From a virus: a stretch of 64,000 nt of DNA. The stretch covers positions 1-64,000 of IMG/VR virus record IMGVR_UViG_3300043256_000348; one strand, 5' to 3'. The notes beneath the pieces were generated by a model. The model searched no databases. It was not told the DNA's origin and saw nothing but the letters and a program-made list of their open reading frames with translations. Position numbers and translations under genes: made by a program. Below are positions 1 to 64,000 of the stretch, one piece after another (within the stretch, counting starts at the first letter, position 1; every line of letters begins with the position of its first letter).

Positions 1-117
1 TGGAGTCAGGCGGGGGTCGGCAACGTGGCGGTAGCCGCGAAGTCAGGCGAGCCGGGCGAGAGCGAGTGGAGCCAAGCGGGCGTGGGGGCGGTGAGCGTGG
101 CAGCGAGGGAATCTTGA
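1..117 (+). CDS. 3' end of a truncated (probably virion) protein with a repeated WSQAGVGxVxVAA motif
   Basis: Frame 1 open from window edge to TGA 115-117; WSQAGVGNVAVAA and WSQAGVGAVSVAA repeat 22 codons apart. Confidence 0.55.
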   Translation, partial: WSQAGVGNVAVAAKSGEPGESEWSQAGVGAVSVAARES

Positions 118-118
118 A

Positions 119-517
119 ATGAGTTTCGAGGTCAAAGCATACGCCAATCGAACGGTTGACTTCACGGTCACGCTGAAGACGAACAGTGGGGATTATTTGC
201 AACTCCAGTCGGGCGACGTGGTGCGGGTGAAGGTCGGTCGGGTGGGAACGGTGGAGCTTGACCTGGACTCGGCAGCCGCGTCGGCGAACGGGTCGAGCGT
301 GACGGTAGACCAGCTAGGCGACGGTTCGGCGACGCACGCCTCAGTGACGGTGAGGCTGGCACAGGGGGACACGAACGGGATGCGGGGGGCTTATGACTGC
401 GAGGTGCTCGTTGTCGATGATTCAGAGACGAGCCCGGCGGATGCGATCAAGGCGGCGGAGATCGGTGTCATTCACGTTCTGGGGCCGCTGCAAGACGGCG
501 ACGTGGGGAAGACCTGA
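119..517 (+). CDS. Hypothetical virion-associated beta-rich protein (BppU-N-like)
   Basis: 132 aa ORF coupled (TGATG) to head-tail connector; TVRL...DT...G.YDCEVLV pattern. Confidence 0.5.
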   Translation: MSFEVKAYANRTVDFTVTLKTNSGDYLQLQSGDVVRVKVGRVGTVELDLDSAAASANGSSVTVDQLGDGSATHASVTVRLAQGDTNGMRGAYDCEVLVVDDSETSPADAIKAAEIGVIHVLGPLQDGDVGKT

Positions 518-1242
518 TGATCTGTGCGAGAGCTGAAATCCTGGCGTTTCTCGGCAAAGGGGGTTCGGTAACGGACCAGGAAGATGGCTTAATCAACCTG
601 CTCTCCCCGATGGTCGAGCAGTCGGTCAAGCGGTTCGTCGGCTACTCGATCGAGCAGGCCACGCACACGCACTTCCTGCCGAGGGACAGGCGGGGCGGGA
701 ACGTCGACCCGGCCGTGCGGTACTACGACGTGCAGGGCGGCAAGGCGGTGGGGGCGACGATCGGTGGGGTGGCCGAGGCGGCGATGCTGCTGGTGCCGGA
801 GATCCCGTTACGGAGCATCACGAACCTCTATGAGGATACGAGCGCCTACGCGGGCCAGGGAAGCAGCGACTTCACTGCATCGACTGAGCTGACAAGCGGC
901 TCCGACTTCTATGTGCAGTACGAGCCAGCGGGGTTGTCTATGGGCGGGATCATTCACCGGACCGGAGGTTACTGGCCGGCGAAGAACGGCACGGTGAAGG
1001 TGGTCTACGTGGGCGGCTACACGCAGGCGGAGCTTTCGACGGGTATTGCGGCGGACATCAAGCTGGCGTGCCTGCTGTCGATCCAGCACGCCTTCGGACA
1101 GCGGGGCGAGAGCGCGGGGACGATCAAGGCGGAGCGGCTGGGGGACTACGCGGTGACTTACGCGGTGGAGCGGGCCGCCCAGATGCCAAGGCAGGCGAGG
1201 AAGCTACTCGGGCCTTTTGTCTCTTTTGGCAAGTTTTTGTAG
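517..1242 (+). CDS. Head-tail connector/adaptor protein
   Basis: VKVVYVGGY...ADIKLACL and ERLGDYAVTY motifs typical of gp15/gp6-like adaptors; position. Confidence 0.8.
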   Translation: MICARAEILAFLGKGGSVTDQEDGLINLLSPMVEQSVKRFVGYSIEQATHTHFLPRDRRGGNVDPAVRYYDVQGGKAVGATIGGVAEAAMLLVPEIPLRSITNLYEDTSAYAGQGSSDFTASTELTSGSDFYVQYEPAGLSMGGIIHRTGGYWPAKNGTVKVVYVGGYTQAELSTGIAADIKLACLLSIQHAFGQRGESAGTIKAERLGDYAVTYAVERAAQMPRQARKLLGPFVSFGKFL

Positions 1243-1244
1243 GC

Positions 1245-1580
1245 ATGAGCATTCAGAGCCTTTGCGACAAGCTGGTGACGCCGTACCCCCGCGTAAGAAG
1301 CGAGGGCGGGGCCGGGAGCGCGTCGTTCACCTACCCGACGGCGGGCACGCCGTTCCGCGTGAGGATACAGCCGGCCTCGTCTTACGAGCGGATGATCGCA
1401 TTGCAGCGGGACACGGAAATCAGCCACATTATGTATTCTCCGACTGACCCAAATGTCGTAAGGGAAACCAGGATTGTGTACAACAGCCGCAACTTCGACG
1501 TGCAGGCCACGCCGACTAATACCGACGAGCAGGACAGGCTTTGGAAACTAGAGGTCCTGGAGACCGGGCAGGAGCAGTGA
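1245..1580 (+). CDS. Head closure (stopper) protein, SPP1 gp16-like
   Basis: ATG at 1245; RIQPAS..ER, RIVYNSRNFDV motifs; position after adaptor. Confidence 0.75.
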   Translation: MSIQSLCDKLVTPYPRVRSEGGAGSASFTYPTAGTPFRVRIQPASSYERMIALQRDTEISHIMYSPTDPNVVRETRIVYNSRNFDVQATPTNTDEQDRLWKLEVLETGQEQ

Positions 1581-1581
1581 C

Positions 1582-2142
1582 GTGGCGAAGAAGGCGACGA
1601 TAAGGTGGTACGGCAAGCAGGTCAGCGCCAAGGTGAAGGCGGCTGGGTTCAAGGGCCTCCGCCGGGCAACGGCCTACGTGCAGCGAAAGGTGAAGGTGGC
1701 GATCAGCAAGCCGGCGATGGTCGGTGGCGGGGGGGCGAAGAGTCCGAGCAGGAAGCGGAAAACAAAGCCGCGGCGATACCAACACAGCAAGGCGGGCCAG
1801 CCGCCCCGGGCGATCACGGGTAAGCTGCGGCAGTCGATATTCCAGAGCACGGATAGGAAGCGGATGCTCGGCAGCGTGGGGACGACGCTTAAGTACGGAG
1901 CTGGTTTAGAAAGGGGAACGAAGCCGCATGGAATACGGGCTAGGCGGAAGAAAGTGCTTGTGTTCGGGGGAGAAACGCCGGGCGGCTGGGGTTGGATATT
2001 CCGCAAGCGGGTGTCGCACCCGGGCGTGAAGCCGAGGCCGTACCTCTGGGCTACGGTGAAGAAAGAGAAGGCCAAGATCAAGTCGCTGATCTTCGGGGAG
2101 ATGAAGAAGGCGATGCACGGTCAGGTGAAGCTAGGGATATGA
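1582..2142 (+). CDS. HK97 gp10-like tail completion protein
   Basis: Basic protein with TGKLRQSI, KYGAGLERGT, HPGVKPRPYL motifs. Confidence 0.8.
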   Translation: MAKKATIRWYGKQVSAKVKAAGFKGLRRATAYVQRKVKVAISKPAMVGGGGAKSPSRKRKTKPRRYQHSKAGQPPRAITGKLRQSIFQSTDRKRMLGSVGTTLKYGAGLERGTKPHGIRARRKKVLVFGGETPGGWGWIFRKRVSHPGVKPRPYLWATVKKEKAKIKSLIFGEMKKAMHGQVKLGI

Positions 2143-2143
2143 T

Positions 2144-2542
2144 ATGGCGAGCTTCTTCGCGCAGATCAAGACGAAGTTCGACGCGGAGGGGACGCTGGTG
2201 GCATCGCCGTTCACCACGCTCTACATGGGCGAGGGGCCGGACAGCGAGACCTACCCGTTCTGCGTGATCGTGCCGGCCGAGGAGACCAAGCAATCGGGCA
2301 GCTTCGGCAGCAACTACCACGAGGAGTCGTTCGAGTTCCACGCGGTCGACCGGACTCAGGAGCTGGTCGAGGCGCACGGCGACCTGATCGAGGCGGCGTT
2401 CAAGGACTGCGAGACAAGCCTGACCGTGACGGGCCTGACGGTGATCCGGCTGGACCTGACTGCCCGCCGGTCGTCGCAGGTCGAGGAGAACCTTTGGGAA
2501 GAGGTCCTGGAGTACACGGCGGAGTACCAGAAACCGAGGTGA
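2144..2542 (+). CDS. Tail terminator protein
   Basis: Acidic 132 aa, YPFCVI motif, position between gp10-like gene and tail tube. Confidence 0.65.
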   Translation: MASFFAQIKTKFDAEGTLVASPFTTLYMGEGPDSETYPFCVIVPAEETKQSGSFGSNYHEESFEFHAVDRTQELVEAHGDLIEAAFKDCETSLTVTGLTVIRLDLTARRSSQVEENLWEEVLEYTAEYQKPR

Positions 2543-2545
2543 GAT

Positions 2546-3094
2546 ATGACGAGAAGCCTGACAGGAAGAGTGCGGACGCGGGTTGAGTGGACCTACGAGG
2601 ACACGCTTGACCTGAGCACGCCAAAGGACCGCGATCAGCTAAGCCTGCTGAAGTCGCTGACCAACGGGACGGGCAGCGACCAGGTCAACCGGATGTGGCA
2701 CGACCGGCGGCGGCTGTCGCAGTCAAGCGGCACTGACTCTCTGGACCTAGCGGGCGGGCTGACCGACGTGTTCGGCAACGTGCTGACGTTCACCAAGATC
2801 AAGGTGCTGTTCGTATTCAACAAGGGCGTGCGGAGCGGGTCAACCTGGGTGCAGACGGCGGGGCAGGACATCCTGGTTGGCGGGGCGGCGAGCAACGCAT
2901 GGGCGGCGTGGTTGAACGACAACCAGGCCGCGGAGGCGAGGGTCCGCAGCGGCGGCGTGCTGCTGATGACCTGTCCGGAGGAAGGCTGGCGGGTGAGCCC
3001 CGGGGCGAGTGACATCCTCCAGGTCACGTGGGACGGGTCGGCGGCGTCGGGGGACGACATCGACTACGACATTATTCTGATGGGCGTCGCGTAA
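2546..3094 (+). CDS. Hypothetical structural protein
   Basis: 182 aa beta-rich ORF within the tail operon. Confidence 0.55.
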   Translation: MTRSLTGRVRTRVEWTYEDTLDLSTPKDRDQLSLLKSLTNGTGSDQVNRMWHDRRRLSQSSGTDSLDLAGGLTDVFGNVLTFTKIKVLFVFNKGVRSGSTWVQTAGQDILVGGAASNAWAAWLNDNQAAEARVRSGGVLLMTCPEEGWRVSPGASDILQVTWDGSAASGDDIDYDIILMGVA

Positions 3095-3130
3095 AGGCGC
3101 CCGCGTCCCTTTGACTTTGGAGGAAGAGAT

Positions 3131-3529
3131 ATGGCCACCGTATCAGGCAAGTACGGCCAGGTGGACGTGGGCTCCAGCACGTTCACGGAGTGCAATCATT
3201 GGACCATGGAGATAGTCGTCGACGCGAGCCAGTTCGGCACGTTCGGCGGCGGCGGAGATAAGACCGGCAACGTCGGTCAGAGGTCCGCAACGGGCACGAT
3301 CGAGGGGCCCTACGACTTGGCCAACCCGGTCGAGCAGGATATCACGGCCGGCTCGTCCGTGACGCTGGTGCTGTACCTCTCAACTGCGGCGGGAGGCGAG
3401 GCTCGAAGCTACACGCTGACTGCCCAGATCACGAGCCTGTCGTTCGAGGTCGAGGGCGATACGGGCGAGAAGGTCTCGTGGTCGGCCAACTTCCAGAGCA
3501 GCGGCGCGATCACGCCGCCGACGGAGTAA
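3131..3529 (+). CDS. Major tail (tube) protein
   Basis: RBS GGAGGA; SGKYGQV...W.MEI...SATGTIEG...FQSSGAIT tube-protein pattern; precedes chaperones and TMP. Confidence 0.75.
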   Translation: MATVSGKYGQVDVGSSTFTECNHWTMEIVVDASQFGTFGGGGDKTGNVGQRSATGTIEGPYDLANPVEQDITAGSSVTLVLYLSTAAGGEARSYTLTAQITSLSFEVEGDTGEKVSWSANFQSSGAITPPTE

Positions 3530-3548
3530 ACAACCGGAGGACATTACG

Positions 3549-4052
3549 ATGGACGGTGCAAGCCGCATGTTCGCGGCGCCGATCGAGGAGACGATCGGCG
3601 GAAGGAAGCTGCGCATCAACCCCCAGGTGGCGGAGATGCGGGGGGAGGTGGAACAGCACATACTCTCCCTGCGCCCGAACCCGCTCCAGGTGGCGAGGGA
3701 CAACGTGGAGCTGTTCGCAGGCAGCCCCGCCCTACAGTCCGAGCTGATGCGCCTGGCTATGCAGGAGGCGTGCAGGATTAAGTCGGTAGCGCGTTTCGAG
3801 CTGGCCGAGTGGCTGGCCACGGTCGAGGGCACGGTCTACATACTGTGGCTCCAGTCGAAAGACTGCAACCAGCCTTCGCCGACGCTGGACGAGATCGGCG
3901 AGCTGTACGACGCCGAGGTTCAGTTGGCCATTGACGCGGCCGAAGGCGGCAATGCTAAAGAGGTCGCTGGAGACGTGCTTGAGCGCATACAAGAGAAGAT
4001 GAACAAGCCTTCCGGCGAGGACGAATTGGGAAACTCGACTGGCCCGCTGTAG
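3549..4052 (+). CDS. Tail assembly chaperone (gpG-like)
   Basis: Between tube and TMP; slippery G GGA AAC near 3' end. Confidence 0.75.
   Translation: MDGASRMFAAPIEETIGGRKLRINPQVAEMRGEVEQHILSLRPNPLQVARDNVELFAGSPALQSELMRLAMQEACRIKSVARFELAEWLATVEGTVYILWLQSKDCNQPSPTLDEIGELYDAEVQLAIDAAEGGNAKEVAGDVLERIQEKMNKPSGEDELGNSTGPL
4028..4034 (+). other. Programmed -1 ribosomal frameshift site (G GGA AAC)
   Basis: X XXY YYZ heptamer in correct phase; -1 frame is open to TGA 4286-4288. Confidence 0.8.
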
Positions 4053-4288
4053 AAAGCGGGCCGGACGACAAGTATGTGCCGATGCCTTGGCGGCGAATCT
4101 GCCGGACCCTGGCCCGGGAGTACGGCTTCACGCCGCAGCAGGTGGGCAAGATGACCACGTACCAGATTCGGACGTACATGGCCCCGGAGTCGGACCTGGG
4201 GCCGGGCACGTTCCGCGTCTCGGCCGAAGAGTCGGCGGCGGCGTCCGCCCGAATCCAAGAGAGCCACAGACTGCGAGGATTGACCTGA
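4034..4288 (+). CDS. Frameshift extension of the tail assembly chaperone (gpGT-like C-terminus)
   Basis: -1 frame LDWPAVESG...EYGFTPQQVGKMTTYQI, typical gpT-like motif. Confidence 0.7.
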   Translation, partial: LDWPAVESGPDDKYVPMPWRRICRTLAREYGFTPQQVGKMTTYQIRTYMAPESDLGPGTFRVSAEESAAASARIQESHRLRGLT

Positions 4289-4289
4289 T

Positions 4290-6491
4290 ATGGCCCTGAA
4301 GCTAGGAGAGGCGTTCGCCCTGATCGGCCTGAGGACCGGCTCGTTCGACGCCGGGCTGAAGAGGGTCCAGGCGTCGTTCCAGATGGGCATCAGGCGCATG
4401 GAGGCGGTCGCCGCGAAGGCCAGGATGGGGCTGTTGCTAGCCGGCGGCATGGCCGCGGTCGCAGTCAAAGCAGCCGCTGGCTTCGAGCAGGGCATGGCCC
4501 GCGTCGCTGCCTTGACCAGCGCGACGGGAGCCGAGTTCGACGCGCTGAAGCAGAAGGCGAAGGACCTGGGCCGCACGACGGTGTTCTCGGCCCGGCAGTC
4601 GGCGGAGGCCATGGGCTTCTTCGCTCTAGCCGGCTTCAAGTCCGACAAGATCCTCGCGTCTATGAAGCCGACGCTCGACCTGGCCGCGGCCGGGCAGTTG
4701 GACGTGGCTCAGGCTGCGGACATCGCCGCCAAGATTATGGCCGGCATGAAGCTGAGCGCGAGCGAGCTGACCCATACGGTGGACGTGCTGGCCAAGGCGT
4801 TCACCACCAGCAACACGGACCTGGTGCAGCTCGGCGAGGCCATGAGGCACGTCGGGCCGGTCGGCAAAGCGTCCGGCAAGAAGATCGAAGAGCTGGTCGC
4901 CACGATCCAGGTGATGAGCAACGCGGGCATCCAGGGCGCGTCGGCCGGCATGGCGCTGCGCAACATGCTGATCCGGCTCCAGGCCCAGCCGAGCGAGGTG
5001 AAGAAGGCGCTCAAGCTGCTCGGTGTCGAGATCGCCGACGAGTCGGGGAAGATGAAGCACCTCGGGCAGGTCGTCAACGAGGTCAAGGCGGGCCTCCAGA
5101 AGTACACGCTGACGGAGCAGCAGGCGATCATAGCCGCGTTGGCCGGGACCCGCGCGATGGCGGCGTTCAGCGCGATGATGAGCGAGGGGGGCGACGCGAT
5201 CCGCGAGATGGAGAGGCGGCTCCAGGACGCGGGCGGCACAGCCAAGCGGATTGCGGACATACAACTGAACACGTTCCAGGGGCGTCTGACGATACTGAAG
5301 TCGGCGGCCGAGGGGCTGGCGATCACGATCGGCGAGCAGCTTCTGCCGCCGCTGCGGAAGCTGGTCAACCGGATCACGAAGTGGACGAGCGTGTTGGCCG
5401 AGAGCGGCGAGGGCGCCGTGTCGCACGCCCTCGGCATCGCCAAGGTGATCGTCCAGTACGGGATACTGCTCCTGATTATGCCGAAAATCCTCGGGGCCAT
5501 GTCGGCATTGATGGGGCTGACGGCAGCGGGGGGCGCCTTGGCGCTGGGCCTGACAGCGATCGCGGGGATGCTCGGCATGTACGCAATGGCGGCGGCGTCT
5601 GCGGCCGCGTCAGGGAAGGATTTCAATGAGGTCCTGTACGAGCAGCTCACGAACATGACGGGGCTGCGCAACCGATTCAAGGAAATGAGGGAGGAGCAGG
5701 CAAAGCAGGTTGCCGCGACAAAAGATCTGCACAAGATGCAGACGACGGAGACCAAGGGCGGGGAAGCGGCCGCAGACCAATGGTTCGATGAGGTTAAAGC
5801 CCAAGAGGAGCGAGTTAAGGCATCGCAGAAAGTAGTGTCCCAGCGGCGGAAAGACTTGGAGCAATTTGAGAAAAGAAAGGCAGCCGAGGGATTCTTCGCG
5901 AGGGGCGCAAAGTGGCGAGGGGAAGAGCGTGCCCTGAAAGATGAACTCAGGGACGCCTCAGTTCGAGTTCGGGCAGCGGAAGCGGCTTTGGCCGAGGCGC
6001 GGGCCGGGGCAGCCGAGGCCCAAGGAAGAGAGATGCAACGGCAGCTCGTGGAATCACTAGGTCCCCGAACTAAGGACACGAAGTTTGCCAAGCTAATGCA
6101 AACGGTGGCCGAGCAGGAGATGGGCCTGGACGTAGCCCGCGAAGCAAAGCTGGAGGCCGCCCAGCGAAAGCAGTTCGATGCTTTCATGGCGAAGGCCGGT
6201 GGGATGTTGTGGCTCGGCAAAGAGCGGCTAGGAACCATGATGGGGCTACGCGGCATCGGCGGACGGATCGAGGAAGCCGAGGGCCGGGCGAAAGCGGCCC
6301 GACGCACGCCGGAGTTCACGGCCATCGCGGACTTCGCCAAGTCGATCCAGACGCGCATACAGGACAAGAAGGCCATCAACGTGGCCGAGAAGCAATTGGA
6401 GGTACTGAAGAAGCAGCGGGAGATCCAGGAGAAGCGGCTGGTGTCGATCGACGAACAGTTGAAAAAGGGACTCGTGGGGAGGGCTGGCTAA
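4290..6491 (+). CDS. Tail tape measure protein (TP901 family core)
   Basis: FEQGMARVAA, TTVFSARQSAEAM, SNTDLVQLGEAM, GIQGASAGMALR motifs; 733 aa. Confidence 0.92.
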   Translation: MALKLGEAFALIGLRTGSFDAGLKRVQASFQMGIRRMEAVAAKARMGLLLAGGMAAVAVKAAAGFEQGMARVAALTSATGAEFDALKQKAKDLGRTTVFSARQSAEAMGFFALAGFKSDKILASMKPTLDLAAAGQLDVAQAADIAAKIMAGMKLSASELTHTVDVLAKAFTTSNTDLVQLGEAMRHVGPVGKASGKKIEELVATIQVMSNAGIQGASAGMALRNMLIRLQAQPSEVKKALKLLGVEIADESGKMKHLGQVVNEVKAGLQKYTLTEQQAIIAALAGTRAMAAFSAMMSEGGDAIREMERRLQDAGGTAKRIADIQLNTFQGRLTILKSAAEGLAITIGEQLLPPLRKLVNRITKWTSVLAESGEGAVSHALGIAKVIVQYGILLLIMPKILGAMSALMGLTAAGGALALGLTAIAGMLGMYAMAAASAAASGKDFNEVLYEQLTNMTGLRNRFKEMREEQAKQVAATKDLHKMQTTETKGGEAAADQWFDEVKAQEERVKASQKVVSQRRKDLEQFEKRKAAEGFFARGAKWRGEERALKDELRDASVRVRAAEAALAEARAGAAEAQGREMQRQLVESLGPRTKDTKFAKLMQTVAEQEMGLDVAREAKLEAAQRKQFDAFMAKAGGMLWLGKERLGTMMGLRGIGGRIEEAEGRAKAARRTPEFTAIADFAKSIQTRIQDKKAINVAEKQLEVLKKQREIQEKRLVSIDEQLKKGLVGRAG

Positions 6492-7339
6492 TGGCAGTGT
6501 CATTCACTGAGAAGAAGCGGTCGCTGACCTTGGGCATGGACGGGGCGACGGCGACCCGCGTGTTGGAGATCGCTGGGGCGGACTTGGAGGCGCTGTGCGT
6601 GGAGCTATTCTCCGTGGAGTTCCTGGCCGGGCTCGGCTATACGGTGGGCAACCGGGCCCGGCACCCGCAGTACAACTGGCTGAGAGCGGAGGGGCTGAGC
6701 TTCGAGGCGGGCGATCCGGAGAACCCGCCGGCCGTCGCCGGTACGGAGTACGCATTGCTTGACGCGACGGTCACGTACCGCGGCAGGCTGGTGTCCGTTG
6801 ACCTGATGGCCGGCCAGTTCGAGCCGGAGGTGCCGACAGGTACATACCTGTCGCACACCCGCACGGCGACGGCCGAGATGATGACGCTGCCGGGGCACGG
6901 GTTCACCTGGCAGAATGCGGCGGGTGACCCGGTGGGCGAGGACATCGACGCGGGCATCATCATCCCGACGATCACGCACGAGTGGACGTGGTACTACGTC
7001 CTCGACCCGCCCTGGACGAACCTGCGTAAGTATATGGGGTCGGTCAACCGGGCCAACACGCCGTACAACGAGGCGAAGGCCGAGACGCTGCTGTTCGCCG
7101 GCTACTCGGCCAGCCGCGACTGGACGTTCGAGGGGGGCGAATTCTGGAACCTCTCGCTGACGGTGATCGAGAAGTACATCGACCTGACGCCGGACGACGT
7201 GGGCGGTACGATCTACGGCTGGAACCACTTCTGGCATCCGAACGCCGACCCGCCCTGGCAGAAGCTCTGGAACCCGGCGGCGGCTACGGACGAGGTGTAC
7301 CCGCTGGCGAACTTCACCAACCTGTTCCGGGGAGAGTGA
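6491..7339 (+). CDS. Tail tip / distal tail-hub protein (putative)
   Basis: ATG 6491 overlapping TMP stop; position; GWNHFW motif. Confidence 0.6.
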   Translation: MAVSFTEKKRSLTLGMDGATATRVLEIAGADLEALCVELFSVEFLAGLGYTVGNRARHPQYNWLRAEGLSFEAGDPENPPAVAGTEYALLDATVTYRGRLVSVDLMAGQFEPEVPTGTYLSHTRTATAEMMTLPGHGFTWQNAAGDPVGEDIDAGIIIPTITHEWTWYYVLDPPWTNLRKYMGSVNRANTPYNEAKAETLLFAGYSASRDWTFEGGEFWNLSLTVIEKYIDLTPDDVGGTIYGWNHFWHPNADPPWQKLWNPAAATDEVYPLANFTNLFRGE

Positions 7340-7340
7340 C

Positions 7341-8249
7341 GTGGGCCCGCTGACGCCGTGGGAACAGGGCGACTTCATCACTCACCGCCGGCTGAACGAC
7401 ATGCAGCGGCGGGCCGAGCTGGCGGGCAAGGTCCGCGGAGCCGGCGATACCACCGTAGGCGTCAGCATGACCGGCGTGCGGATCGCCTCGCCCCGCGCGA
7501 GCAAGACGATCCCCTTCCTGCTCCAGAACGGGTTGACGTACCCTGCCTTCTCCTTGCAGCCGCCCTATACCGAGGACGCGCAGGCTGTCTACCTGGACAC
7601 ACCCAACACCGACTACTTGGGGCAGACGTCGCGGACGGCCACGCTGTACTACCTGCTCGCATTGCGGGATTCCGGCGACAATTACGTCGGGCTTCCGGCC
7701 TGGCGGTCCGGTATGATCGTATACGCCATTTGGAGCAAGCAGAGCGGGCGGTGGGAAGTGGTTGCTCCTGAGCCGCAGACAACTTGGCCGTTCGAGTTGA
7801 CTGAGAATTTGATATTCGGCAGCAACGCGACGGCTAAGGTGCTGATCCTTTCTGGCGGCACGTACTCAGTTGACGACGATGTGACGTTCGAGGTCTACGA
7901 CCCGTTCAGCAAGTTCAACCAGAACGACAAGCCTACCGGGCAGGGCGGGGCAAGGGGGTACGCGAAGTGGTTGCCGGACAGCGCCCAGTTCGAGATCGTC
8001 GAGCTTGAGCACCAGGCGCGGTGGATCAAGTTCATTTTGAACGCAGCCTTGGCGACTACTGACGCAAGTGTTGCTTGCGACAATGTGACCTACGTCGATG
8101 GCTACCAGCCCGATACGGCAGTCACGACGGTTTACAACGAACCGGCCAGCAGCGATTACATTTACGAGGGGGACAACAACGACAAGGGTCAGGCCGTCTA
8201 CGATCCGGGCAACGACAAATACTGGATTAGAATGGTGGAGTGCCCGTGA
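7341..8249 (+). CDS. Tail tip / fibre-like protein (putative)
   Basis: PWEQGD...RLND N-terminus; three internally similar modules ending WEVV, FEIV, YWIR. Confidence 0.55.
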   Translation: MGPLTPWEQGDFITHRRLNDMQRRAELAGKVRGAGDTTVGVSMTGVRIASPRASKTIPFLLQNGLTYPAFSLQPPYTEDAQAVYLDTPNTDYLGQTSRTATLYYLLALRDSGDNYVGLPAWRSGMIVYAIWSKQSGRWEVVAPEPQTTWPFELTENLIFGSNATAKVLILSGGTYSVDDDVTFEVYDPFSKFNQNDKPTGQGGARGYAKWLPDSAQFEIVELEHQARWIKFILNAALATTDASVACDNVTYVDGYQPDTAVTTVYNEPASSDYIYEGDNNDKGQAVYDPGNDKYWIRMVECP

Positions 8250-8758
8250 TGCCTCGCCACTGGGCAAAACTCCAGAGCGGGCTGTACGTGCCGCCGTTCA
8301 TTGGCCGGTTGGTGCCGAAGATTCCGATGATGACTTTTGCACCGTGGTATCCGTGTGGTTGCTGCGGTGGGGAACCCTGTACGCATTGTTCGGGCACGAC
8401 GCCTTTGCAGTATCAACTCGATGTAAGCGGTGTCGCGGATGAAGATTGTGCCCTTTGCGATGAGACGTATGATGGACAGTTTATATTGACGCAGAGCGGG
8501 GTGGGTAATTGTCGCTGGACATACGATTTTGATTCGGCAGCTTGCGGCGGGCCGCTCAACGACAATTATACTCTGGATATTGGGGCACCAGTAAACAAAA
8601 CCACGTTGGGTTTATCGTTTGGCGGCGTGGGAATTATGGTGTGGAATAAGGTAATCAGTCCGCCCATAGATTGCAGTAGTTTTCAATTGTTATATTCCTC
8701 ACGTAGTCAAACTGAGTGCGCTGGTGTTGGCTCAACTGCCGACCTAACAGCTTTGTAA
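8249..8758 (+). CDS. Cys-rich tail-associated protein with low-GC variable C-terminus
   Basis: PCGCCGGEPCTHC motif; TGATG coupling; AT-richer 3' half. Confidence 0.6.
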   Translation: MPRHWAKLQSGLYVPPFIGRLVPKIPMMTFAPWYPCGCCGGEPCTHCSGTTPLQYQLDVSGVADEDCALCDETYDGQFILTQSGVGNCRWTYDFDSAACGGPLNDNYTLDIGAPVNKTTLGLSFGGVGIMVWNKVISPPIDCSSFQLLYSSRSQTECAGVGSTADLTAL

Positions 8759-9183
8759 TGGACTGCCCCTTCCAACTCAACACCGACGGCCTCTGGCAAT
8801 GCCCGCAATGCAAGTGGGTTTACAAACTGAAAGCCGACAAGCCGCCCCGCCGCAACTGCCCGAAGGCTCCGAATCTTCGCCCGGCAGCCGAGAAACTAGG
8901 GATTGAATGGAAAGATGTAGAGCACTACGCCCAAGCGCTCGCGCGTTGGCGGGCAGCCGGTTATCCGGTGCGAACGGAAGAGGAAACCGCAATATGCTTT
9001 CGGATTTGCGGAGGTGGTTGTGGCACTGGCGGTTGCCAGAAACCGTGTGAGCACTACCGCGCAGGAAAGATATTCGACGGTGGACGCTGTAAACTGTGCC
9101 GCTGCGGCGTGTCCGAGAGCCGCTTCGCTCTGGTGAACAAGATCAAGATGGTAACGGAGAGTTGCCCAGATGGGAGGTGGTGA
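8758..9183 (+). CDS. Cys-rich zinc-binding protein
   Basis: TAATG coupling; several CxxC motifs and C-terminal ESCPDGRW. Confidence 0.6.
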   Translation: MDCPFQLNTDGLWQCPQCKWVYKLKADKPPRRNCPKAPNLRPAAEKLGIEWKDVEHYAQALARWRAAGYPVRTEEETAICFRICGGGCGTGGCQKPCEHYRAGKIFDGGRCKLCRCGVSESRFALVNKIKMVTESCPDGRW

Positions 9184-9297
9184 TGAGCGTTCACGTCGTC
9201 GAAGGCGGAGCCGGTCCCATGATCCACGTTTGTAATCCCCTATTTTTGGCTCATGGAGTGGTTGTGGATATTGTCGTGGTGGTTCAGCCCGTCGCCC

Positions 9298-10242
9298 TTA
9301 CCGTCCTCCCATGCTTTGGCCTTCCCTGGCAATCTTTCGGGACTCAAGATAGTTGTTGCCCTTGGCTACTTCCATCGTGGTGATCAGCCCCGTCTGCGGG
9401 TTCAACGTCACCCAGAGATTTTTCAGGTCCTGCCAGTTGGTCAAGCTGTCCTCGGCCGTGCCGGCCGGGACCCGCTCCTGCTTGCCGACCAGCAGAAAGA
9501 TCGGTTCGGCCCCTGAGTGGACGTGACCATCATGGTAGACGCGCTCCAACGATCCATTGGGCGAAAACATGATGTAGACGCGCGAATTCGTTTGCGCGCC
9601 GATGGAATGCGAATCAGTCCCCGAGAATTCCAGATCGATGATTGTGCGGGCGGGCAATTGGAGGGAACTAACAGCCGACTTGCTGGGCTGCCGGGTGATC
9701 TGATAGGCCACCGGCGCGGATTGCGCTGGGGCCTTAGGCCAAGGCAACCTCTGCCCCTGAGACAGATCGATTTGAAGCGTCAATGAATCGGCGGTGCGCT
9801 GTACGATTTCATACATCGGCCCCTGATAGTTGAACTGTACAAGATCCCCTTGGCTGACTAGGCTGATATTGATTGGTGAGGTGAGTTGTGCGAGCACGGT
9901 TGCCATACCGCCAGATAGGGAATCCACCCGCAATTGCGCAGCCGCATCGAGCGTCTCGCCAGCGTACGGGGGCGGCACTTCGACCTGTTGGAGCACCGCG
10001 GCGCACTGCGGCAGGCCGTCCATCCGCCGGATCATCACGCCGCAGGGCCGCCCGGTCTCCATTGCCCGGTTCCGGGCCGAGGAGAAATAAATGTTGACTT
10101 GCCGGGCCGCCTCGCGAGTTCGCCGCTCTTCCATCGAGAAGTCTATCATCCGGGCACCGACCGCCAACAGGACCACGATGATAGAAATCGCTACCAGCAA
10201 CTCGACCAGCGTGAAACCACTCTGCTTTGTTCTGGCCCTCAT
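9298..10242 (-). CDS. Type IV prepilin-like (minor pilin/pseudopilin) protein with N-terminal cleavage/methylation site
   Basis: Class III signal MRARTKQSG-FTLVELLVAISIIVVLL with E5; AAGGGAG RBS; ARNRAMETGRPCGV as in GspH/FimT-like proteins. Confidence 0.9.
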   Translation of the reverse strand: MRARTKQSGFTLVELLVAISIIVVLLAVGARMIDFSMEERRTREAARQVNIYFSSARNRAMETGRPCGVMIRRMDGLPQCAAVLQQVEVPPPYAGETLDAAAQLRVDSLSGGMATVLAQLTSPINISLVSQGDLVQFNYQGPMYEIVQRTADSLTLQIDLSQGQRLPWPKAPAQSAPVAYQITRQPSKSAVSSLQLPARTIIDLEFSGTDSHSIGAQTNSRVYIMFSPNGSLERVYHDGHVHSGAEPIFLLVGKQERVPAGTAEDSLTNWQDLKNLWVTLNPQTGLITTMEVAKGNNYLESRKIAREGQSMGGR

Positions 10243-10276
10243 CGTTTTGCTCCCTTGAGTTCAGCCCCGCTTAGCC

Positions 10277-10284
10277 ATTATACC
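10277..10284 (-). promoter_or_regulatory. GGTATAAT -10 element upstream of the pilin gene
   Basis: ATTATACC on + strand, about 35 nt upstream of pilin ATG; same octamer recurs across the window. Confidence 0.6.
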
Positions 10285-10331
10285 CAATTGGCACCGCAGA
10301 TACCCCCGAAATCCGCCAGAGAGTCAGTTCG

Positions 10332-11015
10332 ATGATCCAAGTCGGCATCACCGCATCGCCCCGGCCCGTGGACTACCTGCCGGCCACCGTGGCGAGCCTC
10401 CGGGCCGCCGGCTGGCCCGATCCCGTAGTGTTCGCCGAGCCCGGCACGCCCGCACCCCCGGACTGCCGCTTTGTCGCCGCCCAGCGCCGCCTGGAGCCGT
10501 GGTTTGCCTTCCAAACGGCTCTCGGCAGCCTCTTGGCAACCGGCCCGCAGGGAGCGAGCCTGGCCATCTTTCAGGATGATGTGCTCGCGGCCCGGAACCT
10601 GCGGGCGTGGCTGGACGCAGAGCCGTGGCCCCCGGACGCGGGGGTGGTGTCGCTCTACCTGTCGGAGGCGCAGGCGGAGGGGCGGCCGCTCGGCTGGTCT
10701 GCCCTCGACCCGGACGCCAACCCCTACGGGGCCTGCGGGGTCGTGATGAGGCCGGAGGTCGCCCGGAGGCTCTTGGACGACCCTCCCCACCGGGGCAACG
10801 GCCGGATGACGGACACCTGGCTCGGCGTGTTCTGCGAGCAGGCCGGGCTACGGTTTTGGCAACACAAGCCGAGCCTGATCCGGCACGTCGGCCGGGAATC
10901 TTCGCTGTCGCGGAAGGGGCACAGGCCGATCGTCCGGCCGTGGATTCCCGCTAGGCACGAAGGGGATTTCGTCGAGGACGCCGCGCTGTTAGCCCACGGG
11001 CGGATCACGGTATAA
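10332..11015 (+). CDS. Glycosyltransferase, GT-A fold (GT2/GT25-like)
   Basis: LAIFQDDV DxD-type motif; YGACGVVM; PSLIRHVG. Confidence 0.7.
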   Translation: MIQVGITASPRPVDYLPATVASLRAAGWPDPVVFAEPGTPAPPDCRFVAAQRRLEPWFAFQTALGSLLATGPQGASLAIFQDDVLAARNLRAWLDAEPWPPDAGVVSLYLSEAQAEGRPLGWSALDPDANPYGACGVVMRPEVARRLLDDPPHRGNGRMTDTWLGVFCEQAGLRFWQHKPSLIRHVGRESSLSRKGHRPIVRPWIPARHEGDFVEDAALLAHGRITV

Positions 11016-11016
11016 T
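11009..11016 (+). promoter_or_regulatory. GGTATAAT -10 element, probable leaderless transcript
   Basis: 6 nt upstream of ATG 11023. Confidence 0.5.
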
Positions 11017-11022
11017 GGGGGC

Positions 11023-11706
11023 ATGGACGGAATCTACAAAGCCTCCGCTGTGGTGCTGAGCTACCGGCGGCCCCGGAACGTCGAGCGGATCGTCGGGGAG
11101 CTTGTCGCCCTGGACTTCGTTGACGAGGTGGTGGTCTGGCACAACGGGCCGCACGAGCAGCCGAAGCTGCCGATGGGCGGGAAGTGCACGATGCTCGCGT
11201 GGGGCGAGAACAAGTTCGTCTACGCCCGGTTCCTGGCGCTGCGGTTCTGCCAGCATAACATAATACTAACGGTCGACGATGACTGTCTTGTTAAAAATTG
11301 GAGGGCGATCCTGGACGAGCACCTGTCGCACCCCGAGGTCGTCACGGCAGGCCTGACGCCGGGACACTACAACGCAGACAAGAACAACCGCTGGCGAACT
11401 TGCCACGAGATTCTACTTGGTTGGGGAGCCTGCTTCGACAAGCGGCTGGTCGAGCCGACGCTGGCGAAGTACATCGATGTCCACGGCCACGACGAGATAC
11501 TCCACCGCAAAGCGGACCGGCTGTTCACGATGCTGCTGAACCGGCACCACAACGTGCTCAAGGCGGACGCGGAAGAGTTGCCCTTGGCGCGCGACGATGA
11601 CGTGGCCCTGTACCGGCGAGAGGACCACTACCCTTTGACGATCGAGGCCCGGCGGCGGGCGTGGAAGATACTCGGCATGAGCCCCAACGATGGAGCCACC
11701 GGATGA
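11023..11706 (+). CDS. Glycosyltransferase, GT-A fold (GT2/GT64-like)
   Basis: VVLSYRR, EVVVWHN, ARF...ILTVDDDCLV motifs. Confidence 0.8.
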   Translation: MDGIYKASAVVLSYRRPRNVERIVGELVALDFVDEVVVWHNGPHEQPKLPMGGKCTMLAWGENKFVYARFLALRFCQHNIILTVDDDCLVKNWRAILDEHLSHPEVVTAGLTPGHYNADKNNRWRTCHEILLGWGACFDKRLVEPTLAKYIDVHGHDEILHRKADRLFTMLLNRHHNVLKADAEELPLARDDDVALYRREDHYPLTIEARRRAWKILGMSPNDGATG

Positions 11707-12632
11707 AGCTGCTGATCCTATACGACCGCGACGGCTGGGCATATTGCAGACGGGCGGAGGCTTTGCGGAAGCATTCGCCGGAGGGCTGGCAAGTCACAGT
11801 GGCCCGGCTCGGCACTTCATGGCCAGACATGGGCAGTCCCGCAGACATCACCCTTTTACTTGATTACGCCAGCATCGTACCTATCCGACACCGGATGATT
11901 CACGGATGGACTTGCCCGCTTGTCGTCTCGTTCAACGCCGGCCCGATGCGCCGCCGGGGCATGTGGCAACGGGTCTACGACGCGGCCGACTTCGTGATCT
12001 GCAACAGCCAAGCGACATACGAGTCGTGGGGCGAGTATCCCCGGCGGTGCTGCATATCAAACGGCGTGGACCTGGAGACGTTCAAGGTCGTCCGGCCGAT
12101 TCAAGAGCGGGCCGACAAGTGCCTCTGGTACGGCCGGGCGAGCAAGCACTGGAAGGGGCTGCGCGAGGTCTTGCAGCCCTTGGCGAAACTGCTCGGCGAG
12201 CACGGCTTCACGTTTGACTTCCGTGAGCTGCCGGCCGGCGACCCGCCGATGGACACGCCGGGGCTTGTCGAGTGGTACAATTCCGGGGCGTACGTCTTGT
12301 GCGCGAGCGAGGCCGGGTACGAGGGCACGCCGAATCTGGTCACGGAGGCGGTGGCCTGCGGGTGCGTGGCCGTGACGACGCGGACGGGCAACGTGCTGGA
12401 GTGGGGCGTGGACGGCGAGAACTGCCTGCTGGCGGACCGCAACCCGGTGTCGTTCCTGGATAAGCTGTTTGAGGCGCGGGCTCGGCGGGCGGAGCTGTCG
12501 AAGGCCGGCGTCGCTGCGTTGCAGTCATGGGACTGGGGCGAGCGGGCCCCGTGGTTCTACCGGCTGTTCGGTCGGATCGTAAACGAGGGGGCTGGGGCCG
12601 TCGAGCCGTTCAGCTATATGGACAACGGCTAG
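11703..12632 (+). CDS. Glycosyltransferase, GT-B (GT4-like)
   Basis: ISNGVDLETF; YEGTPNLVTEAVACG Ex7E motif. Confidence 0.85.
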   Translation: MKLLILYDRDGWAYCRRAEALRKHSPEGWQVTVARLGTSWPDMGSPADITLLLDYASIVPIRHRMIHGWTCPLVVSFNAGPMRRRGMWQRVYDAADFVICNSQATYESWGEYPRRCCISNGVDLETFKVVRPIQERADKCLWYGRASKHWKGLREVLQPLAKLLGEHGFTFDFRELPAGDPPMDTPGLVEWYNSGAYVLCASEAGYEGTPNLVTEAVACGCVAVTTRTGNVLEWGVDGENCLLADRNPVSFLDKLFEARARRAELSKAGVAALQSWDWGERAPWFYRLFGRIVNEGAGAVEPFSYMDNG

Positions 12633-12730
12633 GGGTATTTCTAAAATACTGAGCACTTAACTGTTTACGAGGTATAGGGTTACGGGGCGAAAATCCCGCT
12701 ATTAGATTGGGCTCATCCCCAGGTATAATT
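12632..12730 (+). promoter_or_regulatory. 99-bp promoter/operator element, copy A
   Basis: Ungapped 78/99 match to reverse complement of 45573-45671; ends in GGTATAAT. Confidence 0.8.
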
Positions 12731-12737
12731 GAGCATC

Positions 12738-14111
12738 ATGGTGAGTGACTATCAGGCATTCCTTGACAACAAGAGCCAGGGCGGGGAGGACTCCGGATTC
12801 GCCCCCATCTTCCTGCCAGACTTCCTCGTCGACTTCCAGAAGATGCTTACGGAGTGGACTGTACGTAAGGGGCGAGCGGGGCTCTATGCCGATACTGGGC
12901 TTGGCAAGACCCCAATGCAGTTGGTTTGGGCCGAAAACATCCGCCGAAAAACAGGCGGGTCAGTGCTGATCTTGACGCCGCTCGCAGTGTCCCACCAGAC
13001 GGAACGCGAGGGCGAGAAGTTCGGCATCGAATGCAAGCGGTCGCCCGATGGCAAGCACCGGGGCGGGATCGTTATAACCAACTACCAGAGGTTGCACTAC
13101 TTTGACCCCTCTGATTTTGCAGGCTGCGTGTGTGACGAGAGTTCGATCCTAAAGAACTTCGATGGAAAGACCAAGGCGACGGTCACGGAATTCATGCGGC
13201 GGATTCCCTACCGGTTGCTGTGTACAGCCACGGCTGCGCCGAACGACTACTTCGAGCTAGGCACGTCATCGGAGGCCCTAGGCTACCTCGGCTTCCAGGA
13301 CATGCTTACTCGCTTTTTCAAGGAACAGACGAAGAAGGATTATCTCGGCTGGGGTCGGAAGAGCTATAGGTTTCGCGGCCATGCGGAGCAGCCGTTCTGG
13401 AGGTGGGTATGCTCGTGGGCAAGGGCGTGCCGGAAGCCTTCCGACTTCGGATTCGACGACGGCAAGTTCAAGCTGCCTCCGCTAAACGAGGTGGAGCACG
13501 TCATTGAGTGCAGTCGTCCCCGCCCCGGCATGCTGTTCGCCGTTCCCGCGAAGACGCTCGAAGAGCAGAGGGAAGAGCGGCGGCACACCTTGCCCGAACG
13601 GTGTGAGGCGGCTGCGAAGTTGGCTGCCGGCAACGGCTCCGCTTCTGTCGTCTGGTGCCACCTGAACAAAGAGGCCGATCTGATCGAGCGGCTGATACCG
13701 GGGGCGTTGCAGGTCAGCGGCTCCATGTCGGACGACCAAAAAGAGGAAAGGCTGCTGGCGTTTCAGTCGGGCGAGCTACAGAAGCTTATCATCAAGCCGA
13801 AGATCGGAGCGTGGGGGCTGAACTGGCAGCACTGCCACAACATCGTCACGTTCCCATCTCACAGCTTCGAGGCCCACTACCAGTCCGTCCGTCGCTGCTG
13901 GCGTTTCGGACAGGAGCATCCGGTCACGGTCTCAATCATCACTACGGAGGGCGAGCAGGCCGTCCTACGGAACCTGCAACGCAAGGCAAGGCAAGCCGAC
14001 CGGATGTTCGATGCACTGGTGGCCCACATGAACGAGGCAATGCACGTTGACAGGACAACGGAGTTCCCCAAGCAAGAGGAGGTGCCATCGTGGCTGTCAT
14101 CGACCAAGTGA
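12738..14111 (+). CDS. SNF2-like / SF2 helicase (phage type)
   Basis: DTGLGKT, VCDESSILK, TATAAPND, GLNWQHC, QSVRRCWRFGQ motifs. Confidence 0.9.
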   Translation: MVSDYQAFLDNKSQGGEDSGFAPIFLPDFLVDFQKMLTEWTVRKGRAGLYADTGLGKTPMQLVWAENIRRKTGGSVLILTPLAVSHQTEREGEKFGIECKRSPDGKHRGGIVITNYQRLHYFDPSDFAGCVCDESSILKNFDGKTKATVTEFMRRIPYRLLCTATAAPNDYFELGTSSEALGYLGFQDMLTRFFKEQTKKDYLGWGRKSYRFRGHAEQPFWRWVCSWARACRKPSDFGFDDGKFKLPPLNEVEHVIECSRPRPGMLFAVPAKTLEEQREERRHTLPERCEAAAKLAAGNGSASVVWCHLNKEADLIERLIPGALQVSGSMSDDQKEERLLAFQSGELQKLIIKPKIGAWGLNWQHCHNIVTFPSHSFEAHYQSVRRCWRFGQEHPVTVSIITTEGEQAVLRNLQRKARQADRMFDALVAHMNEAMHVDRTTEFPKQEEVPSWLSSTK

Positions 14112-15049
14112 TCGGCGAGCGTTACGCGATTTACAATTCAGATTGTTTGGAGGTTCTACCCACCCTGCCTGACGAGTCGGTCCACCTGTCGATCTACTCT
14201 CCGCCTTTCGCGGCCGACGGGGGCGGCTGTCTTTACCACTACTCCTCGTCCGAACGCGACTTGTCCAACTGCCGGACCCACGCGGAGTTCTTTGAACACT
14301 ACGAGTTCGTGGTGCGCGAGGTCCACCGGCTGACCATGCCCGGCCGGATCAGTGCCGTGCACTGCATGGATATTCCACGGAAGGGAGAGCGGGGGCTGGC
14401 CGATTTCCCCGGTGAGATCATCCGCTTGCATGAGAAGCTCGGCTGGTGGTTCTGGGCTCGTCATTTCGCGTGGAAGGAACCGCTCGGCGTTCGCAACCGG
14501 ACGATGGCAAGGGGGCTGGCCCACCGGCAGGTCGTCGAGGATTCGTCGCTGTGCGATGTAGCGTCGGCTGACCACCTGTTGCTGTTCCGGAAGAAAGGCG
14601 ACAACCCGGTGCCGATAGAGCACCCGACCGGCTTGCAAGAGTACGCCGGCGAGCGAGAGGTGCCGCACGAGCTTTTATCGTACCGGAACTGGGAGGGCAA
14701 GCAACGCGACAACCGCTATTCCCACTGGATCTGGCGGCAGTATGCCTCGGCATTCTGGGACGACATACGGATCGAGAGGACGCTGCCGTACAAAGAGAGC
14801 AAGCAGGGTGACGACGAAAGGCATGTGCACCCTTTGCAACTTGACGTGATCGACCGGCTGTTGGTATTACGGTCGAATCCCGGCGAGACGGTGCTCACCC
14901 CGTTCATGGGCATCGGGTCCGAGGTCTACGGGGCGTTAGTGAACAACCGGAGGGGCGTGGGGATCGAACTCAAGGCAGCCTACTACAATCAGGCGAAGAA
15001 AAACGTGGAGGCAGCCCTTGTCAACGAGCGGGAAGGATTGCTGTTCTGA
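14090..15049 (+). CDS. DNA methyltransferase (N4-cytosine/N6-adenine)
   Basis: YSPPF catalytic motif; TPFMGIGSE SAM-binding motif; GVGIELK. Confidence 0.9.
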   Translation: MAVIDQVIGERYAIYNSDCLEVLPTLPDESVHLSIYSPPFAADGGGCLYHYSSSERDLSNCRTHAEFFEHYEFVVREVHRLTMPGRISAVHCMDIPRKGERGLADFPGEIIRLHEKLGWWFWARHFAWKEPLGVRNRTMARGLAHRQVVEDSSLCDVASADHLLLFRKKGDNPVPIEHPTGLQEYAGEREVPHELLSYRNWEGKQRDNRYSHWIWRQYASAFWDDIRIERTLPYKESKQGDDERHVHPLQLDVIDRLLVLRSNPGETVLTPFMGIGSEVYGALVNNRRGVGIELKAAYYNQAKKNVEAALVNEREGLLF

Positions 15050-15206
15050 CGAGTGGAGTGAGGGCCCGGCTATAAACTACGTTCCGATCTGCAAGCACCC
15101 GCGAGACTTCATGTTCACGATGGGACCGTTGGGGTACGAGCTGGTTGATGTGGTGACGGAATCGCCCATACTAATTCGGACGGACAAGCCGAAACCGGAG
15201 GGACGA

Positions 15207-15932
15207 GTGACCGACCGACGGAACGACCTACCGCTACGGCCCGTGCCCCGAGAGGACTGGCAGCAGGACTTCGACCGCCTGATGCGGGACGAATACCTTC
15301 GCCGGAAGTACGAGCGGACGGCGAGGGTGGCCGAGCACCTGGCCTACATCCGCTACCACTGCCCGGAGCTGACGAAGAGCGGCGAGGGGCTGGTTGTGGA
15401 CGTGGGCCCCGGCCCGGGCGAGTTTCTGGAATGGTGCCGCAAGTTCGGTTGGAAGACGCTCGGCGTGGAGGCGATGAGCGGGGCGGGCGGCATGGGGGAT
15501 GGCTACCTGCAACTGTCGAGGCTGATGCTCGAGCGGCAGGGGATCGACGTGCGGTACTGCGGCTGGAGGCAGTTCGTCACGCACCTGCAAGCCGACTCGT
15601 GCGAGCTGGAGGTGGCGTTCTTCGGGTTCCGCGGGTCATGGGCCCAGTGCTACGCGGAGTTCGTCGGCGGACCGCCTCACCATACGCACCACGACGTAAA
15701 GCGTCAGTTCTGGCAGTTCGACTACCACCTTCGCTCGGCCTGGCTGGACGCTTTCGAGGCGATGGAAAAGCGGCTCGTGTGTGGCGGTTCCGTACTGATC
15801 GCAGCGAACAGGCTCGGCGAGCAGTCCGGGCAGGACCAATACTGCCGGGAGATACGACGGGTTGCGGAGCGTGCTGGGCTGACGTTGGTTAAGCGCGAGG
15901 ATAACTGGGTCCACCAGTGGAGGAAAGCATGA
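15207..15932 (+). CDS. Class I SAM-dependent methyltransferase-like protein
   Basis: RBS GGAGGG then GTG 15207; VVDVGPGPGEFL motif I. Confidence 0.65.
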   Translation: MTDRRNDLPLRPVPREDWQQDFDRLMRDEYLRRKYERTARVAEHLAYIRYHCPELTKSGEGLVVDVGPGPGEFLEWCRKFGWKTLGVEAMSGAGGMGDGYLQLSRLMLERQGIDVRYCGWRQFVTHLQADSCELEVAFFGFRGSWAQCYAEFVGGPPHHTHHDVKRQFWQFDYHLRSAWLDAFEAMEKRLVCGGSVLIAANRLGEQSGQDQYCREIRRVAERAGLTLVKREDNWVHQWRKA

Positions 15933-16468
15933 CAGCTATCGTCGCGATCAAAACCAGCAGCCGCGTGGTGATGGGCTGCGACTCGGCGGCCATTGGCGGT
16001 TGGCACCTGCAATTACGAGCGGATCCCAAGGTTTTCCGTGTCGGCCAGTTCCTACTCGGTTGCTGCGGGTCGATTCGGATGGCGCAACTGCTTCAATTCG
16101 GCGAAGGCCGGTTGTCGCTGAGGTCGCTCCGGCCGAGGGGCGACAGCCTGACATTCATGGTCCGGCACTTCGTCCCGAAGATGCGGGCGATCCTCAAAAA
16201 GGGCGGGTACGCCAAGGTACTGAATAACGTGGAGGAGACCGGGGAGTTTCTGATTGCTTGGCGGAATCACTTATTTACTATCCACGCCGACATGCAGGTG
16301 GCGCAGCTTCACGATCACTATGCGGCTTGCGGCTGTGCCTGGGAGATCGCGCTGGGATCGTTGTTCAGCACCCACGGCCGAGCGGAGGAGCGCATCGCGC
16401 TGGCCCTCGAAGCAGCGGAGCATTGCTCAGCCGGAGTGCGGCGGCCCTTTGTGATCGAGAGCACATGA
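15929..16468 (+). CDS. Ntn-hydrolase, HslV/proteasome beta-like peptidase
   Basis: M-T-A-I-V-A N-terminal Thr nucleophile, MGCDS, PKVF, IALGSL, ALEAA. Confidence 0.7.
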   Translation: MTAIVAIKTSSRVVMGCDSAAIGGWHLQLRADPKVFRVGQFLLGCCGSIRMAQLLQFGEGRLSLRSLRPRGDSLTFMVRHFVPKMRAILKKGGYAKVLNNVEETGEFLIAWRNHLFTIHADMQVAQLHDHYAACGCAWEIALGSLFSTHGRAEERIALALEAAEHCSAGVRRPFVIEST

Positions 16469-17061
16469 CGTTCAAGTGGAGGAACGTGATCCCTGGACAG
16501 ACGCGGAGCGGGCTGTTCATCCACATCCCCCGGACCGGCGGCCGCGCCCTGTTGCGGGTGCTCAACTGCCCCAGCTCGCACTACCCGGCTGCCGAGCACA
16601 GACGGCGGATACCGGAAGACGTGTGGGACTCGCTCTGGAAGTTCGCCGTCGTGCGGAACCCCTGGGACCAGTACGTCTCGATGTGGCTCTGCTCACACGG
16701 GCGCGGGGACCCCGGCGATCTGCACGGCGAGGTCCCCGTGTTCCGCCGCTGGATCGCCGAGGGCGGGCTGAGCTTGAAAATCTGGGGCGGCAGTACGCGG
16801 ATAAGCGCGGTTGACCAAATGGCCTTCATCACCGACAATGACGGCAAGCTGCTGGTGGATCGCGTATATGTCTTCCCACGGTTACAAGACGCTGCCGATG
16901 ACGCCCACCGGATACTGAAGATACGTGCGGCGGAGGTGCCCCACGTGGGCCGCTCGCCGCGGCTGCACTACCGGGAATACTACGACGACGAAAGCAGGCG
17001 GGCCGTAGCCGAGTGGCGGAAGGCCGAGATTAAGCACTTCGGATTCGAGTTTGGGAAATGA
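16465..17061 (+). CDS. Sulfotransferase (family 2-like)
   Basis: FIHIPRTGG 5'-PSB and VVRNPWDQYVS 3'-PB motifs; YREYYD...FGFEF C-terminus. Confidence 0.85.
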   Translation: MTFKWRNVIPGQTRSGLFIHIPRTGGRALLRVLNCPSSHYPAAEHRRRIPEDVWDSLWKFAVVRNPWDQYVSMWLCSHGRGDPGDLHGEVPVFRRWIAEGGLSLKIWGGSTRISAVDQMAFITDNDGKLLVDRVYVFPRLQDAADDAHRILKIRAAEVPHVGRSPRLHYREYYDDESRRAVAEWRKAEIKHFGFEFGK

Positions 17062-18056
17062 GCAAGACAGCGATGATAACCGGGGCGGGCGGGCAAGACG
17101 CCGCGTGGCTGGCCAAGCTGCTGCTGTCGAAGGGCTACCGCGTCTGCGGCACGGTCCGCCGGCATTCTGTGGCCGAGACCCAGGACTGGCGGCTGAAGCA
17201 GTTGGGTATCGCTGACCAGGTGGAGACGTGCTACGCTGACCTGACCGACTACGGCTCGATCGTGGACGCCGTGCAGCGGTTCGAGCCGGACGAGATTTAC
17301 CACCTCGCGTCGATGAGCCATGTTCGCGTCTCATTCGACAAGCCGGTCTACACGGAGCAGGTCAACGCGGGAGGCACACTGCACGTCCTGGAGGCATACC
17401 GGAAGTTCGCGCCGAAGGCCAAATTCTACTTCGCGGCGAGCAGCGAGATGTTCGGCCGGTCGGTCGACCCGGACGGATACCAGAGGCTCACGACGCCGTT
17501 CGATCCGGTGAGTCCGTACGGCGCGGCGAAGGTTTTTGGCTACCACCTCACCCGCCACTACCGCCGGGCCTACGGGCTGTTCGCCGTCAACGGAATCTTG
17601 TTCAACCACACGGGCCCGCTGAGAGGCAGTTCCTTCGTGGAGGCGAAGATCGTCAAGACAGCCGTGCAGATCAAGCGGGGCTTGAAAGATACACTCGTGC
17701 TCGGCAATGTGGATAGTAAGAGGGATTGGGGCGACAGCCGCGATTACGTGAGGGCGATGTGGGCGATGCTCCGTGCACAGGAACCGACCGATTGGCTGAT
17801 TGCCAGCGGGACAACACGGTCAGTCCAGTGTGTCTGTGAAATGGTATTTCGCATGCTTGGCCTGGATTGTTGCGAGTATGTGGAACGAGACAAACGCTAC
17901 GTGCGGCCGGAGGAACTGCCCGTCCTGCGTGGCGATGCCATCAAGGCAAAGACGTTCCTCGGTTGGGAGCCGATGTACAGCTTCCAGCAAACATTGCGGG
18001 AAATGGTCGATCACTGGGAAGGAGTCTTCGATGGAAAGGATATGGTCCAAGGCTGA
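17058..18056 (+). CDS. gmd: GDP-mannose 4,6-dehydratase
   Basis: ITGAGGQDA, SHVRVSF, ASSEMFG, SPYGAAK, NGILFNH, KRDWG motifs. Confidence 0.93.
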   Translation: MSKTAMITGAGGQDAAWLAKLLLSKGYRVCGTVRRHSVAETQDWRLKQLGIADQVETCYADLTDYGSIVDAVQRFEPDEIYHLASMSHVRVSFDKPVYTEQVNAGGTLHVLEAYRKFAPKAKFYFAASSEMFGRSVDPDGYQRLTTPFDPVSPYGAAKVFGYHLTRHYRRAYGLFAVNGILFNHTGPLRGSSFVEAKIVKTAVQIKRGLKDTLVLGNVDSKRDWGDSRDYVRAMWAMLRAQEPTDWLIASGTTRSVQCVCEMVFRMLGLDCCEYVERDKRYVRPEELPVLRGDAIKAKTFLGWEPMYSFQQTLREMVDHWEGVFDGKDMVQG

Positions 18057-18483
18057 GCCGGGCAAGCTGCTGCACTTGATCCACCGCAAAGAGGACTTCG
18101 GAAAGGAAGAGCGGGCAAGGCTTTCACCGTCCGCAGAAACGCTAATGTGCGCCGCAATCAGTATGGATTGCGGCAAAGCGTTCCAGCCGCACCGCCACCT
18201 CCCGCAAGATCGCCAAACAGATCACACGCAAGAAATATGGATTGTGATTCGCGGAATGGTCACTGTGGCATACTACGATACGGACGATTCGTATCTATGC
18301 TCAAGGGACTTGCACGACGGGGACTGCACGATCACGCTGGCCGGCGGCCATGGATACCAAGCTGGCGAAGAAACACTCGTGTATGAAATTAAAACCGGCC
18401 CGTACCACGGAAGGGATCGGGATAAAGTTTACGTTGACGGCGGGGAGTGGGCTAATGATACCGACCACCAACTTGGCGGATGA
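18031..18483 (+). CDS. Cupin-fold sugar-nucleotide-associated protein (WbuC-like)
   Basis: PHRH...TQEIW...GGHGY...YEIKTGPY. Confidence 0.7.
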   Translation: MERIWSKAEPGKLLHLIHRKEDFGKEERARLSPSAETLMCAAISMDCGKAFQPHRHLPQDRQTDHTQEIWIVIRGMVTVAYYDTDDSYLCSRDLHDGDCTITLAGGHGYQAGEETLVYEIKTGPYHGRDRDKVYVDGGEWANDTDHQLGG

Positions 18484-18991
18484 TGGCTGCTTTATGATGC
18501 AGGCCGTGGACTTAGCTCGCCGCAACCGTGATCCCAATCGCAGGAAAGCAATCGCCGCGTTGATCGTCAAAGACGGCATGGTGATTGCCAGCGGCGTGCG
18601 GACGACGCGGAAAGATCAAGGCAGCGGACTAATAGATACGTGCCACGCCGAGGACGCGGCTCTACAAGTCGCGGGGCATGGTAGTCGCGGCAGTACCTTG
18701 TACACAACGCTTGCCCCTTGTGCGGAGCGGGCGAACCTGAAGTGTGATGTCCCGAAGCGACCCTGCTGTCAACTGGTGGCTGATGCAGGAGTGGCCCGCG
18801 TCGTAATAGGGGCGTTCGACGAGGACTTCGGCAAGGGCGGCGTCGAGTACCTCATCGAACGCGGCGTATGCGTGGAGCAATATCCTCTTCCTGAGTCAGT
18901 GGTGCAGATGCTGCTGGGCAAAGAGCGTGGGCGCCCCGTGGAGGGGCCTGGTAACCAATCTGCTGACAAGAGGTTCCTGGACGAAAGATAA
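18455..18991 (+). CDS. Zn-dependent deaminase (cytidine/dCMP/RibD-N superfamily)
   Basis: HAEDAAL and YTTLAPC...PCC motifs. Confidence 0.8.
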   Translation: MIPTTNLADDGCFMMQAVDLARRNRDPNRRKAIAALIVKDGMVIASGVRTTRKDQGSGLIDTCHAEDAALQVAGHGSRGSTLYTTLAPCAERANLKCDVPKRPCCQLVADAGVARVVIGAFDEDFGKGGVEYLIERGVCVEQYPLPESVVQMLLGKERGRPVEGPGNQSADKRFLDER

Positions 18992-19407
18992 TGGCGATTG
19001 CTTGCACCGGAAAACTCGGCTGGGTTTCGCCGCTCCAAGGTCCGGGGCTGGAGATCAAGAGCTTTAACATCTCCGATGACCGCATGACGGTGATACTCGC
19101 AGGATGCTTTGAGGGGGAGGTTGGTGCTCGCGTGACCGTAACCATACCTGGGGCTACGCTCGTGTCTTACGGGATAGTTGAACAGGCGAATGTATTTCAT
19201 CGGGTTATGGAGGGAGTTTTAGAGACCGAGGTCACGATAGTCCTAAGCGACGTAATGGTAACGGGCACGGGAGCCGAGCCTCCGGGGGGCATGCTGACTC
19301 CAATCAACCCCCAACCTCCGGCCGCACCGGAGCCCGCACCGAAACCTACACCGGCCGCCGAACCGATACGCCTGGACAACAAGCGGCTAATCACACTGGA
19401 GGATTGA
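18991..19407 (+). CDS. Hypothetical protein with Pro-rich tail
   Basis: TAATG-coupled ORF ending KRLITLED. Confidence 0.5.
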   Translation: MAIACTGKLGWVSPLQGPGLEIKSFNISDDRMTVILAGCFEGEVGARVTVTIPGATLVSYGIVEQANVFHRVMEGVLETEVTIVLSDVMVTGTGAEPPGGMLTPINPQPPAAPEPAPKPTPAAEPIRLDNKRLITLED

Positions 19408-19408
19408 C

Positions 19409-20443
19409 GTGATCCGACTGTTTCAACCGAACGTAGGCTGGCGCGAGGCGTGGGCTGTCGCCCGGCAGGTACGGTCCGGCTGGATCGGGCCGGGCAAAAA
19501 GGTCCGCCAGTTTGAGCAGGAGTTCGCCGACGCGGTCGGCCGCAAGCACGCGCTGGCAGTCACCTCCGGCACGACGGGGCTACTGCTATCGCTGTGGGCG
19601 AGCAACCTCAAGTCGGGTGGCACCGTGGTCTTTCCGGCCTATACGTTCCTAGCCGGGGCCAACGCGGCGAAGCTGGCCGGATACGGCGTCGAGCTGTGCG
19701 ACGTGGCAGAAGATGGCTGCCTTGACCTGTCGCCTTTCCGCCGTAGCGTCCTGCCCGGCGTCGTCATGTTCGTCGGGCACAACGGGCAGGGCTCCGCCTT
19801 GACCGCGAGGCAGTGGTGCGATTCCAGGGAGTGCTTGTGCATCGAGGACGCCTGCCAGTCCCTGGGCTGTCCGGAAGCCGGGTCGCACGGTCACATGGCA
19901 GTGTTCAGCTTCTCGCCGCAGAAGCTAATCACTACGGGGCAGGGAGGGATGGTCGTGACGGACGATGACGAACTGTACGACAGGCTCGACGCCTTCAGGG
20001 ACCACGGCGGGGCGGACTGGCGATCGTCGAACTGGCACAGGCGCGTCGGCGGGAACTTCCGCATGACGGACATTCAGGCGGCGATGGGACTGACCCAGTT
20101 GAGGCGGCTGCCGAAACTCGTGAAGCGGCGGAGGAGGATACTGGATTGGTACGTCTACCACGGGCTGTCATCTATTCCCGCGTGGAATACCGACGCTTGG
20201 TGCGCGGCGTACCGCACCCGGCGACCCGGCGACGTGATCGAGGCGTTGCAGCGTTGCGGGGTGGATGCCCGCAAGCTCTATCGAGCCGTACATCAGCACG
20301 GACCGTACGCAGCGGAAGACCGGCTCTTTCCGGTGGCGACGAAGCTGGCCCACGAACTGATCTACCTTCCGTCCCACCTCAGCGTGACCCGGCAGGAAGT
20401 GAAACGCATCTGCGAACTTGTCCGTCAATTCGAGGGAGCGTAG
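19409..20443 (+). CDS. DegT/DnrJ/EryC1/StrS PLP aminotransferase (perosamine synthase-like)
   Basis: TSGTTGL, IEDACQSLG, FSFSPQKLITTGQGG (PLP Lys), NFRMTDIQAAMG. Confidence 0.92.
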   Translation: MIRLFQPNVGWREAWAVARQVRSGWIGPGKKVRQFEQEFADAVGRKHALAVTSGTTGLLLSLWASNLKSGGTVVFPAYTFLAGANAAKLAGYGVELCDVAEDGCLDLSPFRRSVLPGVVMFVGHNGQGSALTARQWCDSRECLCIEDACQSLGCPEAGSHGHMAVFSFSPQKLITTGQGGMVVTDDDELYDRLDAFRDHGGADWRSSNWHRRVGGNFRMTDIQAAMGLTQLRRLPKLVKRRRRILDWYVYHGLSSIPAWNTDAWCAAYRTRRPGDVIEALQRCGVDARKLYRAVHQHGPYAAEDRLFPVATKLAHELIYLPSHLSVTRQEVKRICELVRQFEGA

Positions 20444-20444
20444 C

Positions 20445-21215
20445 ATGGCCGACGTTTTGCGAGTCCGACCGTCGAGCGGCATGTGCAGCCGGCTCCGAGT
20501 GATCGTGGGGGCGATGGCTCAGGCAGAGGCCGAGGGCCGCGAGCTGGAAGTGCTCTGGGACTGGACGCCGGGCGGTTCATCCTCTGGGCAGATGCCGCTG
20601 GGCCTCTCTGAAATCTGGCAGGCGCCATTCAGAATTCTGCAAGCCGCTCCACCAGACGAGCCATGCCTGGAGACGTGCCACCTGGAGCCGTTTCGTGAAT
20701 TCATCCAAGACGGGCAATTCGTCAGGCACTTCCTCAGGCTCACCCTACGGCCGAAACTCGCCGAGCGCATCGCAGCGGCCTCGGCGCTGCTGTCGTCGCC
20801 TATCATGGGCGTTCATATCAGGACATCGGAGAAGCACCGCGACATGGTCGGGCTGACTTGGTTCCGACATCGACTAGAGCAGTTGCGGCTCTCCGATCCA
20901 CAGTGCACCTTTTACCTGTCGGCCGACGATCCGGTGACGAGCATGATGATTCACGACATATTCGGCCCGGCGGTGATTGAGCAGAGCAAGACGTACCGCT
21001 ACGACCGCGATGGGGCTCTAGCCCATGCCGCTGATCTGTATGTACTGATAAGATATTGTAAGCGTGTCATCGGCACGAACTGCTCGGCGTCGTCGCAAGT
21101 AGTCGCATTAGCAAGGGGAGCGAAATACAATGGGCCGAGCCACCGGCCGGGCGGAGTGTCCGGCGGCGGCTACGAGGACGCCTGGAACCCGCCGGCGGAA
21201 GGTGGACGCGGATGA
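20445..21215 (+). CDS. Fucosyltransferase-like GT-B (NodZ/GT23/O-FucT-like)
   Basis: GMCSRLR, GVHIRTSE, FYLSADD, ADLYVL...IGTNCSASS motifs. Confidence 0.7.
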   Translation: MADVLRVRPSSGMCSRLRVIVGAMAQAEAEGRELEVLWDWTPGGSSSGQMPLGLSEIWQAPFRILQAAPPDEPCLETCHLEPFREFIQDGQFVRHFLRLTLRPKLAERIAAASALLSSPIMGVHIRTSEKHRDMVGLTWFRHRLEQLRLSDPQCTFYLSADDPVTSMMIHDIFGPAVIEQSKTYRYDRDGALAHAADLYVLIRYCKRVIGTNCSASSQVVALARGAKYNGPSHRPGGVSGGGYEDAWNPPAEGGRG

Positions 21216-21844
21216 TCGTACTCGTGGCAGGAAGGCACCGTAGCGGCACAAGCATGGTTGCAGGCATCCTACACAAGCTGGGCGTCACGATGGTCGACGC
21301 AATGGCCCCGGCCGACCGGTGGAACGCCGCGGGCAACTACCAGGACCTTGAGTTCTCCCGGCTGCTGATGCTGGCCATGCCCAACTGGAAGTCTCCACGG
21401 GAATGGTCGCTCGCCCCGTACCGGGAAGAAATGCAGGCGTACCTCAGAGGAAAGCAGGCGGCGCACAAGCACTGGGGACTGAAGCACCCGCGGATGTGTT
21501 ATATGCTGGACGAAATCGTGGCCATGATCGGCAAGCCGGTGAAGCTCATCGTAACGAGCCGCGATATTCACGCATCGATCAGGAGCATCATGCGGTGCTT
21601 CGACTCGTTGGACTGCGAGACGGCGGAGCGGTTGGAGAGGGACTGCGATACCGCGTTGCGTGAACAGAAGGCATTCCGGACCTTGCCGAAACTACAGGTC
21701 AGGTACGAGGACGTTGTATCGTGCGCCTCCCCTCGCATCTTTGTCCGGAGGATCGCGGAGTTCGTGGGCTGTGGCTGTGAATACTCAAGGGAGGCGGTGG
21801 CCGCAATCCGGCCGGAGCTAAACCACGAAGGGAGGGCGAGGTGA
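21212..21844 (+). CDS. Sulfotransferase
   Basis: VAGRHRSGTS PAPS-binding loop; WGLKHPR; VRYED. Confidence 0.85.
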   Translation: MIVLVAGRHRSGTSMVAGILHKLGVTMVDAMAPADRWNAAGNYQDLEFSRLLMLAMPNWKSPREWSLAPYREEMQAYLRGKQAAHKHWGLKHPRMCYMLDEIVAMIGKPVKLIVTSRDIHASIRSIMRCFDSLDCETAERLERDCDTALREQKAFRTLPKLQVRYEDVVSCASPRIFVRRIAEFVGCGCEYSREAVAAIRPELNHEGRAR

Positions 21845-22674
21845 GCACCTTTCACTTGCAGGTCAACGGCGGACTGGCGAGCCGCCTGCGGGTGGTCGTG
21901 GGCGGCATCGCGTACTGCGAGGCGACGGGAAGGCGGCTGCACGTCGACTGGCCGCTGATTGAGAAGTCGGAGACCAGCGGGAAGTTCCCGATCCGGTTTG
22001 GCGACATCTGGAAGTACGACCTGGAGGAGACGAACGGCACGGTGATCTGGGGCGGGGCGAAAAACGCGAACCTCGACTGCGGCGGGGACGTGCGGCTGCG
22101 TACCTGCCACATTGAGCCGTTCCTGCCCTACCTTAAGCGGCCCTTTCGGCACTATGTCAACCAGCTCTCAATGCAGCCTAAGACAGCAGCCATGGTCGAT
22201 TCGATGCTTCCCCGCCTGAAGGCCGTACTCACCGCCGGGGTGAACATCCGCTGCGCAATCAGCGATCCGCACACGAAGAAGCCCGACTGGTTCTGGGAGC
22301 GAATGGAGAAAGTTCAGTCCGGCTCGGCGCTCCCGATGCAGTTCTTCCTCTCGACGGACGAGAAAGAAGTCAGCGACGCGACCAAGGCGAGGTTCTTGGT
22401 GATCGAGCGGCCGCAGACCTTCCTCTACGACACGGAGGGGATACGAGGCCGGGCTGCGGACATCTATCTCTTGGACGCCTGCGACTGGGTGATCGGCAGC
22501 AACCACAGCAGCTACTCGCAGTTCGTCGCTATGCTTAGGGGGGCCGAGTATCTCGGCTCGCATGAAAAGCCGGAAGGACTGAAGGGAGGGCGATATGAGG
22601 ATGCGTGGAACGAGGCAGATAAAGCGGAGCTATGCAAGGCACGAGGTAGTAGCCATTCAGCCTGGGTACGGTAG
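21841..22674 (+). CDS. Fucosyltransferase-like GT-B, paralog of 20445-21215
   Basis: GGLASRLR, GVNIR, FFLSTDE, ADIYLL..CD.VIGSNHSSYS; shared TCHxEPF and GGxYEDAWN. Confidence 0.7.
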   Translation: MSTFHLQVNGGLASRLRVVVGGIAYCEATGRRLHVDWPLIEKSETSGKFPIRFGDIWKYDLEETNGTVIWGGAKNANLDCGGDVRLRTCHIEPFLPYLKRPFRHYVNQLSMQPKTAAMVDSMLPRLKAVLTAGVNIRCAISDPHTKKPDWFWERMEKVQSGSALPMQFFLSTDEKEVSDATKARFLVIERPQTFLYDTEGIRGRAADIYLLDACDWVIGSNHSSYSQFVAMLRGAEYLGSHEKPEGLKGGRYEDAWNEADKAELCKARGSSHSAWVR

Positions 22675-22686
22675 CGGTTAAATAAC

Positions 22687-23313
22687 GTGCCGGAAACACA
22701 GAACTTTTACAGTCAGTTCAAGACCGAATCACTGGTCGCCGAGCTGCTTAAACGGGTTGGAGTAAAGCACCAGGTCTGTTGCGAACTGGGCGCGTGGGAC
22801 GGTATCAAGTTCAGCAATATCGCACACCTCGTTCGGCACCAGGGCTGGTCGGGCGTCTTTGTGGAAGGCAATGAGGAGCGGGCGATACAATGTAAAATGA
22901 ATTATGCAGACTATCCGCAAGCTACTGTCATCCACGCCTGGGTGACCAGCGACAATGTGGACGATCTGGTTCCGAAGGACTGCGATTTTTTAAGTGTCGA
23001 CATAGACGGCAACGACTATTGGGTATTTAAGAGTTTGTCGCATCGGCCACGCCTGATCGAGATAGAATATAATCACAGGAAGAAGGGTGTCGAGCCGTAT
23101 CCCTATGATCCGCATTTTAACTTCAGGAAGCAGGGCATAGACAAAAGGCATGTTCAGGCCGGGGCCGCAGCGTTTATTTTACTGGCCGAATCACTCGACT
23201 ATTATTTCCTCACTAGTGACGGGCAATGTAACTTGTTTTTCGCTCCGGAGGAAGTAGTGTGTCCCCGCGATCATTTCTGGGGCCGACCAACCATAGCGGC
23301 GAGTGACAAATGA
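22687..23313 (+). CDS. FkbM-like SAM methyltransferase
   Basis: CELGAWDG..FSN, WSGVFVEG, DFLSVDIDGNDYWV, IEYN; lower GC. Confidence 0.8.
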   Translation: MPETQNFYSQFKTESLVAELLKRVGVKHQVCCELGAWDGIKFSNIAHLVRHQGWSGVFVEGNEERAIQCKMNYADYPQATVIHAWVTSDNVDDLVPKDCDFLSVDIDGNDYWVFKSLSHRPRLIEIEYNHRKKGVEPYPYDPHFNFRKQGIDKRHVQAGAAAFILLAESLDYYFLTSDGQCNLFFAPEEVVCPRDHFWGRPTIAASDK

Positions 23314-23409
23314 TAGAGTTGCGTCTTGAAGCACGTGGTTGTGGATCTGGATAGTGAAGAATGGAAAATCGTCGATTCACAGAAAACTCATAACGACTGA
23401 GATACCCCA

Positions 23410-24021
23410 ATGGCCGACGAAGCATGGGAAGAGTTACTACGTCAGTTTCCGTGGCCAGCGGAGCGGCCGAGTGTGACGGGCCCTCACGTCAACCGAATCC
23501 ACGGCTGGCTTGCCGAAGGTACGAAGGAAATGATCCGCAAGCACCTGCCATCGTCCGGGCTGGTCATGGAGCTGGGAACGTGGATGGGCAAGTCGGCGCA
23601 GTACATGCTCGGCATGGCCCCCGGAATACGGCTCGTGTGCATCGACCACTGGCTCGGCTCGCCGGACATCAACCAGATGCAGGCGCATCGGGACATGCTG
23701 CCGACGATATACGATCACTGCCGGTACCACCTCTGGCCGTACCGCGACCAGATCGTGCTGCTGCGAATGGATATGGCGGACGGCATGAGGAAAGTGCATG
23801 AAGCCGGCCTGCAACCAGGGATGGTTTACGTGGACGGCGCCCACGACGCCAAGAGCGTGGAGGCCGACGCAAGCGGGGCCGGGTCACTGTTTCCTGCGGC
23901 CGACCTTGTAGGTGATGACTGGGAACGTGAAAGCGTGAGGCAAGGCGTACTTAGGGCTGTAAGGGAATTTCCGAAGCGGCGGTTGTCTGACAACGGCAAG
24001 GCGTGGGTTATGGAGCTGTAA
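23410..24021 (+). CDS. Class I SAM methyltransferase (Methyltransf_24-like)
   Basis: MELGTWMGKS, CIDHWLGS, VYVDGAH, VGDDW. Confidence 0.85.
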   Translation: MADEAWEELLRQFPWPAERPSVTGPHVNRIHGWLAEGTKEMIRKHLPSSGLVMELGTWMGKSAQYMLGMAPGIRLVCIDHWLGSPDINQMQAHRDMLPTIYDHCRYHLWPYRDQIVLLRMDMADGMRKVHEAGLQPGMVYVDGAHDAKSVEADASGAGSLFPAADLVGDDWERESVRQGVLRAVREFPKRRLSDNGKAWVMEL

Positions 24022-24022
24022 T

Positions 24023-25048
24023 ATGCTCGTGGTAGTCAATCCAACCGTGCGACGCGGTGAGCCGGGCGGAAACCGACGTAAGACGAGGCGGCTGGTCTAC
24101 CTTGCATGGATCGCCCGAGACATGGGGCACGAGGTGAAGATACACCTCCCGTCCAGCCCGCGCGTTCGCAGCCTACGCAACAGCGAGGGACGGTACGAGT
24201 TCGTGGACATCGTAGACGACCTGCCCGTGGTCGACAACGCGAGGGACCTGCCCGCCGATGCGGTGTACCTTTGCTCTTCCGGCCAGGCCCTCGTGTCGGA
24301 GAACGAGCTGCCGAAGCGGGCCAAGGTCGTGATCTTCAAGGAGTACCTCGGCACGACGCACGAGCGGCGATTGGTGGACGTGTGCGACCTGCTCGTGGCC
24401 TACGTCAGGCTGGTGACGGATTTCAGCGTCACCGTGAAACGGCCGGCCGATCCGTCCGGCTTCGACAAGGCCACCAGGGCCAAGGCGTTCTCCGTTCCAT
24501 GGCGGCCGCACGAGAAGGTCACACAGGTGATCCACGACGACGGCATAGTGGTGCCCTTCCTGCGAGACGAGCTGGGGGCGATCCGGGCGAAGTACGGGGC
24601 AGCCGACAAGGCCCGCGACGTGGGGTTCATCGGCGAGAACGTCCCGCCGCGGTCGCGAATCACGGCCCACTACGCGAATGACGACAGATTTATCGTGCAA
24701 TGGGCGGGTGGGCATCATCCGTCGATCCCGGCCCAGCAGTACCTCTGGTGGATTTCTGAGTGCCGGATCGTGCTGGGGCTGCCGGGCGACACCTGGAAGT
24801 GCTCGCGCTTCTGTGAGGCGGTGATGATGGGGGTTCCGGTGGTCCAGCAAGCGGGTACAATTGAACTTACGCCGCCAATGACGCGGGAGAACACGGTGCT
24901 GCTTGACGAGTGGGCCGACAAGGGTGAGATCATTTCCCGGCTGGATGACACTGAGGCTATCGTGGCAGCGGCCGATAAGGCGTACCGGGAGGGCTGGAGC
25001 CTACGGGGGCAACTGGGCCAGATATTCAAGCGGCTAGGGGTTGAGTGA
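24023..25048 (+). CDS. Putative glycosyltransferase (GT-B)
   Basis: DVGFIG...LGLPGDTWKCSRFCEAVMMGVPVV C-terminal domain. Confidence 0.6.
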   Translation: MLVVVNPTVRRGEPGGNRRKTRRLVYLAWIARDMGHEVKIHLPSSPRVRSLRNSEGRYEFVDIVDDLPVVDNARDLPADAVYLCSSGQALVSENELPKRAKVVIFKEYLGTTHERRLVDVCDLLVAYVRLVTDFSVTVKRPADPSGFDKATRAKAFSVPWRPHEKVTQVIHDDGIVVPFLRDELGAIRAKYGAADKARDVGFIGENVPPRSRITAHYANDDRFIVQWAGGHHPSIPAQQYLWWISECRIVLGLPGDTWKCSRFCEAVMMGVPVVQQAGTIELTPPMTRENTVLLDEWADKGEIISRLDDTEAIVAAADKAYREGWSLRGQLGQIFKRLGVE

Positions 25049-25734
25049 TGCTGATCGTGGACGACAAGTGGCTGCTGATCGGACCGAACCGGCACGGGTC
25101 GCTGTACTGCCGTGATGTGCTTTCGGCGGCATTCGAGTGCCGGCCCAGCTCCGGCGACAAGCCCCACCACACGCCGCTGTGCCGGATACCGCCCGAGGTC
25201 CGAGCGGGTAAGATCATCGTCGGCATCGTACGCTGCCCGCTGCGGTGGTACCTCAGCAAGTGGCGGGTATTCTGGGAGCACGCCCCGCCGGAGAAGCGCT
25301 ACAACTTTTCGGCCTACTTCTGGAAGCACTGGACGAACCCACACGGGCCGATCGGCAAGGCGACCGAAGACTTCCCGCTAGCCAAGGCCGAGATCGGCGG
25401 CTGGAGCTACCAGCACATCGCCTACCATTGCGAGTCAGCAGAGGGGATGCTCACTGAGTGGACGCGACGGGAACTCGCTGAGGGTTTCGGAGCGGAACGG
25501 TCGGTCCGTTACATGCTCCACACGGAGACGCTGACCGACGATCTAATCCGACTGTTCGGCGACAAGGTTCGGCCGCACCTCGACAAGCCCCGGAACGCCA
25601 CCGACTCCGGCGACGTGCTGAGCCACTACACGGTGGAAATGCTGGAGGCGATCCGGAAACGCGACGGCTGGCTGGCCTACCACTACCCCGAACTCGACTA
25701 CCACAAGTTCATGGAGAAGAAGCTATGCTTCTAA
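25048..25734 (+). CDS. Sulfotransferase-like protein (divergent)
   Basis: IGPNRHGS loop and IVRCPLRWYLS parallel the two PAPS motifs of 16465-17061. Confidence 0.6.
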   Translation: MLIVDDKWLLIGPNRHGSLYCRDVLSAAFECRPSSGDKPHHTPLCRIPPEVRAGKIIVGIVRCPLRWYLSKWRVFWEHAPPEKRYNFSAYFWKHWTNPHGPIGKATEDFPLAKAEIGGWSYQHIAYHCESAEGMLTEWTRRELAEGFGAERSVRYMLHTETLTDDLIRLFGDKVRPHLDKPRNATDSGDVLSHYTVEMLEAIRKRDGWLAYHYPELDYHKFMEKKLCF

Positions 25735-26261
25735 TGTCGCGGCACCTGACCGAGTACAACGTCGTGCCCGCGGGGGCGGTCGTGCGGATCAACCTCGCGT
25801 GGGAGGCGTCGCTGGAACAGTTGGAGGCGCACCTTGCAGAGCTGACGCACTACGTCTTTCTCGATGTGCCCGTGGGCCGGGTCAAGCCGCCGGTGCAGTC
25901 GTGGCAGCCGGACCTTGTCGAACTTGTCAAGCGGCACCGGAACATTTGGTACGTCGGCGTGTCGAACGTCGGCGAGCCCGACGACCTTATGTTCTACCTA
26001 ACGAAGCTGCCGAGGCGCGTAGTCGTCGTGCCGAAGATCGAGTCGGTCTGGGCGTGTCAGAACATCCGGCAGATCGAGCAGGTGCTGCGGCCGCCAAAGA
26101 CGATCATGCTGGACCACGACGACCTGTTCCACGACATGGTGCAGAAGGGCGAGTCACCGGGCAACCTGTACGCAAACTACATCGACGGGCTGGTGGACTT
26201 CTGCCGGCGGAACGATATTCGCCTGCTACGGACGGCGGGCGTGGTGTTCTCTGATAAATAG
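25725..26261 (+). CDS. Short pyruvate kinase/HpcH aldolase-like TIM-barrel protein
   Basis: VRINLAW, FLDVPVGRVKPP, VPKIES, IMLDHDDL. Confidence 0.6.
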   Translation: MLLMSRHLTEYNVVPAGAVVRINLAWEASLEQLEAHLAELTHYVFLDVPVGRVKPPVQSWQPDLVELVKRHRNIWYVGVSNVGEPDDLMFYLTKLPRRVVVVPKIESVWACQNIRQIEQVLRPPKTIMLDHDDLFHDMVQKGESPGNLYANYIDGLVDFCRRNDIRLLRTAGVVFSDK

Positions 26262-26273
26262 GAGGCGTGTTTA

Positions 26274-27245
26274 GTGAAGGTCTTACTTGTCGCCGACGTG
26301 ATAAATTGGTGCTGGGGCTTCCGAGCCACTGATCTTAGCAATCACGCCCCCGATGGCGTCGAGGCCGTGGTCACCGTGCAGGCGGACGTAAAGAAACACG
26401 ATCCAGCCAAGTACGACGCGGTGTACTGGATGCCCTGGCAGTTCCCCGACTGGAGCTGGCTCGACCGCTGCAAAAGGCGGGTGACGCTGCTGACGTGCAA
26501 CGGGCTCCAGTTCGACCGGGTTGACGACACCAACTGGCAGTCGTGGGTCTACACGCCGAATCGTGGCTCGCAGAGCGCGGGGGAGAACCTGCCGAGGTTC
26601 AACGCGGTGGTCGCGGTCAACCGGCAGCTCCACGAGGCGTGCAAGCGGCACAACCCGAACACGCACCTTGTGCCGAGCCCGGTGAACATCGATCTGTTCA
26701 CGCCCGGCCGCATAATGGAATTCCCGCCGCTGCAAGACCGCAAGCTGCGAGTCGGCTGGTGTGCATCGCCCCGCGGACACCGGAGCGTCAAAGGATACAA
26801 GGAAGTTCTCCTCCCGCTGGTGGAACGCACCTTTGAGAAATACGACTGGGTGACGAACACGCGCGACTACCGCGACGCCCTGACCCGCGAGCAAATGGTC
26901 GAGTGGTACCACGGGATCGACGTGTTGGTGTGCACCTCGATCAACGAGGGCACGCCGAGCCCGATCTTCGAGGCGGCTGCCTGTGGTCGGGCGATCATCT
27001 CGACCGACGTGGGTTGCGTGGCCGACTGGGAACTCCCACACTTGCAGGACGTGGTCACGGGGACCTACTACAATCAAGCGGGGGCTGATCGAATAATCGA
27101 AGCGACTGTTGATCGGCTGGACCGCTTCGACAGGAATCGCAGCCTAATGGATGCCATGGGCTTCGACTTACGAAGGTCGGTCGAGCAGAACTACAGCTAC
27201 TGCGTCTTGGCCCCGAGGTACTTCGAGGCGATACTGGGGGAGTGA
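26274..27245 (+). CDS. Glycosyltransferase (GT4-like)
   Basis: LRVGWC, TSINEGTPSPIFEAAACGRAIISTDVG. Confidence 0.88.
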   Translation: MKVLLVADVINWCWGFRATDLSNHAPDGVEAVVTVQADVKKHDPAKYDAVYWMPWQFPDWSWLDRCKRRVTLLTCNGLQFDRVDDTNWQSWVYTPNRGSQSAGENLPRFNAVVAVNRQLHEACKRHNPNTHLVPSPVNIDLFTPGRIMEFPPLQDRKLRVGWCASPRGHRSVKGYKEVLLPLVERTFEKYDWVTNTRDYRDALTREQMVEWYHGIDVLVCTSINEGTPSPIFEAAACGRAIISTDVGCVADWELPHLQDVVTGTYYNQAGADRIIEATVDRLDRFDRNRSLMDAMGFDLRRSVEQNYSYCVLAPRYFEAILGE

Positions 27246-28210
27246 TGAAGAGCGTCTTAATCGTGGCTGACGTGAAGTTCTGGGCCCAGTGGCGGTGTGC
27301 AACCGGCGTGCAGAAGTACAGGCCGGACTATCAGTACGCCGTCGAAATCACCGACCTGTCCGGCTACAAGAACTACACGCCCGACCGGCTGGCCCAGTTC
27401 GATGTGGTCCACGTACTCTACCTTGGCTCGGCGACAAGGCGGCAGGGAATCCGGCGGCTGACGGGCATGCTGGCCTCGCACGCCTGGATGTACCCGGAAC
27501 TCAAAAAGAATGACTGGCGTACGCGGGGCGTCACCCAGGGGCGGTGCCGGGCGGTCGCCGAGCAAATGCTGCCGGGGCTCGATGCGGTGGTCGCCAGGAA
27601 CGGTGAGCTGGAGCGATTCGGCTGCAAGCACAACCCTAAGACAAGGTACATCCCAGTCGGCGTGGACCTGGAAGTTTTCAAGCCCGCAGAACGCGAGCGA
27701 TCCGGGAAGCTGCGGGTCGGCTGGTGCGGCCAGATCGGCGGCAAGACCTCGTTCAAGGGCCACGCCGAGATTCTGGTGCCGCTAATGAAGAGGCTCGGGG
27801 ACGCCTGCGATTGGCAGGTAAACACGCGGGACGCCGCAAGTGCACGTTCGATCGTGGATATGGCCGCCTGGTACCAGTCGCTCGACGTATTCCTTTGCAC
27901 CGCGTCCGCTGAGGGAACCCCTAATCCACCTGTCGAGGCTGCCGCGTGCGGCGTGCCGGTCATATCGACCAACGTCGGGACGATCCGCCACTGGGCCGTG
28001 CTGCAAGAACTGGGCCTGCGGGTGCGTGACTACGGCAACCAGGACGATGCCGACAGGGTGGTGGGCGATATGGCCCTCTGCCTGGACTGGCTGCGACACA
28101 ACGGCAGGTACCGGCGGGAGTGCGGCGTCGTCTTACGGGAGTGGATCGAGCGGGAACACGACTACCGGATCGTCGCACCGAAACTACTGGAGTTCATCTG
28201 CAATGCCTAG
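27245..28210 (+). CDS. Glycosyltransferase (GT4-like)
   Basis: GVDLEVF, LRVGWCG, EGTPNPPVEAAACGVPVISTNVG. Confidence 0.88.
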   Translation: MKSVLIVADVKFWAQWRCATGVQKYRPDYQYAVEITDLSGYKNYTPDRLAQFDVVHVLYLGSATRRQGIRRLTGMLASHAWMYPELKKNDWRTRGVTQGRCRAVAEQMLPGLDAVVARNGELERFGCKHNPKTRYIPVGVDLEVFKPAERERSGKLRVGWCGQIGGKTSFKGHAEILVPLMKRLGDACDWQVNTRDAASARSIVDMAAWYQSLDVFLCTASAEGTPNPPVEAAACGVPVISTNVGTIRHWAVLQELGLRVRDYGNQDDADRVVGDMALCLDWLRHNGRYRRECGVVLREWIEREHDYRIVAPKLLEFICNA

Positions 28211-29201
28211 AATCCTGTTAGTGCACCCAGATATTTTCTGGTGCTTCAAGTGGATGGCCGAGGAGATCGCACGCTACGCTGGCCCCGACAACTTCGTGTT
28301 CGCGATGGGACAGTCGGACTTCGAGGCGGTCGCCAAGCACGCGGGTCCGAAGTCGCTGGGCCACCTGGACGCGGCGTTCCACTTCTCGCTCAGCTCGGCG
28401 TCTATCCTGCGGCGGGTGAACGCGGACCGCTACGGCTCGCTGCTAGCGAACGAGGGCTGGTGCTATGACGAGTTCAACGCGGGGAACTGGCGGACCAACG
28501 CGGTGGCCCCGGAACGCAACGCGGTCTTCGGCAAGCAGGTATCGGCCGGGCTCGACGTGCTGATCTGCCTGACCGAACGGATAAGGGAGACAGCCTCGCA
28601 GTGGAACGAGGGCGCGGTTTGCATTCCCCAGGGGCTCGACACCAGGACGTGGTATCCGCCCGTGAAGCAGCATCCGAAGCCGCAGCTCGACGGCATTCGC
28701 GTCGGCTGGTGCGGCGACAAGGGCGGCAAGCGGTCATTCAAGGGGTACGACGAACTGTTAGTACCACTCAGGGAGCGACTACGTCACGGCGTAACGTGGG
28801 ACGTGAACGACCGCGACCACACCAGCGCGAAGTCGCGGGCTGAGATGCGGCAGTGGTACGGCGGCCTGGACCTTTTCGTCTGCACGGCGATCAACGAGGG
28901 CGGGCCGTACCCGCCGTTTGAGGCGGCGGCATGCGGGACGGCGGTGGTGAGCACCAACGTAGGGATAGTGACAGCGTGGAAGCAGGCCCACGACCTGGAG
29001 CTGATCGCCAAGCCGTGCTGGAACGACAAGATGGCGAAGATCACACTAGACGAGCTGGAGGCCAGAATCGTGTGGCTGCGGGACGACCCGGTGCGGCGGG
29101 AGAAGGTGAGCAACTGCCTACGAAACTCGGTGATCGAGAAGTACAACTGGGAGCGTCTTGCAGCCAAGTGGATCGGAGCGATGGTAGGGACGGCTAAATG
29201 A
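28203..29201 (+). CDS. Glycosyltransferase (GT4-like)
   Basis: IRVGWCG, EGGPYPPFEAAACGTAVVSTNVG. Confidence 0.88.
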   Translation: MPRILLVHPDIFWCFKWMAEEIARYAGPDNFVFAMGQSDFEAVAKHAGPKSLGHLDAAFHFSLSSASILRRVNADRYGSLLANEGWCYDEFNAGNWRTNAVAPERNAVFGKQVSAGLDVLICLTERIRETASQWNEGAVCIPQGLDTRTWYPPVKQHPKPQLDGIRVGWCGDKGGKRSFKGYDELLVPLRERLRHGVTWDVNDRDHTSAKSRAEMRQWYGGLDLFVCTAINEGGPYPPFEAAACGTAVVSTNVGIVTAWKQAHDLELIAKPCWNDKMAKITLDELEARIVWLRDDPVRREKVSNCLRNSVIEKYNWERLAAKWIGAMVGTAK

Positions 29202-29725
29202 ACCCGATAACCCAAAAAGCGTGGGATGTATTTCGAGCATCATTTCAGGATGGCGAGAGCGTTGTGGCCGAAGACGATGTGGGCCGGTTCTTCTACGGTA
29301 AGTTGCAAGCCGAAGAGGAGGGTATAACGTTGGTACGGCCCAGCAAATCGACGTTTCTTGAGTGGGATGAAATCGAGTTTATCGCTCACGATGGATTTCC
29401 TGTACAGCCAATTATGGGTATGAGTGCTGAAGAGGCAGAACTCCGAGCCAGCATGGAACCCACGGACATTGTAAGGGCAATGCTGGAGCAATCGATTGAC
29501 AGGCCACGCGAACGGAAAGTAAAGACGAAGGCAGTGCATTTCGGCGGCGGCTGCCCGTGGTTTGCCGGGCCGGTACGACTGTTAGCTATACATAACCGGC
29601 GAAACAGTGGCCCGAAGTTCTGGTGTTGGCCTTATGATTCATTAGGTGAGGTGATGGTATTCGGCTCTGGTGATGGCGCGGTGATGCATAGTTACGACTC
29701 AGAACACCTTTTCCTGGAAGTATAA
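29198..29725 (+). CDS. Hypothetical protein (lower GC)
   Basis: 175 aa ORF coupled to upstream GT. Confidence 0.55.
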   Translation: MNPITQKAWDVFRASFQDGESVVAEDDVGRFFYGKLQAEEEGITLVRPSKSTFLEWDEIEFIAHDGFPVQPIMGMSAEEAELRASMEPTDIVRAMLEQSIDRPRERKVKTKAVHFGGGCPWFAGPVRLLAIHNRRNSGPKFWCWPYDSLGEVMVFGSGDGAVMHSYDSEHLFLEV

Positions 29726-29728
29726 CCA

Positions 29729-30352
29729 ATGAGTCTCGTAATCCCCGACGAATGCCGAGATTTGATGGCTCGGCAAGTTACACAGTACCCGGACGACCTG
29801 GACTCGCCGGAAAAACTGGCGCAGGCCGAGCGGGACCTGTACTATTGCTGGCTGCCGGGGATGCCGAAGGCGGTACTCGACCTAGCGGGCGGACTCGGCC
29901 GGACGACGGTGTCGCTGCACAACTGGTACTGTTCGCCGCGAATCCACTACCACTTGGTTGACGGCGACAAGGTGTGCGAGAATCTTGTCGGGGGCTGGGA
30001 GCCGGAGCAGCAAGAGTGGTGCAACGACTTCGGCCTGACATGGAAGTTCCTGCGGGCGAACGGCCTGAAGGCCGGGCAAGTGTTCACGCACGACCTGACC
30101 GGGCCGCACGACTGCTTTGCAGAGATCCCGCCGGTAGACCTAGTGATTAGCACGCTTGCTGTCGGCTTCCACTGGCCGATCGAGCCGTGGCTGGAGCGGC
30201 TGCGGCCGGTGTGCCACGAAAACACGCGGCTGATCTTCGGCGTCCGCCACGGCAAGTACGGGCCTGAGAGCAGGTTCGATGGCTTTGAGTTCATGGGCTT
30301 CGCCGAGTCCGGATGGAAACAGGACTTCCTGGCGTTGAAGCTACGGCAATGA
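29729..30352 (+). CDS. Class I SAM methyltransferase
   Basis: VLDLAGGLGR motif I; DLVISTLAVGFHWP. Confidence 0.75.
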   Translation: MSLVIPDECRDLMARQVTQYPDDLDSPEKLAQAERDLYYCWLPGMPKAVLDLAGGLGRTTVSLHNWYCSPRIHYHLVDGDKVCENLVGGWEPEQQEWCNDFGLTWKFLRANGLKAGQVFTHDLTGPHDCFAEIPPVDLVISTLAVGFHWPIEPWLERLRPVCHENTRLIFGVRHGKYGPESRFDGFEFMGFAESGWKQDFLALKLRQ

Positions 30353-30705
30353 TTGCGATCCCAACGCAATTCGACGTGAAGAAAGACGACTGGTACGGGG
30401 AAAAACTCTTGCTACCGGATGGATCGCTCGTACTTTTACGTTTCCGCGGCTGGACTGTCGCAACTTCCTTTCCCGGCTGCCATTCATGCCTCGCATTGCA
30501 GTTGACCGGCCGGACCAACGCCTATCGCTACTGCGACGCAGGTGCCGAACACCTCCTATGTGTCAACGTGGCCCCCGGCGTCTGGCCCGCCCTGAAAATT
30601 AAATTCATAGAACGCAGCATGGGCTGGAATGCGTTCTGGACCTACGATGGTTCGCCGTTTCGCGCTGAAGTATACGAGCGGATTGACTTCGGCCGCCTGC
30701 TATGA
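30349..30705 (+). CDS. Hypothetical protein
   Basis: ATGA-coupled on both sides. Confidence 0.5.
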   Translation: MIAIPTQFDVKKDDWYGEKLLLPDGSLVLLRFRGWTVATSFPGCHSCLALQLTGRTNAYRYCDAGAEHLLCVNVAPGVWPALKIKFIERSMGWNAFWTYDGSPFRAEVYERIDFGRLL

Positions 30706-31949
30706 TATTTTTGTTTCATCCAAAGCCCTATCTGATCCAGCCCAACGCACAGGTGGGCCTCGGGCTGCTCTGCTTGGCGACCTACGCGAGGGAGCTTGGG
30801 GCCGAGGTCCGGGTGGTCAACGCGCAGGCGTGGACGATTGACCGGGCAGTGGAAGCGGTGCCGTCGGACGTGACTGTGTGCATGGGCGGCTGCCTGGTCG
30901 ACCGGCCAATCATCGACGATCTCTCAGCGAAGCTGCGGGCGAAGGGATGCTACGTCGTGGCCGGCGGGCCGGTGGCAGACGGCGAGGCCCTGGGGCCGAG
31001 GTGCGCGAGCCTGATCGTGCGGGGCGCAGGGGAGCCGTTCGTCCACCGGTACGTGCAGGAGGGCTGGCGGCCGAAGGGGCGGGTCAACTCACCCTACATC
31101 GTCGACTACGGGGCGTACCCGATCCCCGATCGTCGGCTGCTCGGCGGGCAGTTCGGCGGGAACATCTATCACCCGCGGTCGGGCAGGCAGACGCCGGTAT
31201 CGACCACGCTCCTGACGGCGAGGGGCTGCCGGTACTCGTGCGCCTTCTGCCGGTCGGGCTCCCGCCGCGAGTTCTACGAGTACCCCCGGTCGCGGATTAG
31301 GGCCGAGCTGGAACAGATCGTGGAGCTTGGTATCCGCGACGTGCGGCTGGCGGACGACAACCTGGCATCCGGCCAGTCGAGATTCGCACGCCTGTGTGAG
31401 TTGCTGGGACAGCATGGCATCCACTGGCGGGCGAGCCTACGTACCTATCCTAACGATGTGTCTCTGTACCGGACGATGGCCGAGAGCGGCTGCATAGAGG
31501 TGAGCCTCGGCGTCGAGAGCGCTGACCCCGCCGTGCTGAGGACGCTCCGGAAGGGCAGCCGCGTGGAATCGAACGAGCGGGCCGTGGCGAATGCTGTGGC
31601 CAGCGGAATCCCGCACGTCCGGGCCCTGATGATGATGAGCACGCCAGGGGAGACGGCCGAGACCCTCGACCTGAACAAGCGGTGGGCGGAAGCCCATCCC
31701 GAGGTGACGATCTGCCTAAGCGCCTTCGTGCCGTTCCCAGGCACGGCGATATTCCAATCGCCGGAGCGGTTCGGCTGCCGACTGGAAATGGACCTGGACA
31801 ACCTGAACTTCTTCGCATTCCAGGGCGACGGGGCTTTGCCAGGGGCTCATGTGGGTATAATAAATGGTATGAGCCGTGATGAGCTGACGCGGCAGTTGCG
31901 GGCTTTCCGGGGATTTCTCGAAGAGCGGGGACAGATCAATGAAGGATAA
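30702..31949 (+). CDS. B12-binding radical SAM protein
   Basis: LGLLCLATY and VAGGP (B12 domain); RGCRYSCAFC; LGVESAD; PFPGT. Confidence 0.92.
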   Translation: MIFLFHPKPYLIQPNAQVGLGLLCLATYARELGAEVRVVNAQAWTIDRAVEAVPSDVTVCMGGCLVDRPIIDDLSAKLRAKGCYVVAGGPVADGEALGPRCASLIVRGAGEPFVHRYVQEGWRPKGRVNSPYIVDYGAYPIPDRRLLGGQFGGNIYHPRSGRQTPVSTTLLTARGCRYSCAFCRSGSRREFYEYPRSRIRAELEQIVELGIRDVRLADDNLASGQSRFARLCELLGQHGIHWRASLRTYPNDVSLYRTMAESGCIEVSLGVESADPAVLRTLRKGSRVESNERAVANAVASGIPHVRALMMMSTPGETAETLDLNKRWAEAHPEVTICLSAFVPFPGTAIFQSPERFGCRLEMDLDNLNFFAFQGDGALPGAHVGIINGMSRDELTRQLRAFRGFLEERGQINEG

Positions 31950-32193
31950 CAGCGAGCAGCCGCCAGATCCTCTTGTGGACCGATTGGCTTGTGCCCTGAA
32001 ACGTGAATTGAATGTGTGGACTGAAACCGACAGCCGTATCCTTGAGGTGACCAAGGGAACGTGGCTACGGGCTCGCGTCGAATGCCGATTGGCATTGGAA
32101 GACTTGCGGACGGCAATTCGCAACGAATATCAACGCACTGCTATCGTCCTGGGTAAATGGCTTCTGGCTTTGTGGCGACGAAAGAAACCGTGA
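31939..32193 (+). CDS. Small hypothetical protein, paralog of 57551-57769
   Basis: ALKRELNVW...TKGTWLRARVECRLA. Confidence 0.7.
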   Translation: MKDNSEQPPDPLVDRLACALKRELNVWTETDSRILEVTKGTWLRARVECRLALEDLRTAIRNEYQRTAIVLGKWLLALWRRKKP

Positions 32194-32227
32194 ATCCAGG
32201 CGTTCCTTGAAGAGAGAGGACAGATCA

Positions 32228-32959
32228 ATGTCGGATAGGGAGCCGAAGTTTCAGGTTGGGGACCTTGTGCGTCACCGGGCGAGCGGTACGCCGGTCGTGA
32301 TCAGTCAGGTGCATACCGGATGCAAACTACATGGCTCCGGTACCGCCTCTTGTAGCGTAAACTGCGGGTCAGGCGCGTTCATTGGCTCCTATACGCTCCA
32401 TAGGGAATTCGGTGATTCATTTTCGTGTGACGAACTGCTCTTAGAATTAGCAGAGATAGACTCGCCGGAACCGTCCCCTAAACCAGAACCACCCAAGATA
32501 GAGGTTCTCAGGGAAGACCAGACGAGAGTGGAGGAGGCGGGCCCGCGTCAACACCTTCTTTCTGCGGACGATTGCCAGAGAATCCTAAATGAAGTCACCT
32601 GCACTATCGTGAGGCACGCCATTTCGGTAGAGCAGTTATTGCCATGGATAAGACTGGCAGGAAACATGCAGGACAGAGGCATACACGCCCGTACTGCCAG
32701 CGGACTGTTAAACAACGTGATTTCCGGAAGCCCACGCCATCGGGCCAGGGAGATTAAGAGCGAGTATCCTAAACCGGAGCCGCCGGAGAATGATGTTCTC
32801 AGAGAGGACCAAACAAAGGTGGCGAAACCGGAACCCCCTCCCAACCGCGACACGACACAAGGTAAGGTGCCGGAGCCTCCGCCGAACCGCGAAACACGCG
32901 AGGGCGATGTGCCGCCACCGGCAGATTTCGACCCTTACAGAATCCCGAAAGGGAAATGA
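32228..32959 (+). CDS. Hypothetical protein with YodC-like N-terminus and Pro-rich repeats
   Basis: KFQVGDLVRHRASG; repeats PKPEPPxxxVLREDQT and PEPPPNR. Confidence 0.6.
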   Translation: MSDREPKFQVGDLVRHRASGTPVVISQVHTGCKLHGSGTASCSVNCGSGAFIGSYTLHREFGDSFSCDELLLELAEIDSPEPSPKPEPPKIEVLREDQTRVEEAGPRQHLLSADDCQRILNEVTCTIVRHAISVEQLLPWIRLAGNMQDRGIHARTASGLLNNVISGSPRHRAREIKSEYPKPEPPENDVLREDQTKVAKPEPPPNRDTTQGKVPEPPPNRETREGDVPPPADFDPYRIPKGK

Positions 32960-32983
32960 TGCACGAGACATAAGGAATCCAAG

Positions 32984-33247
32984 ATGACTCCCAAGCAAGT
33001 ACACAACGAACTTGAGCTTATGCGCGGCGTTCGCAGTGAAGCCATCACAATCTGCGGCGTTGACGCTACCTTATTGCCCAAAGAAACTTTAATCCTGGCC
33101 TTGCAGGTCCAGGAAGACTCGCACAGGCAGCGACTTGATATGATGAAGAAATCGGCCGGGGTAGGCGGCATGTTGCACGCCGCCGCCCAGTTCGCTAAAG
33201 ACGGGAGGTTGCTTGATGCACGAGAACTGCAAGCTGATCTTCCTTGA
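32984..33247 (+). CDS. Hypothetical protein
   Basis: RBS TAAGGA; flanked by TGATGCACGAGA direct repeats. Confidence 0.5.
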   Translation: MTPKQVHNELELMRGVRSEAITICGVDATLLPKETLILALQVQEDSHRQRLDMMKKSAGVGGMLHAAAQFAKDGRLLDARELQADLP

Positions 33248-33356
33248 CCGCTGCCTCGGCTGTTTCCTGCCGGGGATGTTTATGCTTGCCCCCGGCGACT
33301 GGCGGGGACCGGACACGGTGCATGTTGACTCCCTGCTGATTGCGAGGAAGCCATGA
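33216..33356 (+). pseudogene. Possible internally deleted methyltransferase remnant (46 aa)
   Basis: RBS GGAGG; MHENCKLIF...PGM start and DSLLIARKP end resemble termini of class I methyltransferases (from recall). Confidence 0.3.
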
Positions 33357-33826
33357 GATTCGTCTTCGGTTGGTTGTCATGCCTGCTCGGTCTGCACCGG
33401 AAGGTCTACTGGTCGCCGGAAGACTGTGAACGTGAGCGAGCCATGGGCGGCATGTGTACGCCCTGGTCATGTTCACGTTGCGGCCACCAATCACAGATAT
33501 TCCGTTATCCTCTGTGCCCGCCTCGGCCTGGACGGGAAGCCATGAGTGATTCAGTCGGTGACCGGATCGTTGAGGGGCTGCAAGACTTCACCGAAACTCT
33601 GAAGTGCTACAGAGGAGAATCGCTGGAGAAATTGTATTCCATTATCGCCATCCACCCATTGGCCGTCGGCATTCATACATATCCGCATGCCGACAAGAAC
33701 AACCAACGTATCCACGCAGGTTGCGAAGAGCTTGAGCGGCAGGGCAGGATCTACCGCAAGACTGACGAGCCGAATCACTGCTTCTGGCTGCCGACAAAAC
33801 AAGAGGACACTACCGATGGCGACTGA
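33353..33826 (+). CDS. Hypothetical protein, possibly two fused cassettes (second start 33542)
   Basis: GGAAGCCATGAG occurs at both 33346 and 33535, with in-frame ATGs. Confidence 0.45.
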   Translation: MRFVFGWLSCLLGLHRKVYWSPEDCERERAMGGMCTPWSCSRCGHQSQIFRYPLCPPRPGREAMSDSVGDRIVEGLQDFTETLKCYRGESLEKLYSIIAIHPLAVGIHTYPHADKNNQRIHAGCEELERQGRIYRKTDEPNHCFWLPTKQEDTTDGD

Positions 33827-34778
33827 CATCCGACTCGCCTTCGTGTTCAACCCCGACAACCCGTACCTCTGCGGCAAGCGATACCAGGTGAACTTCCGCA
33901 AGTGGTTCCTGGAGGCGCTGCCACGTGCCGAGGGTCTGCGGGTGGACTTCATCACCAACGCCCAGCGGCTGGACTTGCAGCCCGTGTCCAAGCTGTACGA
34001 CGCCTGGCTCTTCTTCGACGCGATGGAGTGGGGCCTGCCGCCTGTGCTCACCGGGGTCGATAAGATCAAGGCCGTGAAGGTCTGCCACATCGGGGACGCG
34101 CACGGCGTCAACAAGCTATCGAAGGCGTTCGGCGGCACGAAGCTGGACTGCTGCCAGCGGTTCGGCTTCGACTACTACTTCTTCCAGCACTCGCCGAGCT
34201 ACTTTTACCGGCACTACCCGGCCGACTTCCGCTACTGGTGGATTCCGATGGGGGTGGACGCGGAGCTGTACCGCGAGGTCAAGCCGTGGAGCGAGCGGCG
34301 GTTCGATAAGGTGCTGCTGACCGGCTGCCTTGGGTCGGAGTATTATCCACTGCGAACGCGGCTCGCCGATCACCCAATGGTCCGCTATGAGAAGCCCGGA
34401 TCGTACAGCGGGTGGGACAGCTACGCACCGGGCAAGTGGGACGAGGATCGGTACAAGCTGCTGCTGGAAGAGTGGGGGGCATCGATCGCGTCCGGCTATT
34501 CCGTGGTGAATAAGTATTTCGAGATACCGGCTGCGGGGTGTTTGACGTTCGCGCACATCGACGGGGACAACGGATGCGGCGTGATAGAATTCGATCCGGA
34601 CGAAGTGGTGCTGGTCAACAACGCGACGGCCGACGCGAAGATTGCTGAGTTCTTGGAGAGGCCGGCTGATCCGAAGTGGAACGTCCGGGCCGCCCTCGGC
34701 CGAAACTACGTGATGGAAAACTTTTGCCACGACAAGACCGTGCAGATGCTTGTCGAGAAACTGAGGGAGGCGTTATGA
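33816..34778 (+). CDS. Glycosyltransferase (CgeB/Glyco_trans_1_2-like)
   Basis: VLLTG...YYPLR; VNKYFEIPAAGCL. Confidence 0.8.
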   Translation: MATDIRLAFVFNPDNPYLCGKRYQVNFRKWFLEALPRAEGLRVDFITNAQRLDLQPVSKLYDAWLFFDAMEWGLPPVLTGVDKIKAVKVCHIGDAHGVNKLSKAFGGTKLDCCQRFGFDYYFFQHSPSYFYRHYPADFRYWWIPMGVDAELYREVKPWSERRFDKVLLTGCLGSEYYPLRTRLADHPMVRYEKPGSYSGWDSYAPGKWDEDRYKLLLEEWGASIASGYSVVNKYFEIPAAGCLTFAHIDGDNGCGVIEFDPDEVVLVNNATADAKIAEFLERPADPKWNVRAALGRNYVMENFCHDKTVQMLVEKLREAL

Positions 34779-35791
34779 GAATCCTAGTCTTGTGCCCACA
34801 ACCGCTTTGGGGCAGCCGATTATCCGCCAGTCGCCGGCACGACGTGAAGGCCCTGGAGCGACGGCCCGACGTGACGCTGAAGATGTCCGGCTACGGCTGG
34901 CCGGACTGGCAACAAAACGACACTGCCCTGGCGAACGTGCGGCGGATCATGCGCGACGCGGACTGCGTGTACACCTATAAAATCGGAGGCAACCCCCGCA
35001 AGGGAGTGCCGGCGGCGAACGATCCCGGCAGTATAGCGGACGGCTACCTCGTTGTCCAGAAATGGCAGGAAATGTGGTGGACCGGCACGGGGCCGAACGA
35101 TCCGGAGCCGGCGTGGAAGCAGGCTGTCGCCGAGCGTGTCGGCTTGGCGATTCTATCCCACGCGAACGACGTGCCCCGGATGATGGAGGCTGCCAAGCGG
35201 GGCGTGCAGGTCGCGGTGATCCCCCACGCCGCCGAGCCCCAGGTGTTCGCCCAAGCAGCACAGGAATGGCCCGGCCGCAAGATCGACGTGCTGTTGACGG
35301 GGAGCATCGGCGAGAACCACTACCCCCTGCGGGGCCGCTGGCAGAAGCTCATGCAGGACGGCAGGCTGCCGGGGGCGTGCTACCAGCATCCGCACCCGGG
35401 CTACTGGTTCAACGGCGAGCAGCAGGCCGAGGCCCGGGTCCGCGACTACGCACAGAACCTCGGCAAGTCGAAGATCGTGCTGGGCTGCACGAGCCGCCAC
35501 AGGTATGAACTGGCCCGCTTCCCGGAGGCCGCGATGGCGGGGGCCATCCACGTCTCGGACATGCCGGAGATTCCGCTGAAGGGATACGAGGATTTCATCG
35601 TGCCGGTCGAGGCTGACTGGTCGGACGAGCGACTGATCCAGACGGTGGCCGACCTTCTGGCGGACAAGCAAAAACTGAGCGTGATGAGCGAGCGGGCGCA
35701 GGCCACTGCCCGGCAGTCGTTCACTTGGGAAAAGTGGGCTGATCGATTCGTGGACGCGGTGAAGCGAACACTAGGAGGACCCAATGGCTAA
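34775..35791 (+). CDS. Glycosyltransferase (CgeB/Glyco_trans_1_2-like)
   Basis: IDVLLTG...HYPLR; SKIVLGCTS; RFPEAAMAG. Confidence 0.8.
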   Translation: MRILVLCPQPLWGSRLSASRRHDVKALERRPDVTLKMSGYGWPDWQQNDTALANVRRIMRDADCVYTYKIGGNPRKGVPAANDPGSIADGYLVVQKWQEMWWTGTGPNDPEPAWKQAVAERVGLAILSHANDVPRMMEAAKRGVQVAVIPHAAEPQVFAQAAQEWPGRKIDVLLTGSIGENHYPLRGRWQKLMQDGRLPGACYQHPHPGYWFNGEQQAEARVRDYAQNLGKSKIVLGCTSRHRYELARFPEAAMAGAIHVSDMPEIPLKGYEDFIVPVEADWSDERLIQTVADLLADKQKLSVMSERAQATARQSFTWEKWADRFVDAVKRTLGGPNG

Positions 35792-36143
35792 CCAGCTTAA
35801 AGACTGGAAAGACGACTACGATTGGAAGAATGCGTTTTCCATGGCCGTCGATGGGATAGAGTGCCCTTATGACGTTCGTGGTCCGATCGAAAACGTCCGG
35901 CGGGTTATTGCCTGTGATGAGGGGGAAAACGACGGCGCTGAGTGGATTGCTGTTGTAGAATGGAGCGATGGCAAATTCGCCGTGATGGCCGCTGGCTGCG
36001 ACTACACGGGATGGGACTGCCAGGCCGGGGGAACTATCGAGTTCTACGATAGCGAGGAAGTCGCGTTGGTCGAACTAACGCCCGAACAAGCTGCTCGCTT
36101 AGGCGTGCCCCACGATGCCAATAAAGGAGGACCCGATGCCTGA
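35784..36143 (+). CDS. Hypothetical acidic phage protein
   Basis: RBS AGGAGG; GCDYTGWDCQAGG. Confidence 0.65.
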   Translation: MANQLKDWKDDYDWKNAFSMAVDGIECPYDVRGPIENVRRVIACDEGENDGAEWIAVVEWSDGKFAVMAAGCDYTGWDCQAGGTIEFYDSEEVALVELTPEQAARLGVPHDANKGGPDA

Positions 36144-36543
36144 CCAACTGCAAGCCGGCTCGGAGCTTGTGGCGCGCGTCGCGGTAGAGGTCATGGGCTA
36201 TGAGTGGTGCCCACCTTACACGCCTCGCATCGGCGGGCAGAATCCGCCGTATCATCCTGGCGGTGCATGGAAGCTACCAGACGGGTCATATCGAATCAGC
36301 TTTCGGCCGGACCTGTACTGGTCGGCTGCGGGGGAAGTGCTGGAGAAATTACGAGAGATGTGGACCGAGGCGACCAACGGCGCGAGTGGTTTTGATGACG
36401 ACTTTCCAAAACCCTTCGATGATGGTGCGTTCTTCAATTCGCTGCATCGGCACGCGGATCGGCGATGGCCGTGGGCGTTCTTGTACGCGACGCCCCTGGC
36501 AATCTGCCGGGCGGCCCTGGCTGCCGTGGAGGCAAAGCAATGA
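36136..36543 (+). CDS. Phage ABA sandwich domain-like protein
   Basis: AAGEVLEKL...TPLAICRAALAA signature. Confidence 0.7.
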   Translation: MPDQLQAGSELVARVAVEVMGYEWCPPYTPRIGGQNPPYHPGGAWKLPDGSYRISFRPDLYWSAAGEVLEKLREMWTEATNGASGFDDDFPKPFDDGAFFNSLHRHADRRWPWAFLYATPLAICRAALAAVEAKQ

Positions 36544-37490
36544 GAATCCTCTACCTCAGCAGCCAGCGATGGTATGAGCAGAAGATGGACCGCACTCGCG
36601 TTCTGAATGTCGAGGCCGTACGCAGGCAGCCGAGCGTCAACCTGCACATCTGGGGCAACGGCTGGCCAGATTACGTCGAGGGCGAACTACTGGAGCAAAA
36701 CATCCGCCGCAGGGGCATTGAGTATCCCGACCTTGTGTGGTGCTTCAAGGCGAACGAGCACAAAGGCGTGGCTGAGTTCCCACGGCCGAAAGCCATCGAG
36801 CTAAACGACTGCTACGACGCCAAGATTGCTGACGAGGTACGGGCTGCCGCCCCGTCGCTTGTCGTCTACCACCACGAGAACGACTGGCAATCGGAGAACA
36901 TGAGGGACGGAGCCCGACCGGGGTGTGATTTCATCCACGTTCCGCACTGCGCAGACAAGGCCGTTTTCTACCGCGAGGGCGACTGGGACCGGCCGATCGA
37001 CTGCCTCTTCGCCGGCGCGCTTCACGAGACGATCTACCCGCTCCGCTCGCGGTACGTGCAGCTCATCAAGGGCGGCGCGATTCCAGGCGAGGTCCGCCGC
37101 TTCCCAGGACACCGGACGCGAACTGCCGGTGAGGGGGAGGCCCAGCACCACAGTTTCTCGAACCACCTGCGGCGGTCGAAGGTGGCCCTCTGCTGCTCCT
37201 CGACTTACAAGTACGCCCTAAGCAAGTACGTCGAGGCCATCGCGGCTGGATGCGTGGTGGTGGGCGATATGCCAGACGACCAGTTGTTCCGGGACACGCT
37301 AGGGCGGGCACTCGTTGAGGTGAACAACAGCATGGCAGACGACCAGATCATGCGAATCGTGAAGGAAACACTGGCCGATCCGGCCGAGCTAGAACGGCGA
37401 CGGGAGTTCGGATACGCCGAGTACCTAGCCGCCTACACTACGGAGCACTGGGCTCGCCGGTTTCTGGAGGCTGCCAGTCGAGTCGTTTGA
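36540..37490 (+). CDS. Glycosyltransferase (CgeB/Glyco_trans_1_2-like)
   Basis: IDCLFAG...IYPLR; SKVALCCSS; KYVEAIAAGC. Confidence 0.8.
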   Translation: MRILYLSSQRWYEQKMDRTRVLNVEAVRRQPSVNLHIWGNGWPDYVEGELLEQNIRRRGIEYPDLVWCFKANEHKGVAEFPRPKAIELNDCYDAKIADEVRAAAPSLVVYHHENDWQSENMRDGARPGCDFIHVPHCADKAVFYREGDWDRPIDCLFAGALHETIYPLRSRYVQLIKGGAIPGEVRRFPGHRTRTAGEGEAQHHSFSNHLRRSKVALCCSSTYKYALSKYVEAIAAGCVVVGDMPDDQLFRDTLGRALVEVNNSMADDQIMRIVKETLADPAELERRREFGYAEYLAAYTTEHWARRFLEAASRVV

Positions 37491-37713
37491 TGTGCTCGAC
37501 CATCTTCGGCTCCCGCTTTACTATCGCGAGAACCTCCGGCCGGCTGAAGTGCCGCCCCATGATCCATAGCGGCTCGTCAACCAGCTCCTGCAATTCAGAG
37601 TCAGGCATTTCTGTCTTGAGAGTGCCGCACCGGGGGCACCAGAATACGCGGCGTGCGTCCCCGGTCGGCACGCCGACGTTCTGTAAAGTATGGTCGCAAA
37701 TCGAACAGGCCAT
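37438..37713 (-). CDS. Small zinc-ribbon protein
   Basis: CSIC...WCPRCG. Confidence 0.6.
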   Translation of the reverse strand: MACSICDHTLQNVGVPTGDARRVFWCPRCGTLKTEMPDSELQELVDEPLWIMGRHFSRPEVLAIVKREPKMVEHIKRLDWQPPETGEPSAP

Positions 37714-37714
37714 G

Positions 37715-37954
37715 TCATTTCTCCTTCGCCTTGGTGGCTTGCTGATCTTTCCACGCGGCGGTCCGCTCAACACACTCGTCGCAGTAGTATCGCTGGAAGC
37801 ATCCCCGGCTCTGGAGCCAGTGCGCAACGGCGGTCTTGCACCGGCTGCACATCGCAGTGCGGTGCTCGTAGCCGCGTCCGTAGCCCCCCCTGCTGAATGT
37901 CCGCACCAAAGGCCGGGCGAAGCGCTTCACAGGATTTGTTACTACGAGGGCCAC
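37715..37954 (-). CDS. Small zinc-finger protein
   Basis: GTG start after GGAGGAG; CSRC...YCDEC. Confidence 0.5.
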   Translation of the reverse strand: MALVVTNPVKRFARPLVRTFSRGGYGRGYEHRTAMCSRCKTAVAHWLQSRGCFQRYYCDECVERTAAWKDQQATKAKEK

Positions 37955-37955
37955 G

Positions 37956-38423
37956 TCACTCCTCCGCCTTGACTGTTTCACTAGCTCGCCAGTCGCCGGG
38001 AGGGCGGTAGTCACGGACTTCGTCTGCGGTTAGTCCGCCATCCCTGGACAATGCCGCGTCCAGTAGCTTCCACTCGTCATTGCCCATTTCTCCCTTCCAT
38101 GAGTCCCACCAGCGAAACCACTTCCAGTAGTCCGGGCTCGCTCCACCCTTGTCGTCAATCGGTTCTTCCACCCCGAACCGCACGCATTGACGTACGGCTT
38201 GGTGCTGTTGCTCACGGGCCGTAACGATGGAGCTGTCTATGCCCGCGTGGTGCTCGGCGGGGATACGACCGTCCCCCATGTCGTGGTTCATTCGCCAGAT
38301 GAATCCACCGATATAGTCAATCATCATGTAGAGTTCAATCTCCGGTCCGTTCATGATCTTCTCAGTAAAGTCGGGTTCCTTGAACATCGCAACCGCCTTT
38401 CTGTTTAGTTCAGGCCACTTCAC
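37956..38423 (-). CDS. Hypothetical protein
   Basis: 155 aa ORF, Trp-rich YWKWFRWWDSW. Confidence 0.6.
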   Translation of the reverse strand: MKWPELNRKAVAMFKEPDFTEKIMNGPEIELYMMIDYIGGFIWRMNHDMGDGRIPAEHHAGIDSSIVTAREQQHQAVRQCVRFGVEEPIDDKGGASPDYWKWFRWWDSWKGEMGNDEWKLLDAALSRDGGLTADEVRDYRPPGDWRASETVKAEE

Positions 38424-38923
38424 TCTTCACTCAGCATGATCGCCCGGGTGGCCTTCTCGACGGCGCCGGACACCTGCGCCCCTAGTTGCTCCGTTGACAC
38501 CACGCCTACGCGGAGCATGCCCTTGATCGCCCCCTTGCGGGGCACCGGCTTGGCGGGGCTTACCGCTGCGATCGCCATCTCGGCCTGGGCGTTGTACTTC
38601 TGGTCGACCTCCGGGACCGTGCCCGACGCCGTGTCCGCGCACGCCCGCAATTTGGCGAGTACCTGGGGCTTCTTCACTTCGTCGATCAGGTCCAGGGACA
38701 GCAGCCATGCGAGCAGGGCCTTGGCGGTCGGCGTCTGCCGCCGCGCGCTCTGGCCGTCTTCGCCGACGTCCACGGTGCCCTGCACCCGCAGCAGCAGGTC
38801 CACCGGCTGGCTGCTGCCCGGCTCCAGCCCGTCGCGTGCTAGGTCCGCGTGCCGCCCCAGCACCTTGACCGCCTGCCACTCGACGGGCGTGAGCTTACAC
38901 TTGTTCTCTTCAATCACTGGCAT
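38420..38923 (-). CDS. Hypothetical protein
   Basis: ATG 38923 overlapping RecT end; ends RAIMLSEE. Confidence 0.6.
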   Translation of the reverse strand: MPVIEENKCKLTPVEWQAVKVLGRHADLARDGLEPGSSQPVDLLLRVQGTVDVGEDGQSARRQTPTAKALLAWLLSLDLIDEVKKPQVLAKLRACADTASGTVPEVDQKYNAQAEMAIAAVSPAKPVPRKGAIKGMLRVGVVSTEQLGAQVSGAVEKATRAIMLSEE

Positions 38924-39725
38924 CGGTACCACCCTCCGCTTCTTCGTCCATCGCCCCCAGGTTGATCGTCTTGTCGCCGGACGGCGGCGGCAACAGGTTC
39001 GCCCCCAAGTCCTGCGGCTCGCCAAGTTCCCCCTGCTCGTCTAGCCGGAGGGCCATGGAAAGCTCGGATGTGAGCCGCCAGTAGTTCGCCGCCGCCCGGA
39101 CCGGCGTTTTGCGGACCATCGCGGGGTAGAACTCGCCCTTCCAGAGCGGGCCGCCCCGCTCTTCGATCTGGTTGATCTCCTGCCTCGACTGATACCGGTG
39201 GGCCACGCCACCGCTCACCGTCTCGTACAGGCAGTATGCCCCCACGAGCCGGTCCCTGACGGCCTTCGCCGACAGCACGCGGTCCGGCGGCACCTTGTGC
39301 TCGACCACCGGCCGCGACTCCCGTACGCCGACGAAGAACTCCTCGCCCTGCAACACTAGGTCCGCGTAGACCCACTTCAGGTACTCGTTGCGGGTAGCCA
39401 AGTTGATGTAGCCCTGGTACGAAATCTCCAGGTTGCACCGCGCCTTCGGGTCGGACCGTCGGAGCTTGCGGGGCACGAAGTAGGCCAGCTTCATCATCCG
39501 GCCGGGCACGATCCCGACCATCGCCGCGTGGGCGGCCGACACCAGCACCGACTCCGGCGTGCACGAGCCTTCCTTCAGCTCGTTGCAGGCGACGATCACG
39601 GCGGCCGCGAACTGCTGCCGGTCGAGCGAACCCGTGTTGAGCAGAGGCACGATCCTGTGGATGTTCCCCGAGACGTACTTCGCCAGCTCGTTTTTCGCGG
39701 CCGGCAGTATCAGGTCGGTTCCCAT
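38910..39725 (-). CDS. recT: RecT-family ssDNA annealing recombinase
   Basis: CTPESV, AYFVP, ISYQGYINLA, GAYC, W...YPAMVRKT motifs; adjacent to RecE-like nuclease. Confidence 0.85.
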   Translation of the reverse strand: MGTDLILPAAKNELAKYVSGNIHRIVPLLNTGSLDRQQFAAAVIVACNELKEGSCTPESVLVSAAHAAMVGIVPGRMMKLAYFVPRKLRRSDPKARCNLEISYQGYINLATRNEYLKWVYADLVLQGEEFFVGVRESRPVVEHKVPPDRVLSAKAVRDRLVGAYCLYETVSGGVAHRYQSRQEINQIEERGGPLWKGEFYPAMVRKTPVRAAANYWRLTSELSMALRLDEQGELGEPQDLGANLLPPPSGDKTINLGAMDEEAEGGTDASD

Positions 39726-39726
39726 A

Positions 39727-40698
39727 TCACGTCCCTTCATGTTCGGCTTGTTGCTTTGCCCACCAACTCAGCCCCCCGCGATGAATCGTTGGGTACCCTC
39801 CAGGCCAGAGGCCCGTGTCCAACGACGCCGCGTAGAGCGACAGCAGCTTCTGGTATTTCTTCCGGCCCGCCTCGATCGTCTCCACGTCCGCCTGCACGCA
39901 GTTCACGTCGAACGGCGGCCCGTCTTCCAGCACGACCCACACGAACTGCCGGTCGATCCCGTCAACGGTTTTCAGCCCGTCGACGTACAACGCGGCCTGC
40001 GTGTCGTAGTGCCACCTCTCGATCGACCGGGCGAACGCCGTGTCGGTGTGCTGGCCACGCTGCACCTTCTTTAGGTCTACCGCGCAGGGCGGGATCGTCT
40101 GCGGGTGCGATATGTCCTTGTCCGTCCGGCCCTTCATGCGGATGACCGCGTGCCGCTCCTGCCCCTGCACGAAGTACGTCACCGGCTGGTCCCAGACGAA
40201 CGAGACCTCGACCCCGCCCTGCGCCTTGAGGAGCTTGACCGCCGGGTGTTGCTGGACCTCGACGACCAGCTCCTCGATCAGGGCGGCCTCCAGCGATGTG
40301 ATCGTGCCGTCCGGCCGCTCGGCGCCGTCCGGTGCGTGGACGCCGCAGTACCACTGGCCGTCCCACTTCTCGGAGCCATTGTAGACGCAGACCTGCCCCT
40401 TGTTCTCGCCGCTGCTGAGCACCGCCTGGCACTGCCCGGCTACCGGGTGCCGCTCAGCGTACTTGTCCGGCTCCAGGAGCCGCGTGTGGATCGCCCTGCC
40501 GTAGTCCTTATCCTTCGAGGACGTGACCTCGATCTTGCCGTCGAGAAACGCCTTGAGGTGTTTCATGCTCACCGTGCCGTCGTCAAGCAACGCCCGTCCG
40601 AGCAGGGAGTTGTCGACGTGCGGCCATGCCAGGTACTCGGGCATCGGCACGCCCGGGTAAATGCCCGGCTGCGGTTCGGCTGTCGGCGGATCAATCAT
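39727..40698 (-). CDS. RecE/Exo VIII-like PD-(D/E)xK nuclease with a zinc-finger insertion
   Basis: GIYPGVPMPEY, G.AIH..LLEP, KGRTD, VDLKK, YDTQAALY. Confidence 0.85.
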   Translation of the reverse strand: MIDPPTAEPQPGIYPGVPMPEYLAWPHVDNSLLGRALLDDGTVSMKHLKAFLDGKIEVTSSKDKDYGRAIHTRLLEPDKYAERHPVAGQCQAVLSSGENKGQVCVYNGSEKWDGQWYCGVHAPDGAERPDGTITSLEAALIEELVVEVQQHPAVKLLKAQGGVEVSFVWDQPVTYFVQGQERHAVIRMKGRTDKDISHPQTIPPCAVDLKKVQRGQHTDTAFARSIERWHYDTQAALYVDGLKTVDGIDRQFVWVVLEDGPPFDVNCVQADVETIEAGRKKYQKLLSLYAASLDTGLWPGGYPTIHRGGLSWWAKQQAEHEGT

Positions 40699-40779
40699 CG
40701 CGTCCCCTTATTCGCCCCCGCCGCGAGCCCCGGAGGGCAGTTCGGGGCCCTTGTCGTACGGCGGAGGCTTCAGCTTTCT

Positions 40780-40787
40780 ATTATACC
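40780..40787 (-). promoter_or_regulatory. GGTATAAT -10 element upstream of the recE/recT block
   Basis: ATTATACC in intergenic gap. Confidence 0.55.
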
Positions 40788-40796
40788 CGAATGCCG

Positions 40797-41372
40797 CTAA
40801 AGCAGCCTCTCCCATCGCTGCTTCCGGGACTTGGTCTGTGGCGGGGCAGTTGCTCGTGTCTTGCGATTTACGTTACTAAACCGCTGGGGCCTTGCGTTGA
40901 CGATCTCCCCACCGGGTTTCCATCCGGCGGCCTTGTATATCGTGCCTGAATGTACGTCAACAGCCAAGTAGCTTACCGCCCGATTAAGGAACGGCCATTT
41001 CCGCTTAACGAGTTTCGCCATCACGGCAAGCATCCGGGAAGCCGTGTTCTTCGGGGCATCATCGCAAATCGCCAACCGTCGCAACTCGATAGTCTTCCCA
41101 TCGCACATCGCCCGGATAATCGGCTGGGACCATATCGCCACCGCGTAATAGTTCCCGCCGTGCTCGGCTGCGTACGCCACGCTCGTGTGGCCACAAAGCA
41201 GATTGCCAAGATCGGTCTTCGGGAGCATGCTGTGCCACTTCATGTTCAGCTCGCGTGCCCGGCGCATACCGATTTCGACAATGTCAAACTGAAGCGGCGA
41301 GGTCGGAATCGAACCGCCCGTTTCCGCTTGGAAGAGCGGAAGTGCTGCCTCTACACTATCGCCGCGTACCAT
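40797..41372 (-). CDS. Mom-like DNA adenine-modifying acetyltransferase (GNAT)
   Basis: GGSIPTSPLQ, IELRRL...APKNTASR, VSY...HSGTIYKAAGW. Confidence 0.75.
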   Translation of the reverse strand: MVRGDSVEAALPLFQAETGGSIPTSPLQFDIVEIGMRRARELNMKWHSMLPKTDLGNLLCGHTSVAYAAEHGGNYYAVAIWSQPIIRAMCDGKTIELRRLAICDDAPKNTASRMLAVMAKLVKRKWPFLNRAVSYLAVDVHSGTIYKAAGWKPGGEIVNARPQRFSNVNRKTRATAPPQTKSRKQRWERLL

Positions 41373-41383
41373 CGTAGCTCCAA

Positions 41384-42061
41384 TTATCCAATTAAGGACA
41401 ATGCTTCCTCTACGATCTTCTCAAAGTCAGCCGTAACTTGCCACTCAATACGGAAAGCAGCGAACATGACATGTGTTGGATAAAACCATTCCCGTTCGGT
41501 GCCATGAACTTTATATCTCGCCCACCTCGCATGTTCCGCCTTTTCTTCGGTACGTCCACCGCATCGTGTGCCGAATAGAAATGGTTGGTGCGCAATCTCT
41601 TTCGATTTAAGATATGTCCGTAAATCCTGTGTAGTATACCCGATCTTCACCAAACATCTGTGCCGCCGGGCATTGTGTCCCCAATAGGCGTACACCGTAG
41701 CCACAGGATTAGTTTCTTCGATGTCTGCGGTTTCTGGGAACAATGATAACGTATCGTTGCTGTGCCGAATAGCCTCTCCATCCCGCAACGTCTCAAAGTT
41801 TTTTTTGCGAGCCTGTGAATACAAATCAAGAATGACCTCCATGCTAAGTGAACAGACCTCGCCATATCGCTCCATATATCTACGGGAGAGAAGCATGTGT
41901 AATTCATTCCTGCCCTCAGAATGGATCAGCATACGTTCTGAGCCATAGGTCCATCCGGCAACTGTCGTACGGGACAAGCTAAGATAAGACAACATGTCTT
42001 CGCAAACGCGACCCATTTGCCTAACATCAGCCTTACAGCGACTCATTGATTCGAGCACCAT
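41384..42061 (-). CDS. Low-GC protein with C-terminal T5orf172/GIY-YIG-like domain
   Basis: VYAY...VKIGYT...EK..H...EREWF. Confidence 0.55.
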   Translation of the reverse strand: MVLESMSRCKADVRQMGRVCEDMLSYLSLSRTTVAGWTYGSERMLIHSEGRNELHMLLSRRYMERYGEVCSLSMEVILDLYSQARKKNFETLRDGEAIRHSNDTLSLFPETADIEETNPVATVYAYWGHNARRHRCLVKIGYTTQDLRTYLKSKEIAHQPFLFGTRCGGRTEEKAEHARWARYKVHGTEREWFYPTHVMFAAFRIEWQVTADFEKIVEEALSLIG

Positions 42062-42198
42062 ATGAATACATTCCTTCCCGGTACATCAACTGAAACCCGC
42101 CCGACCAGTGCCAGGAAACCCCCGGCGTGAACATGAGGATCGCTCGTTGCTTCTCCCAGTTCAGGTGAGTGTTGACCGGCCGGGCGGGCGTGTTCGCG

Positions 42199-42378
42199 TC
42201 AGCCCCCCTCTGTCTCCAGCACATCCAGTAGCCGCCTCAACTTGTCGCGATGCTGCCGGTACGGCTTGCCGAGCTTGTCCAGCATCGCCTTTCGCTGAGC
42301 ATTGTAGCCTTCCTCCAGCTTGAATAGCTCGGCCTTGACCTGGTCGGCCGTCACGCCAGTTCGCTCTGTCAACGTCAT
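42199..42378 (-). CDS. Small coiled-coil hypothetical protein
   Basis: RBS AAGGAGA; 59 aa. Confidence 0.5.
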   Translation of the reverse strand: MTLTERTGVTADQVKAELFKLEEGYNAQRKAMLDKLGKPYRQHRDKLRRLLDVLETEGG

Positions 42379-42443
42379 AGCTCTCTCCTTTCGTTTGCCG
42401 CCGCGTCCGGCGCTAACGCCAAAACGCGAACTTAGTACCGCTT

Positions 42444-42704
42444 TCATAGAGGCCGCAAGAGTGCCTCTTTTTCAGCATCGGTTAGCTTCGCCAGGGCGGA
42501 TTCCCTTAGTACGTGTGGGGAAGTCCACTCACTGGCCTTCTCACACATTTCGATCTCTTCAAGAGTAACAAGTACGGGGTAAGGTCTGTGGTTACATGCC
42601 AGCTTTGCTTCACTGGCTGCTGCCTCAGTCGTGAACCTAGCTGCCAAATGGATACTCCCGTCGTTCGTTACCACCTCCAGCCTCCAGCAGTTAATCGTCT
42701 GCAT
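42444..42704 (-). CDS. Hypothetical protein (low GC)
   Basis: ESALAKLTDAEKEAL C-terminus common in phage small proteins; flanked by 22-bp repeats. Confidence 0.55.
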   Translation of the reverse strand: MQTINCWRLEVVTNDGSIHLAARFTTEAAASEAKLACNHRPYPVLVTLEEIEMCEKASEWTSPHVLRESALAKLTDAEKEALLRPL

Positions 42705-42756
42705 TTGATTACCCTTTCCGGTAAGCCAGTAATGTGAATTGACACCGCGTCTGGCC

Positions 42757-44646
42757 CTAACGCCAAGCCAATACTTTGACCGCGTACATCTTACATTGTA
42801 CCGCGAGATCATATCCGCCTCGCCTGAAAATCGCGCCTTCGTCCGTCCGCTCGGCCACCTCGTGGAACTTCGACTCGTGCGCCGTCTCATAGGGCAGCCA
42901 GTCCTGGCCCTCCCGGCGGATGCGGCATTCGACGCCCTTCGCTACCGTGTACTCCAGCTCCAGGTCGCCGAACCGGAACAGCCTGCCCCGCCGCTTCGCC
43001 ATCGCCCGCCGCCTGCCATCCTCCGACTGGAAATTCCAGCCGCCCGGCCGCGTGGCGATGTGCGTCATCACGTCGGAAGCCTCGGCCAAGGTCATGCTCG
43101 GATCGAAGCCTCGCGCCTTCAGCATCCGAGCCTGCTTGTACGTTGACAGCTTCCCGCGAGACCGCCTCGCAGCCTCGCCGATCAACTGCCGGGCCTGGTT
43201 GTACGTGAGCCCCTTGTCCGGAATGCCGATCTGCTTCAGCCTAGCCTTCTGCTCGTCGTCGGGCGGCAGGTTCTTCCACCAGCCGGGCGACTCCGACTCG
43301 CTGAGCCCCACGGCGTCGCCGAACACGCAGAACGGATCGACGGTCTTCCGCGTGGCCTTCGCCTCGGCTATGATCCTGGCCCGGTCGGCCGCCCGTATCT
43401 CGTCCGCCCTCGCCTGGCAGGCCAGTACCTCCTCCAGCACGTCGGCCGGCTTGTCCCCGGCGGCCTCGAATACGCGGGCCCGGCACTCGTCTCTCACTAC
43501 AGAGTCGAGCTTGCCCCCGAGCAGGTCAGCCGTTGATTGCAGCTTGTGCTTCATCGACGATCCAACGAGGTCGATCACTAGGCAGTCGCTCTTGCCCTCC
43601 ACCGGGGCGAGCGGCCCGCCGCGGAGGCCGCGACCGATCATCTGGGCGTGGAGCATCCGGCTGAGCGTCGGCCTCGCGATGACGATGCACGACACGGCCG
43701 GGAAGTCGGTGCCCTCAAGGTAGACGCCACAATTCACGGCCACCTGAAATTCTCGCCGCCGAAACGCCTCCGCGATTGCCCGCCGCTCGTCCTCCGGTGT
43801 TTTCGCCGAGACGCACTGCGCGCCGCCCTTGCAGTAGCGGGCCATGACCTCGGCCACCATTTCGGCCACGCGAACGGATGGCGTGAAGATCAACGTCTGC
43901 CGGTCGCCGATCATCGGCGCGATAGGCGACACGATCTTGTGTATCGCCTCTTCCTGCCCGATCACCGCGTCCAGGTCCTCGGCCGACAGGTCGCCGCTCC
44001 CCGTCTTGCGAACGCTCGACCAGTCGAGATCGTCCACCCTGACGAACTGCTGCTTGATGGGGGCAAGCCAGCCGTCCTGAATCGCGTCGATCAACTCGTA
44101 GTGGTAGGCCACGTCGTCGAAGAATTTCCCTAGCGGCACCTCGTCCGCCCTATCCGTGGTGGCGGTGGCGCCTAGAATTTTCGCCGGCTGGAAATAGTCG
44201 AGTACGGTCTGCCAGCTCTCGCAGATAACGTGATGCGCCTCGTCGACGAAGATCATGCCGAAATCATCCGGTGAAAAGAACTCCCTTCGGTTCGGCCGCA
44301 GCATCGTCTGGATCGACGAGACCACTACGGAGCTGCCCATCAGCTTCGGGGACTTGACGATCGACCGCTCGCCCTTCTCCACCGCCACCGGCTCGCCCAT
44401 CCAGTCCTCGCACGCCTCGGCGGCCTGGTCGATAAGCTCGTCCCGGTGTGCCAGCCAGAGCACGCGGGCCGGCAGCTTGTAGTTCGATGCGAGGTCGTGG
44501 TTGCACCAGGCGTCGGCAAGGTAGGCCCCGACGGCCGTCTTGCCCGAGCCGCAGGGCATAGAAATAAGTACGCGCGCGTGGCGGTGCCACTTCTGGCACA
44601 CCTCGTACACCGCGTCGTTCTGGTACGGCCGGAGTTCAAGCGTCAT
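42757..44646 (-). CDS. SF2 DEAH helicase (ResIII/IRC3-like)
   Basis: LRPYQ, PCGSGKT, VDEAHH, GATAT, EGTDFP, QMIGRGLR. Confidence 0.92.
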   Translation of the reverse strand: MTLELRPYQNDAVYEVCQKWHRHARVLISMPCGSGKTAVGAYLADAWCNHDLASNYKLPARVLWLAHRDELIDQAAEACEDWMGEPVAVEKGERSIVKSPKLMGSSVVVSSIQTMLRPNRREFFSPDDFGMIFVDEAHHVICESWQTVLDYFQPAKILGATATTDRADEVPLGKFFDDVAYHYELIDAIQDGWLAPIKQQFVRVDDLDWSSVRKTGSGDLSAEDLDAVIGQEEAIHKIVSPIAPMIGDRQTLIFTPSVRVAEMVAEVMARYCKGGAQCVSAKTPEDERRAIAEAFRRREFQVAVNCGVYLEGTDFPAVSCIVIARPTLSRMLHAQMIGRGLRGGPLAPVEGKSDCLVIDLVGSSMKHKLQSTADLLGGKLDSVVRDECRARVFEAAGDKPADVLEEVLACQARADEIRAADRARIIAEAKATRKTVDPFCVFGDAVGLSESESPGWWKNLPPDDEQKARLKQIGIPDKGLTYNQARQLIGEAARRSRGKLSTYKQARMLKARGFDPSMTLAEASDVMTHIATRPGGWNFQSEDGRRRAMAKRRGRLFRFGDLELEYTVAKGVECRIRREGQDWLPYETAHESKFHEVAERTDEGAIFRRGGYDLAVQCKMYAVKVLAWR

Positions 44647-44655
44647 CGGAACAGT

Positions 44656-45546
44656 TCATGCCAGGTAGTTCTTTTCATACTGAGGTTTCGTCAGCCAGCC
44701 CCCGCCCTTGCAACGGCTGCACGACGGCCGCAGCTTGCCCGCGTCTTTGCACTCCGGGCAGACGCAGTGAGGCATCTCGTCGCGGACGTGCTTGCGGATC
44801 TCGTTCAGCCAGCCGGCAATGGCCTTCGGCTCGATCCGCTTGCCGCCCTTCAGCTTCGCCAGTCGCTCGGCCGGGGCGATCACGTTAGCCGACAGTCCAT
44901 TCCAGTAGTTGGCGATTTCCACCCGGTCGACGAACACTTCGCGGCACCAGTCCGGCACCTCGTCATTCATGGCGTCAAAGACCGGGGCCCCGGGGGCCGC
45001 CTTCTTTTTCTTCTTCGGCCCTTTCTTTTTCTTGCGGCCGCCGCCCACCGTGACGACCTTGCCTGATTTCGTGACACGCTCCGTCGGCGCGGGCTCGCCC
45101 GTCTCGCCCGCCAGCTTCGCCCGCGTGGTGACCACCAGCGTCGATCCCACCCCGCACTGCTCGGCGATGGTCGCGTCCACGTTCTTCGCGACCTCCGGAT
45201 CGGCAAGGCAGTTGAGCACGGCCTGTTTTTTCTCCGCGTTGGTCAGGCGGACGCCGTGCTCCCGGTTGGCACCGCTGGCGTAGAACACCGCCTCGCTGCG
45301 GCTGCCCTTGCGGACATCGCAGACCGGCGAGTCCACGCCGATCCGCCTGAACGCGGCCAGCCGCCGACAGCCGTCTGCAAGCCAGTTCGCTTTGCTGTCG
45401 AAGAATACGACCGGCGGCTCCATGGCCTTCGGGTCCAACCGCAGGATCGCCTCGTAGTCGTCAACCACCGAATCATCCTGCTTCACGCGAGGCAGCACGG
45501 CAGGGTCGATCTTGATCGACTTGATCGGTAGCGGCAGCTTTGGCAT
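44656..45546 (-). CDS. ParB/Srx-like protein with HTH and C-terminal zinc finger
   Basis: WLADGCRRL, ANREHGVRLT, IAEQCGV, CPEC...CSRC. Confidence 0.75.
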   Translation of the reverse strand: MPKLPLPIKSIKIDPAVLPRVKQDDSVVDDYEAILRLDPKAMEPPVVFFDSKANWLADGCRRLAAFRRIGVDSPVCDVRKGSRSEAVFYASGANREHGVRLTNAEKKQAVLNCLADPEVAKNVDATIAEQCGVGSTLVVTTRAKLAGETGEPAPTERVTKSGKVVTVGGGRKKKKGPKKKKKAAPGAPVFDAMNDEVPDWCREVFVDRVEIANYWNGLSANVIAPAERLAKLKGGKRIEPKAIAGWLNEIRKHVRDEMPHCVCPECKDAGKLRPSCSRCKGGGWLTKPQYEKNYLA

Positions 45547-45572
45547 GGCTCACCTCCATGTTGAGTTTCCCT

Positions 45573-45671
45573 AATTATACCCGGCCGCGGGCCCAATCTA
45601 ATAGGCGGATTTTTGCGCCGTAACCCTTTGCGGTGCAAACAGTTAAGTAGGGGGTATTTTAGAAATACCCC
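45573..45671 (-). promoter_or_regulatory. 99-bp promoter/operator element, copy B (inverted relative to copy A)
   Basis: Matches 12632-12730; overlaps palindrome GGGGGTATTT-TAG-AAATACCCCC (45650-45672). Confidence 0.8.
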
Positions 45672-45730
45672 CGGCCGATCCGGGTTTCCGGCGGTGTTTG
45701 CCCATTCGGGAGCTGTGGTAGAATACTGGT

Positions 45731-46321
45731 ATGGGCCGCGTGGAATTTACACTGCCGTACCCGCCGTCCGCGAATCGCCAGTGGCGAATGCGCGGGGGCG
45801 GCATCAAGTCGTCCACGGCCGTCAAGGTGTACCGGGAGAACGTCTACGCGGCCGTGGTAGACCAGGGAATCAAGCCGATCCCCGGGCCCGTGTCAGTATA
45901 TCTATTGGCGCACCCGCCGGACCAGCGACGGCGGGATCTGGACAACTGCCTCAAGGTTACGCTTGACTCGCTGCAATCGTCTGGTGTAGTGGAAGACGAC
46001 TCGCAGGTGGTCGAGATTCACTCGGCTTGGGGTAGGCTCGACAGGCCCCACGGCCGCCTGACGCTTGCCCTGACGCGATTGGATGAGCAGCACGACAAAG
46101 CGTACGCGATGGAGGACCGCCGCCCCCTGGCCCTCCTGCTGCACGCTGCGGCCCGGCTGCAAGAGTCAGACAACGAACTGGGCCGCCGAACGTGCCCAGC
46201 CGAGCGGCGGGCCGAGATCCTGGAGGCCATGGCGACGCACCTGCACGACCTGCGGTTCCAGGTCGGGGACCTCGCGGCGGAGGTGGCGACCGGATACCCC
46301 GAGCCGCTGGCCGATCCATAA
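45731..46321 (+). CDS. rusA: RusA-family Holliday junction resolvase
   Basis: LPYPPSAN, PPDQRRRDLDNCLK..LDSL, DDSQV; TAGAAT -10 lies 6 nt upstream of ATG. Confidence 0.88.
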   Translation: MGRVEFTLPYPPSANRQWRMRGGGIKSSTAVKVYRENVYAAVVDQGIKPIPGPVSVYLLAHPPDQRRRDLDNCLKVTLDSLQSSGVVEDDSQVVEIHSAWGRLDRPHGRLTLALTRLDEQHDKAYAMEDRRPLALLLHAAARLQESDNELGRRTCPAERRAEILEAMATHLHDLRFQVGDLAAEVATGYPEPLADP

Positions 46322-46326
46322 TAGTA

Positions 46327-46355
46327 TTGTGGACCGGACGGAATTGCGGTATAAT
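46327..46355 (+). promoter_or_regulatory. Sigma70-type promoter TTGTGG-17-TATAAT
   Basis: GGTATAAT at 46348-46355 with -35-like hexamer at 17 bp spacing. Confidence 0.6.
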
Positions 46356-46411
46356 AAAATGACAAGTGCCTTTTCGCAGAAGGCTTTCAGTTTCCCTAAA
46401 CGGAGGACGTG

Positions 46412-46861
46412 ATGAGCGAACTGTACGAAACGGTCAAGGCGGAGTTCCAGCAGATTACCGCTGCCCTAAAGTGGCGGCTGGACGACGGGTTCCAATTGAG
46501 CGACGTGCTGCCCACGATCCGGGATTTTGTCGGCGCGGCCACGGTGATCGCCGAGACGCTGGACGTACCGGGCCCCGAGAAGAAGGCGTTGGTCGTCGAG
46601 GCGGCCGTTGCCTGGTGGCAGAAGGGCATGCGGCCGTGGCTGGAGCGAGTGGACGCAGAAGGGAAGCCAGTATTCAATCTGCCTGGCCCAGACTGGATGT
46701 ACTGGAACATGGTGGGCATGATCCTGCCCACGCTGGTCGGCTTCATGGTGGACTGGATCGTCAAGGACCGCAACGGCGTGATCGGCGGCTGGCCGAGCGT
46801 CGGAGAGGCCCTGTCCCGTTTGGCTCCGCCAGAGCCCACACCTGGCTCGGAGACGGCCTAA
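46412..46861 (+). CDS. Hypothetical protein with hydrophobic segment
   Basis: RBS GGAGG; 149 aa. Confidence 0.65.
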   Translation: MSELYETVKAEFQQITAALKWRLDDGFQLSDVLPTIRDFVGAATVIAETLDVPGPEKKALVVEAAVAWWQKGMRPWLERVDAEGKPVFNLPGPDWMYWNMVGMILPTLVGFMVDWIVKDRNGVIGGWPSVGEALSRLAPPEPTPGSETA

Positions 46862-46924
46862 GCAGAACCGAGCGGCGTCGTGCGATTTCAGTATTGTGCA
46901 ACCCCATTTCACAGGAGACGTGTT

Positions 46925-47356
46925 ATGAAATTGCTTACTGCGAGACCTCTTGCCGTATGCCTGGTGTTTACGGTTCTGGTCGGATTGTTGACCAATGCCT
47001 TAACGGCCCCCAGTGCCGAACCGGAAAAGACGGCCGGCTGGCTGAGCCCCGCTGCCGTTGCGGTGTCTGCGCCCGCGGCAGAAGAGGAGAGAGTCGAACG
47101 CAGGCTCGGGTACCGCGAGCGCAGGGCCTTGGGCTTGACCTTCCGGAACGTCCGCCGCGTATTGGATGAGATGGACCAGGATGGCGAACTGGAAGGCAAG
47201 AGCTCGTCGATGCTCGCCGTCGAAGTGTTCGACCATCTGGTGGATGAAAACCCACAGGAATTCAGCGCGGTGGCAGAGGTGGACTGGGATGCGATCCTGG
47301 ATTTCCTGACGAAGCTGATCGAATTGATCCTCAAGTTGCTCATTCTATTCAGCTAG
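46925..47356 (+). CDS. Membrane/secreted protein with C-terminal amphipathic helix
   Basis: N-terminal signal/TM; WDAILDFLTKLIELILKLLILFS. Confidence 0.65.
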   Translation: MKLLTARPLAVCLVFTVLVGLLTNALTAPSAEPEKTAGWLSPAAVAVSAPAAEEERVERRLGYRERRALGLTFRNVRRVLDEMDQDGELEGKSSSMLAVEVFDHLVDENPQEFSAVAEVDWDAILDFLTKLIELILKLLILFS

Positions 47357-47389
47357 CCAACCCAACCCCAACCTTCGCGGAGGCGTGAC

Positions 47390-48064
47390 ATGTACAGATT
47401 GCTTTTTGCGGCTGTGGCCTGGTTGAGCCTGTCGGGGACGGGCGCGGTCGCAGGACTGGAGATCAGCCAACCGCCGGACGAGGTGGCACCAGGTGACGAT
47501 GTTGAACTAATCGTCAGCGGGATCAACTACCAGCAGTTGCCCCAAGCTACGCTCCGCTACTTTCCACGCAATCAGGTACGAGTACGCGGGACTCTTTCAT
47601 GGGGCCTTGAACCACGTATCGACTTCCGGGCACGGTTGCCAGGCGAATATCTGGTGTTCGTATCGGCCACGATCGACGGCAAGAACGAGTATTCTGAAGT
47701 CATTATCGTTGTTGGCGACAAGCCCCCAGATCCACCCCCGCCTCCGCCTCCTCCGCCACCGTCAGACCTTTCAGCGTTCGTGGCAGACCTCATCGAAGAG
47801 CTTGACATCGAGACCGGGACCAGCGAAGTCGCGGGATTCTTTCAAGACGCCGTGCCGAAAGTTGACAGTGACGAGCTGCGCGGCTCGAAGGCGATCGTCG
47901 AGGCGGTCACGAAACGCATTGCCGCGATGAACTCGACCAAGTGGAAAGCGTTCTCCAGCCTGCTCTACGGCCATCTGCTCAACGAGCTGCAACTCGTCAG
48001 CCAGAGTCAGTGGTCAGACGCCTACAAGGAAGTCGTGCTGGGACTGGGAGGAGTGAAGCCATGA
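47390..48064 (+). CDS. Secreted two-domain protein with poly-Pro linker
   Basis: Signal peptide MYRLLFAAVAWLSL; PPDPPPPPPPPPP. Confidence 0.7.
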   Translation: MYRLLFAAVAWLSLSGTGAVAGLEISQPPDEVAPGDDVELIVSGINYQQLPQATLRYFPRNQVRVRGTLSWGLEPRIDFRARLPGEYLVFVSATIDGKNEYSEVIIVVGDKPPDPPPPPPPPPPSDLSAFVADLIEELDIETGTSEVAGFFQDAVPKVDSDELRGSKAIVEAVTKRIAAMNSTKWKAFSSLLYGHLLNELQLVSQSQWSDAYKEVVLGLGGVKP

Positions 48065-48243
48065 CGAACCAACGTGACAAACCGACAATTGGGCGGCCCA
48101 ATCCGTGGCCGGACGAAGACGTGATAACTCACGTTGACGGCGATGTGGGAGCGCCACTCCCGCCAGATTGCAAGCGGGAGTGGCCCGAGGCGTGCAAAAC
48201 CGACACCCCGGAGCGAGTGGTAGTAGAGGGGGTAAAGCCATGA
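48061..48243 (+). CDS. Small hypothetical protein
   Basis: ATGA-coupled both sides; ends EGVKP like upstream GGVKP. Confidence 0.45.
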   Translation: MTNQRDKPTIGRPNPWPDEDVITHVDGDVGAPLPPDCKREWPEACKTDTPERVVVEGVKP

Positions 48244-49154
48244 AGACAGATCGAGAAATTATCGAACTGCTTGAGTGGACGGGACACCTACAATACCCGT
48301 TTGGGAAATACGTAGGTACCATTACGGCAGATGACATTGGATTGCTTTCGTTAACCGATCCGGTCGTCAAGGAAGCAATTCGCAGCTACCAGGATCTCCT
48401 AGTTGTCAGTCTCGAACCACTCGCACTGCGTCATCACGGGCGGTCCGTGTGTTGCGACGGCGACTGCGGGATCGCGACCCGGGAGTTGTTTGAGCAACCC
48501 CGGTGTGGCTGTCCTGATTACGGCCCGCAGGTACAGCCGGCCGTCGGGACCGGCAGTTGGAAACGGTGCCACAGCATCGGCGACTTCCACGCGGCGACCG
48601 TGTACGTTCACGAATCCGGTATGGCGTCGTGGCTGAAGCCGAAGTTCGATGAGGTATGGAAGCTCACCGTGGCGGCCTACGAGGCGTTGGGCCTGCGGTG
48701 GATTCGGACCGACAACCGGAATGCCAACATCGACTTCTCGTTCGTGACCGGATCGCGAGGCTGGATCGGCCTGGCCATCGTCGGCTCCGGGCAATCCTGC
48801 GGTAGCCAAATTTGGTGCAAGTACCTGGCGAGCTGGCGGCCGTCAAACGTTGTGCGAGAATGGGCCATCCTGGTGATGCACGAGCTGGGCCACAATGCAG
48901 GCCTCTACCATACGCGCGGCGGGGTAATGAACGCAGGGATAATCTACGGCTTACCCGCTAGTTGGGCGGGGGATCCGGCCGAAAGCATTCTCAAGAGATA
49001 TTACGGCGGTCAACCGATCGAGCCGGAGCCGCCGGTACCTCCGCCTCCGCCTCCCCCGCCACCTGGCCCAGAAGACGAAGAGTACGGGAGCCTGAAGATG
49101 TTCAGGGAGGGTAAGTGGAAAGATTTTGATGTACTTGAACGGGCGAAAGTTTGA
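48240..49154 (+). CDS. Matrixin-like (M10) zinc metallopeptidase with cysteine-switch prodomain
   Basis: PRCGCPD (48498-48518); HELGHNAGLYH (48879-48911); Met-turn GVMN. Confidence 0.88.
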   Translation: MKTDREIIELLEWTGHLQYPFGKYVGTITADDIGLLSLTDPVVKEAIRSYQDLLVVSLEPLALRHHGRSVCCDGDCGIATRELFEQPRCGCPDYGPQVQPAVGTGSWKRCHSIGDFHAATVYVHESGMASWLKPKFDEVWKLTVAAYEALGLRWIRTDNRNANIDFSFVTGSRGWIGLAIVGSGQSCGSQIWCKYLASWRPSNVVREWAILVMHELGHNAGLYHTRGGVMNAGIIYGLPASWAGDPAESILKRYYGGQPIEPEPPVPPPPPPPPPGPEDEEYGSLKMFREGKWKDFDVLERAKV

Positions 49155-49165
49155 AAGGTGGATGA

Positions 49166-49366
49166 ATGAGCGAAGGTATATCGATGTCCGAAGGCCGCGA
49201 TGATACTAACTTGCATTCTCTTGTCTGTCCACACTGCAAACAGACGACTTCGATTCCGGAAGTGCAAGCATTTGAGAAACAGCAGCTAGTTTACGTGCGC
49301 TGCGGGCATTGTAATGCAGGTATCACCAAAGAGCAAATCGCCAATACCTACCGGGAGTACAAGTAA
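49166..49366 (+). CDS. Small zinc-ribbon protein
   Basis: CPHC...CGHC. Confidence 0.5.
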   Translation: MSEGISMSEGRDDTNLHSLVCPHCKQTTSIPEVQAFEKQQLVYVRCGHCNAGITKEQIANTYREYK

Positions 49367-49390
49367 CCTTTTTCCAAAAGGAGAGTCATT

Positions 49391-49966
49391 ATGTGGAGTC
49401 TAATTCTCACCGCGTTGTTGACGGCGACCCCAGCCCCCGTCGCCGACAGTCCAACCGTCTGGACCATCGCGGCGGACGGCTCGATGGTGGAGTTGTGGCC
49501 AGGGCCTGTAGAAGTCGTACCGGAAGAGGAAGAGGCGGACAAGAAGGTGAAGGAATCACCTCAGCAGCAGGACATCCGGGTAGTGGCCTTCACGGCGACA
49601 TGGTGTGCCGCCTGCTCCGAAGTGAAGTCGATCGTGCGGGAGATGCAGGAGCGCAGCTACCCTATCGAACTGGCCGACGCGGACGAGCCGAAGAACAGGG
49701 CAACGTTGCGGAAGTACCGGATCGAACAGCTACCGGCGTACATCATCTATTACAGGGACAAGCCGGTGGAGTATTGCGAGGGACCGCGGTCGCGGGCGGC
49801 CCTGGTCGATTGGATCAGTGACGAGCAGATCAAGCGGGCCAAGAGTGGGCCGTTGACCAACCCTGAAGACGCGCGGTTCTTCCGCGAGAAACATTGGGTG
49901 TTGTCGCGGGGGACGTGCGGCATGTTGGGTTGTTCGATTCACGGCGGAGGCTGGGTGCTGCGGTGA
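49391..49966 (+). CDS. Secreted thioredoxin-family protein
   Basis: Signal peptide; AFTATWCAAC; IEQLPAY cis-Pro loop. Confidence 0.8.
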   Translation: MWSLILTALLTATPAPVADSPTVWTIAADGSMVELWPGPVEVVPEEEEADKKVKESPQQQDIRVVAFTATWCAACSEVKSIVREMQERSYPIELADADEPKNRATLRKYRIEQLPAYIIYYRDKPVEYCEGPRSRAALVDWISDEQIKRAKSGPLTNPEDARFFREKHWVLSRGTCGMLGCSIHGGGWVLR

Positions 49967-50226
49967 CACCGAAGCAGGCTGCACATATCGCCGCGGCGAT
50001 GCTGGAGTGCCAACCCAAGGAGTTGTCCGAGGGACTGATTGCCCACCTTGAAACGCTCGACCGCTTGATGCGGAAGAGTTGCAGGCCAAACGGTCTAGAA
50101 AGCGTGGATCTCATCGCCGAAGCGGTGATCCAGGATCAACTGGGCCTGGCTGCGGTCGTGACGGACATCAACGACCGGCTAATGGAATTGGAAACACAGA
50201 TCAGAGATTTACGGGAGAAGGGATGA
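49963..50226 (+). CDS. Hypothetical coiled-coil protein
   Basis: GTGA-coupled ORF. Confidence 0.5.
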   Translation: MTPKQAAHIAAAMLECQPKELSEGLIAHLETLDRLMRKSCRPNGLESVDLIAEAVIQDQLGLAAVVTDINDRLMELETQIRDLREKG

Positions 50227-50843
50227 TTTGGCTCTACGGAATCCTGATCGTATTGGCAGTCCTGTATGTCGTCGGTGCCGTGATCCTTTTCGCGGTGATG
50301 GTCCGCCAGCATTGGCACGGCACCGGACGGGAAGCGGTGTTCATCTCGTTGAGGATGGCCTTGCGGTGGCCAGCCTATATGTGGTTTGCATTAAACCTTA
50401 TGGGCATCCTGAAGGATTCGTACTTCGTGTTGCTGCTACCGTTCGCAGCGATGACCGCCGTACTGGCAGCAATGGGCCGGCCGTGGTGGTGCGGCTGTGG
50501 AGGCTGGGAGCTGTACATCGTTAGCTCGCCCCACTATAGTCAGCACCTCTTCGATTCCTGGTCGTTCAGTCACTTCGCCCAGGGCGGAGCCTATTACGCG
50601 GCTGTCCGCGGTTTTACGCTACAGCGTTCCCGCCTCTTCGCCTTGGTGGGTTCGCTAGTGCCGGGCATCGTCTGGGAATTTGCCGAGAACAGCCGTTGGA
50701 TCATTGGGGCATACCGCGACAGTGGTGCCCGCTGGTACGACGGCGACACGATCGCAAACGCCAACGGCGATCTGCTGTCCTGCCTCCTCGGCGCGCTGGT
50801 GATGTGCCTGATCCTGAAGACTGCAAAGGGGAGCCGGGCATGA
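50223..50843 (+). CDS. DUF2585 (UPF0314)-like membrane protein with extra N-terminal TM segment
   Basis: SQHLFDSWSFSH, WEFAENS, YDGDTIANANGDLL. Confidence 0.7.
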   Translation: MIWLYGILIVLAVLYVVGAVILFAVMVRQHWHGTGREAVFISLRMALRWPAYMWFALNLMGILKDSYFVLLLPFAAMTAVLAAMGRPWWCGCGGWELYIVSSPHYSQHLFDSWSFSHFAQGGAYYAAVRGFTLQRSRLFALVGSLVPGIVWEFAENSRWIIGAYRDSGARWYDGDTIANANGDLLSCLLGALVMCLILKTAKGSRA

Positions 50844-51109
50844 AGAAACTCGGCCGATACGTGGTCAACGTCCTAATCAGCTTAGATCAGTTAGCCAATT
50901 CCATACTGCTCGGGGACCCCGACGAAACGATCTCCTCTCGCCTCGGCAGGATCAAGGTCAAGTGGGGTGGCGAGATTCCCTGGACCCGTCCAGTATCACG
51001 AGTTACAGACCGGCTGCTTGATTGGATTGACCCTAATCACAGCAGGGATAGTATTGAGCATAACGAAGGAAATAACGGCCTGGTCGATAGGCCGCATAAA
51101 CCATTCTAG
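50840..51109 (+). CDS. Conserved hypothetical phage protein
   Basis: LISLDQLAN..L.GDPDETISSR motif. Confidence 0.7.
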   Translation: MKKLGRYVVNVLISLDQLANSILLGDPDETISSRLGRIKVKWGGEIPWTRPVSRVTDRLLDWIDPNHSRDSIEHNEGNNGLVDRPHKPF

Positions 51110-51120
51110 AGGAAAACGAC

Positions 51121-51525
51121 GTGAACGACATTCCGAAAATGCATGCCGTTCCAAACACCACCATCGGCGTCGGCGGTCCGGCCACGAACAGCCGGCCCAT
51201 CCTGGTCGGTTGCGTGCGACAGGAGCATCACGGAGAGAGGCATTGCGAAAAGGGCCTGCTATCGACCTACTCCGTACTGTATGCCGATGGCCTGTTTTTG
51301 ACGCACCCGATGTTGACGGCGGGGTGGAAGACCAAACACGAGGCGGCGAGGGGCCAAACGAACGACATTGGTCGCGGTGCGGTCGAGGTCGATGATGAAT
51401 CGGTCTTGCTCGCGTTGGCGAAGATATACCAGTCAACGCTGAAGCGAGTTGAAGATGGTTGTTTTGAGGGTGCTGTACATGGGCACCTGGATCTTCATAG
51501 TCACGAGACACTTAACAAGGAGTAA
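51121..51525 (+). CDS. Hypothetical protein
   Basis: RBS GAGG; 134 aa. Confidence 0.5.
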   Translation: MNDIPKMHAVPNTTIGVGGPATNSRPILVGCVRQEHHGERHCEKGLLSTYSVLYADGLFLTHPMLTAGWKTKHEAARGQTNDIGRGAVEVDDESVLLALAKIYQSTLKRVEDGCFEGAVHGHLDLHSHETLNKE

Positions 51526-51528
51526 ACC

Positions 51529-51795
51529 ATGAACGCTTTACTATTCGCCGTCCTGCTGGGCGGCATCCCCGGATGTGAGAGCTGCACCACGTCCGTCAGC
51601 GAGACCGAGGCCCTGGAGGCCCGCGTGTCGTGCCAGGTTACGGTAGGCCATTCGCACAGTACGGTCGTGGCCCACGCGCCTGCGCTGGTCTATCGTCCGC
51701 TGTTCCGGCGTCCGCTGTATCATTTCCAACATCGTCGGTTCGCCCCGCTGCGAAGGCTGTGGCTGGCTCGGCCGGGGCTGGTTTTCAGGCGATGA
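51529..51795 (+). CDS. Small secreted Arg-rich protein
   Basis: RBS AAGGAG; hydrophobic N-terminus; RPLFRRPL/APLRRL. Confidence 0.55.
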   Translation: MNALLFAVLLGGIPGCESCTTSVSETEALEARVSCQVTVGHSHSTVVAHAPALVYRPLFRRPLYHFQHRRFAPLRRLWLARPGLVFRR

Positions 51796-51957
51796 TGACG
51801 AATGAAATACCTATGTGCTTTTGCCCTTAGCTTGCTTTCCATTGGGTATATCGGATTCTTGGCTGGCCAGTTGGTTGCTGACCATCAGGCCGATCAGCGA
51901 GCTAAGGAATTTTGGCAAAGGCCCGCCACAGAGGTCGCGGAAGAATAGCCGACCGAT

Positions 51958-52161
51958 ATGACTGAAAAAATCTACAGCCCGATTGAAGTTGCCGAACTGC
52001 TCGACGTCGGGGAGGTCACGGTTTGGCGATGGTGCCGTCGCCGTGGGCTCGGCCGGAAGGTACGCGGCCGCTGGGAGATCACGGCCGGCGAGCTGCGGAT
52101 ATTCCGGAAGAACCTGCCGAAACCGGGGAGGCCACCGGGGAAAACCGGAGGAAATCCCTAG
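51958..52161 (+). CDS. Excisionase-like HTH DNA-binding protein
   Basis: YSPIEVAELLDV...TVWRWCR...GRWEI; AT-hook-like KPGRPP. Confidence 0.8.
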   Translation: MTEKIYSPIEVAELLDVGEVTVWRWCRRRGLGRKVRGRWEITAGELRIFRKNLPKPGRPPGKTGGNP

Positions 52162-52245
52162 TGGACTGAGGCGAAATGTCATAACTGTAGGCCATGTAAA
52201 CACTTAGGTACAGGAGGAAATTTCCGGAAATCCGCCCGATTGCTA

Positions 52246-52274
52246 TTGTAAATCTGTCCGCTCCAGTGTACACT
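52246..52274 (+). promoter_or_regulatory. Sigma70-type promoter TTGTAA-17-TACACT
   Basis: Direct reading; preceded by CTA as in other promoters of the window. Confidence 0.55.
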
Positions 52275-52328
52275 ATAGGCTGAATCCTGGAGCGGGACGA
52301 TGCGACCCACAAACCCAACCCGAACTCG

Positions 52329-52385
52329 ACGAAGCCCCGGCGGCCGGTCCCGCTCCAGCAGGATACCGGTTGTCGGGGTTTTCGT
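52329..52385 (+). terminator. Long hairpin / attenuator in the leader of the early operon
   Basis: ACGAAGCCCCGGCGGCCGG pairs with CCGGTTGTCGGGGTTTTCGT (G-U pairs). Confidence 0.5.
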
Positions 52386-52404
52386 TGGCTGAAGGGAAAA
52401 GGAA

Positions 52405-52695
52405 ATGACAAGCCAAACCCAAATGCGAAAAACGGAGAATGGAAAGATGAAAGCTGTAATCGAATCACGCTTGATGGATTTCTACGGGCAATTGCCAGCT
52501 ACAAAACGCCAACCCTACGGCCGCATCATTAACGCCTACCGTGCTGGTCGTGTGGCCGAGGCCGTAGATGCCGCCCGATGTTGGTGGGACGAAGTTCGGC
52601 AGCAGTTCAAAGTTAAGGGAAACGATTTCTGGGCATCGGACTTCGGAGCTGCTGGATGCTTGTTGAATATCCTAACTGGAATTTCAATCAATTGA
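52405..52695 (+). CDS. Hypothetical protein
   Basis: First ORF after leader; RBS AAGGA. Confidence 0.5.
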   Translation: MTSQTQMRKTENGKMKAVIESRLMDFYGQLPATKRQPYGRIINAYRAGRVAEAVDAARCWWDEVRQQFKVKGNDFWASDFGAAGCLLNILTGISIN

Positions 52696-52709
52696 ATCAA
52701 GAGAAATCC

Positions 52710-52928
52710 ATGAGTGATCAAAATACAGAAAGACGCGGTCATTTGATTGCAACATCTATATGGAATTTTCTGGAAAGGCAGAAGTCGGTCAAGCTGGTCC
52801 CTTGGGTAGCCGAGTTAACGTCTCCACGGTATGACCCTGAGAAAGTTGCTCATATGGCTGGATACAAGCAAGCCCTCGAAGACATCAGGCAGATTGTAAT
52901 CGAGGAAACCGAACGACTGAAAACCTAA
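52710..52928 (+). CDS. Hypothetical protein (low GC)
   Basis: 72 aa ORF. Confidence 0.45.
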   Translation: MSDQNTERRGHLIATSIWNFLERQKSVKLVPWVAELTSPRYDPEKVAHMAGYKQALEDIRQIVIEETERLKT

Positions 52929-52943
52929 TTGGAGAAGGATACC

Positions 52944-53228
52944 ATGGCGGACGCGACCCACCGCCGAAACACTGAGGCCCCGGACGCCGCGCCCATCGGG
53001 TCGCACTGCGGGCAGGCGTTCGGGGTCGTTTTTGCGGAGGGCGTGATGGATCCAACGACACTGGCACGGCTGCTCGATCGGTACGGGCAGCAACTCAGCG
53101 GAATCCTGACGGTGCAGGCCGGCTTCGTCGACCTGCTTGACGAGCAGCGGGCCGAACTGGAGCGGCTCCGCGAGCGAGTCCGCAAGCTAGAAAGGTGGGT
53201 AGCCGATGGCGCTAGCAGTAATGACTAG
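52944..53228 (+). CDS. Hypothetical coiled-coil protein
   Basis: RBS GGAG/AAGGA. Confidence 0.5.
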   Translation: MADATHRRNTEAPDAAPIGSHCGQAFGVVFAEGVMDPTTLARLLDRYGQQLSGILTVQAGFVDLLDEQRAELERLRERVRKLERWVADGASSND

Positions 53229-53700
53229 CCGACAGGTCCGCAACGGGCAGTTGCGGGCGATGGGCATCCCGGCCGACGCAAGCTACCACCGGCACGTTGG
53301 TCCGGGCGACGAGGTCGCGGTGTCCCAGGTACAGGAGCAGCCGTTCCGGGCCGAGCGGTTCCTGGCCCGGGTCACGAGCGTGGCCGAGCACGGCCACTAC
53401 ACGGTCGTCAGATACGATCGGTGCGAGGGCGACGGCACGGGCGTGGCCCGGCTGTTCGATTCTGGCCCGCCGGACTGGGGCGTGATCGAGTTCCGCGTGG
53501 TACGCAAGGTTCACCGCCCGCCCTCGTCCCGGCAGGAGCGTGGCGGCGGGATGCTGGCGTCGCCGGAGAACCCCTTGGTGCGGCTGCGCCGGCCGGAGCT
53601 GTGCCCGGCGTGCGGTGGGCTCTGCGGCTGGCGGCCGAAGCTCGGCTGGCCGTGCCTTGCCTGCCGGACGGACAACTCAGACGCCGAAGATGTTGAGTGA
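53221..53700 (+). CDS. Hypothetical protein with C-terminal zinc ribbon
   Basis: CPACG...CLAC. Confidence 0.5.
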   Translation: MTSRQVRNGQLRAMGIPADASYHRHVGPGDEVAVSQVQEQPFRAERFLARVTSVAEHGHYTVVRYDRCEGDGTGVARLFDSGPPDWGVIEFRVVRKVHRPPSSRQERGGGMLASPENPLVRLRRPELCPACGGLCGWRPKLGWPCLACRTDNSDAEDVE

Positions 53701-53751
53701 GTGAGGGGCAAACCAGCCTGGGCGACCGGGCGTAGGAAAAGGGGGAAAGCG

Positions 53752-53940
53752 ATGCACATTCATTTTGATCATTTCGACTGTCGGTCTTCCGTTACCACGA
53801 TTCCTGTAGATCAAGAGATCCGCCTGAATGTAGAGGGCGACAGCATTATTGGTATTTCAATGAGCGTTGAGGAGGCACAGGAATTAACGGTTGCTTTACA
53901 AGGGGCAATCGAAGAAGGTGTAAAGTGGAAAACGACTTGA
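53752..53940 (+). CDS. Small hypothetical protein
   Basis: RBS GGGGG; ISMSVEEAQELT. Confidence 0.45.
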   Translation: MHIHFDHFDCRSSVTTIPVDQEIRLNVEGDSIIGISMSVEEAQELTVALQGAIEEGVKWKTT

Positions 53941-53969
53941 ATCGCCGGCGACGGCGGGGAGGTGAGAGG

Positions 53970-54167
53970 ATGAGCCTGCAAGGCATTAAACAATTTGCCA
54001 ACCTACTACGTACCATGCAGACCGTGCGTAATGAATTGCTACGAATGGGATGCGCCGAGAAACGAACGGACAAGCAGGATATTCGGCTTGCCCGCCTGGT
54101 GTCCGACGCTGACGAATGCGTCAAGGGGCGATTTACAGCCGAAACGCTCAAAATCGAACACGACTAA
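53970..54167 (+). CDS. Small hypothetical protein
   Basis: RBS GGAGGTGA. Confidence 0.45.
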   Translation: MSLQGIKQFANLLRTMQTVRNELLRMGCAEKRTDKQDIRLARLVSDADECVKGRFTAETLKIEHD

Positions 54168-54198
54168 CCCCAGCCAGCCCAACGGGCAGGAGGATAAG

Positions 54199-54450
54199 GT
54201 GAGTGAGCATATGAGCGCGTACGTCGCAGCTACGCACTGCGAGACACACGCCCAGGCAGCCCGAGAGGGTCGCTATCTACAGAATGGCTGTATCATCTGC
54301 GAGGCAGCCAAACTGGAGCAGAGCCATGCCGACCTGCTGGCCGCGTGCGAGGCAACCCTCGCCTGCGTGGGGCCACGCTTCGACACTTACCGACAACTCA
54401 CTGCCGCCATCGCCAAAGCCAAGAAACCGGAGGGCAAAGATGCTGATTGA
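54199..54450 (+). CDS. Small hypothetical phage protein
   Basis: DLLAACE...AAIAKA motif common in phage small proteins. Confidence 0.55.
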   Translation: MSEHMSAYVAATHCETHAQAAREGRYLQNGCIICEAAKLEQSHADLLAACEATLACVGPRFDTYRQLTAAIAKAKKPEGKDAD

Positions 54451-55999
54451 GCAACTCAAACACGCACGCCGGGTGAGCGTGCCGCTCGTGGCGGTGCAGA
54501 CGCCAGACCCGGCCGCGACGATGCGAGTGATCGCGTCGGGACTGAACGGCAAGCCAGCACCTGTGGTGGCCTGGGACATCGTCCGGGGCTGCTGGCCGGT
54601 CAACGAGGCAGGCCAAGAGGTCGCGGCCCTCACAGGAAGCGGCGATGACGACCAGACCATCAGGCAGCCGGTGGCTTACCTGGAGTACGCGGTCAAGTTC
54701 CCGCCACGCACGATAGCATTCGCGTGCAACGCGCAAGAGTATATGGACGACCCCGCGTTCCGGCAAGGGATTTGGAACCTCCGGGACGAGTTCAAGCGGG
54801 ACCGGCGGATGCTGATCCTGCTGGCCCCGTCGATCGACCTGCCCGCGTCACTGAAGGACGACGTGGTGATGCTCGACGAATCCCTGCCGGACGGCGAGGT
54901 GCTACAGAAGATCGTCTGCGAGCAAGACGCGGCTGCCAATGCCTGCCAGGCGTGTGGCGGGGGCGGCACCGATGCCGGACTGGAGTGCGAGGACTGCCAC
55001 GGGAGCGGCCAGAGCAATCGGAAGTCCGCCGACGAAGAGACTGTCGACCAGGCGGTGGCAGCGACGCAGGGGCTCTCGGCCTTCGCCGCCGAGCAGGCCG
55101 TGGCGATGTCGCTGCGTCCCGAGGGGATCGACCTGGACCACCTCTGGGAGTCGAAGCGGCGGCAGATCGAGCAGACGCCGGGGCTGTCGGTCTGGCGGGG
55201 CGGTGAGACATTCGCCAGTGTCGGCGGGTTGGCTCATATCAAGGAATTCATCGGGCGGGTGCTGACCGGCAAGCGGAAGCCTACTGCTATCGTGATCGTC
55301 GATGAGTTGGAAAAAATGATTGCCGGAGCCGAAGGGCAAATGAGCGATTCGTCCGGCGTATCGCAAGGTATCTTGCAGGCGTTACTGACGCACATGCAAG
55401 ATCACGAATCCCGCGGGCTGATTTTAGTAGGCCCCCCAGGTACAGGGAAGAGTCTTGTCGCAAAGGCCACCGGCGGAGAAGCGGGCATACCGACGATTTC
55501 CTGGGATAGCAACGCGATGAAAGGATCGCTAGTCGGAGAATCGGAGGGGAATGTTCGGACAGGTCTGAAGGTTATCTCTGCGGTCAGTGGCGACCATACG
55601 TTATGGGTTGCAACGTGCAACTCAGTTCGCGGAATCCCAACGGCACTGCGTCGCAGGTTTTCATATGGGACTTACTACGTCGATCTTCCGGATAGCACAG
55701 AGAAGACTGCTATCTGGAAATACTACCTTGCCGACTACGGAATCAAGTCACGCAAGTGTCCCGATGATGCGGGCTGGACGGGTGCGGAAATCAAAACGTG
55801 CTGTGAACTTTCGGATGATCTAGGCTGTACATTAAAAGAGGCGGCTGGCTACTTCGTCCCCGTGGCGAAGGCCATGCCGGACGAGATCGAGAAGCTACAG
55901 GCAGAGGCGGACGGCAAGTACATGTCGGCCAGCCACCCGTCGGTGTATCGCCGCGACGTTCGCGACGACGGTGGGCGGGGCCGGAAAATCCAGGTATAA
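54440..55999 (+). CDS. Ycf46-like AAA+ ATPase with swapped Walker A/B segments and DnaJ-type Zn-finger insertion
   Basis: FASVGGL; IVIVDELEK (55289) before GPPGTGKS (55430); SLVGESE; VATCN; RRRF; GWTGAEIK. Confidence 0.88.
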   Translation: MLIEQLKHARRVSVPLVAVQTPDPAATMRVIASGLNGKPAPVVAWDIVRGCWPVNEAGQEVAALTGSGDDDQTIRQPVAYLEYAVKFPPRTIAFACNAQEYMDDPAFRQGIWNLRDEFKRDRRMLILLAPSIDLPASLKDDVVMLDESLPDGEVLQKIVCEQDAAANACQACGGGGTDAGLECEDCHGSGQSNRKSADEETVDQAVAATQGLSAFAAEQAVAMSLRPEGIDLDHLWESKRRQIEQTPGLSVWRGGETFASVGGLAHIKEFIGRVLTGKRKPTAIVIVDELEKMIAGAEGQMSDSSGVSQGILQALLTHMQDHESRGLILVGPPGTGKSLVAKATGGEAGIPTISWDSNAMKGSLVGESEGNVRTGLKVISAVSGDHTLWVATCNSVRGIPTALRRRFSYGTYYVDLPDSTEKTAIWKYYLADYGIKSRKCPDDAGWTGAEIKTCCELSDDLGCTLKEAAGYFVPVAKAMPDEIEKLQAEADGKYMSASHPSVYRRDVRDDGGRGRKIQV

Positions 56000-56014
56000 T
56001 GAAAGGGATCATCA

Positions 56015-56296
56015 ATGGTCGTCTGGAAGTTTGTAATTCCCATGCGCGATGTATTGTCTATTCCGATGCCAATCGGTGCGGTAATCCTGCACGTAGACTG
56101 CCAGGGAGTGAAGCCGCTGCTTTGGGCACTTGTTGATCCAGAGTCGCCTGATGAACGTCGCGACTTTTGTTTCGTGAGAACGGGGCATCCTATCGAACCT
56201 CCCTCGCCGGGGCGGCAACTGGTGCATAGGGGCAGCATGCTGATGAGTCAAGGAGCATTGGTTTGCCACTTGTTTGAATATGCGAAAAGAGACTGA
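56015..56296 (+). CDS. Conserved small phage protein
   Basis: VWKF...MPIGAVILHV..Q...LWALVDP...TGH; GGTATAAT at 55993-56000 upstream. Confidence 0.65.
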   Translation: MVVWKFVIPMRDVLSIPMPIGAVILHVDCQGVKPLLWALVDPESPDERRDFCFVRTGHPIEPPSPGRQLVHRGSMLMSQGALVCHLFEYAKRD

Positions 56297-56657
56297 ACCG
56301 ACAAGGCATGCGGATGCCGTTTAACACTTCCTGAAACCGCGTTATAATGGAGGGTGCTATGCGACTCACACTAGACATCCTCGTGCTGGCGACGGCGACG
56401 CTCGTAGCGACGCTGACGTTGCTGGCCGGACTGCACTAACCAGGGGCCGCTGTGGCCCCGCAAACCGGAGGGCAAAGGATGAGCGCGTATACTGCAATTT
56501 TCTGTTTAATTGGTGCCACCTTATCTGTGGGGTATGGCGTTGCCGGAATTCTCGCATTAGCCAGGGCAAAATACGACAAGGCCGCTGCTTTCCTCGCCGC
56601 GGCTTGCTTATTCGAGATCATAGTAAGTCGATGGCTTTGAAAGGAGGGCAATCGACG

Positions 56658-57551
56658 ATGGCTGACCAAGCACAAGCACTCCAAAACGGAACGCTTATCC
56701 TGGAGGTGATCTTCCACAAGCCGGGGATCACGCGTCGCGGCGACCTTGGCAAGGTCGAGACCGCCGCCGATAAGAAGCAGCTCGGCCTGTCGAAGAAGAT
56801 CATCGACTCGCCCCAGTACAGGGCGGTGCTGCACGTCGCGAACGCCTGCCGCGAGTACCTCAAAAGCCTGGAGTTGGAGGCCCCGTTCAAGACCGGGCGG
56901 CACCTGCTGCCGCTGAAGCTGCTGGAGCGTGCGTACACCCGCGTGGAGGAAGCCGAGGTCGCGTACCACGAGGCGGCGGACGCATTCATTGCCGCGTACC
57001 CGGCGCAGGTCCAGGCCGCCAGGCAGTCGCTAGCCGACCAGTTCGACGACGGCGACTACCCCGGCCTGGAGACTCTGCGAGAGCAATTCTGGGTCGAGCG
57101 CCGGGTCACGAGCTGGGACACGCCCGGCGAGGCGAAGATCGGCGAGTACCTGTACGAGAAGGAAAAGAGCCGCGTGGCCGAGGAGCTGTCAAGCGTGGCC
57201 GAGGACGCGAAGTTGGCCCTCCGCGAGGGACTGCGAATCCTCACCGGCAAGCTGGCCGAAAGTTTGGGGCCGAAGCCGGACGGCAAGCGGCGGCGGCTGA
57301 GCGAGTCCACCGTAAAGAAGGTCACCGACTGGCTGGCATCATTCGACGCCCGCAACGTGCTGGGCGACGCGGACCTGGGGGCCGTGGTGACCGACCTCAA
57401 GAGCGTGCTGAACAATCGCGGCGTGAAGGAACTCCGGACGAACGAAGGGATGCGAGCCGCCGTCAAGACCGAGCTGGAGCAGACAGGCAAGGCGCTGGAG
57501 GCCCTGCTTGTGGACGTGCCCGCACGGGCGATCAGCTTGGGGGACGAGTGA
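56658..57551 (+). CDS. DUF3150-like helical protein
   Basis: RBS AAGGAGG; LSKKIIDSP, FDDGDYP, GPKPDGKRRRL, FDARNV; context next to AAA and DUF1257. Confidence 0.6.
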   Translation: MADQAQALQNGTLILEVIFHKPGITRRGDLGKVETAADKKQLGLSKKIIDSPQYRAVLHVANACREYLKSLELEAPFKTGRHLLPLKLLERAYTRVEEAEVAYHEAADAFIAAYPAQVQAARQSLADQFDDGDYPGLETLREQFWVERRVTSWDTPGEAKIGEYLYEKEKSRVAEELSSVAEDAKLALREGLRILTGKLAESLGPKPDGKRRRLSESTVKKVTDWLASFDARNVLGDADLGAVVTDLKSVLNNRGVKELRTNEGMRAAVKTELEQTGKALEALLVDVPARAISLGDE

Positions 57552-57769
57552 TGGAGCAGGATGAGATCAACAAAGCCCGGCTGGTACTGGCCCTTAAACG
57601 CGAGCTTGACGTGTGGGAGTGTGATGACGAACAGGTGCTCGCAGCTACAAAGGGGACGTTTTTTAGGGCGCGAGTAGAGGTGCGGCTAGCTGTAGGCGAT
57701 CTGTGCCGCGTACTCCGAAACGAGCTTCAGAACATCCTCATTGCAATCGGTAAATGGTTTCGGCAATGA
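57551..57769 (+). CDS. Small hypothetical protein, paralog of 31939-32193
   Basis: ALKRELDVW...TKGTFFRARVEVRLA. Confidence 0.7.
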   Translation: MEQDEINKARLVLALKRELDVWECDDEQVLAATKGTFFRARVEVRLAVGDLCRVLRNELQNILIAIGKWFRQ

Positions 57770-57950
57770 CCAGATTCCTATTCAGCCCGATAACCGTAGG
57801 CGTCGGCCGTCCTCAGCGGCAATGTCGGGTGGGGCGAGTTGCCCCTGACATCGCCGATCAGCCGATGGGTAACGGCCGTGAAATCGACCGTCGGCTCCTT
57901 ACTTCAACGACACGAGGCTGGGCGACCGGCCGCAACCGGAGGGCGTAACC

Positions 57951-58403
57951 ATCTCGCACGTAGCTCTACTCGACCTGACTATTGACTCGCTCGACACGCT
58001 CGCTAAGGCGTGCGAGGCGATGGGCTTCACGTTCGATCGTGAAGGGACCAACTGGAAATGGTACGGGCGCTGGGTTGGAGATTACAACGTCAAAGACGCC
58101 GCGTACAATCAGGGCATCGCGGTAGAGCGGTACGGCACGTCCGACGCGGGCGTGATCCGTGTCCCTGGTGCCGCGTATGAAGTCGGCGTCTACAAGTCGC
58201 CGAACGAGCCGGGCAAGTACCGGCTGGTCTACGATAACTTCTCGGCGGGCAAGGGACTGCACGACAGGTGCGGCCCCGGGCTCGGCCTGCTGAAGCAGCG
58301 CTATGCCGCCGAGCGAAGCAAGAAAGAAATGAAAAAGGCTGGCTGGCGTGTCCGCGAACAGAAACAAGACGACGGGCAACTGCGGCTCGTCTGCACAAGG
58401 TAA
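57951..58403 (+). CDS. DUF1257 (Ycf35)-like protein, apparent ATC start codon
   Basis: RBS GGAGGG 57938-57943 then ATC-SHVALLDLTIDSLDTLAKAC; YEVGV, LKQRYA, GWRV...DGQLRL. Confidence 0.7.
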   Translation: MSHVALLDLTIDSLDTLAKACEAMGFTFDREGTNWKWYGRWVGDYNVKDAAYNQGIAVERYGTSDAGVIRVPGAAYEVGVYKSPNEPGKYRLVYDNFSAGKGLHDRCGPGLGLLKQRYAAERSKKEMKKAGWRVREQKQDDGQLRLVCTR

Positions 58404-58407
58404 AATC

Positions 58408-58713
58408 ATGGACCGCAACACCTTACGCAGAGCACTGGCCCGCGTGCCATACTATATGCGGCAAGGCGTGCTGGACTACCTGTATCAGGGCTGCCCGCCC
58501 GGCGACTTCCTGCGGGCCGTGTTAGAAAACGATCTTCACTTGGCCGGCTTGCAGGCGGACAACGAAAACCAAAGGGCTCTCATTGATTGGGTTGCCGTAC
58601 TGGACGCATTGCCATTGACGATCTGGGGCAGCCGAAAGAAGGTCGACGCCCATCTGGCCAGCCACATCCTTCGTAAACAACGAGAGGAGCAAGAAGCGTC
58701 ATGCAAAAGGTAA
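58408..58713 (+). CDS. Conserved hypothetical phage protein
   Basis: PPGDFLRAVLENDL...AD..N...WGS. Confidence 0.65.
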   Translation: MDRNTLRRALARVPYYMRQGVLDYLYQGCPPGDFLRAVLENDLHLAGLQADNENQRALIDWVAVLDALPLTIWGSRKKVDAHLASHILRKQREEQEASCKR

Positions 58714-58880
58714 CCATCACCATCGACACGTCAGGCAGCCCCAAGATCGAGGTCGAGGGCGTCGCCGGGCCGGAGTGCAATACCGCGACCGAGGCCCTGG
58801 AGAAGGCCCTTGGCGAGGTCCGCTCGGACAAGTTGACGGCCGACTTCCATCGACGGGAGCGTGCCCGTGTCAAGCATTGA
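58701..58880 (+). CDS. DUF2997-like small protein (59 aa, absent from ORF track)
   Basis: MQKVTITIDTSGSPKIEVEGVAGPECNTATEALEKALG...TADF. Confidence 0.75.
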   Translation: MQKVTITIDTSGSPKIEVEGVAGPECNTATEALEKALGEVRSDKLTADFHRRERARVKH

Positions 58881-59115
58881 GCTGACGATCGACACGGACG
58901 GTCTGGTGTCGGCGATATGGGACGATGCCCTGGCCGATCTGGTACAATTAGGCGAGTGCCGCGTCGAGCGGGCTTCATTGGTCGAGTGGGACGGCACGGG
59001 CTGGTCAGCAGACCTTTCGCCGGTAGACGGGCCCGTACTTGAAAGTGTTCCCCGCCGCGAGGATGCTCTGGCGGCCGAGAAGGATTGGCTCAAACGAAAC
59101 TGGAGGGCGCAATGA
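58867..59115 (+). CDS. Small conserved partner of the DUF1257/DUF2997 module
   Basis: LG...ERASLVE...WSADLSPVDGPVL...R.DALAAE..WL. Confidence 0.65.
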   Translation: MSSIELTIDTDGLVSAIWDDALADLVQLGECRVERASLVEWDGTGWSADLSPVDGPVLESVPRREDALAAEKDWLKRNWRAQ

Positions 59116-59567
59116 ACCTGATTCAACAGGCTCGCGAGATAGTCGCGGGCAAGTCGCTGTACCTGGCAGAGGTCGGTCACCTCCGGGCCCTGCTGGACGA
59201 GATCGACAGGCTTTCGAGGCCGGGCGACAAGCGGCTCGTGCGTTGCCAGGAGTGCGGCAATGAGATCCTCCTGGACAAAGGCGACTCGGAATGCTACTAC
59301 TGCCACAAGCCGCTGCCAAAGCCGTGCCCCTTGTCGGAGCCGGACCGCACAAGGTTCGCCGCTTTCGCTGGGGCGGCGGCAGTGAGCATCCAACTGCACC
59401 TCGATAGAGGGGTGTCGCCGAACCGAGCCACAATGGAATCACTCGGTGAAGCGATCTTGCGGATGGCGGAGCTTGTAGGAATTTCAACTTCCGAGGCTGC
59501 GGGCTACGGCCGGCAGTTCCACGCATCCCACGACCCAAAGCGATGGCTGGAAGAAATGACAAACTGA
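59112..59567 (+). CDS. Hypothetical protein with zinc ribbon
   Basis: CQEC...CYYC. Confidence 0.5.
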   Translation: MNLIQQAREIVAGKSLYLAEVGHLRALLDEIDRLSRPGDKRLVRCQECGNEILLDKGDSECYYCHKPLPKPCPLSEPDRTRFAAFAGAAAVSIQLHLDRGVSPNRATMESLGEAILRMAELVGISTSEAAGYGRQFHASHDPKRWLEEMTN

Positions 59568-59962
59568 CGGACGGCCGAGGCGTTCGCTTCTGCGATTACG
59601 GGTTGTCGTTGCCTACGCGAACCGCCGACTGGCCGCCGGCCGGGATTGTGCGGAGCCCGCGAACCGTACAGTCTTGCCGTTTCAACTGGCTCAAGTGTCA
59701 GATATGCGGCAGGTCGCTGCCGTTGACAGAAGATGGGCAGGTGCATCACATCATCGGAGGCGCTGGCAGGAGCGATGAGGAGACAAATCTGTTGCGCCTC
59801 GGGGGACCCTTTGAGTGCGGCTGCCACGACGAGAGCTGGAGCGTGATGCTACCGCTGTCGCTGTGGGCGAAGTGGAAGACGGACCGTGAGAACCTTGACT
59901 GGGCCCGGCTGGCCGTGCTGCTTGGGCACCACCTGCCGGAGCCGAAACCGCCGGGGAGGTGA
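59543..59962 (+). CDS. HNH-like nuclease
   Basis: CQICG...VHHI...NLLRL...CH. Confidence 0.6.
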   Translation: MAGRNDKLTDGRGVRFCDYGLSLPTRTADWPPAGIVRSPRTVQSCRFNWLKCQICGRSLPLTEDGQVHHIIGGAGRSDEETNLLRLGGPFECGCHDESWSVMLPLSLWAKWKTDRENLDWARLAVLLGHHLPEPKPPGR

Positions 59963-59965
59963 GCT

Positions 59966-60391
59966 ATGTCGTTGACTAAGATCGCACTCAAGGCAGAACT
60001 TGCGTCTTTCAAGGAAGCCTTGCAACGATCTAAGGGCAACGCCGAGCGGCTGGCACGCGAGGTGGATCGGTTGCAAGGAATGGTGGACGAGGTTCAAAAC
60101 GAAGCCAGCGCTTGCCGTTCCGAGGCAGTGGACAACAAGCTCAAGCTACTTGAACTACAAGCCATCGTGGACAAGCTACCGAAGACGGCGGACGGCGTGC
60201 CGGTTGTTCCGGGAATGTCCCTTTACGTTGATGGCCCATGGGAAGTGCAAACCGCCTTAATGCTGAAGGGCGGAAGTCAACCAAGTCGTGGAGACACATG
60301 GTTGCGATTGTCTACGGGAAATTACTACAGCACTCGCGAAGCCGCCGAAGCAGCAGCCAAGGAACGCGAAGGAAATGCTTTACAATCCTGA
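59966..60391 (+). CDS. Hypothetical coiled-coil phage protein
   Basis: RBS GGAGGTGA; LPKTADGVPVVPGM...YSTREAAEAA. Confidence 0.6.
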   Translation: MSLTKIALKAELASFKEALQRSKGNAERLAREVDRLQGMVDEVQNEASACRSEAVDNKLKLLELQAIVDKLPKTADGVPVVPGMSLYVDGPWEVQTALMLKGGSQPSRGDTWLRLSTGNYYSTREAAEAAAKEREGNALQS

Positions 60392-60579
60392 CGATTTACC
60401 CGACCAGCGAATCGACCCGCCGCGGGAGGAAGAGCTAACCGATGAGGAGCGGCAGGACGAACGGGAGACTGCCGGAGACGCGGACTACCATTTCTGGAGG
60501 GAGCAATGATTGGCGTGATAATCTTGACGATGCTGGTGGCTGTAAGCATCGAACTAGGCATGCGGCTGGAGGCGATGCG

Positions 60580-60879
60580 GTGGAGCTGAGCCTGACGCCG
60601 AAGATCGCCCTGGACTTGGCAACCGGCAAGCCCGCCGGCAACTTCGGCCCGTTCGCATACTGGGGGACGGCCAGCGCGGCGATCCGCAACGCTGGGGCCC
60701 CTCACGACGTGGTCGACCTGGTCGACGGCCGGTACTTTGCTTGGTGGCGGGGCCGGCTGGTGGCCATGTACGATTCGGCGACGAGCGGGCTGCGGGTGGA
60801 CTTCCCGGCGGTGGCGTCCAGGGCAGAAGAGCTGTTAGTTCACCATGAGGTCAAGAATGACGTACAACGATTTCAGTGA
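60580..60879 (+). CDS. Hypothetical protein
   Basis: RBS GGAGG then GTG. Confidence 0.45.
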   Translation: MELSLTPKIALDLATGKPAGNFGPFAYWGTASAAIRNAGAPHDVVDLVDGRYFAWWRGRLVAMYDSATSGLRVDFPAVASRAEELLVHHEVKNDVQRFQ

Positions 60880-61168
60880 GCGGATCTGCAATGCCGGGCT
60901 CCGGGCCCGCCGGTGCAGTGAATTCCACTGGCAGATTTCCGGGGGCGACCGGATCGTCAACTGCTGGCCGAACTCAAAGCGGGGCTTCGTGTTCCAGTCG
61001 GATCTGGGGGGCAAGGCCAAGCTCGGCAGCCTAGACGAGGCCATACAGGCTTCCGGTGGGCCCGGGCTGTCGCGAGATGCCCCGTTCGACGCCGACCCTA
61101 AGAAACTACCCTCGCCGGAAAGCCGGCCACCGGGCGTAATCAGGCGGTTCTGGCGGTGGTTCTGGTGA
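60857..61168 (+). CDS. Hypothetical protein
   Basis: HWQISGG..VNCWP motif. Confidence 0.55.
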   Translation: MTYNDFSERICNAGLRARRCSEFHWQISGGDRIVNCWPNSKRGFVFQSDLGGKAKLGSLDEAIQASGGPGLSRDAPFDADPKKLPSPESRPPGVIRRFWRWFW

Positions 61169-61193
61169 ACATGAGCTGGCCGAGAATCTGCTA

Positions 61194-61222
61194 TTTACGG
61201 CTCCCGGGAAAGACGGTATAAT
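61194..61222 (+). promoter_or_regulatory. Sigma70-type promoter TTTACG-17-TATAAT
   Basis: CTATTTACG...GGTATAAT; followed 7 nt later by ATG ACA TCC ACA TGA mini-ORF. Confidence 0.6.
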
Positions 61223-61438
61223 CGGCAGCATGACATCCACATGAGACAAAAAGACGGGCCCGACCTGACGGCCGAGCCCTGAGTGGCCGGCGGCGGAACG
61301 AACGCCGGGCGGCCAGCCACGAAAGCAGGATGGGTGCAACCGTGACTCTAACAGTCAGTATACCAGAAATCCCCTTGGCAGCAAGGCCCATTCGGGCGGG
61401 TACTTTTCAGACGACTCCCCCGATCTTCGGACCGGGTT

Positions 61439-61468
61439 GGGCCGGCCTATATGACCGGCTCTTTTTTT
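61439..61468 (+). terminator. Rho-independent terminator
   Basis: GGGCCGG-N9-CCGGCTC followed by T7. Confidence 0.65.
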
Positions 61469-61660
61469 ACTCCACGGATACAGTCGTTCCCGCTGGGCCG
61501 TCCCCGATCTATTCGGCGGTGGCCCTTTTCTATGCGCCCGGGGCCGGAACAGCGTACACGGGGGGTCGCGTCCCCGCCGGCCCTCTCGGCGGTTGGCAAC
61601 AGCGGCAAGAGACCCGCCCGCGACGGACGCGGCCAGCCGCCCTGACCTTCCTGTTGTGGA

Positions 61661-61806
61661 TGTGCGGCGGCGGCGTGGCAGCGCCGGGTAAGGGGTTGTC
61701 TTTAGTGACAGCCTGTGGAGGGAAGATTGAAAGCGATACGCCTACTGCCAAAGTCACTAAGAGTATCGCACCATGGAGCCGGGTGGGGAATCCGGCCCGC
61801 CGTGCA
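61661..61806 (+). ncRNA. Cloverleaf/tRNA-like structured RNA, copy 1 (C4/CI-antisense-like candidate)
   Basis: Outer stem TGTGCGGCGG/CCGCCGTGCA; GGCGT/ACGCC arm; GCCGG-loop-CCGGC arm; 23/24 match to 63908-63931. Confidence 0.55.
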
Positions 61807-62231
61807 CTTTTCACCCCGCCAGCGTACAGCAGGACTCGCGACCTGCCGGGGTGCTTGCCGGCTCTGCGTGGAGAACCCACGATCGTTGCCGAAGACATAG
61901 CCCCGAATACATGGGCAAGGGAATGGTATCCCGACGCGGCTCACGACTCAGTGGCCCGGAAGCATCTTAGGTAGGCGTAAGCCAGACGGATGCAATACTG
62001 AGACAGTTCGCAGTTTGGCGGCTTCGATCAGGTCGCATCCGCTGCGGAGGTCGAACGGCAGGCCGCAACGCTGGGACAGCGCAGCGAATCGCCTGGGTCG
62101 GCACACTGGAGGTGACCTTGGCATGGAGATTTTCTGCTTTGCCCTGCCGGAAGACGGAGTAAAATGGATGGCCGGGCGGCACGTCGAAAGGCTAGCGATG
62201 GTGCGACGTAAAATCCAGTCCGGCATCGGGG

Positions 62232-62286
62232 ATTCTGTGCGTGCTACCGCGTCGCCCGTAGGGTGACGCGGTAGCAGGTACAGAAT
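62232..62286. repeat. Long inverted repeat (about 26-bp stem, 3-nt loop)
   Basis: ATTCTGTGC-G-TGCTACCGCGTCGCCC GTA GGGTGACGCGGTAGCA-G-GTACAGAAT. Confidence 0.8.
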
Positions 62287-62320
62287 ACAACAGTTCTTCA
62301 GTTGTCAGGACGAACGAACC

Positions 62321-62515
62321 ATGAGCGTATCGAAACGGCGATACTACGAGTCTACGATCCGCAGCACGGGATTCGTGACTGAGCGGCTGGTGGAAGAGAC
62401 CGGGATGGCTCCCGAAGCACTTGACGAGGTAATCAGCGGCTACTTCGCTGAGGTAACTGCCGGGGCGGAGCGTGAACCTGGACTGCCGCCGGCCGCCTTC
62501 GGGTCGGACGTGTAG
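62321..62515 (+). CDS. Small hypothetical protein
   Basis: 64 aa ORF after hairpin. Confidence 0.45.
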   Translation: MSVSKRRYYESTIRSTGFVTERLVEETGMAPEALDEVISGYFAEVTAGAEREPGLPPAAFGSDV

Positions 62516-62540
62516 CTTGACCTATTCCAAGAGGGCAGCG

Positions 62541-62768
62541 ATGGACGATGACCAGCCGGGTGCGCAGGCGACCTTAGAGGAAAAACTGTGCTGGATCGAC
62601 CGGCACCGGCCACCGCCGTACAAGCCGCCGCACTCCGGATCGTGCGACTTGCAGGACGTGGTGATGTCGAGCCGGGAGAAGGGCGGCAAGCCGGACCCGA
62701 ACGGGAAGTGGATTCGCCGGAGCTGCCGGCTGTGCGGGCGGTTCCACAGCTACCGGAGGCGGGCATGA
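62541..62768 (+). CDS. Small zinc-finger-like protein
   Basis: RBS GAGGG; CRLCGRFHSY; ATGA-coupled to primase. Confidence 0.5.
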   Translation: MDDDQPGAQATLEEKLCWIDRHRPPPYKPPHSGSCDLQDVVMSSREKGGKPDPNGKWIRRSCRLCGRFHSYRRRA

Positions 62769-63679
62769 CGAACACCGCGTGGGTACGGGTATCGAAGGCC
62801 GAGCCTTGCGTCATTTGTGAGCGACCAGATTGGTGTCGCGTCTCAGCTTGTGGAGGGACGGCCCATTGTATGAGGCGGGAAAGTGACAGGAAGTGGCCAG
62901 GCCCGGCTGGCGGTTTTCTTCACCGGCTGAATGGTGAGCAGGTAAGGGCTGTGCAGAGAACGCCAGCGAAGGCGACAAAACCGAAAAAGCCCGTCGCCTA
63001 CTGGACCGCGGTAGCGAAGCGGTGCTACGAGCACCCTGAGGCGACCGGCATGCGCGAGTACGTCGCGGAGGTTCTCGGGTTGTCGGTCGACGTGGTGAAG
63101 CGGTTCCGTGTCGGCTGGGGCGACGACAGGTACCGCGGCCTGGACTACTCGACGTGGCCGTCGCGGGACGCCGCGGGGAGGATCGTCGGGATCACGCGGC
63201 GGTACAGGGACGGGGCGAAGCTGACGGCCGAGGGCGGGACACCAGGACTGTTCTACTGTTATGGCTGGCACAGGCTGTCCGGGACGATCCTACTGCCGGA
63301 GGGGGCTTCTGACACGGCAACCCTGGTACAATTAGGATTGTCGGCGGTCGGTCGGCCGAGCAACGTGTCGGCGCCGTGGCTACCTGAGTTGCTGGGGCCG
63401 TACCGGGAACGGGAGATTATTGTGCTAGGCGAGCACGACAGAAAAGAACCGGGCGTGCGACCGGGGTGCCGTGTGGACTGCCGGGGCTGCTCGGCGTGCT
63501 GGCCAGGTCGTTTCGGGGCGGAGGCGGTCGCCCGGCTGTTGGCGGAACAGTTGAAACGCTCTGTCACTTGGTGGATCCTGTCGGTGAAAGATGTGCGCGT
63601 GTGGCTCGCCGAGAACGACGGAGCAGTGGACGTGAGGCTGGAGGACTTCGAGCCGGCGATGGTCGGTACAGTTCGGTAG
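62765..63679 (+). CDS. DNA primase-like protein (Zn finger + TOPRIM)
   Basis: CVICERPDWC...HCMR; GRIVGITRR; LPEGASDT...LGLSAVGRPS; IIVLGEHD. Confidence 0.8.
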   Translation: MTNTAWVRVSKAEPCVICERPDWCRVSACGGTAHCMRRESDRKWPGPAGGFLHRLNGEQVRAVQRTPAKATKPKKPVAYWTAVAKRCYEHPEATGMREYVAEVLGLSVDVVKRFRVGWGDDRYRGLDYSTWPSRDAAGRIVGITRRYRDGAKLTAEGGTPGLFYCYGWHRLSGTILLPEGASDTATLVQLGLSAVGRPSNVSAPWLPELLGPYREREIIVLGEHDRKEPGVRPGCRVDCRGCSACWPGRFGAEAVARLLAEQLKRSVTWWILSVKDVRVWLAENDGAVDVRLEDFEPAMVGTVR

Positions 63680-63682
63680 ACA

Positions 63683-63762
63683 AGCACGGCGGCGGCCTGG
63701 CGAACCAGGACGTTAAATGGCCCCGCGCCATAGAAGCCGGGGGAGAACCGGCCCGCCGTGTT
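63683..63762 (+). ncRNA. Cloverleaf/tRNA-like structured RNA, copy 2
   Basis: AGCACGGCGG/CCGCCGTGTT closing stem; CCTGG-CGAA-CCAGG; TGGC/GCCA; GCCGG-7-CCGGC. Confidence 0.6.
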
Positions 63763-63784
63763 TTTCAGAAAGGAAAACGAGAAG

Positions 63785-63901
63785 GTGTCAAACAGCAAAG
63801 GCAGTAAGGAAAGGTGCTCAGTCTGTGGGTTACGCAAGCGCGGGTCGAATCATAATAACGGGCAACATCACAAAAAGGCCCTAATGAAACAGAAAGGATA
63901 G
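63785..63901 (+). CDS. 38-aa basic CCHH zinc-finger peptide (absent from ORF track)
   Basis: GTG SNSKGSKERCSVCGLRKRGSNHNNGQHHKKALMKQKG TAG. Confidence 0.5.
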   Translation: MSNSKGSKERCSVCGLRKRGSNHNNGQHHKKALMKQKG

Positions 63902-63903
63902 AC

Positions 63904-64000
63904 AGCACGGCGGCGGCGTGGCAGCGTCGGGCGACTGGTCACACGTATCCGAGAACTGGCTGACCAACAGCGGAGAAGGTGACTTTTAGTGGAGCCGGTG
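63904..64000 (+). ncRNA. Cloverleaf RNA, copy 3 (truncated by window end)
   Basis: AGCACGGCGGCGGCGTGG...ACACGT; ends in GAGCCGGTG, the start of the conserved last arm. Confidence 0.5.

Follow-up and report, generated by a model that had tools for sequence, protein, structure and literature searches.

A probable glycan-assembly module, conserved in its lineage, in the genome of an uncultured phage with a plausible Planctomycete host

A block of about 38 open reading frames (ORFs), located at positions 10332-37490 of the 64,000-nt stretch of phage DNA analysed here (the window), is best explained as a phage-owned glycan-assembly module, conserved within its lineage, which in this phage has grown through duplication of paralogs and taken up inserts unrelated to it. 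The island encodes 12 glycosyltransferases (GTs), comprising two GT-A, four GT4, two NodZ/FUT8-like (GT23-like), one exostosin-like GT-B and three CgeB-like enzymes, together with a GDP-mannose 4,6-dehydratase (Gmd), a perosamine-synthase-like DegT protein, a WbuC cupin, a class-B radical SAM enzyme, three to four methyltransferases and two to three sulfotransferases. A preliminary description of this DNA had counted about 12 GTs of the same several types, which is confirmed, and its view of a coherent build-and-decorate glycan module in a phage is supported. As the record of this uncultured phage is complete at 92,947 bp with terminal repeats, the island (27,159 bp) can be expressed as 29% of the genome; it also makes up 42% of the window, in line with the earlier figure of over 40%. 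The complete genome, the synteny in a distant contig, dN/dS values, a host screen, a 13th GT and the perosamine-like sugar are additions to that description.

All island genes lie on the + strand. The conserved core opens with a GT-A enzyme of GT25/GT2/GnT-I-like fold (10332-11015), for which ESM Atlas structures gave TM scores of 0.73-0.85 to GT25/GT2/GNT-I clusters, viral for the most part; its homologs are 80% identical at the amino acid (aa) level in the close relative G001 and 39% in the distant contig L019. The second GT-A protein (11023-11706), GT2/GT64-like, is a weak, sub-threshold assignment (Glycos_transf_2, 3.3e-4, 21.1 bits versus the Pfam cut-off of 23.3), for which L019 has two homologs and G001 one, at 72% identity. 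It is followed by a GT4-type GT-B enzyme (11703-12632; Glyco_trans_1_4, 1.5e-8; 72% in G001, 35% in L019). The dN/dS values of these three genes are 0.19, 0.23 and 0.26, respectively. Three further GT4-type enzymes stand in tandem (26274-27245, 27242-28210 and 28203-29201; Glyco_trans_1_4 and Glycos_transf_1 at 1e-7 to 1e-10), sharing 31-33% identity with one another and 27-33% across all four paralogs; L019 holds one copy (43%) and the contig L021 at least two.

The two GT23-like proteins of NodZ/FUT8 fold, expected to be GDP-sugar transferases, are 34% identical paralogs (20445-21215 and 21841-22674). The first is included in the family alignment A1, whose profile matched NodZ in the PDB at 1.3e-7, and an AF2 model of the second (pLDDT 88) returned NodZ as the top Foldseek match (2.6e-11), then FUT8, AtFUT1 and POFUT1/2. 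Just 12 homologs of the latter were found in 5.8 billion proteins; L019 encodes a homolog at 41%. The remaining GT-B protein (24023-25048) resembles exostosin, RXYLT1 and Glyco_trans_1_2 enzymes in the ESM Atlas (features 0.96; TM 0.58-0.73 to Glyco_trans_1_2, RXYLT1_C and GT1 clusters) and is matched by two L019 proteins (36% and 40%) and by a single homolog in L021. Two of the three CgeB-like (Glyco_trans_1_2) enzymes, 34775-35791 and 36540-37490, were detected by Pfam at 2.9e-8 and 6.3e-12, and 33816-34778 was found by hhalign only, with a probability of 95.8%. Outside the island, a 13th GT (Glyco_trans_1_2, 55.8 bits) is found 674 bp past the major capsid gene, 71% conserved in both relatives and with a dN/dS of 0.32.

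The sugar-nucleotide pathway is represented by Gmd (17058-18056; GDP_Man_Dehyd 1.5e-101, TIGR01472 3e-94; 52% identity in L019, 49% in the contig L020), a cupin weakly assigned to the WbuC family (18031-18483; TIGR04366 8.7e-8, 32 bits versus a cut-off of 42) and a DegT-family sugar aminotransferase (19409-20443; DegT_DnrJ_EryC1 9.4e-71), all three of which had been reported previously. The cupin gene is immediately 3' of Gmd in L019 (40%) and L020 (34%) as it is here. The search for a GDP-fucose synthase was negative, and the closest solved relatives of the DegT protein are GDP-perosamine synthases (3BN1, 3DR7 and 3DR4, 7.6e-38). A GDP-perosamine-like 4-amino-4,6-dideoxyhexose is therefore a more likely product than the fucose-like sugar first proposed. 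The pathway was also described as complete, which does not hold; no APS kinase was seen, nor any sugar-activating enzyme in Pfam scans, so GDP-mannose, PAPS, SAM and cobalamin must be supplied by the host.

Among the tailoring enzymes, the three sulfotransferases claimed earlier are upheld in two cases: 21212-21844 is above the Pfam cut-off (Sulfotransfer_3, 6e-8, 33.6 bits versus 27), and 16465-17061 matches PHROG 3347, a galactose-3-O-sulfotransferase, at 1e-7, with Sulfotransfer_2-like motifs (PRTGG and RNPWDxYVS) and weak similarity to two sulfotransferase-like ORFs of L019. The third (25045-25734) is weak, being recognized by motifs and by PDB searches with profiles A3 and A6, in which a heparan-sulfate 6-O-sulfotransferase was matched at 0.0046 and sulfotransferases made up 17 of 19 sub-threshold matches; it has homologs at 55-75%, one of them on a 92,657-bp contig. 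Four methyltransferases had likewise been listed. An FkbM-type SAM methyltransferase (22687-23313; Methyltransf_21, 25.7 bits versus 22.7) and a Methyltransf_24 protein (23410-24021; 30.3 bits versus 26.3; 39% homolog in L019) exceed their cut-offs, the class I SAM methyltransferase-like protein of the core (15018-15932; Methyltransf_23, 8e-5) is below cut-off yet conserved (41% in L019, partial in L020), and 29729-30352 may be a weak fourth candidate from its VLDLAGGLG motif alone. The radical SAM enzyme (30702-31949; Radical_SAM 2.2e-15) is of the cobalamin-dependent class B type by its best NCBIfam matches (PhpK at 1.7e-26, HpnJ, ApyD, AprD4 and BchE), and a full-length 50% homolog occupies the equivalent position in L019; the B12 assignment stands on these matches, and the searches showed no B12 domain.

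Gene junctions in the island are mostly 4-bp overlaps or gaps of at most 13 bp, which bears out the coupling noted before. About one third of the ORFs have no link to glycans. The preliminary description passed over about 11 small ORFs without assignment as well as four further proteins, namely a helicase, a DNA methylase, a deaminase and an Ntn-like protein. The SF2 helicase (12738-14111; Helicase_C 8.7e-6) and N6/N4 DNA methyltransferase (14108-15049; N6_N4_Mtase 2.8e-16) form an insert that the syntenic L019 island does not contain; G001 has a different DPPY methylase in this position. L019 also lacks homologs of the weakly Ntn-hydrolase/proteasome-like protein (15917-16468; Pfam Proteasome 0.0088 alone), which is not glycan-related, and of the cytidine/dCMP deaminase-fold protein (about 18494-18991, start uncertain; dCMP_cyt_deam_1 6e-14), which probably serves nucleotide metabolism. 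A small protein without family match (18991-19407) contains a Pro-rich linker and ends in RLITLED; at its counterpart position, L019 encodes two proteins ending in RRISLEE and RRITLEE. No match was found in Pfam, PHROGs, NCBIfam or the PDB for a 178-aa protein with strong coding signal (25725-26261), and no family match for three ORFs at 29198-30705, which include 29729-30352, or for four small ORFs (31939-32193, 32207-32959, 32984-33247 and 33353-33826) that have lower GC3 and are absent from L019; the first of these has a 56% paralog at 57548-57769. Two more small ORFs (35784-36143 and the Phage_ABA_S-like 36115-36543) separate the last two CgeB-like genes.

The glycan genes themselves recur as a compact syntenic island of about 17 kb at 26-52% aa identity on L019, a 90,121-bp metagenome contig. 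There, the order is sulfotransferase, GT-A, GT-A, methyltransferase, Gmd, cupin, DegT, GT-A, GT4, two methyltransferases, sulfotransferase, GT23-like, acetyltransferase, two GT-B, GT4, and CgeB-like homologs on both sides of the radical SAM gene. L020 and L021 carry partial versions in which the relative order is kept and the non-glycan inserts do not recur. The conservation of order at such low identity indicates long vertical retention within phages, and the compact version free of DNA-enzyme inserts indicates that the glycan genes are the old, phage-owned core. The three island genes with a close relative, to which the dN/dS calculation was confined, are under purifying selection (0.19-0.26, versus 0.30-0.34 for two structural-module genes of the head-tail/tail region).

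It is tentatively proposed, with somewhat less than even confidence, that the soluble enzymes of the island glycosylate virion proteins in the cytoplasm. Gmd would convert host GDP-mannose to GDP-4-keto-6-deoxymannose, from which the DegT protein, possibly with the cupin, would form a GDP-4-amino-4,6-dideoxyhexose. The 12 soluble GTs would then assemble an oligosaccharide on a soluble cytoplasmic acceptor, the two NodZ/FUT8-like enzymes being natural candidates for use of the GDP-sugar, and the SAM methyltransferases, cobalamin-type radical SAM enzyme and PAPS-dependent sulfotransferases would tailor what may be a single common product. The acceptor would most likely be the phage's virion proteins (capsid, fibres or tail), and the released particle would bear a methylated, sulfated amino-deoxy-sugar coat. 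The earlier idea that such a coat could act as shield or bait is speculative. The proximity of virion genes agrees with glycosylation of virion proteins, as the first GT of G001 lies about 170 bp past its tail genes and the 13th GT is near the capsid. The synteny among distant relatives, the purifying selection, the lack of membrane and export genes, the negative host screen and the uniform G+C (both detailed below) also speak for it. Counting against it, no striking Ser/Thr tail is seen at the capsid and tail-tube C-termini, and promoter-like motifs (GGTATAAT) occur within the island, including 12722-12729 just 5' of the helicase, so that late co-transcription with virion genes is not a given; the weak assignments at 25045, 29729 and 11023 and of the cupin also count against it.

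The main rival, which is rather unlikely, is that the soluble enzymes supply a nucleotide sugar new to the cell and act at the inner membrane face on lipid-linked LPS/EPS intermediates of the host, which they would lengthen or tailor, with host priming enzymes, flippases and polymerases exporting an altered sulfated polysaccharide. A superinfection block or changed cell-surface properties would follow, as proposed for cyanophage LPS clusters. O-antigen/EPS loci commonly contain GT4, GT2, Gmd, DegT and WbuC proteins, for which host carriers and exporters could serve, which also counts against a virion coat; the largest phage clusters were published as surface modification (P-SSM2; PMC1079782, PMC7824862); and a host-type pilin gene adjoins the island. 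This type IV pilin-like gene (9298-10242, - strand; N_methyl 5e-8) has a homolog with 68% aa identity in a Planctomycetaceae MAG, which makes the Planctomycete host suggested earlier plausible. It lies antisense, separating the tail genes from the island, and is not part of the conserved core; its absence from G001 weakens the argument drawn from it. Export genes are absent as first described (no Wzx, Wzy or ABC family in Pfam scans), no 19-residue hydrophobic segment of transmembrane type occurs in any island protein, and no Bac_transf priming transferase is encoded in the whole genome. Phages usually carry only a few surface-conversion genes, which are specific to the host, in contrast to the order retained here across divergent phages, and one GT sits in the head module. 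Synteny with a host LPS/EPS locus, or dN/dS near 1, had been named as evidence that would overturn the glycan-module reading; the 401 sampled Planctomycetota genomes showed neither synteny nor DNA similarity beyond Gmd, and dN/dS is 0.19-0.26 for the three genes covered, so that neither test overturns the reading. The same results render recent transduction of a host locus without phage function scarcely credible. Gmd does have 65-70% nucleotide similarity over at most 390 bp to many planctomycete genomes, but over 20 kb nothing else matched the 401 genomes, the GT23-like family gave weak partial matches in just seven of them, the syntenic island recurs in distant phage contigs, and island G+C equals that of the remaining phage genome.

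That the region is instead a mosaic hotspot of independent auxiliary genes, with enzymes that each modify different targets (host glycoproteins or pili, small molecules, lipids) and not one glycan, is unlikely. The interleaved DNA enzymes, Ntn-like protein and orphans would fit, as would the internal promoter-like motifs, the divergence of content past the third GT even in a 77%-identical relative and the differing GT4 and sulfotransferase copy numbers among relatives; yet the glycan order is retained in three contigs, translational coupling is tight, and the chemistry is coherent, with a GDP-sugar pathway adjoining GDP-sugar-type transferases. Attachment of sugars to phage DNA bases for restriction escape, known from T-even phages and from the systems described by Pyle et al. 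2024, is a very improbable reading here, even though there are precedents for multi-sugar phage DNA glycans (Pyle 2024, as cited in PMC12619734). The helicase, methylase and deaminase-fold protein, together with a Mom-like protein nearby (40797-41372), could be taken in its favour. Against this, the genome has no ThyA-family hydroxymethylase, and ThyX, encoded elsewhere, suggests with the deaminase-fold protein ordinary thymidylate synthesis; the DNA enzymes are absent from the L019 island. A Tet/JBP search gave no match, its control likewise being without response. To our knowledge, 12 GTs with sulfation and methylation are far beyond any DNA modification.

Glycosylation of virion proteins, the favoured reading, has precedent in mycobacteriophages, whose capsid and tail-tube subunits carry glycans (Freeman 2023, as cited in PMC12619734). 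Fibril glycosylation clusters of Megavirinae comprise 6-33 genes (PMC10117803), and cyanophage P-SSM2 carries 24 LPS-type genes (PMC1079782), with a main cluster of 15 genes and at least eight GT families (PMC7824862). In comparison with P-SSM2 (24) and Megavirinae (up to 33), the island, once called exceptionally large, is not exceptional by gene count; the description does hold for its share of the genome.

The island at 10332-37490 on the plus strand spans 27.2 kb, or 29% of the genome, and contains approximately 38 plus-strand ORFs as judged by ORF listing, GC3 and a codon-usage score, with about 23 of the 38 being glycan-related and most gene junctions being 4-bp overlaps or gaps of at most 13 bp. 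The 12 glycosyltransferases (GTs) of at least four types counted in the preliminary description were reproduced using Pfam, profiles and fold comparisons, as were its three sulfotransferases, four methyltransferases, B12-type radical SAM enzyme, Gmd, DegT and cupin; less certain are the ORFs starting at 25045 and 29729, the B12 domain and the GT assignment of 11023. Direct Pfam support exists for three GT4 paralogs and 11703-12632, two Glyco_trans_1_2 (CgeB-like) proteins, Gmd, DegT, one sulfotransferase, two methyltransferases and the radical SAM enzyme, and paralog groups were taken from an all-against-all BLAST of the ORFs. The GT-A enzyme at 10332-11015 (plus strand) has nearest structure clusters that are almost all viral, 24023-25048 (plus strand) is a GT-B of the exostosin/RXYLT1/Glyco_trans_1_2 kind, 33816-34778 (plus strand) matches a CgeB-like profile by hhalign, and the cupin, which lies beside Gmd and DegT, is WbuC-like. 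The observation itself is confirmed, and its interpretation as a complete pathway for building and decorating a complex glycan is partly supported overall.

Several island genes had been left out of that inventory: an SF2 helicase with an N6/N4 DNA methylase (12738-15049, plus strand), a cytidine/dCMP-deaminase-fold protein, a small protein at 18991-19407, about ten further orphans mainly at 29.2-30.7 and 31.9-33.8 kb, and 15917-16468, an ORF with a proteasome/HslV-like Ntn-hydrolase signature (Pfam E 0.0088 only) that sits between a methyltransferase and a sulfotransferase and is missing from the island of the metagenome locus L019. Single-sequence searches of the PDB with 24023, 20418, 18991, 29729 and 25725 returned nothing, PHROGs and NCBIfam gave no match for most orphans, and Pfam at E ≤10 gave hints only. 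The 84-aa ORF at 31939-32193 has a 56%-identical paralog at 57548-57769 in the AAA/DUF1257 region, and 32207-32959 encodes a 250-aa protein with a duplicated segment (PKPEPP...VLREDQT[R/K]V), a Pro-rich tail and no family hit. The 18991-19407 protein has a Pro-rich linker and a conserved C-terminal tail, R-x-I-(S/T)-L-E-(E/D), both of which are common to L019:2879-3547 and L019:3550-3924, although the three are otherwise dissimilar. Small proteins with this tail always adjoin Gmd, cupin and DegT, and the tail could be a candidate docking motif or glycan acceptor.

The motif GGTATAAT occurs nine times in the window against 0.47 expected, at 11009-11016, 12722-12729, 31854-31861, 46348-46355, 55993-56000 and 61215-61222 on the plus strand and at 10277-10284, 40780-40787 and 45574-45581 on the minus strand. 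Many copies sit 7-80 nt ahead of the gene that opens a module, as at the pilin, the helicase, the exonuclease/RecT operon and ParB. An ATG follows within 7-9 nt of the sites at 11009 and 12722, and this pattern points to a -10 element of phage promoters and possibly to leaderless starts. As three sites (11009, 12722, 31854) fall inside the island, it probably comprises more than a single transcription unit.

Gmd, DegT and the cupin are clustered with the 12 GTs, and the product of the Gmd family is GDP-4-keto-6-deoxymannose. The best solved relatives of DegT are GDP-perosamine synthases (7.6e-38), no GDP-fucose synthase or second epimerase/reductase was seen in Pfam scans of the island and genome, and L019 has an additional hexapeptide-repeat acetyltransferase, of a kind known to N-acetylate such amino sugars. 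From this combination we infer that the special donor is GDP-4-amino-4,6-dideoxyhexose and that the GT23-like enzymes are its transferases. These enzymes, 20445-21215 and 21841-22674, have only 12 homologs among 5.8 billion proteins; their profile matches NodZ (1.3e-7) and FUT8 (0.008) in the PDB, and an AF2 model (pLDDT 88) retrieves NodZ in Foldseek (2.6e-11, TM 0.63) in addition to FUT8, plant FUT1 and POFUT1/2. By profile and predicted structure they are GT23-like GDP-sugar transferases with the GT-B variant fold common to NodZ, FUT8 and POFUT, and their donor may be a GDP-sugar other than GDP-fucose.

Among the putative sulfotransferases, 21212 scores 33.6 bits against the Sulfotransfer_3 cut-off of 27, 16465 matches PHROG 3347 at 1e-7, and 25045 gives weak but consistent matches to sulfotransferases in the PDB and has PKxGG and RxPxxxxxS motifs; its AF2 model, based on five aligned sequences, was unusable at a pLDDT of 45. 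The genome has no APS kinase, thus PAPS would be supplied by the host, and the same presumably holds for GDP-mannose, SAM and cobalamin, as no synthesis gene for them was seen in the Pfam scans. The radical SAM protein at 30702-31949 matches Radical_SAM at 2.2e-15 and, in NCBIfam, PhpK at 1.7e-26 followed by HpnJ, AprD4, BchE and HpnR, which are cobalamin-dependent class B enzymes, all matched far under the equivalog cut-offs. Its residues 1-170 give no B12-binding Pfam match at E ≤0.01, and alignments to the class B models start at approximately residues 133-170. In the phage collections searched, its only match is a 26% one in Streptomyces phage SF3, where the surrounding genes have no link to glycans.

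The window covers bases 1-64000 of an IMG/VR record that is 92,947 bp long, has direct terminal repeats and carries a completeness rating of 100%. Genes for the head-tail adaptor, the neck and major tail proteins and the tape measure lie at 0.5-6.5 kb, RecT, exonuclease VIII-like, Mom-like, helicase and ParB genes at 38.4-45.5 kb on the minus strand, and portal, prohead protease, capsid, ThyX, RusA and thioredoxin genes elsewhere in the genome. It is therefore a complete siphovirus-like phage. A phage protein with a reprolysin-like (M12B) zinc metallopeptidase domain (Reprolysin_3, 3.1e-6) is encoded at 48168-49154. Homologs of the type IV pilin-like gene at 9298-10242 on the minus strand occur in an uncultured Planctomycetaceae MAG (68% aa) and, with weaker similarity, elsewhere in the Planctomycetia, which supports a Planctomycete as the predicted host. 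The pilin gene is missing from G001, a phage fragment of about 77% identity that retains the first three GTs; its absence there points to a recent gain and speaks against the pilin and the glycan island acting as one system, a reading that was rejected.

Querying IMG/VR with the capsid protein returned three fragments at approximately 77% identity. The G001 fragment runs from head genes through tail genes into the island, with homologs of the first three GTs at 80%, 72% and 72% aa, and after the third GT it diverges into unrelated sequence that includes a different DNA methylase. This DPPY-type methylase (L013 reverse complement 12269-13099) follows the GT4 homolog at the place of the helicase and methylase in the window, and the differing methylase content marks the slot after GT4 as variable. 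A profile search of IMG/VR found no other relative of the GT23-like family, the CgeB-like GT 36465 likewise had none there, and 24023 had no match in INPHARED phages. In JGI metagenomes the GT23-like profile identified six loci. The key locus, L019, covers 20.8 kb of the 90,121-bp contig Ga0307928_10000013. Its roughly 22 genes are co-oriented and keep the relative gene order of the window: a sulfotransferase, two GT-A enzymes, a 15018-like methyltransferase, two small proteins ending in RRISLEE and RRITLEE, Gmd, cupin, DegT, a GT-A, a GT4, two methyltransferases, a sulfotransferase, a GT23-like enzyme, the acetyltransferase, two 24023-like GT-B enzymes, a GT4, and the radical SAM enzyme (50% identity) with a CgeB-like GT on either side, then a minus-strand homolog of 38420-39025. 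Partial versions of the island occur in L020 and L021, and L020 includes a sulfotransferase-like ORF as well as the ParB and exonuclease genes that adjoin the island. Further homologs lie on 55-kb and 98-kb contigs. For 25045, homologs at 55-75% were found, one of them on a 92,657-bp contig. The relatives' islands do not share the helicase, DNA methylase, Ntn-like and deaminase genes, and the synteny of these loci in the absence of such inserts indicates that the glycan genes have long formed a core module in the phage lineage. The version in the window is expanded by three GT4 or CgeB-like paralogs, a second GT23-like enzyme, one more sulfotransferase and the inserts.

In comparison to G001, dN/dS is 0.19, 0.23 and 0.26 for the first three GTs at dS 0.8-0.9, 0.30-0.34 for two genes of the structural (head-tail/tail) region and 0.36 for the capsid gene; 6209-7339 was excluded as its value of 2.0 stems from a mis-set start or frame. 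The preliminary description had named synteny with a host locus and dN/dS near 1 as observations that would speak against it, and neither was seen. A 20-kb DNA query (17058-37057) against 401 evenly sampled Planctomycetota genomes matched only inside Gmd (65-70% over at most 390 bp), and the GT23-like profile gave weak partial matches of at most 58 bits in seven of these genomes. With no collinear match in the 401 genomes and a uniform G+C across the window, recent transduction of a host locus is not supported.

The enzymes appear to be soluble. No Bac_transf/WecA-type priming transferase was seen in Pfam scans, and PF02397 was absent from six frames of the complete genome in a search where controls responded; none of the approximately 38 island ORFs has a membrane segment (a 19-residue stretch with mean Kyte-Doolittle hydropathy ≥1.6), and Wzx, Wzy and ABC families were absent from the Pfam scans. 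Assembly would therefore begin on a soluble acceptor or borrow lipid-linked intermediates of the host. A 13th GT (Glyco_trans_1_2, 55.8 bits) lies at genome positions 83261-84271 (L024:3261-4271, a locus outside the window), 674 bp past the major capsid gene; both relatives retain it at 71% aa identity, and its dN/dS is about 0.32. In G001 the island starts directly after the tail module. Between the head genes and the terminal repeat, at genome positions 85603-92637 (L024:5603-12637), four large proteins (425, 529, 492 and 849 aa) have a beta-helix or fibre-like look and are Ser/Thr/Gly-rich, with 16-23% Ser+Thr, and none of them matches Pfam. Unusually for virion proteins, the first two have hydrophobic segments resembling signal peptides at their N-termini. 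The C-termini of the capsid (...TDGPTSYGN) and tail tube (...GAITPPTE) proteins are not strikingly Ser/Thr-rich. Together, the capsid-side GT, the position of the island after the tail module, the fibre-like proteins and the soluble enzymes lacking a priming transferase favour virion proteins as acceptors, in keeping with mycobacteriophage virion glycosylation and with the fibril glycosylation clusters of giant viruses.

Modification of the host surface by the island products is a plausible rival to a virion target and is the published reading of other large phage clusters such as that of cyanophage P-SSM2, but a genome with no priming transferase and an island with no membrane protein argue against it here. 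Glycosylation of DNA by the island enzymes, of the T-even type or as in Pyle et al. 2024, is unlikely, as the genome encodes ThyX and a deaminase-fold protein and no ThyA-type hydroxymethylase (PF00303 was absent from the complete genome, and controls responded), and the helicase, DNA methylase and deaminase lie outside the conserved core; for the alternative route, a TET/JBP dioxygenase (PF12851) had no match in the genome, the control genomes likewise giving none. Returning to virion acceptors, autonomous virion glycosylation of the mycobacteriophage or giant-virus type relies on virus-encoded soluble GTs, with or without sugar pathways, that do not depend on host export, and the phage encodes such GTs. 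The fullest version of this proposal is a long shot: that a Planctomycete phage lineage of about 90 kb autonomously builds a methylated, sulfated amino-deoxy-sugar virion glycan with more than 20 dedicated enzymes, about a third of the genome, as a phage counterpart of giant-virus fibril glycosylation, and that the sulfated coat might mimic sulfated polysaccharides which Planctomycetes capture and eat, making the nutrient-uptake apparatus of the host the entry route.

Each enzyme family is known, as are viral glycan clusters from giant viruses, cyanophages and mycobacteriophages; what is unusual is the scale relative to genome size, the joint presence of sulfotransferases and a cobalamin radical SAM enzyme, the rare GT23-like family and the deep conservation within the phage lineage. 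Literature searches returned no paper describing a sulfated-glycan module in a phage. To our knowledge, experimental proof that phage particles are glycosylated has so far come from only a few mycobacteriophages with a few transferases, and glycan production by many enzymes working autonomously is seen as typical of giant viruses. In the present case a mid-sized tailed phage keeps over 20 soluble enzymes for glycans under purifying selection, its sulfotransferases and its cobalamin radical SAM enzyme included. This selection and a gene order conserved across distant relatives argue that complex charged glycans matter to phage fitness, possibly through adsorption, protection from host defences or grazers, or stability, and the cost of 29% of the genome makes a neutral explanation unlikely. 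Candidate enzymes from the island are the compact GT23-like family, of which only 12 members are known, a GDP-perosamine-like pathway of phage origin and the sulfotransferases.

In comparing the island to Wzx/Wzy or ABC O-antigen/EPS clusters, the clustering of nucleotide-sugar genes with GTs is common to both, whereas the priming transferase, flippase, polymerase and exporter are absent from the island. The GDP-perosamine O-antigen branch (Gmd and Per; Caulobacter perosamine synthase, PDB 3BN1/3DR4/3DR7) resembles it in the succession of Gmd and a DegT-family aminotransferase; it differs in that an N-acetyltransferase is missing from the window, though L019 encodes one of the hexapeptide-repeat type, and the activity and regiochemistry of the phage enzymes are predictions. 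Cyanophage LPS clusters are similarly large phage-borne sets of epimerase/dehydratase genes and paralogous GTs that vary among relatives. They belong to T4-like myoviruses of more than 200 kb and take up an estimated much smaller share of the genome. P-SSM2 has 24 LPS genes in two clusters (PMC1079782), with a 15-gene main cluster of at least eight GT families (PMC7824862); unlike the island, these clusters are read as host-surface modification, and no sulfotransferases are reported in either paper. Gmd is also present in many cyanophages, and beyond it the clusters have no sequence relationship to the island.

Mycobacteriophage virion glycosylation systems use few GTs, as opposed to 12-13 here, and their acceptor tails are known. 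We know of no nucleotide-sugar pathway, sulfotransferase or radical SAM enzyme in these systems. Virion O-glycosylation of the Che8 type (Freeman et al. 2023, as cited in PMC12619734 and PMC11256854) resembles the proposed system in that soluble GTs of the phage act in the cytoplasm on the subunits of capsid and tail tube, and PMC11256854 reports two GTs in phage Maravista. The fibril glycosylation clusters of Megavirinae comprise 6-33 genes and vary by clade (Notaro et al. 2022, PMC10117803; review PMC9614988). They share with the island the joining of rare bacterial-type amino-deoxy nucleotide-sugar pathways, many GTs and tailoring enzymes in one viral cluster, and independence from the secretory glycosylation route of the host. 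The Megavirinae are amoeba viruses with megabase-scale genomes and chemically characterised fibril glycans, whereas the phage is a 93-kb tailed virus with a predicted glycan, and to the shared repertoire it adds sulfotransferases and a cobalamin radical SAM enzyme.

What the first reader, a model, noticed from the sequence alone, without database searches (positions are those of the whole stretch)
54440..55999. AAA+ ATPase with Walker B segment placed before Walker A
Established order in Ycf46-like AAA+ domains: VGGL, Walker A, pore loop VGESE, Walker B (hhhhDE..K..DSG), sensor 1 (VATAN), Arg finger. Seen here: VGGL, then IVIVDELEK...DSSGVSQ...LLTHMQD (from 55289), then GLILVGPPGTGKS...SLVGESE (Walker A at 55430), then directly LWVATCN and LRRRF. 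Two adjacent blocks are swapped in one open frame with all catalytic residues intact. A CxxCxGxG...CxxCxGxG DnaJ-type finger (about 54944-55009) is also inserted upstream. Inference: a rewired P-loop topology, or active sites completed between subunits.
Basis: partly seen in the sequence, partly recalled or inferred. Interest (0 to 1): 0.8.

Follow-up and report, generated by a model that had tools for sequence, protein, structure and literature searches.

The report
AAA+ ATPase with Walker B first
This phage gene encodes an ATP-driven AAA+ motor in which the strand-plus-helix unit carrying the catalytic Walker B acids is encoded in front of the ATP-binding P-loop instead of behind it. Thousands of related phage and prophage proteins share this rewiring, it seems to keep the normal three-dimensional fold, and I found no paper describing it.

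Summary
Gene 54440-55999 (+) encodes 519 aa that read VGGL, Walker B IVIVDELEK...DSSGVSQ...LLTHMQD (aa 283-321), Walker A GPPGTGKS (331-338), pore loop SLVGESE, sensor-1 strand LWVATCN and RRRF.

Searches against solved structures and against normal-order phage relatives place the 45-residue block where beta3-alpha3 (Walker B, pore loop 2) normally lies, after the pore loop.

It is not a misassembly:
- The order is collinear in the best 150 of 3086 cluster representatives, in 137 of 145 fetched loci, and in a cultured phage, Tunturi_3.
- A second assembly of the run reproduces the stretch.

D288, E289, K337, N394 and R406 are near-invariant. AlphaFold2 gives pLDDT 92.5. Residue couplings pair the moved strand with the sensor-1 strand, as in the normal 5-1-4-3-2 sheet. 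On a tree the permuted proteins form one branch, so one origin.

My reading: a working classical AAA unfoldase-type motor with an inactive D1-like N-terminal half, carrying an internal, non-circular permutation. ATPase activity, ring formation and substrate are untested.

The CxxCxGxG pair is a lineage-specific insertion, seen in 12 of 329 relatives.

This scan has reported the same permuted family before on other DNA.

The parts
54440..55999 (+). Gene of the permuted AAA+ ATPase (519 aa, P0001), stop codon included
   Evidence: ORF and translation. RBS ggaggg before the ATG. PF00004 matched only in pieces. phrog_8638, unknown function, E 2e-45.
54440..55174 (+). N-terminal half (aa 1-245): D1-like alpha/beta domain plus helical lid, with no Walker A or Walker B motifs
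   Evidence: The whole model aligns to D1-D2 of p97/Cdc48/AFG2/NVL/Rix7 (VIA Z 19.2, 395 residues aligned, rmsd 4.6, model 1-519 on p97 211-775; Foldseek). Homologous to the N-terminal half of the normal-order relatives (hhalign probability 99.5, E 4e-22).
54944..55009 (+). Two CxxCxGxG motifs (aa 169-176 and 183-190): probable single zinc knuckle, a lineage-specific insertion in the N-terminal half
   Evidence: Present in 12 of 329 relatives, two of them with four CxxC. The segment is 43 aa here against a family median of 17 (alignment). Pfam DnaJ_CXXCXGXG E 0.045, below its cut-off.
55220..55231 (+). VGGL motif at the start of the active AAA module (aa 261-264), before helix alpha0 (aa 265-276)
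   Evidence: Aligned to the VGGL of Cdc48 D2.
55277..55411 (+). Transposed block (aa 280-324): strand beta3 with Walker B (IVIVDE, D288/E289), the pore-loop-2 region DSSGVSQ, and helix alpha3 (LLTHMQD)
   Evidence: Block-only profile against PDB. hhalign to residues 356-395 of the normal-order family, E 3.5e-18. Direct alignment with Rhizobium phage L338C gp050 and Aeromonas phage HJ05 gp65. D288 98%, E289 100% conserved. Couplings 285-389, 288-392, 290-391 and 283-383.
55412..55594 (+). Block beta1-alpha1-beta2-alpha2 (aa 325-385): Walker A GPPGTGKS (aa 331-338, nt 55430-55453) and pore loop 1 KGSLVGESE (aa 361-369, nt 55520-55546)
   Evidence: PF00004 positions 1-53. Cdc48 alignments. K337 100% conserved.
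55601..55657 (+). Sensor-1 strand LWVATCN (aa 388-394, N394) and arginine-finger run RRR (aa 404-406). The strand follows helix alpha2 after a 3-residue link.
   Evidence: N394 100%, R405 96%, R406 99.7% conserved. Aligned to the SRH region of Cdc48. The alpha2-to-beta4 junction has the same length in 314 of 329 relatives.
55685..55996 (+). Lid subdomain and family-specific C-terminal tail (aa 416-519; WTGAEI, VPV, SAS motifs)
   Evidence: AF2 helices. VIA alignment of aa 244-503 to Vps4, p97 D2, spastin and FIGNL1 (Z 16-17, rmsd 2.6-3.0, about 200-210 residues aligned). hhalign to the normal-order family.
56604..57551 (+). Conserved downstream partner gene (315 aa, DUF3150-like)
   Evidence: Found on the same strand downstream of the AAA gene in 67 of 80 genome loci by tblastn and in 142 of 160 loci with an HMM. 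A homolog scores DUF3150 at E 0.003, below cut-off. The window's own copy has no Pfam match.
57951..58403 (+). DUF1257 (Ycf35-like) gene of the module. Homology starts about 69 nt upstream of the first ATG (58020).
   Evidence: Pfam DUF1257 E 4.4e-5. Cluster HMM positions 1-146 match residues 24-173 of the open frame 57882-58400. Translation.
58707..58808 (+). DUF2997-like small ORF of the module (inside open frame 58677-58877)
   Evidence: Matches the HMM of the 64-aa cluster that sits beside DUF1257 in related loci, E 2.3e-8. True DUF2997 (Pfam) follows DUF1257 in phages Tunturi_3 and L338C.

Best explanation
The gene encodes a functional classical-clade AAA+ ATPase of the phage 'Ycf46-like' group. 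It has an inactive D1-like N-terminal half followed by one active AAA module. Inside that module two neighbouring segments of the chain have changed places. The beta3-alpha3 unit (Walker B Asp-Glu, pore loop 2, helix alpha3; aa 280-324) now lies between helix alpha0 and strand beta1. The unit beta1-alpha1-beta2-alpha2 (P-loop, pore loop 1) therefore runs straight into the sensor-1 strand beta4.

The fold in space stays the normal 5-1-4-3-2 sheet. The moved strand still sits between beta4 and beta2, so Walker A, Walker B and sensor 1 still form one ATP site. The arginine run is inferred to act on the neighbouring subunit's site in a ring.

Each of the three new links only has to reach one or two strands further along the bottom of the sheet (inference from the known strand order). 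This fits their short and nearly invariant lengths.

An AB-to-BA exchange inside a domain is what a local tandem duplication followed by loss of the outer copies would produce (inference). It happened once, in the ancestor of a very large phage and prophage family.

By analogy with Cdc48, Vps4 and spastin, the protein most likely threads or remodels a protein substrate through a hexameric pore. It most likely works with the co-inherited DUF3150-like, DUF1257 and DUF2997-like proteins in the phage's early/replication region.

Shown here: the motif order, the homology of the block, the conservation, the predicted fold and the couplings. Inferred: ATPase activity, ring formation, unfoldase action, partners and the route of origin.
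For: Order and homology:
- PDB searches match Cdc48 D1 and D2 out of order.
- The block alone finds Walker B/alpha3 segments of AAA proteins (E 3.6e-5).
- hhalign maps aa 1-273 to 18-279, the block to 356-395 (43% identity, E 3.5e-18) and aa 326-500 to 298-527 of the normal-order family.
- In the alignment with L338C gp050 and HJ05 gp65, the same block lies after the pore loop in those proteins and is missing there in P0001.
- Pfam AAA covers 1-129/131 in one stretch in L338C gp050, but only 2-55 in the permuted Tunturi_3 gp103.

Not an artefact:
- More than 100 full-length homologs at 46-76% identity.
- 3086 50%-identity cluster representatives at E<1e-30; 145 of the best 150 match in one collinear full-length stretch, and the other five are split by inteins.
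- 246 of 268 proteins and 137 of 145 loci show B before A by regex, and none credibly shows A before B: the only other regex match, one in P0264 about 135 residues after its Walker A, looks spurious.
- A cultured complete phage, Tunturi_3, carries the same order.
- The window's record is a complete 92,947-base genome with terminal repeats.
- Logan's separate assembly reproduces 54400-56050 with 0 differences.

Selection on the catalytic residues: D288 98%, E289 100%, K337 100%, N394 100%, R405 96%, R406 99.7% in 328 sequences. Junction lengths are identical in 314-325 of 329.

Fold:
- AF2 pLDDT 92.5, pTM 0.82, with the element order alpha0, beta(283-287), alpha(307-321), beta(325-330), alpha, beta(352-355), alpha(365-383), beta(387-393).
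- VIA aligns the module to Vps4 and p97 D2 at Z 16-17 with about 200-210 of about 255 residues. This leaves out a stretch of about the block's size, as a sequential aligner must.
- Mean-field couplings (Neff 233): the top pair is A283-S383 (start of beta3 against the end of alpha2).
- A parallel ladder 285-389, 288-392, 290-391 ranks 33, 24 and 13 of 24,531 pairs. Alpha3-alpha2 and pore-loop-2 to pore-loop-1 pairs also rank high.
- Best coupling rank per strand pair: beta3-beta4 13, beta1-beta5 12, beta1-beta4 32, beta3-beta2 166. Pairs that are not neighbours rank 264 or worse.

Single origin: the permuted rows form one side of a branch with SH-aLRT 100, one change on the tree.

Same module around both forms: DUF1257 and DUF2997 follow both the permuted gene (Tunturi_3) and the normal-order gene (L338C). 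The partners are also present in the window.
Against: - No biochemical or structural data exist for any member.
- I could not read coordinates of the model, so the strand order rests on secondary-structure order, couplings and a sequential structural aligner.
- Couplings come from only about 233 effective sequences. The beta3-beta2 signal is weak (rank 166).
- Couplings cannot separate contacts within a chain from contacts between chains.
- The pore-loop-1 position usually held by an aromatic residue is Leu364.
- The literature check covers only open-access papers and bioRxiv.
- The sequencing run laid on the stretch is probably the source sample, so it is a second assembly, not an independent sample.
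Confidence: 0.85

Rival explanations
1. Strand-swapped ring. The moved beta3-alpha3 block does not fold back into its own chain. It inserts into the sheet of a neighbouring subunit, so each ATP site needs Walker A and Walker B from different chains.
For: Couplings would look the same for contacts within or between chains. The block is bounded by links that could act as hinges. AAA+ sites are already shared between subunits through the arginine finger (review PMC7973254).
Against: - The AF2 monomer packs the block with pLDDT 92-95 on the strand and helix.
- The links are very short (about 6, 3 and 3 residues between elements) and of fixed length, which suits a local reconnection by one or two strand spacings.
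- Normal-order sister proteins with near-identical block sequence fold within one chain by homology to solved AAA proteins.
Confidence: 0.07
2. Degenerate or regulatory ATPase. The upstream DE block is a relic or a regulatory element, the module lacks a working Walker B at the site, and the protein binds ATP without turning it over (a switch or scaffold).
For: No activity data exist. Pfam's AAA model matches only in pieces. Pore loop 1 lacks the usual aromatic residue.
Against: - E289 is 100% and D288 98% conserved, together with the sensor-1 Asn and the arginine run, across sequences down to about 40% identity. A relic would not keep this.
- D288 couples with T392, beside sensor 1.
- No alternative acidic pair exists at the old position, which is deleted.
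Confidence: 0.06
3. Assembly or annotation artefact: a chimeric or mis-joined contig, or a frame error, created the odd order.
For: The source is a metagenome (marine sediment). The only run that holds the stretch may be the source itself.
Against: - The same order occurs in thousands of independently assembled homologs and in a cultured phage genome.
- It is one open frame with no stops.
- The genome is complete with terminal repeats.
- A second assembler gives the identical stretch inside a 20,779-base contig at word depth 28.6, with no joints or differences.
Confidence: 0.01

Closest known systems
Normal-order phage 'SpoVK/Ycf46/Vps4 family' AAA ATPases, e.g. Rhizobium phage vB_RleS_L338C gp050 (AHC30467.1), Aeromonas phage HJ05 gp65, Rhodobacter phage RcMenchie gp62
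   Same: - Same architecture: D1-like N-terminal half, VGGL, one active AAA module, and a C-terminal tail with VP(V/L)..A and SAS-type motifs.
- The Walker B block is 43% identical in the profile comparison, including the D-S-G-V-S signature.
- Same setting in phages of about 80-110 kb, followed by DUF1257 and DUF2997 genes.
   Different: In those proteins the block lies after the pore loop (residues 356-395 of gp050), and Pfam AAA matches in one stretch. Overall identity to P0001 is only about 23-25%. The permuted proteins form a separate single branch.
Cdc48/p97/VAT, AFG2, NVL/Rix7 (tandem D1-D2 classical AAA unfoldases); Vps4, spastin, FIGNL1 (single-module classical AAA)
   Same: - Best sequence matches in the PDB.
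- Best structural matches: the whole chain against D1-D2 (Z 19.2) and the module against Vps4 or p97 D2 (Z 16-17).
- Walker A, Walker B, sensor-1 Asn, SRH arginines, and pore loops 1 and 2 are all present.
   Different: - The chain order of beta3-alpha3 relative to beta1-alpha2 is reversed.
- D1 has no nucleotide motifs.
- There is no N-terminal cofactor-binding domain of the p97 type.
- Leu replaces the aromatic residue in pore loop 1.
Cyanobacterial and plastid Ycf46 with Ycf35 (DUF1257) and DUF2997
   Same: - The sister family carries the Ycf46 name in JGI annotation.
- DUF1257 (= Ycf35) and DUF2997 are neighbours here and form a cluster in cyanobacteria (PMC4284462).
- ycf35 and ycf46 are lost together in freshwater red-algal plastids (PMC5940233).
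   Different: From my own recollection Ycf46 has the normal order (not tested here).
Circularly permuted P-loop NTPases (cpGTPases of the YlqF/YjeQ type; my own knowledge)
   Same: They are a natural reordering of nucleotide-binding motifs along the chain with the fold kept.
   Different: Those are whole-domain circular permutations in GTPases. Here the domain's N- and C-termini are unchanged and only two internal neighbouring segments are exchanged, in an ASCE AAA+ core.

Membership tests
Classical-clade AAA ATPase (Pfam PF00004) | Walker A GxxGxGK[ST] | tested here: met
   GPPGTGKS at aa 331-338. K337 is 100% conserved. PF00004 positions 1-53 matched.
Classical-clade AAA ATPase (Pfam PF00004) | Walker B hhhhDE on strand beta3 | tested here: met
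   IVIVDE at aa 283-289. Homologous to the Walker B of Cdc48, VAT, ClpA and NSF. E289 is 100% conserved.
Classical-clade AAA ATPase (Pfam PF00004) | Collinear motif order: Walker A, pore loop 1, Walker B, sensor 1, arginine finger | tested here: not met
   Walker B precedes Walker A by 43 residues. HMM matches come out of order. The Pfam model matches only in pieces.
Classical-clade AAA ATPase (Pfam PF00004) | Sensor-1 polar residue on beta4 and second region of homology with arginine finger(s) | tested here: met
   ATCN with N394 100% conserved. RRR at 404-406, with R406 99.7% conserved.
Classical-clade AAA ATPase (Pfam PF00004) | Alpha/beta core with 5-1-4-3-2 sheet plus helical lid | tested here: inconclusive
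   The AF2 model aligns to Vps4 and p97 D2 at Z 16-17, and couplings favour 5-1-4-3-2 with the moved strand in position 3. Coordinates could not be inspected and there is no experimental structure.
Classical-clade AAA ATPase (Pfam PF00004) | Hexameric ring with ATP hydrolysis | not testable with these tools
   The complex predictor was closed. There is no biochemistry.
Phage 'Ycf46-like' AAA family (JGI: SpoVK/Ycf46/Vps4 family) with the DUF1257/DUF2997 module | Shared D1-like N-terminal half and C-terminal tail | tested here: met
   hhalign aa 1-273 to 18-279 (probability 99.5) and 326-500 to 298-527 (probability 99.9) of the L338C-type family. Alignment.
Phage 'Ycf46-like' AAA family (JGI: SpoVK/Ycf46/Vps4 family) with the DUF1257/DUF2997 module | Neighbouring DUF1257 and DUF2997 genes | tested here: met
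   DUF1257 at 57951-58403 (Pfam E 4.4e-5). DUF2997-like ORF at 58707-58808 (cluster HMM E 2.3e-8; not a direct Pfam hit). Pfam hits for both in Tunturi_3 and L338C.
Phage 'Ycf46-like' AAA family (JGI: SpoVK/Ycf46/Vps4 family) with the DUF1257/DUF2997 module | Orthology to cyanobacterial or plastid Ycf46 proper | not tested
   No Ycf46 sequence could be fetched with the tools used.
DnaJ-type zinc finger (Pfam PF00684) | Four CxxCxGxG repeats forming two zinc centres | tested here: not met
   Only two repeats here (aa 169-176 and 183-190). Pfam E 0.045, 14.4 bits against a cut-off of 32.7. Two relatives (P0003, P0005) have four CxxC.
Anti-phage ATPase IteA (NCBIfam NF042959) | Score above the curated cut-off | tested here: not met
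   36.1 bits against a cut-off of 510. The match is partial, aa 378-456 only.

The most novel reading that the evidence does not exclude
The rewiring is more than a neutral reconnection. In the assembled ring the beta3-alpha3 block (Walker B plus pore loop 2) is exchanged between neighbouring subunits, or at least its direct 3-residue link from helix alpha3 to the P-loop strand gives a coupling between nucleotide state and pore loops that normal AAA+ motors lack. This family would then run a mechanochemical cycle of its own.
Probability: 0.1. Interest if true: 0.9.

Novelty: new variant of a known kind. Interest (0 to 1): 0.72.

Why it matters
The AAA+ core is among the most studied protein folds, and its variation is described in terms of insertions into a fixed chain topology. 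The 2021 review PMC7973254 does not contain the string 'permut'.

A natural, abundant family that builds the same active site with two internal segments exchanged shows that the chain order of the ASCE core is not fixed. It also offers a natural experiment on how connectivity shapes the coupling between ATP site and pore loops. It is a rare clean case of non-circular permutation with a sister family in the ancestral order for direct comparison.

It also explains why profile models under-annotate these proteins: Pfam AAA matches only about 55 of 131 positions.

The gene belongs to a widespread phage and prophage module with DUF1257 (Ycf35), DUF2997 and a DUF3150-like protein, whose function is unknown.

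Tried and rejected
Neighbourhoods were taken from the search for related loci instead.
- One Pfam call failed on a wrong frame, and one paper search failed on a phrase that was too long.
- Literature:
  - Phrase searches for 'permuted AAA+', 'permuted AAA', 'circularly permuted AAA+', 'permuted P-loop', 'permuted ATPase' and 'permutation of the AAA+' found 0 papers.
  - Broader searches found nothing on a permuted AAA+ core.
  - The one 'permuted' in the jumbo-phage paper concerns methylases.
  - The library holds only open-access papers and bioRxiv.
- NCBIfam gave only sub-threshold partial matches (IteA, FtsH, CDC48).
- PHROGs gave phrog_8638, function unknown.
- The window's DUF3150-like protein has no Pfam or PHROG match of its own.
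- A first single-linkage clustering of neighbour ORFs merged unrelated genes through overlapping shadow frames and was redone.
- I looked for proteins carrying the block in both positions, which would be a duplication intermediate. None was found among 388 fetched proteins; one regex double hit (P0264) looks spurious. The other ~22,000 weaker hits could not be listed.
- No RNA holder was listed for the stretch.
- Misassembly was considered and rejected (see rivals).
- I considered whether the block belongs to the D1-like half. It does not: it lies after the VGGL motif and helix alpha0 of the active module.
Full report
**What is there.** The window is the first 64 kb of a complete 92,947-base phage genome with direct terminal repeats. 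It carries a tape-measure gene and helicase genes. The only run that holds the stretch is a marine sediment metagenome.

The gene at 54440-55999 (+) starts at an ATG five bases after a ggaggg ribosome-binding site and overlaps the stop of the upstream ORF. Its 519-residue product (P0001) reads, in order:
- VGGL (261-264)
- IVIVDELEK (284-292)
- DSSGVSQ (303-309)
- LLTHMQD (315-321)
- GPPGTGKS (331-338)
- SLVGESE (363-369)
- LWVATCN (388-394)
- RRRF (404-407)

Two CxxCxGxG motifs lie at 169-176 and 183-190.

**Is the odd order real homology or chance?** Pfam's AAA model matches only in pieces: positions 1-53 on aa 327-379, plus a second stretch.

Against the PDB, a single-sequence search and a 56-sequence family profile both match Cdc48 domains out of order. 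For D2 of 6chs_H the profile gives:
- VGGL on chain 491-508
- profile 299-350 (Walker A to pore loop) on chain 528-579
- profile 254-305 (the upstream block) on chain 585-636
- profile 358-446 on chain 630-722

A profile of the 47-column block alone returns almost only the Walker B/alpha3 segments of AAA proteins. These are Cdc48 at E 3.6e-5, then VAT, ClpA, NSF, AFG2, Hsp104, PEX1, ClpX and HslU.

The cleanest evidence comes from normal-order relatives found in cultured phages. Rhizobium phage L338C gp050 and Aeromonas phage HJ05 gp65 share the N-terminal half, the VGGL region and the C-terminal tail with P0001. In them a nearly identical block (hhhhDEVDK...GGDSGVS...LTHMQE) sits after the pore loop, exactly where P0001 has only 'SGDH'.

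Profile-profile comparison with 116 such proteins gives three matches:
- aa 1-273 to 18-279 (probability 99.5)
- the block to 356-395 (probability 99.0, E 3.5e-18, 43% identity)
- aa 326-500 to 298-527 (probability 99.9)

So a 45-residue beta3-alpha3 unit has changed places with the 60-residue beta1-alpha1-beta2-alpha2 unit.

**Not an artefact.**
- The word-index search lists more than 100 full-length homologs at 46-76% identity, all with the same order.
- The exhaustive profile search finds 3086 50%-identity cluster representatives at E<1e-30. Of the best 150, 145 match the profile in one collinear stretch. The five exceptions are split by inteins.
- A motif regex gives B before A in 246 of 268 fetched family proteins and in 137 of 145 loci. 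None credibly shows the reverse; the single extra match after Walker A, in P0264, looks spurious. The 118 normal-order relatives all give A before B.
- At least 533 stretches in species-representative bacterial genomes encode a relative. They span Acidobacteriota, Nitrospirota (including the complete Nitrospira moscoviensis chromosome), Planctomycetota, Armatimonadota, Myxococcota and Verrucomicrobiota. A further 174 lie on IMG/VR viral contigs.
- Tunturiibacter phage Tunturi_3, a cultured phage with a complete genome, has the permuted order.
- Logan's separate assembly of the run reproduces 54400-56050 without any difference or joint, inside a 20.8-kb contig. This is probably the source sample, so it counts as a second assembly only.

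**Is the fold kept?** AlphaFold2 with the 56-sequence alignment gives pLDDT 92.5 and pTM 0.82. Its element order is alpha0 (265-276), strand 283-287, helix 307-321, strand 325-330, helix 337-348, strand 352-355, helix 365-383, strand 387-393, helix 401-406 and strand 411-413.

The whole model aligns to D1-D2 of p97, Cdc48, AFG2, NVL and Rix7 (VIA Z 19.2, 395 residues). The module 244-503 aligns to Vps4, p97 D2, spastin and FIGNL1 (Z 16-17, rmsd 2.6-3.0). About 200-210 of roughly 255 residues are aligned. A stretch of about the block's size is left out, as a sequential aligner must do.

Because I could not read coordinates, I computed mean-field direct couplings on 328 family sequences (Neff 233). 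Known contacts come out as expected: beta1-beta5 at rank 12, beta1-beta4 at rank 32, and alpha0-alpha1 and alpha4-lid pairs.

For the moved block:
- The strongest coupling of all is A283-S383. This is the start of the moved strand against the end of alpha2, which are direct chain neighbours in normal AAA proteins.
- Pairs 285-389, 288-392 and 290-391 form a parallel ladder with the sensor-1 strand (ranks 33, 24 and 13 of 24,531).
- Alpha3 couples with alpha2, and the DSSGVSQ region couples with the pore-loop-1 region.
- The best beta3-beta2 pair ranks 166. Strand pairs that are not neighbours rank 264 or worse.

This is the pattern of the normal 5-1-4-3-2 sheet with the moved strand in position 3.

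Catalytic residues are under strong selection: D288 98%, E289 100%, K337 100%, N394 100%, R405 96% and R406 99.7%. The three new junctions have the same length in 314-325 of 329 sequences.

**How it most likely works.** In the known AAA+ sheet order, beta4 is the neighbour of beta3 and beta1 is the neighbour of beta4. The new links are alpha2 to beta4, alpha3 to beta1 and alpha0 to beta3. Each has to reach only one or two strand spacings further at the bottom of the sheet, in the same crossover direction (inference). This explains why short links suffice and why the site can stay intact.

I therefore read the protein as a working classical AAA motor. It has an inactive D1-like half, one active module with pore loops 1 and 2, and arginine fingers that act in trans in a ring. 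ATPase activity, oligomer state and substrate are inferred, not shown.

Exchanging two neighbouring segments is formally a circular permutation of the sub-segment beta1 to alpha3. A local tandem duplication followed by loss of the outer copies would produce it (inference; no intermediate was found among 388 proteins).

I built a tree with the block moved back into the normal position for alignment. On it, the 51 permuted rows form one side of a branch with SH-aLRT 100. The label needs one change, against a mean of 27 in shuffles. This is consistent with a single origin. The ancestral state is taken to be the normal order, because all other AAA+ proteins have it.

**Context.** The gene lies in the early/replication part of the phage. 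Downstream on the same strand lie:
- a DUF7352 gene (56015-56296)
- a 315-aa DUF3150-like gene (56604-57551)
- a DUF1257 (Ycf35-like) gene
- a DUF2997-like small ORF
- an 84-aa protein of a recurring family

Across 160 related loci the DUF3150-like gene is present in 142, DUF1257 in 93 and the DUF2997-like ORF in 73. An NrdG-like radical-SAM gene is present in 46, mainly in Acidobacteriota prophages.

DUF1257 and DUF2997 follow the AAA gene in both the permuted Tunturi_3 and the normal-order L338C. The two forms therefore probably do the same job.

DUF2997, DUF1257 (ycf35) and fed7 form a cluster in cyanobacteria (PMC4284462). ycf35 and ycf46 are lost together in freshwater red-algal plastids (PMC5940233). 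The function of the module remains unknown.

**The zinc finger.** The two CxxCxGxG motifs belong to a ~26-residue insertion between the alpha/beta part and the helical part of the D1-like half. It is present in 12 of 329 relatives, two of them with four CxxC. It scores below Pfam's DnaJ cut-off. It is a clade-specific decoration and is unrelated to the permutation.

**Known or new.** No solved structure belongs to the family; the best PDB matches are Cdc48-type proteins. PHROGs lists it as phrog_8638, unknown function. Sources name members 'AAA family ATPase' or 'hypothetical protein'.

Searches of 8.1 million open papers and bioRxiv for a permuted AAA+ or P-loop ATPase found nothing. A review of AAA+ structural variation does not mention permutation.

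This scan has already reported the same permuted family on other DNA, with the same conclusion (e1-5931389, e1-5935687, e1-5939303, e1-5734839). The checks above were made independently here. I class it as a new variant of a known kind.

**Limits.** There is no biochemistry and no coordinates. Couplings rest on a modest number of sequences. The strand-swap rival is not excluded. True Ycf46 was not aligned.

Noticed in passing
Proteins P0123, P0223, P0246 (split near profile position 368, just before the Cys of the ATCN sensor-1 motif) and P0207, P0256 (split near 310-313, inside the P-loop); normal-order P0344, P0353: Several family members of 650-900 aa carry inteins (Intein_splicing, LAGLIDADG, HNH, Hom_end_hint) at two catalytic hot spots. 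The conserved Cys393 of ATCN is a likely +1 residue. Intein insertion at these sites is a further sign that they are functional.
   Followed up: partly
window 57882-58403 (+): The DUF1257 gene's homology begins at about nt 57951 (ISHVALLDL...), 69 nt upstream of the first ATG/GTG/TTG (58020). The gene probably uses a non-standard start codon, as another note of this scan proposes (ATC).
   Followed up: partly
window 58677-58877 (+), homology 58707-58808: A small DUF2997-like ORF, too short for the default ORF list, sits between the DUF1257 gene and the 84-aa gene (58861-59115). It completes the AAA/DUF3150-like/DUF1257/DUF2997 module in this phage.
   Followed up: partly
Loci L019-L066 (Acidobacteriota prophages), e.g. 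L062:5286-5888: In many prophage versions an NrdG-like radical-SAM/4Fe-4S gene (Fer4_12 E 4e-25) lies beside the DUF1257 and DUF2997-like genes next to the permuted AAA gene. It is absent from the window.
   Followed up: partly
window 54440-55174 (aa 1-245 of P0001): The N-terminal half is a D1-like AAA domain with no Walker motifs ('TPDPAAT' in place of the P-loop). The protein is a tandem AAA of the p97 type with a dead first ring.
   Followed up: partly
window 53995-54450 (+): The upstream 151-aa ORF ends 11 nt inside the AAA gene, which suggests translational coupling. It has no Pfam match and no homolog in the 80 genome loci.
   Followed up: no
Literature: PMC5940233, PMC4284462: ycf35 (DUF1257) and ycf46 (AAA) are lost together in freshwater red-algal plastids, and DUF2997-DUF1257-fed7 is a conserved cyanobacterial cluster. 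This fits the phage module as one machine shared with plastid 'ycf' genes.
   Followed up: partly
window 56015-56296 (+): A DUF7352 gene (Pfam E 4e-20; phrog_3848) lies directly after the AAA gene here, but was not found by tblastn in the 80 related genome loci.
   Followed up: no

Follow-up and report, generated by a model that had tools for sequence, protein, structure and literature searches.

The analysed window, that is, the whole stretch of 64,000 nt, is part of a complete phage genome of 92,947 bp with terminal repeats. Close to its 3' end, three related repeats (c1–c3) lie on the + strand. A first-pass annotation had described them, and all the features it stated were found to be present. 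The 5' 15-mer CGGCGGCGGCSTGGC has exact matches at c1, c2 and c3 only, while within the window the 3' 13-mer CCGGCCCGCCGTG matches exactly at 61792 and 63748 only. The third copy is cut by the window end, beyond which its 3' arm had been predicted; since CCGGCCCGCCGTG is present at genome positions 64009–64021, directly beyond that end, the prediction held. Further copies had been thought possible, and a reduced fourth one, c4, was found. A covariance model, also proposed at that stage, was built from relatives in other phages. Its helices covary, and across all 92,947 bp of the genome it matches exactly four sites, c1–c4. The repeats thus exceed chance. The locus is composed as follows (genome coordinates beyond 64000):

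61215–61222, + strand: GGTATAAT, putative promoter -10-like motif heading an ORF-poor leader that contains c1
61663–61804 (8-bp-helix coordinates), + strand: c1, 142 nt; covariance model 40 bits, E 1.5e-4
61663–61670 with 61797–61804, + strand: closing helix of c1
61671–61686, + strand: D-like hairpin of c1, 6 bp with loop GGCA; the variable centre lies 3' of this hairpin
61778–61796, + strand: T-like hairpin of c1
61808–61811, + strand: T4 in the 3' flank of c1, preceded by CAC
62765–63679, + strand: upstream cistron, primase-like, ending in TAG 5 nt before c2
63685–63760, + strand: c2, 76 nt, the smallest complete cloverleaf; covariance model 51 bits, E 1.3e-6
63685–63692 with 63753–63760, + strand: closing helix of c2
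63696–63709, + strand: first (5'-most) hairpin of c2
63717–63731, + strand: central hairpin of c2, 5 bp with a 5-nt loop
63736–63752, + strand: T-like hairpin of c2, loop GGGAGAA
63761–63787, + strand: junction 3' of c2, with U5, the ribosome-binding region CAGAAAGGAAAAC and a GTG start
63785–63901, + strand: small ORF between c2 and c3, 38 aa, Cys/His-rich, with TAG 4 nt before c3
63906–64021, + strand: c3, cut by the window at 64000; covariance model 43.7 bits
63914–63929, + strand: D-like hairpin of c3
63994–64013, + strand: T-like hairpin of c3; 3' strand at 64014–64021
64022–64026, + strand: U5 in the 3' flank of c3
64243–64285, + strand: c4; covariance model 19.3 bits, E 0.88

Every copy points the same way as the genes around it. 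As had been noted before, c2 and c3 directly follow TAG stops, beginning 5 and 4 nt past them; c4 begins 3 nt past a TAG, and c1 stands alone in a leader without an ORF directly upstream. The lack of a TTC loop, a 7-nt anticodon loop and CCA, likewise described earlier, is true of all four copies. The T-loops of the window copies are degenerate (GUGGGGAAU, GGGAGAA and UGUGGGGAAU), and c4 shares the closing helix and U-run of the other copies without a T-arm-like hairpin. The product of 62765–63679 was called primase-like by eye from a Cys-rich N-terminal stretch, with no Pfam hit and no domain demonstrated, and a search for related loci with this protein as query returned no relative. GGTATAAT occurs nine times in the 93-kb genome (versus about one expected, by a rough estimate), with copies upstream of gene starts. 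The occurrence at 61215 is the last one on the + strand and none follows further downstream on that strand, so thyX and later genes appear to depend on read-through of c2–c4, which would then not be efficient stops.

Pattern scans of IMG/VR phage contigs identified about 30 members of this family in about 18 other, otherwise unrelated contigs, where they lie between early genes of uncultured phages. Single-block patterns gave mostly chance matches in GC-rich coding DNA. Two-block patterns were specific, yet about 40% of their matches were coding false positives, which we removed by inspection. Because the scans used exact patterns, the primary-sequence conservation is partly an artefact and inflated. 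GenBank cultured phages were scanned as well and contained no family member, and microbial genome contigs scanned with the canonical T-arm plus 3' strand yielded no strict member and no Planctomycete. The matches of this latter scan were Bathyarchaeota tRNA-Leu genes, an element from a Clostridiales MAG that may be analogous, and actinobacterial loci with a YrlA-like appearance. Clustering of the neighbouring ORFs of 17 contig groups (20 loci) found no protein in more than two contigs, so there is no conserved protein partner nearby. Rfam 15 holds no match for the family and our literature search found no paper describing it. The family is apparently uncatalogued and could well be entered as a new candidate among RNA families.

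The members share a layout of an 8-bp closing helix, a D-arm-like hairpin, a variable centre (0–110 nt) and a 5-bp T-arm-like hairpin stacked on the helix, within a total length of 43–176 nt. The flanks pair in 29 of 31 members, and in L210 they add another 13 pairs, so the helix extends over 8 bp or more. In 22 of 31 members a D-like stem with 5 bp or more starts straight after the 5' strand; c1, c3, G003b and L223 have a 6-bp/4-nt D-arm. Genomes carry 2–4 copies. About 15 of 33 members begin at most 9 nt past a same-strand stop codon, at distances of 1–8 nt, and a start codon lies 5–45 nt downstream of most. U-runs follow 17 of the 31 members, and after 11 of these 17, in several phages, we found the layout seen 3' of c2, a U-run and an AAAGG ribosome site.

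In the alignment made with the covariance model (33 distinct members), 98.7% of the alignment cells pair and nine of the 13 pairs vary on both sides. The observed covariation value was reached by none of 500 shuffles, and in slid controls pairing collapsed to 31–52%. The two outer pairs, which were outside the search patterns, read CG/UA/GC/UG/AU/GU and AU/GC/UA/GU. G·U pairs form on the + (sense) strand only (c1 pair 1–72, G003a, c4, G002c and GUCGG T-stems). Together with the strict co-orientation with transcription, they point to a constraint at the RNA level.

The relatives also bear on the tRNA likeness. The first-pass annotation had read the repeats as tRNA-mimic scaffolds with a constant frame and a variable interior that display guide or antisense segments, and the scaffold part of this reading is supported: there are relatives that keep the frame, with a canonical T-loop, a D-like hairpin after the 5' strand and covarying helices. 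A canonical T-loop (TTCGATT, TTCGACT or TTCGAAT) is kept in eight relatives, and GCCGG-TTCGAWT-CCGGC abuts the acceptor-like 3' strand in G002a, L192, G001b, G004a, L217 (both elements), L213 and L224. The T-stem geometry is present in all copies with a T-arm-like hairpin, the loop being degenerate in the window copies. Known RNA classes were compared in turn. For window and loci, Rfam gave no relevant match at gathering thresholds or at E≤10 except one in the relative G004a (below), and the four copies had no tRNA match even at E≤10. ARAGORN made no call on the four copies or the other elements; one partial tRNA-Gly call in L192 was spurious. A canonical tRNA was therefore rejected, there being also no anticodon arm and a central hairpin loop of only 5 nt in c2. 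One relative, G004a, aligned over its full length with the Rfam tRNA-Sec model RF01852, but below threshold (26.1 bits, E 0.21; gathering threshold 47). The elements have the 8/5 fold of tRNA-Sec and, in c1 and c3, its 6-bp/4-nt D-arm, but with the UCA arm absent and RF01852 sub-threshold this class was rejected too. As to tmRNA, ARAGORN found none, pair 3–70 is G-C and not G3:U70, and the elements measure 43–176 nt. YrlA and other bacterial Y RNAs do not fit the native topology, in which the elements end at the acceptor helix, and the TROVE domain (PF05731) is absent from the complete genome. Also absent are a CCA-adding enzyme and the reverse transcriptase (PF00078) expected with a retron ncRNA.

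The centres differ as wholly as had been described; they are unalignable even within the subfamily of c1 and L223. Their folding compared with shuffles (z -0.2 to -1.6) shows no excess structure, and their longest complementarity to the phage genome is 9–11 nt, compared with a mean of 11–11.5 and a maximum of 13–14 in shuffled centres. Because the centres have neither excess structure nor excess complementarity to the phage genome, the guide-display part of the earlier reading, an expanded C4 system, is not supported, and a P1 C4-like antisense RNA was rejected on the same 9–11-nt matches. The complementary 8-mers noted earlier are present (AAAGTCAC in c1, GTGACTTT in c3), but about 5% of shuffled interiors share such an 8-mer (p about 0.05) and each is already paired within its own element in the MFE fold; the pair is weak and explained by intramolecular stems. 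An unconstrained centre of 0–110 nt is what a signal read through its top half only predicts.

Taken together, we favour the reading that the elements are phage-borne, non-decoding RNAs descended from tRNA, whose centre replaces the former anticodon arm, and that they are cis-acting, tRNA-like punctuation and leaky-terminator modules at the gene boundaries of a long phage message. To this reading we assign a probability of about 0.5. Family membership, the fold and its covariation, the sense-strand bias, the position and turnover among relatives are shown; cleavage, termination and an effect on expression are the steps that we infer. The copies would be transcribed within the rightward early operon, apparently from the promoter near 61215, and would act in cis at cistron boundaries, with the conserved top half as the probable functional part and the centre as filler. 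The tRNA-like fold would most likely recruit enzymes of the host that trim tRNA ends, RNase P for the 5' side and RNase Z for the 3' side. Their cuts may divide the polycistronic message into separate units, which is the role of t-elements in plant mitochondria. In this lineage, where U4–6 and an AAAGG ribosome site directly follow the helix, the module could also serve as a leaky terminator or as a 3'-end stabiliser for the upstream cistron, and give the next cistron an insulated start region. The tRNA genes that these phages carry lack an encoded CCA, and the trailer of the G003 tRNA-Met begins with UUUG. CCA-less precursors are substrates of RNase Z, and Pellegrini and co-workers reportedly found in 2012 that downstream uracils activate the B. 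subtilis enzyme. As in t-elements, a non-canonical tRNA-like fold is found at cistron ends (1–8 nt past stops, 5–45 nt before starts). Against punctuation, the degenerate T-loops of the window copies are unable to build the canonical D/T elbow on which RNase P and RNase Z rely. The pairing of leader and trailer (helix of at least 8 bp) is not ideal for RNase P. Processing by this enzyme is plausible. Copy number is low (2–4 per genome), so this is no genome-wide punctuation system.

In this lineage a GC-rich stem with a U-tract is by itself sufficient to describe an intrinsic terminator. The elements might thus be plain Rho-independent terminators or attenuators whose hairpin is branched; their tRNA likeness would then be ancestry only, with no tRNA-processing enzyme taking part. 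We hold this to be rather unlikely, even though a GC-rich stem of 9–11 bp runs straight into U4–5 in c2, c3 and c4, 15 of the 19 A-U type members have U4–6 at most 2 nt from the stem, the canonical T-loop is lost in the window copies, and in c4 and L134 the same stem base and a U-run belong to a plain hairpin. On the other side, 14 of 31 members, among them all eight of the G-C type, lack a U-run, although the acceptor, D and T frame and its covariation are preserved in them. A plain terminator has no need of a linker-less 5-bp hairpin on the 3' strand or of a D-like hairpin, and the genes 3' of c2–c4 have no recognisable promoter of their own. In addition, the plain terminator found elsewhere in the genome (61440–61468), a simple hairpin followed by T7, looks unlike the elements. 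That they are decaying pseudogenes of a tRNA (for example tRNA-Sec-like or type-II) without present function would agree with the missing anticodon arm, the degenerate T-loops in the window copies and the silence of the tRNA finders, but we consider it scarcely credible: compensatory changes keep the pairing in about 18 phage contigs that are unrelated, the elements have kept their place at cistron boundaries, and junk of 75–175 nt in several copies is rare in compact phage genomes. Excision, for instance by RNase P and RNase Z, into stable sRNAs whose centres act in trans on targets in host or phage, as antisense guides or decoys like P1/P7 C4, is improbable. A constant scaffold with a hypervariable centre would suit a display scaffold, c1 lies by itself in a non-coding leader that is transcribed, with no ORF in front, and the centre motifs GGGTAAGGG and CTGCCAAA are common to c1 and L223, from an unrelated phage. 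But shuffled controls match the phage genome as well as the centres do or better, excess structure is absent, the 8-mers of c1 and c3 fall within internal stems at p about 0.05, and centres are dispensable, as in L134 and in c4, where the centre is nearly absent. A version with host targets, in which stable tRNA-shaped sRNAs (8/5, tRNA-Sec-like frame) are excised by RNase P and RNase Z and their centres, as guides or decoys, would be aimed at RNAs, tRNA-binding enzymes or defence nucleases of the host, is in our view quite unlikely; if true, phages would swap payloads on a constant, host-processed scaffold. A variant of this version would be a translation-gated terminator, in which a ribosome stopped 1–3 nt before the 5' strand would block the closing helix and read-through would occur only with upstream translation.

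Elements are gained and lost between close relatives, sometimes together with small ORFs. The present genome (G000) contains c1 plus 23 nt, which are absent from the otherwise collinear orthologous site of its close relative G002. In G000, three elements come after the primase-like gene together with three small ORFs of 38, 65 and 33 aa, and the approximately 6 kb holding them correspond to about 640 nt in G002, where an element precedes the primase-like homologue (65–69% identical) and none follows it. Two genes that adjoin each other in G000 are separated in G002 by four elements and three small ORFs. Such turnover would also be expected of DNA-level mobile elements or recombination sites (MITE-, attC- or PeSL-like) that shuffle small-gene cassettes, with the RNA fold incidental; the ends of the elements form an inverted repeat, and the family occurs in phages that have no other DNA or neighbouring proteins in common. 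We judge this explanation very improbable. Among mobility enzymes the search covered tyrosine recombinases (PF00589) and reverse transcriptases, and the complete genome encodes neither; the flanks show no target-site duplications, and no cassette was seen to recur unchanged in a second context. The RNA-level constraint indicated by G·U pairs and strict co-orientation argues against it as well, and repeated junctions may recombine without this being their function. Integron attC sites were rejected, with PF00589 absent from the complete genome and no GTTRRRY-type core. The elements mark sites of gain and loss of small accessory genes in these phages. If the punctuation reading is true, these phages use RNA modules derived from a tRNA to arrange their early gene expression, and bacterial viruses would have an equivalent of mitochondrial tRNA punctuation. 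The element is also a compact natural part in which a U-tract and a ribosome site are joined to a structured insulator.

The closest comparison is with the t-elements of plant mitochondria, non-canonical tRNA-like structures that direct cleavage by RNase P and RNase Z at mRNA ends (Forner et al. 2007, PMC1920247); this cutting is proposed and, for some t-elements, shown (PMC1920247). Like them, and like mitochondrial tRNA punctuation, the phage elements are non-decoding cloverleaves with acceptor and T-arm kept, situated at mRNA or cistron ends. Unlike t-elements, they belong to early operons of tailed phages, have an 8-bp helix with paired flanks and a very variable, often large centre, and in this lineage are fused to a U-tract and ribosome site; their cleavage is a prediction. 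With bacterial tRNA-Sec they share the 8-bp acceptor helix, the 5-bp T-stem and, in some members, the 6-bp/4-nt D-arm, and with tmRNA the large insert in place of the anticodon arm, but the UCA anticodon arm, CCA, G3:U70 and tag ORF of these RNAs are lacking.

YrlA is a non-decoding RNA with a tRNA-like D-arm, T-arm and acceptor-like stem that occurs in some phages (Chen et al. 2014, PMC4201824); in M. smegmatis it is cut by RNase P and receives CCA (PMC4201824). The elements are likewise non-decoding, with D-arm-, T-arm- and acceptor-like parts. Unlike them, YrlA is circularly permuted, ends at the anticodon side, has a loop-closed acceptor stem and lies next to rsr (Ro60). The C4 RNA of P1 and P7, according to what Hartmann et al. 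reportedly described in 1995, is matured from a longer operon transcript by a tRNA-processing enzyme. It acts via loops complementary to target sites in its own operon, whereas the centres of the elements have no such complementarity to the phage genome. In the early mRNA of T7, Dunn and Studier are said to have found intercistronic RNase III sites, at which the host RNase cuts and leaves protective 3' hairpins. The elements resemble these sites as structured RNA between early cistrons of a polycistronic phage message, but in T7 RNase III recognises long imperfect duplexes, which are not tRNA-shaped and show no homology. Finally, the PeSL promoter-stem-loop cassettes of T4-type phages, as reportedly described by Arbiol et al. 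in 2010, consist of an early promoter and a simple hairpin. Both are repeated regulatory modules that flank small ORFs in hyperplastic early regions and are tied to gene gain and loss; unlike PeSLs, the elements are tRNA-shaped in their fold and come with a U-tract and a ribosome site.

The complete record (G000; 92,947 bp with direct terminal repeats, 61% GC) belongs to a tailed phage, in which Pfam identified a tape-measure-like minor tail protein, helicases and ThyX. Since the tRNA-like elements lie close to the window's right-hand end, we extended the reading into G000 past position 64000 and located four copies, with coordinates given by their 8-bp helix:

61663-61804, + strand, tRNA-like element copy c1
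63685-63760, + strand, tRNA-like element copy c2
63906-64021, + strand, tRNA-like element copy c3, last part past the window end
64243-64285, + strand, c4; closing helix, GCGTGG block and U-run present, T-arm-like hairpin absent

Exact matching and coordinates bore out all sequence statements of the first-pass annotation on the first three copies. In the window, the constant 5' 15-mer matches exactly in c1, c2 and c3 only and the constant 3' 13-mer CCGGCCCGCCGTG in c1 and c2 only; the 3' arm predicted for c3 just past 64000 is this 13-mer at 64009-64021, which completes the copy, and a further, reduced copy, c4, follows there. As annotated, c2 and c3 begin right after a TAG stop: the stops of same-strand ORFs precede c2, c3 and c4 by 5, 4 and 3 nt. 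On the 3' side of each of these three come T4-5, a ribosome site (AAAGG/AAGGAG) and then the start codon of the next ORF. Minimum free energy (MFE) folds place a long closing helix around two or three hairpins. At the copies, ARAGORN made no call and Rfam gave no match at gathering thresholds or at E<=10.

Pattern scans of IMG/VR with a single block returned mostly chance matches in GC-rich coding DNA, and some contigs carried both blocks in register. Two-block patterns yielded further members; after removal of coding false positives by inspection, the curated set held 31 elements, plus 2 from a covariance model, on about 18 distinct viral contigs. The apparent primary-sequence conservation in this set is inflated, because the exact patterns fixed positions 3-14 and the 3' eleven bases. 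The only close relative of G000 is the 30 kb contig G002 (65-82% nucleotide identity over 58-77 kb). The other element-bearing contigs have no detectable DNA in common apart from the element, their neighbouring proteins share no common family, and the GenBank cultured-phage collection contained no member.

The family has a constant anatomy (G- and L-numbers denote viral contigs and loci, letters individual elements). A helix of N-CGGCGG with CCGCCG-N' has at least 1 extra flanking pair in 29 of 31 members, which makes the closing helix effectively at least 8 bp. After a short linker follows a D-arm-like hairpin (typically GCGUG, a GG-containing loop and CACGC; at least 5 bp in 22/31 members), which reads CGGCGU-GGCA-GCGYCG in c1, c3, G003b and L223. 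The centre, 0-110 nt long and nearly absent from c4 and L134, is unalignable even when c1 is compared with L223, the homologue nearest to it. It ends at a 5-bp hairpin, GCCGG-loop-CCGGC, with no linker to the 3' strand, in the fashion of a T-arm. The loop of this hairpin is canonical (TTCGATT, TTCGACT or TTCGAAT) in eight relatives (G002a, L192, G001b, G004a, L217 twice, L213 and L224) and has drifted in the window copies (GUGGGGAAU, GGGAGAA, UGUGGGGAAU). Anticodon arm, CCA and tag ORF are absent. With these canonical loops, the acceptor/T-like geometry and covarying helices, the annotated tRNA-related frame stands; judged by sequence, the elements are tRNA-derived and non-decoding. A U4-6 run lies at most 2 nt from the helix in 15/19 members of the sub-lineage with an A-U 1-72 pair, which includes the window copies, versus 0/8 with a G-C pair, the frame being otherwise the same. 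Across all pair types, AAAGG occurs within 40 nt downstream in 11/17 elements with a U-run and 1/14 without. In L213:4782-4899 (-) and L217:9342-9596 (+), we observed a second, inner T-arm-like hairpin (GCGG-TTCGATT-CCGC) within the centre, and L217 carries two elements in tandem, 6 nt apart.

The covariance model was built from ten members with only the closing helix and T-stem annotated, and was searched over 463 kb (G000, G002, G003 and G004 whole, most of G001, and other loci). All known members were recovered, among them c1-c4 as the only hits in G000, together with two divergent new ones:

L217:9342-9484, new member; acceptor differs but still pairs (GCACCGG/CCGGUGC)
L213:4249-4315, new member; acceptor differs but still pairs (GCGACUG/CAGUCGC)

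In the model-made alignment, pairing holds in 98.7% of the cells, and in 9 of the 13 pairs both partners vary. None of 500 shuffles reached the observed pairing value, and sliding the partner by 1-3 columns lowered pairing to 31-52%. The outermost two pairs (CG 18, UA 5, GC 3, UG 3, AU 2, GU 1; and AU 17, GC 11, UA 3, GU 1) are free of ascertainment because they lie outside the search patterns. Compensatory T-stem variants are GCAGG/CCUGC (G004a) and GCCAG/CUGGC (L226). Several positions hold G·U pairs, which on the opposite strand would become A·C mismatches, and all copies share the orientation of their flanking genes; the constraint therefore acts on the sense transcript.

The copies are apparently transcribed within one rightward operon, from a promoter near 61215. 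The motif GGTATAAT occurs 9 times in the whole of G000 (about 1 expected, by a rough estimate), just upstream of gene starts and in some cases with CTATTAGA-like boxes upstream; it is probably the -10 element of a phage early/middle promoter, judging from the motif and its placement.

11009, 12722, 31854, 46348, 55993 and 61215, + strand, and 10277, 40780 and 45574, - strand, GGTATAAT in a motif scan of the genome
61215-61222, + strand, GGTATAAT copy heading the leader; no further copy follows on the + strand of G000
61170-62320, ORF-poor leader of 1.1 kb, partly conserved with G002 (72-82% nucleotide identity)
61440-61468, plain terminator (hairpin and T7), which could release an RNA of ~240 nt
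61588-61641, conserved hairpin, GGCGGTTGGC...GCCAGCCGCC

In G002 the conserved hairpin (GGCGGCCAGC...GCTGGCCGCC) keeps its pairing through two compensatory changes and, with c1 missing, runs straight into ACTATTTTT; in G000, 23 nt and c1 lie between hairpin and T-run. After the leader with c1, the operon continues with two small ORFs, a primase-like gene, c2, a 38-aa ORF, c3, a 65-aa ORF, c4, a 33-aa ORF and thyX; the tiny ORFs between elements (63785-64406 of the genome) encode Cys/His-rich (38 and 65 aa) and very acidic (33 aa) products. Nothing comparable follows the primase-like gene of G002. In this contig, two genes that are direct neighbours in G000 are separated by four elements alternating with three small ORFs. 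Each of these elements starts 0-8 nt past a stop, and after it come a U-run, an AAAGG-type site and a start codon; one cassette ORF may carry a DUF3820-like motif. The elements thus mark sites at which small-gene cassettes are gained and lost. Family-wide, about 15 of 33 elements start at most 9 nt after a same-strand stop; for most, the next start codon comes within 5-45 nt downstream. In G003, a CCA-less bona fide tRNA-Met (L122:2300-2373 (-)) lies 9 nt upstream of a same-orientation element (L122:2170-2291 (-)); elements can therefore sit in tRNA gene contexts.

What is conserved in the elements is an acceptor/T-arm coaxial stack, in many members with a D/T elbow. This is precisely the portion of a tRNA that is recognised by RNase P, by RNase Z and by the CCA-adding enzyme, and the varying portion is what they ignore. 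The tRNA genes that the phages carry do not encode CCA, and precursors of this kind are substrates of RNase Z; downstream uracils reportedly activate the B. subtilis enzyme (Pellegrini et al. 2012, cited in PMC4810234). In plant mitochondria, RNase P/Z cleavage is directed by t-elements, non-canonical tRNA-like structures located at the ends of mRNAs (PMC1920247), and M. smegmatis YrlA is an RNase P substrate by virtue of a 7-bp acceptor-like stem (PMC4201824). From these precedents, the CCA-less tRNAs and RNase Z activation, we favour the elements as cis-acting punctuation modules, with a probability of about 0.5; the degenerate T-loops of the window copies and the paired flanks speak against this mechanism. 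In the window lineage, GC helix and U-tract should also serve as a leaky terminator or 3' stabiliser, and U-tract plus AAAGG would provide an insulated start for the next cistron. Efficient termination is improbable, because no promoter is visible ahead of the genes downstream.

We consider it unlikely that the elements are plain terminators. Those of the window lineage do have the sequence features that define an intrinsic terminator. Smaller shares go to three other readings. One is trans-acting payload RNAs, akin to the guide/antisense segments that the first-pass annotation saw in the centres. Folding energies of the centres are indistinguishable from dinucleotide shuffles (z -0.2 to -1.6), and the longest stretch complementary to them elsewhere in the phage genome measures 9-11 nt, against a mean of 11-11.5 and a maximum of 13-14 for shuffled centres; neither measure gave evidence for guides. 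The complementary octamers AAAGTCAC/GTGACTTT annotated in c1 and c3 do exist, but ~5% of shuffles give such a pair, and in the MFE folds both are engaged in stems of their own elements. Another is cassette junctions at the DNA level. The third takes the elements for functionless relics.

Compared with known systems, the elements make a good case for a new RNA family. Rfam 15 holds no model for it, and our library searches turned up no description of intercistronic elements of tRNA-like form in phages. In a catalogue of ~10,000 candidate viral structured RNAs (PMC10690425), which may include this family, tRNA-like candidates are referred to only in a general way. Several look-alikes were encountered. 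A tRNA-like gene at 41293-41365 (-) of the window combines good arms of the acceptor, D and T type with an anticodon loop of 8 nt (UCUUCCAA) and encodes no CCA; ARAGORN labels it 'tRNA-???', and it could be a frameshift-type or aberrant tRNA. Actinobacterial chromosomal loci (Nonomuraea, Streptomyces; L235, L242, L249, L258, L265 and others) have CCGGTTCGAATCCGGCCCGCCGC, a short loop and then GCGGCGG, so that identical stem sequences recur there in permuted order, with a YrlA-like topology; a conserved gene lies upstream. In a Clostridiales MAG (L234, about 4170-4297 (+)), a tRNA-like element of ~120 nt just after a TAA stop is laid out as GCGGCGG...canonical T-arm...CCGCCGC and may be an analogue from another phylum. 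Canonical tRNA, tRNA-Sec and tmRNA were rejected for want of anticodon arm, CCA or tag ORF, YrlA because the topology is native and a TROVE protein is absent from the genome, and retron RNA and attC sites since the genome has no reverse transcriptase and no tyrosine recombinase, respectively. The family's 8/5 helix arrangement resembles tRNA-Sec, as does the 6-bp/4-nt D-arm found in c1 and c3, and G004a can be aligned over its full length to the Rfam tRNA-Sec model (26 bits, E 0.21, well below threshold). In structure and position, the elements have what defines a t-element-like signal.
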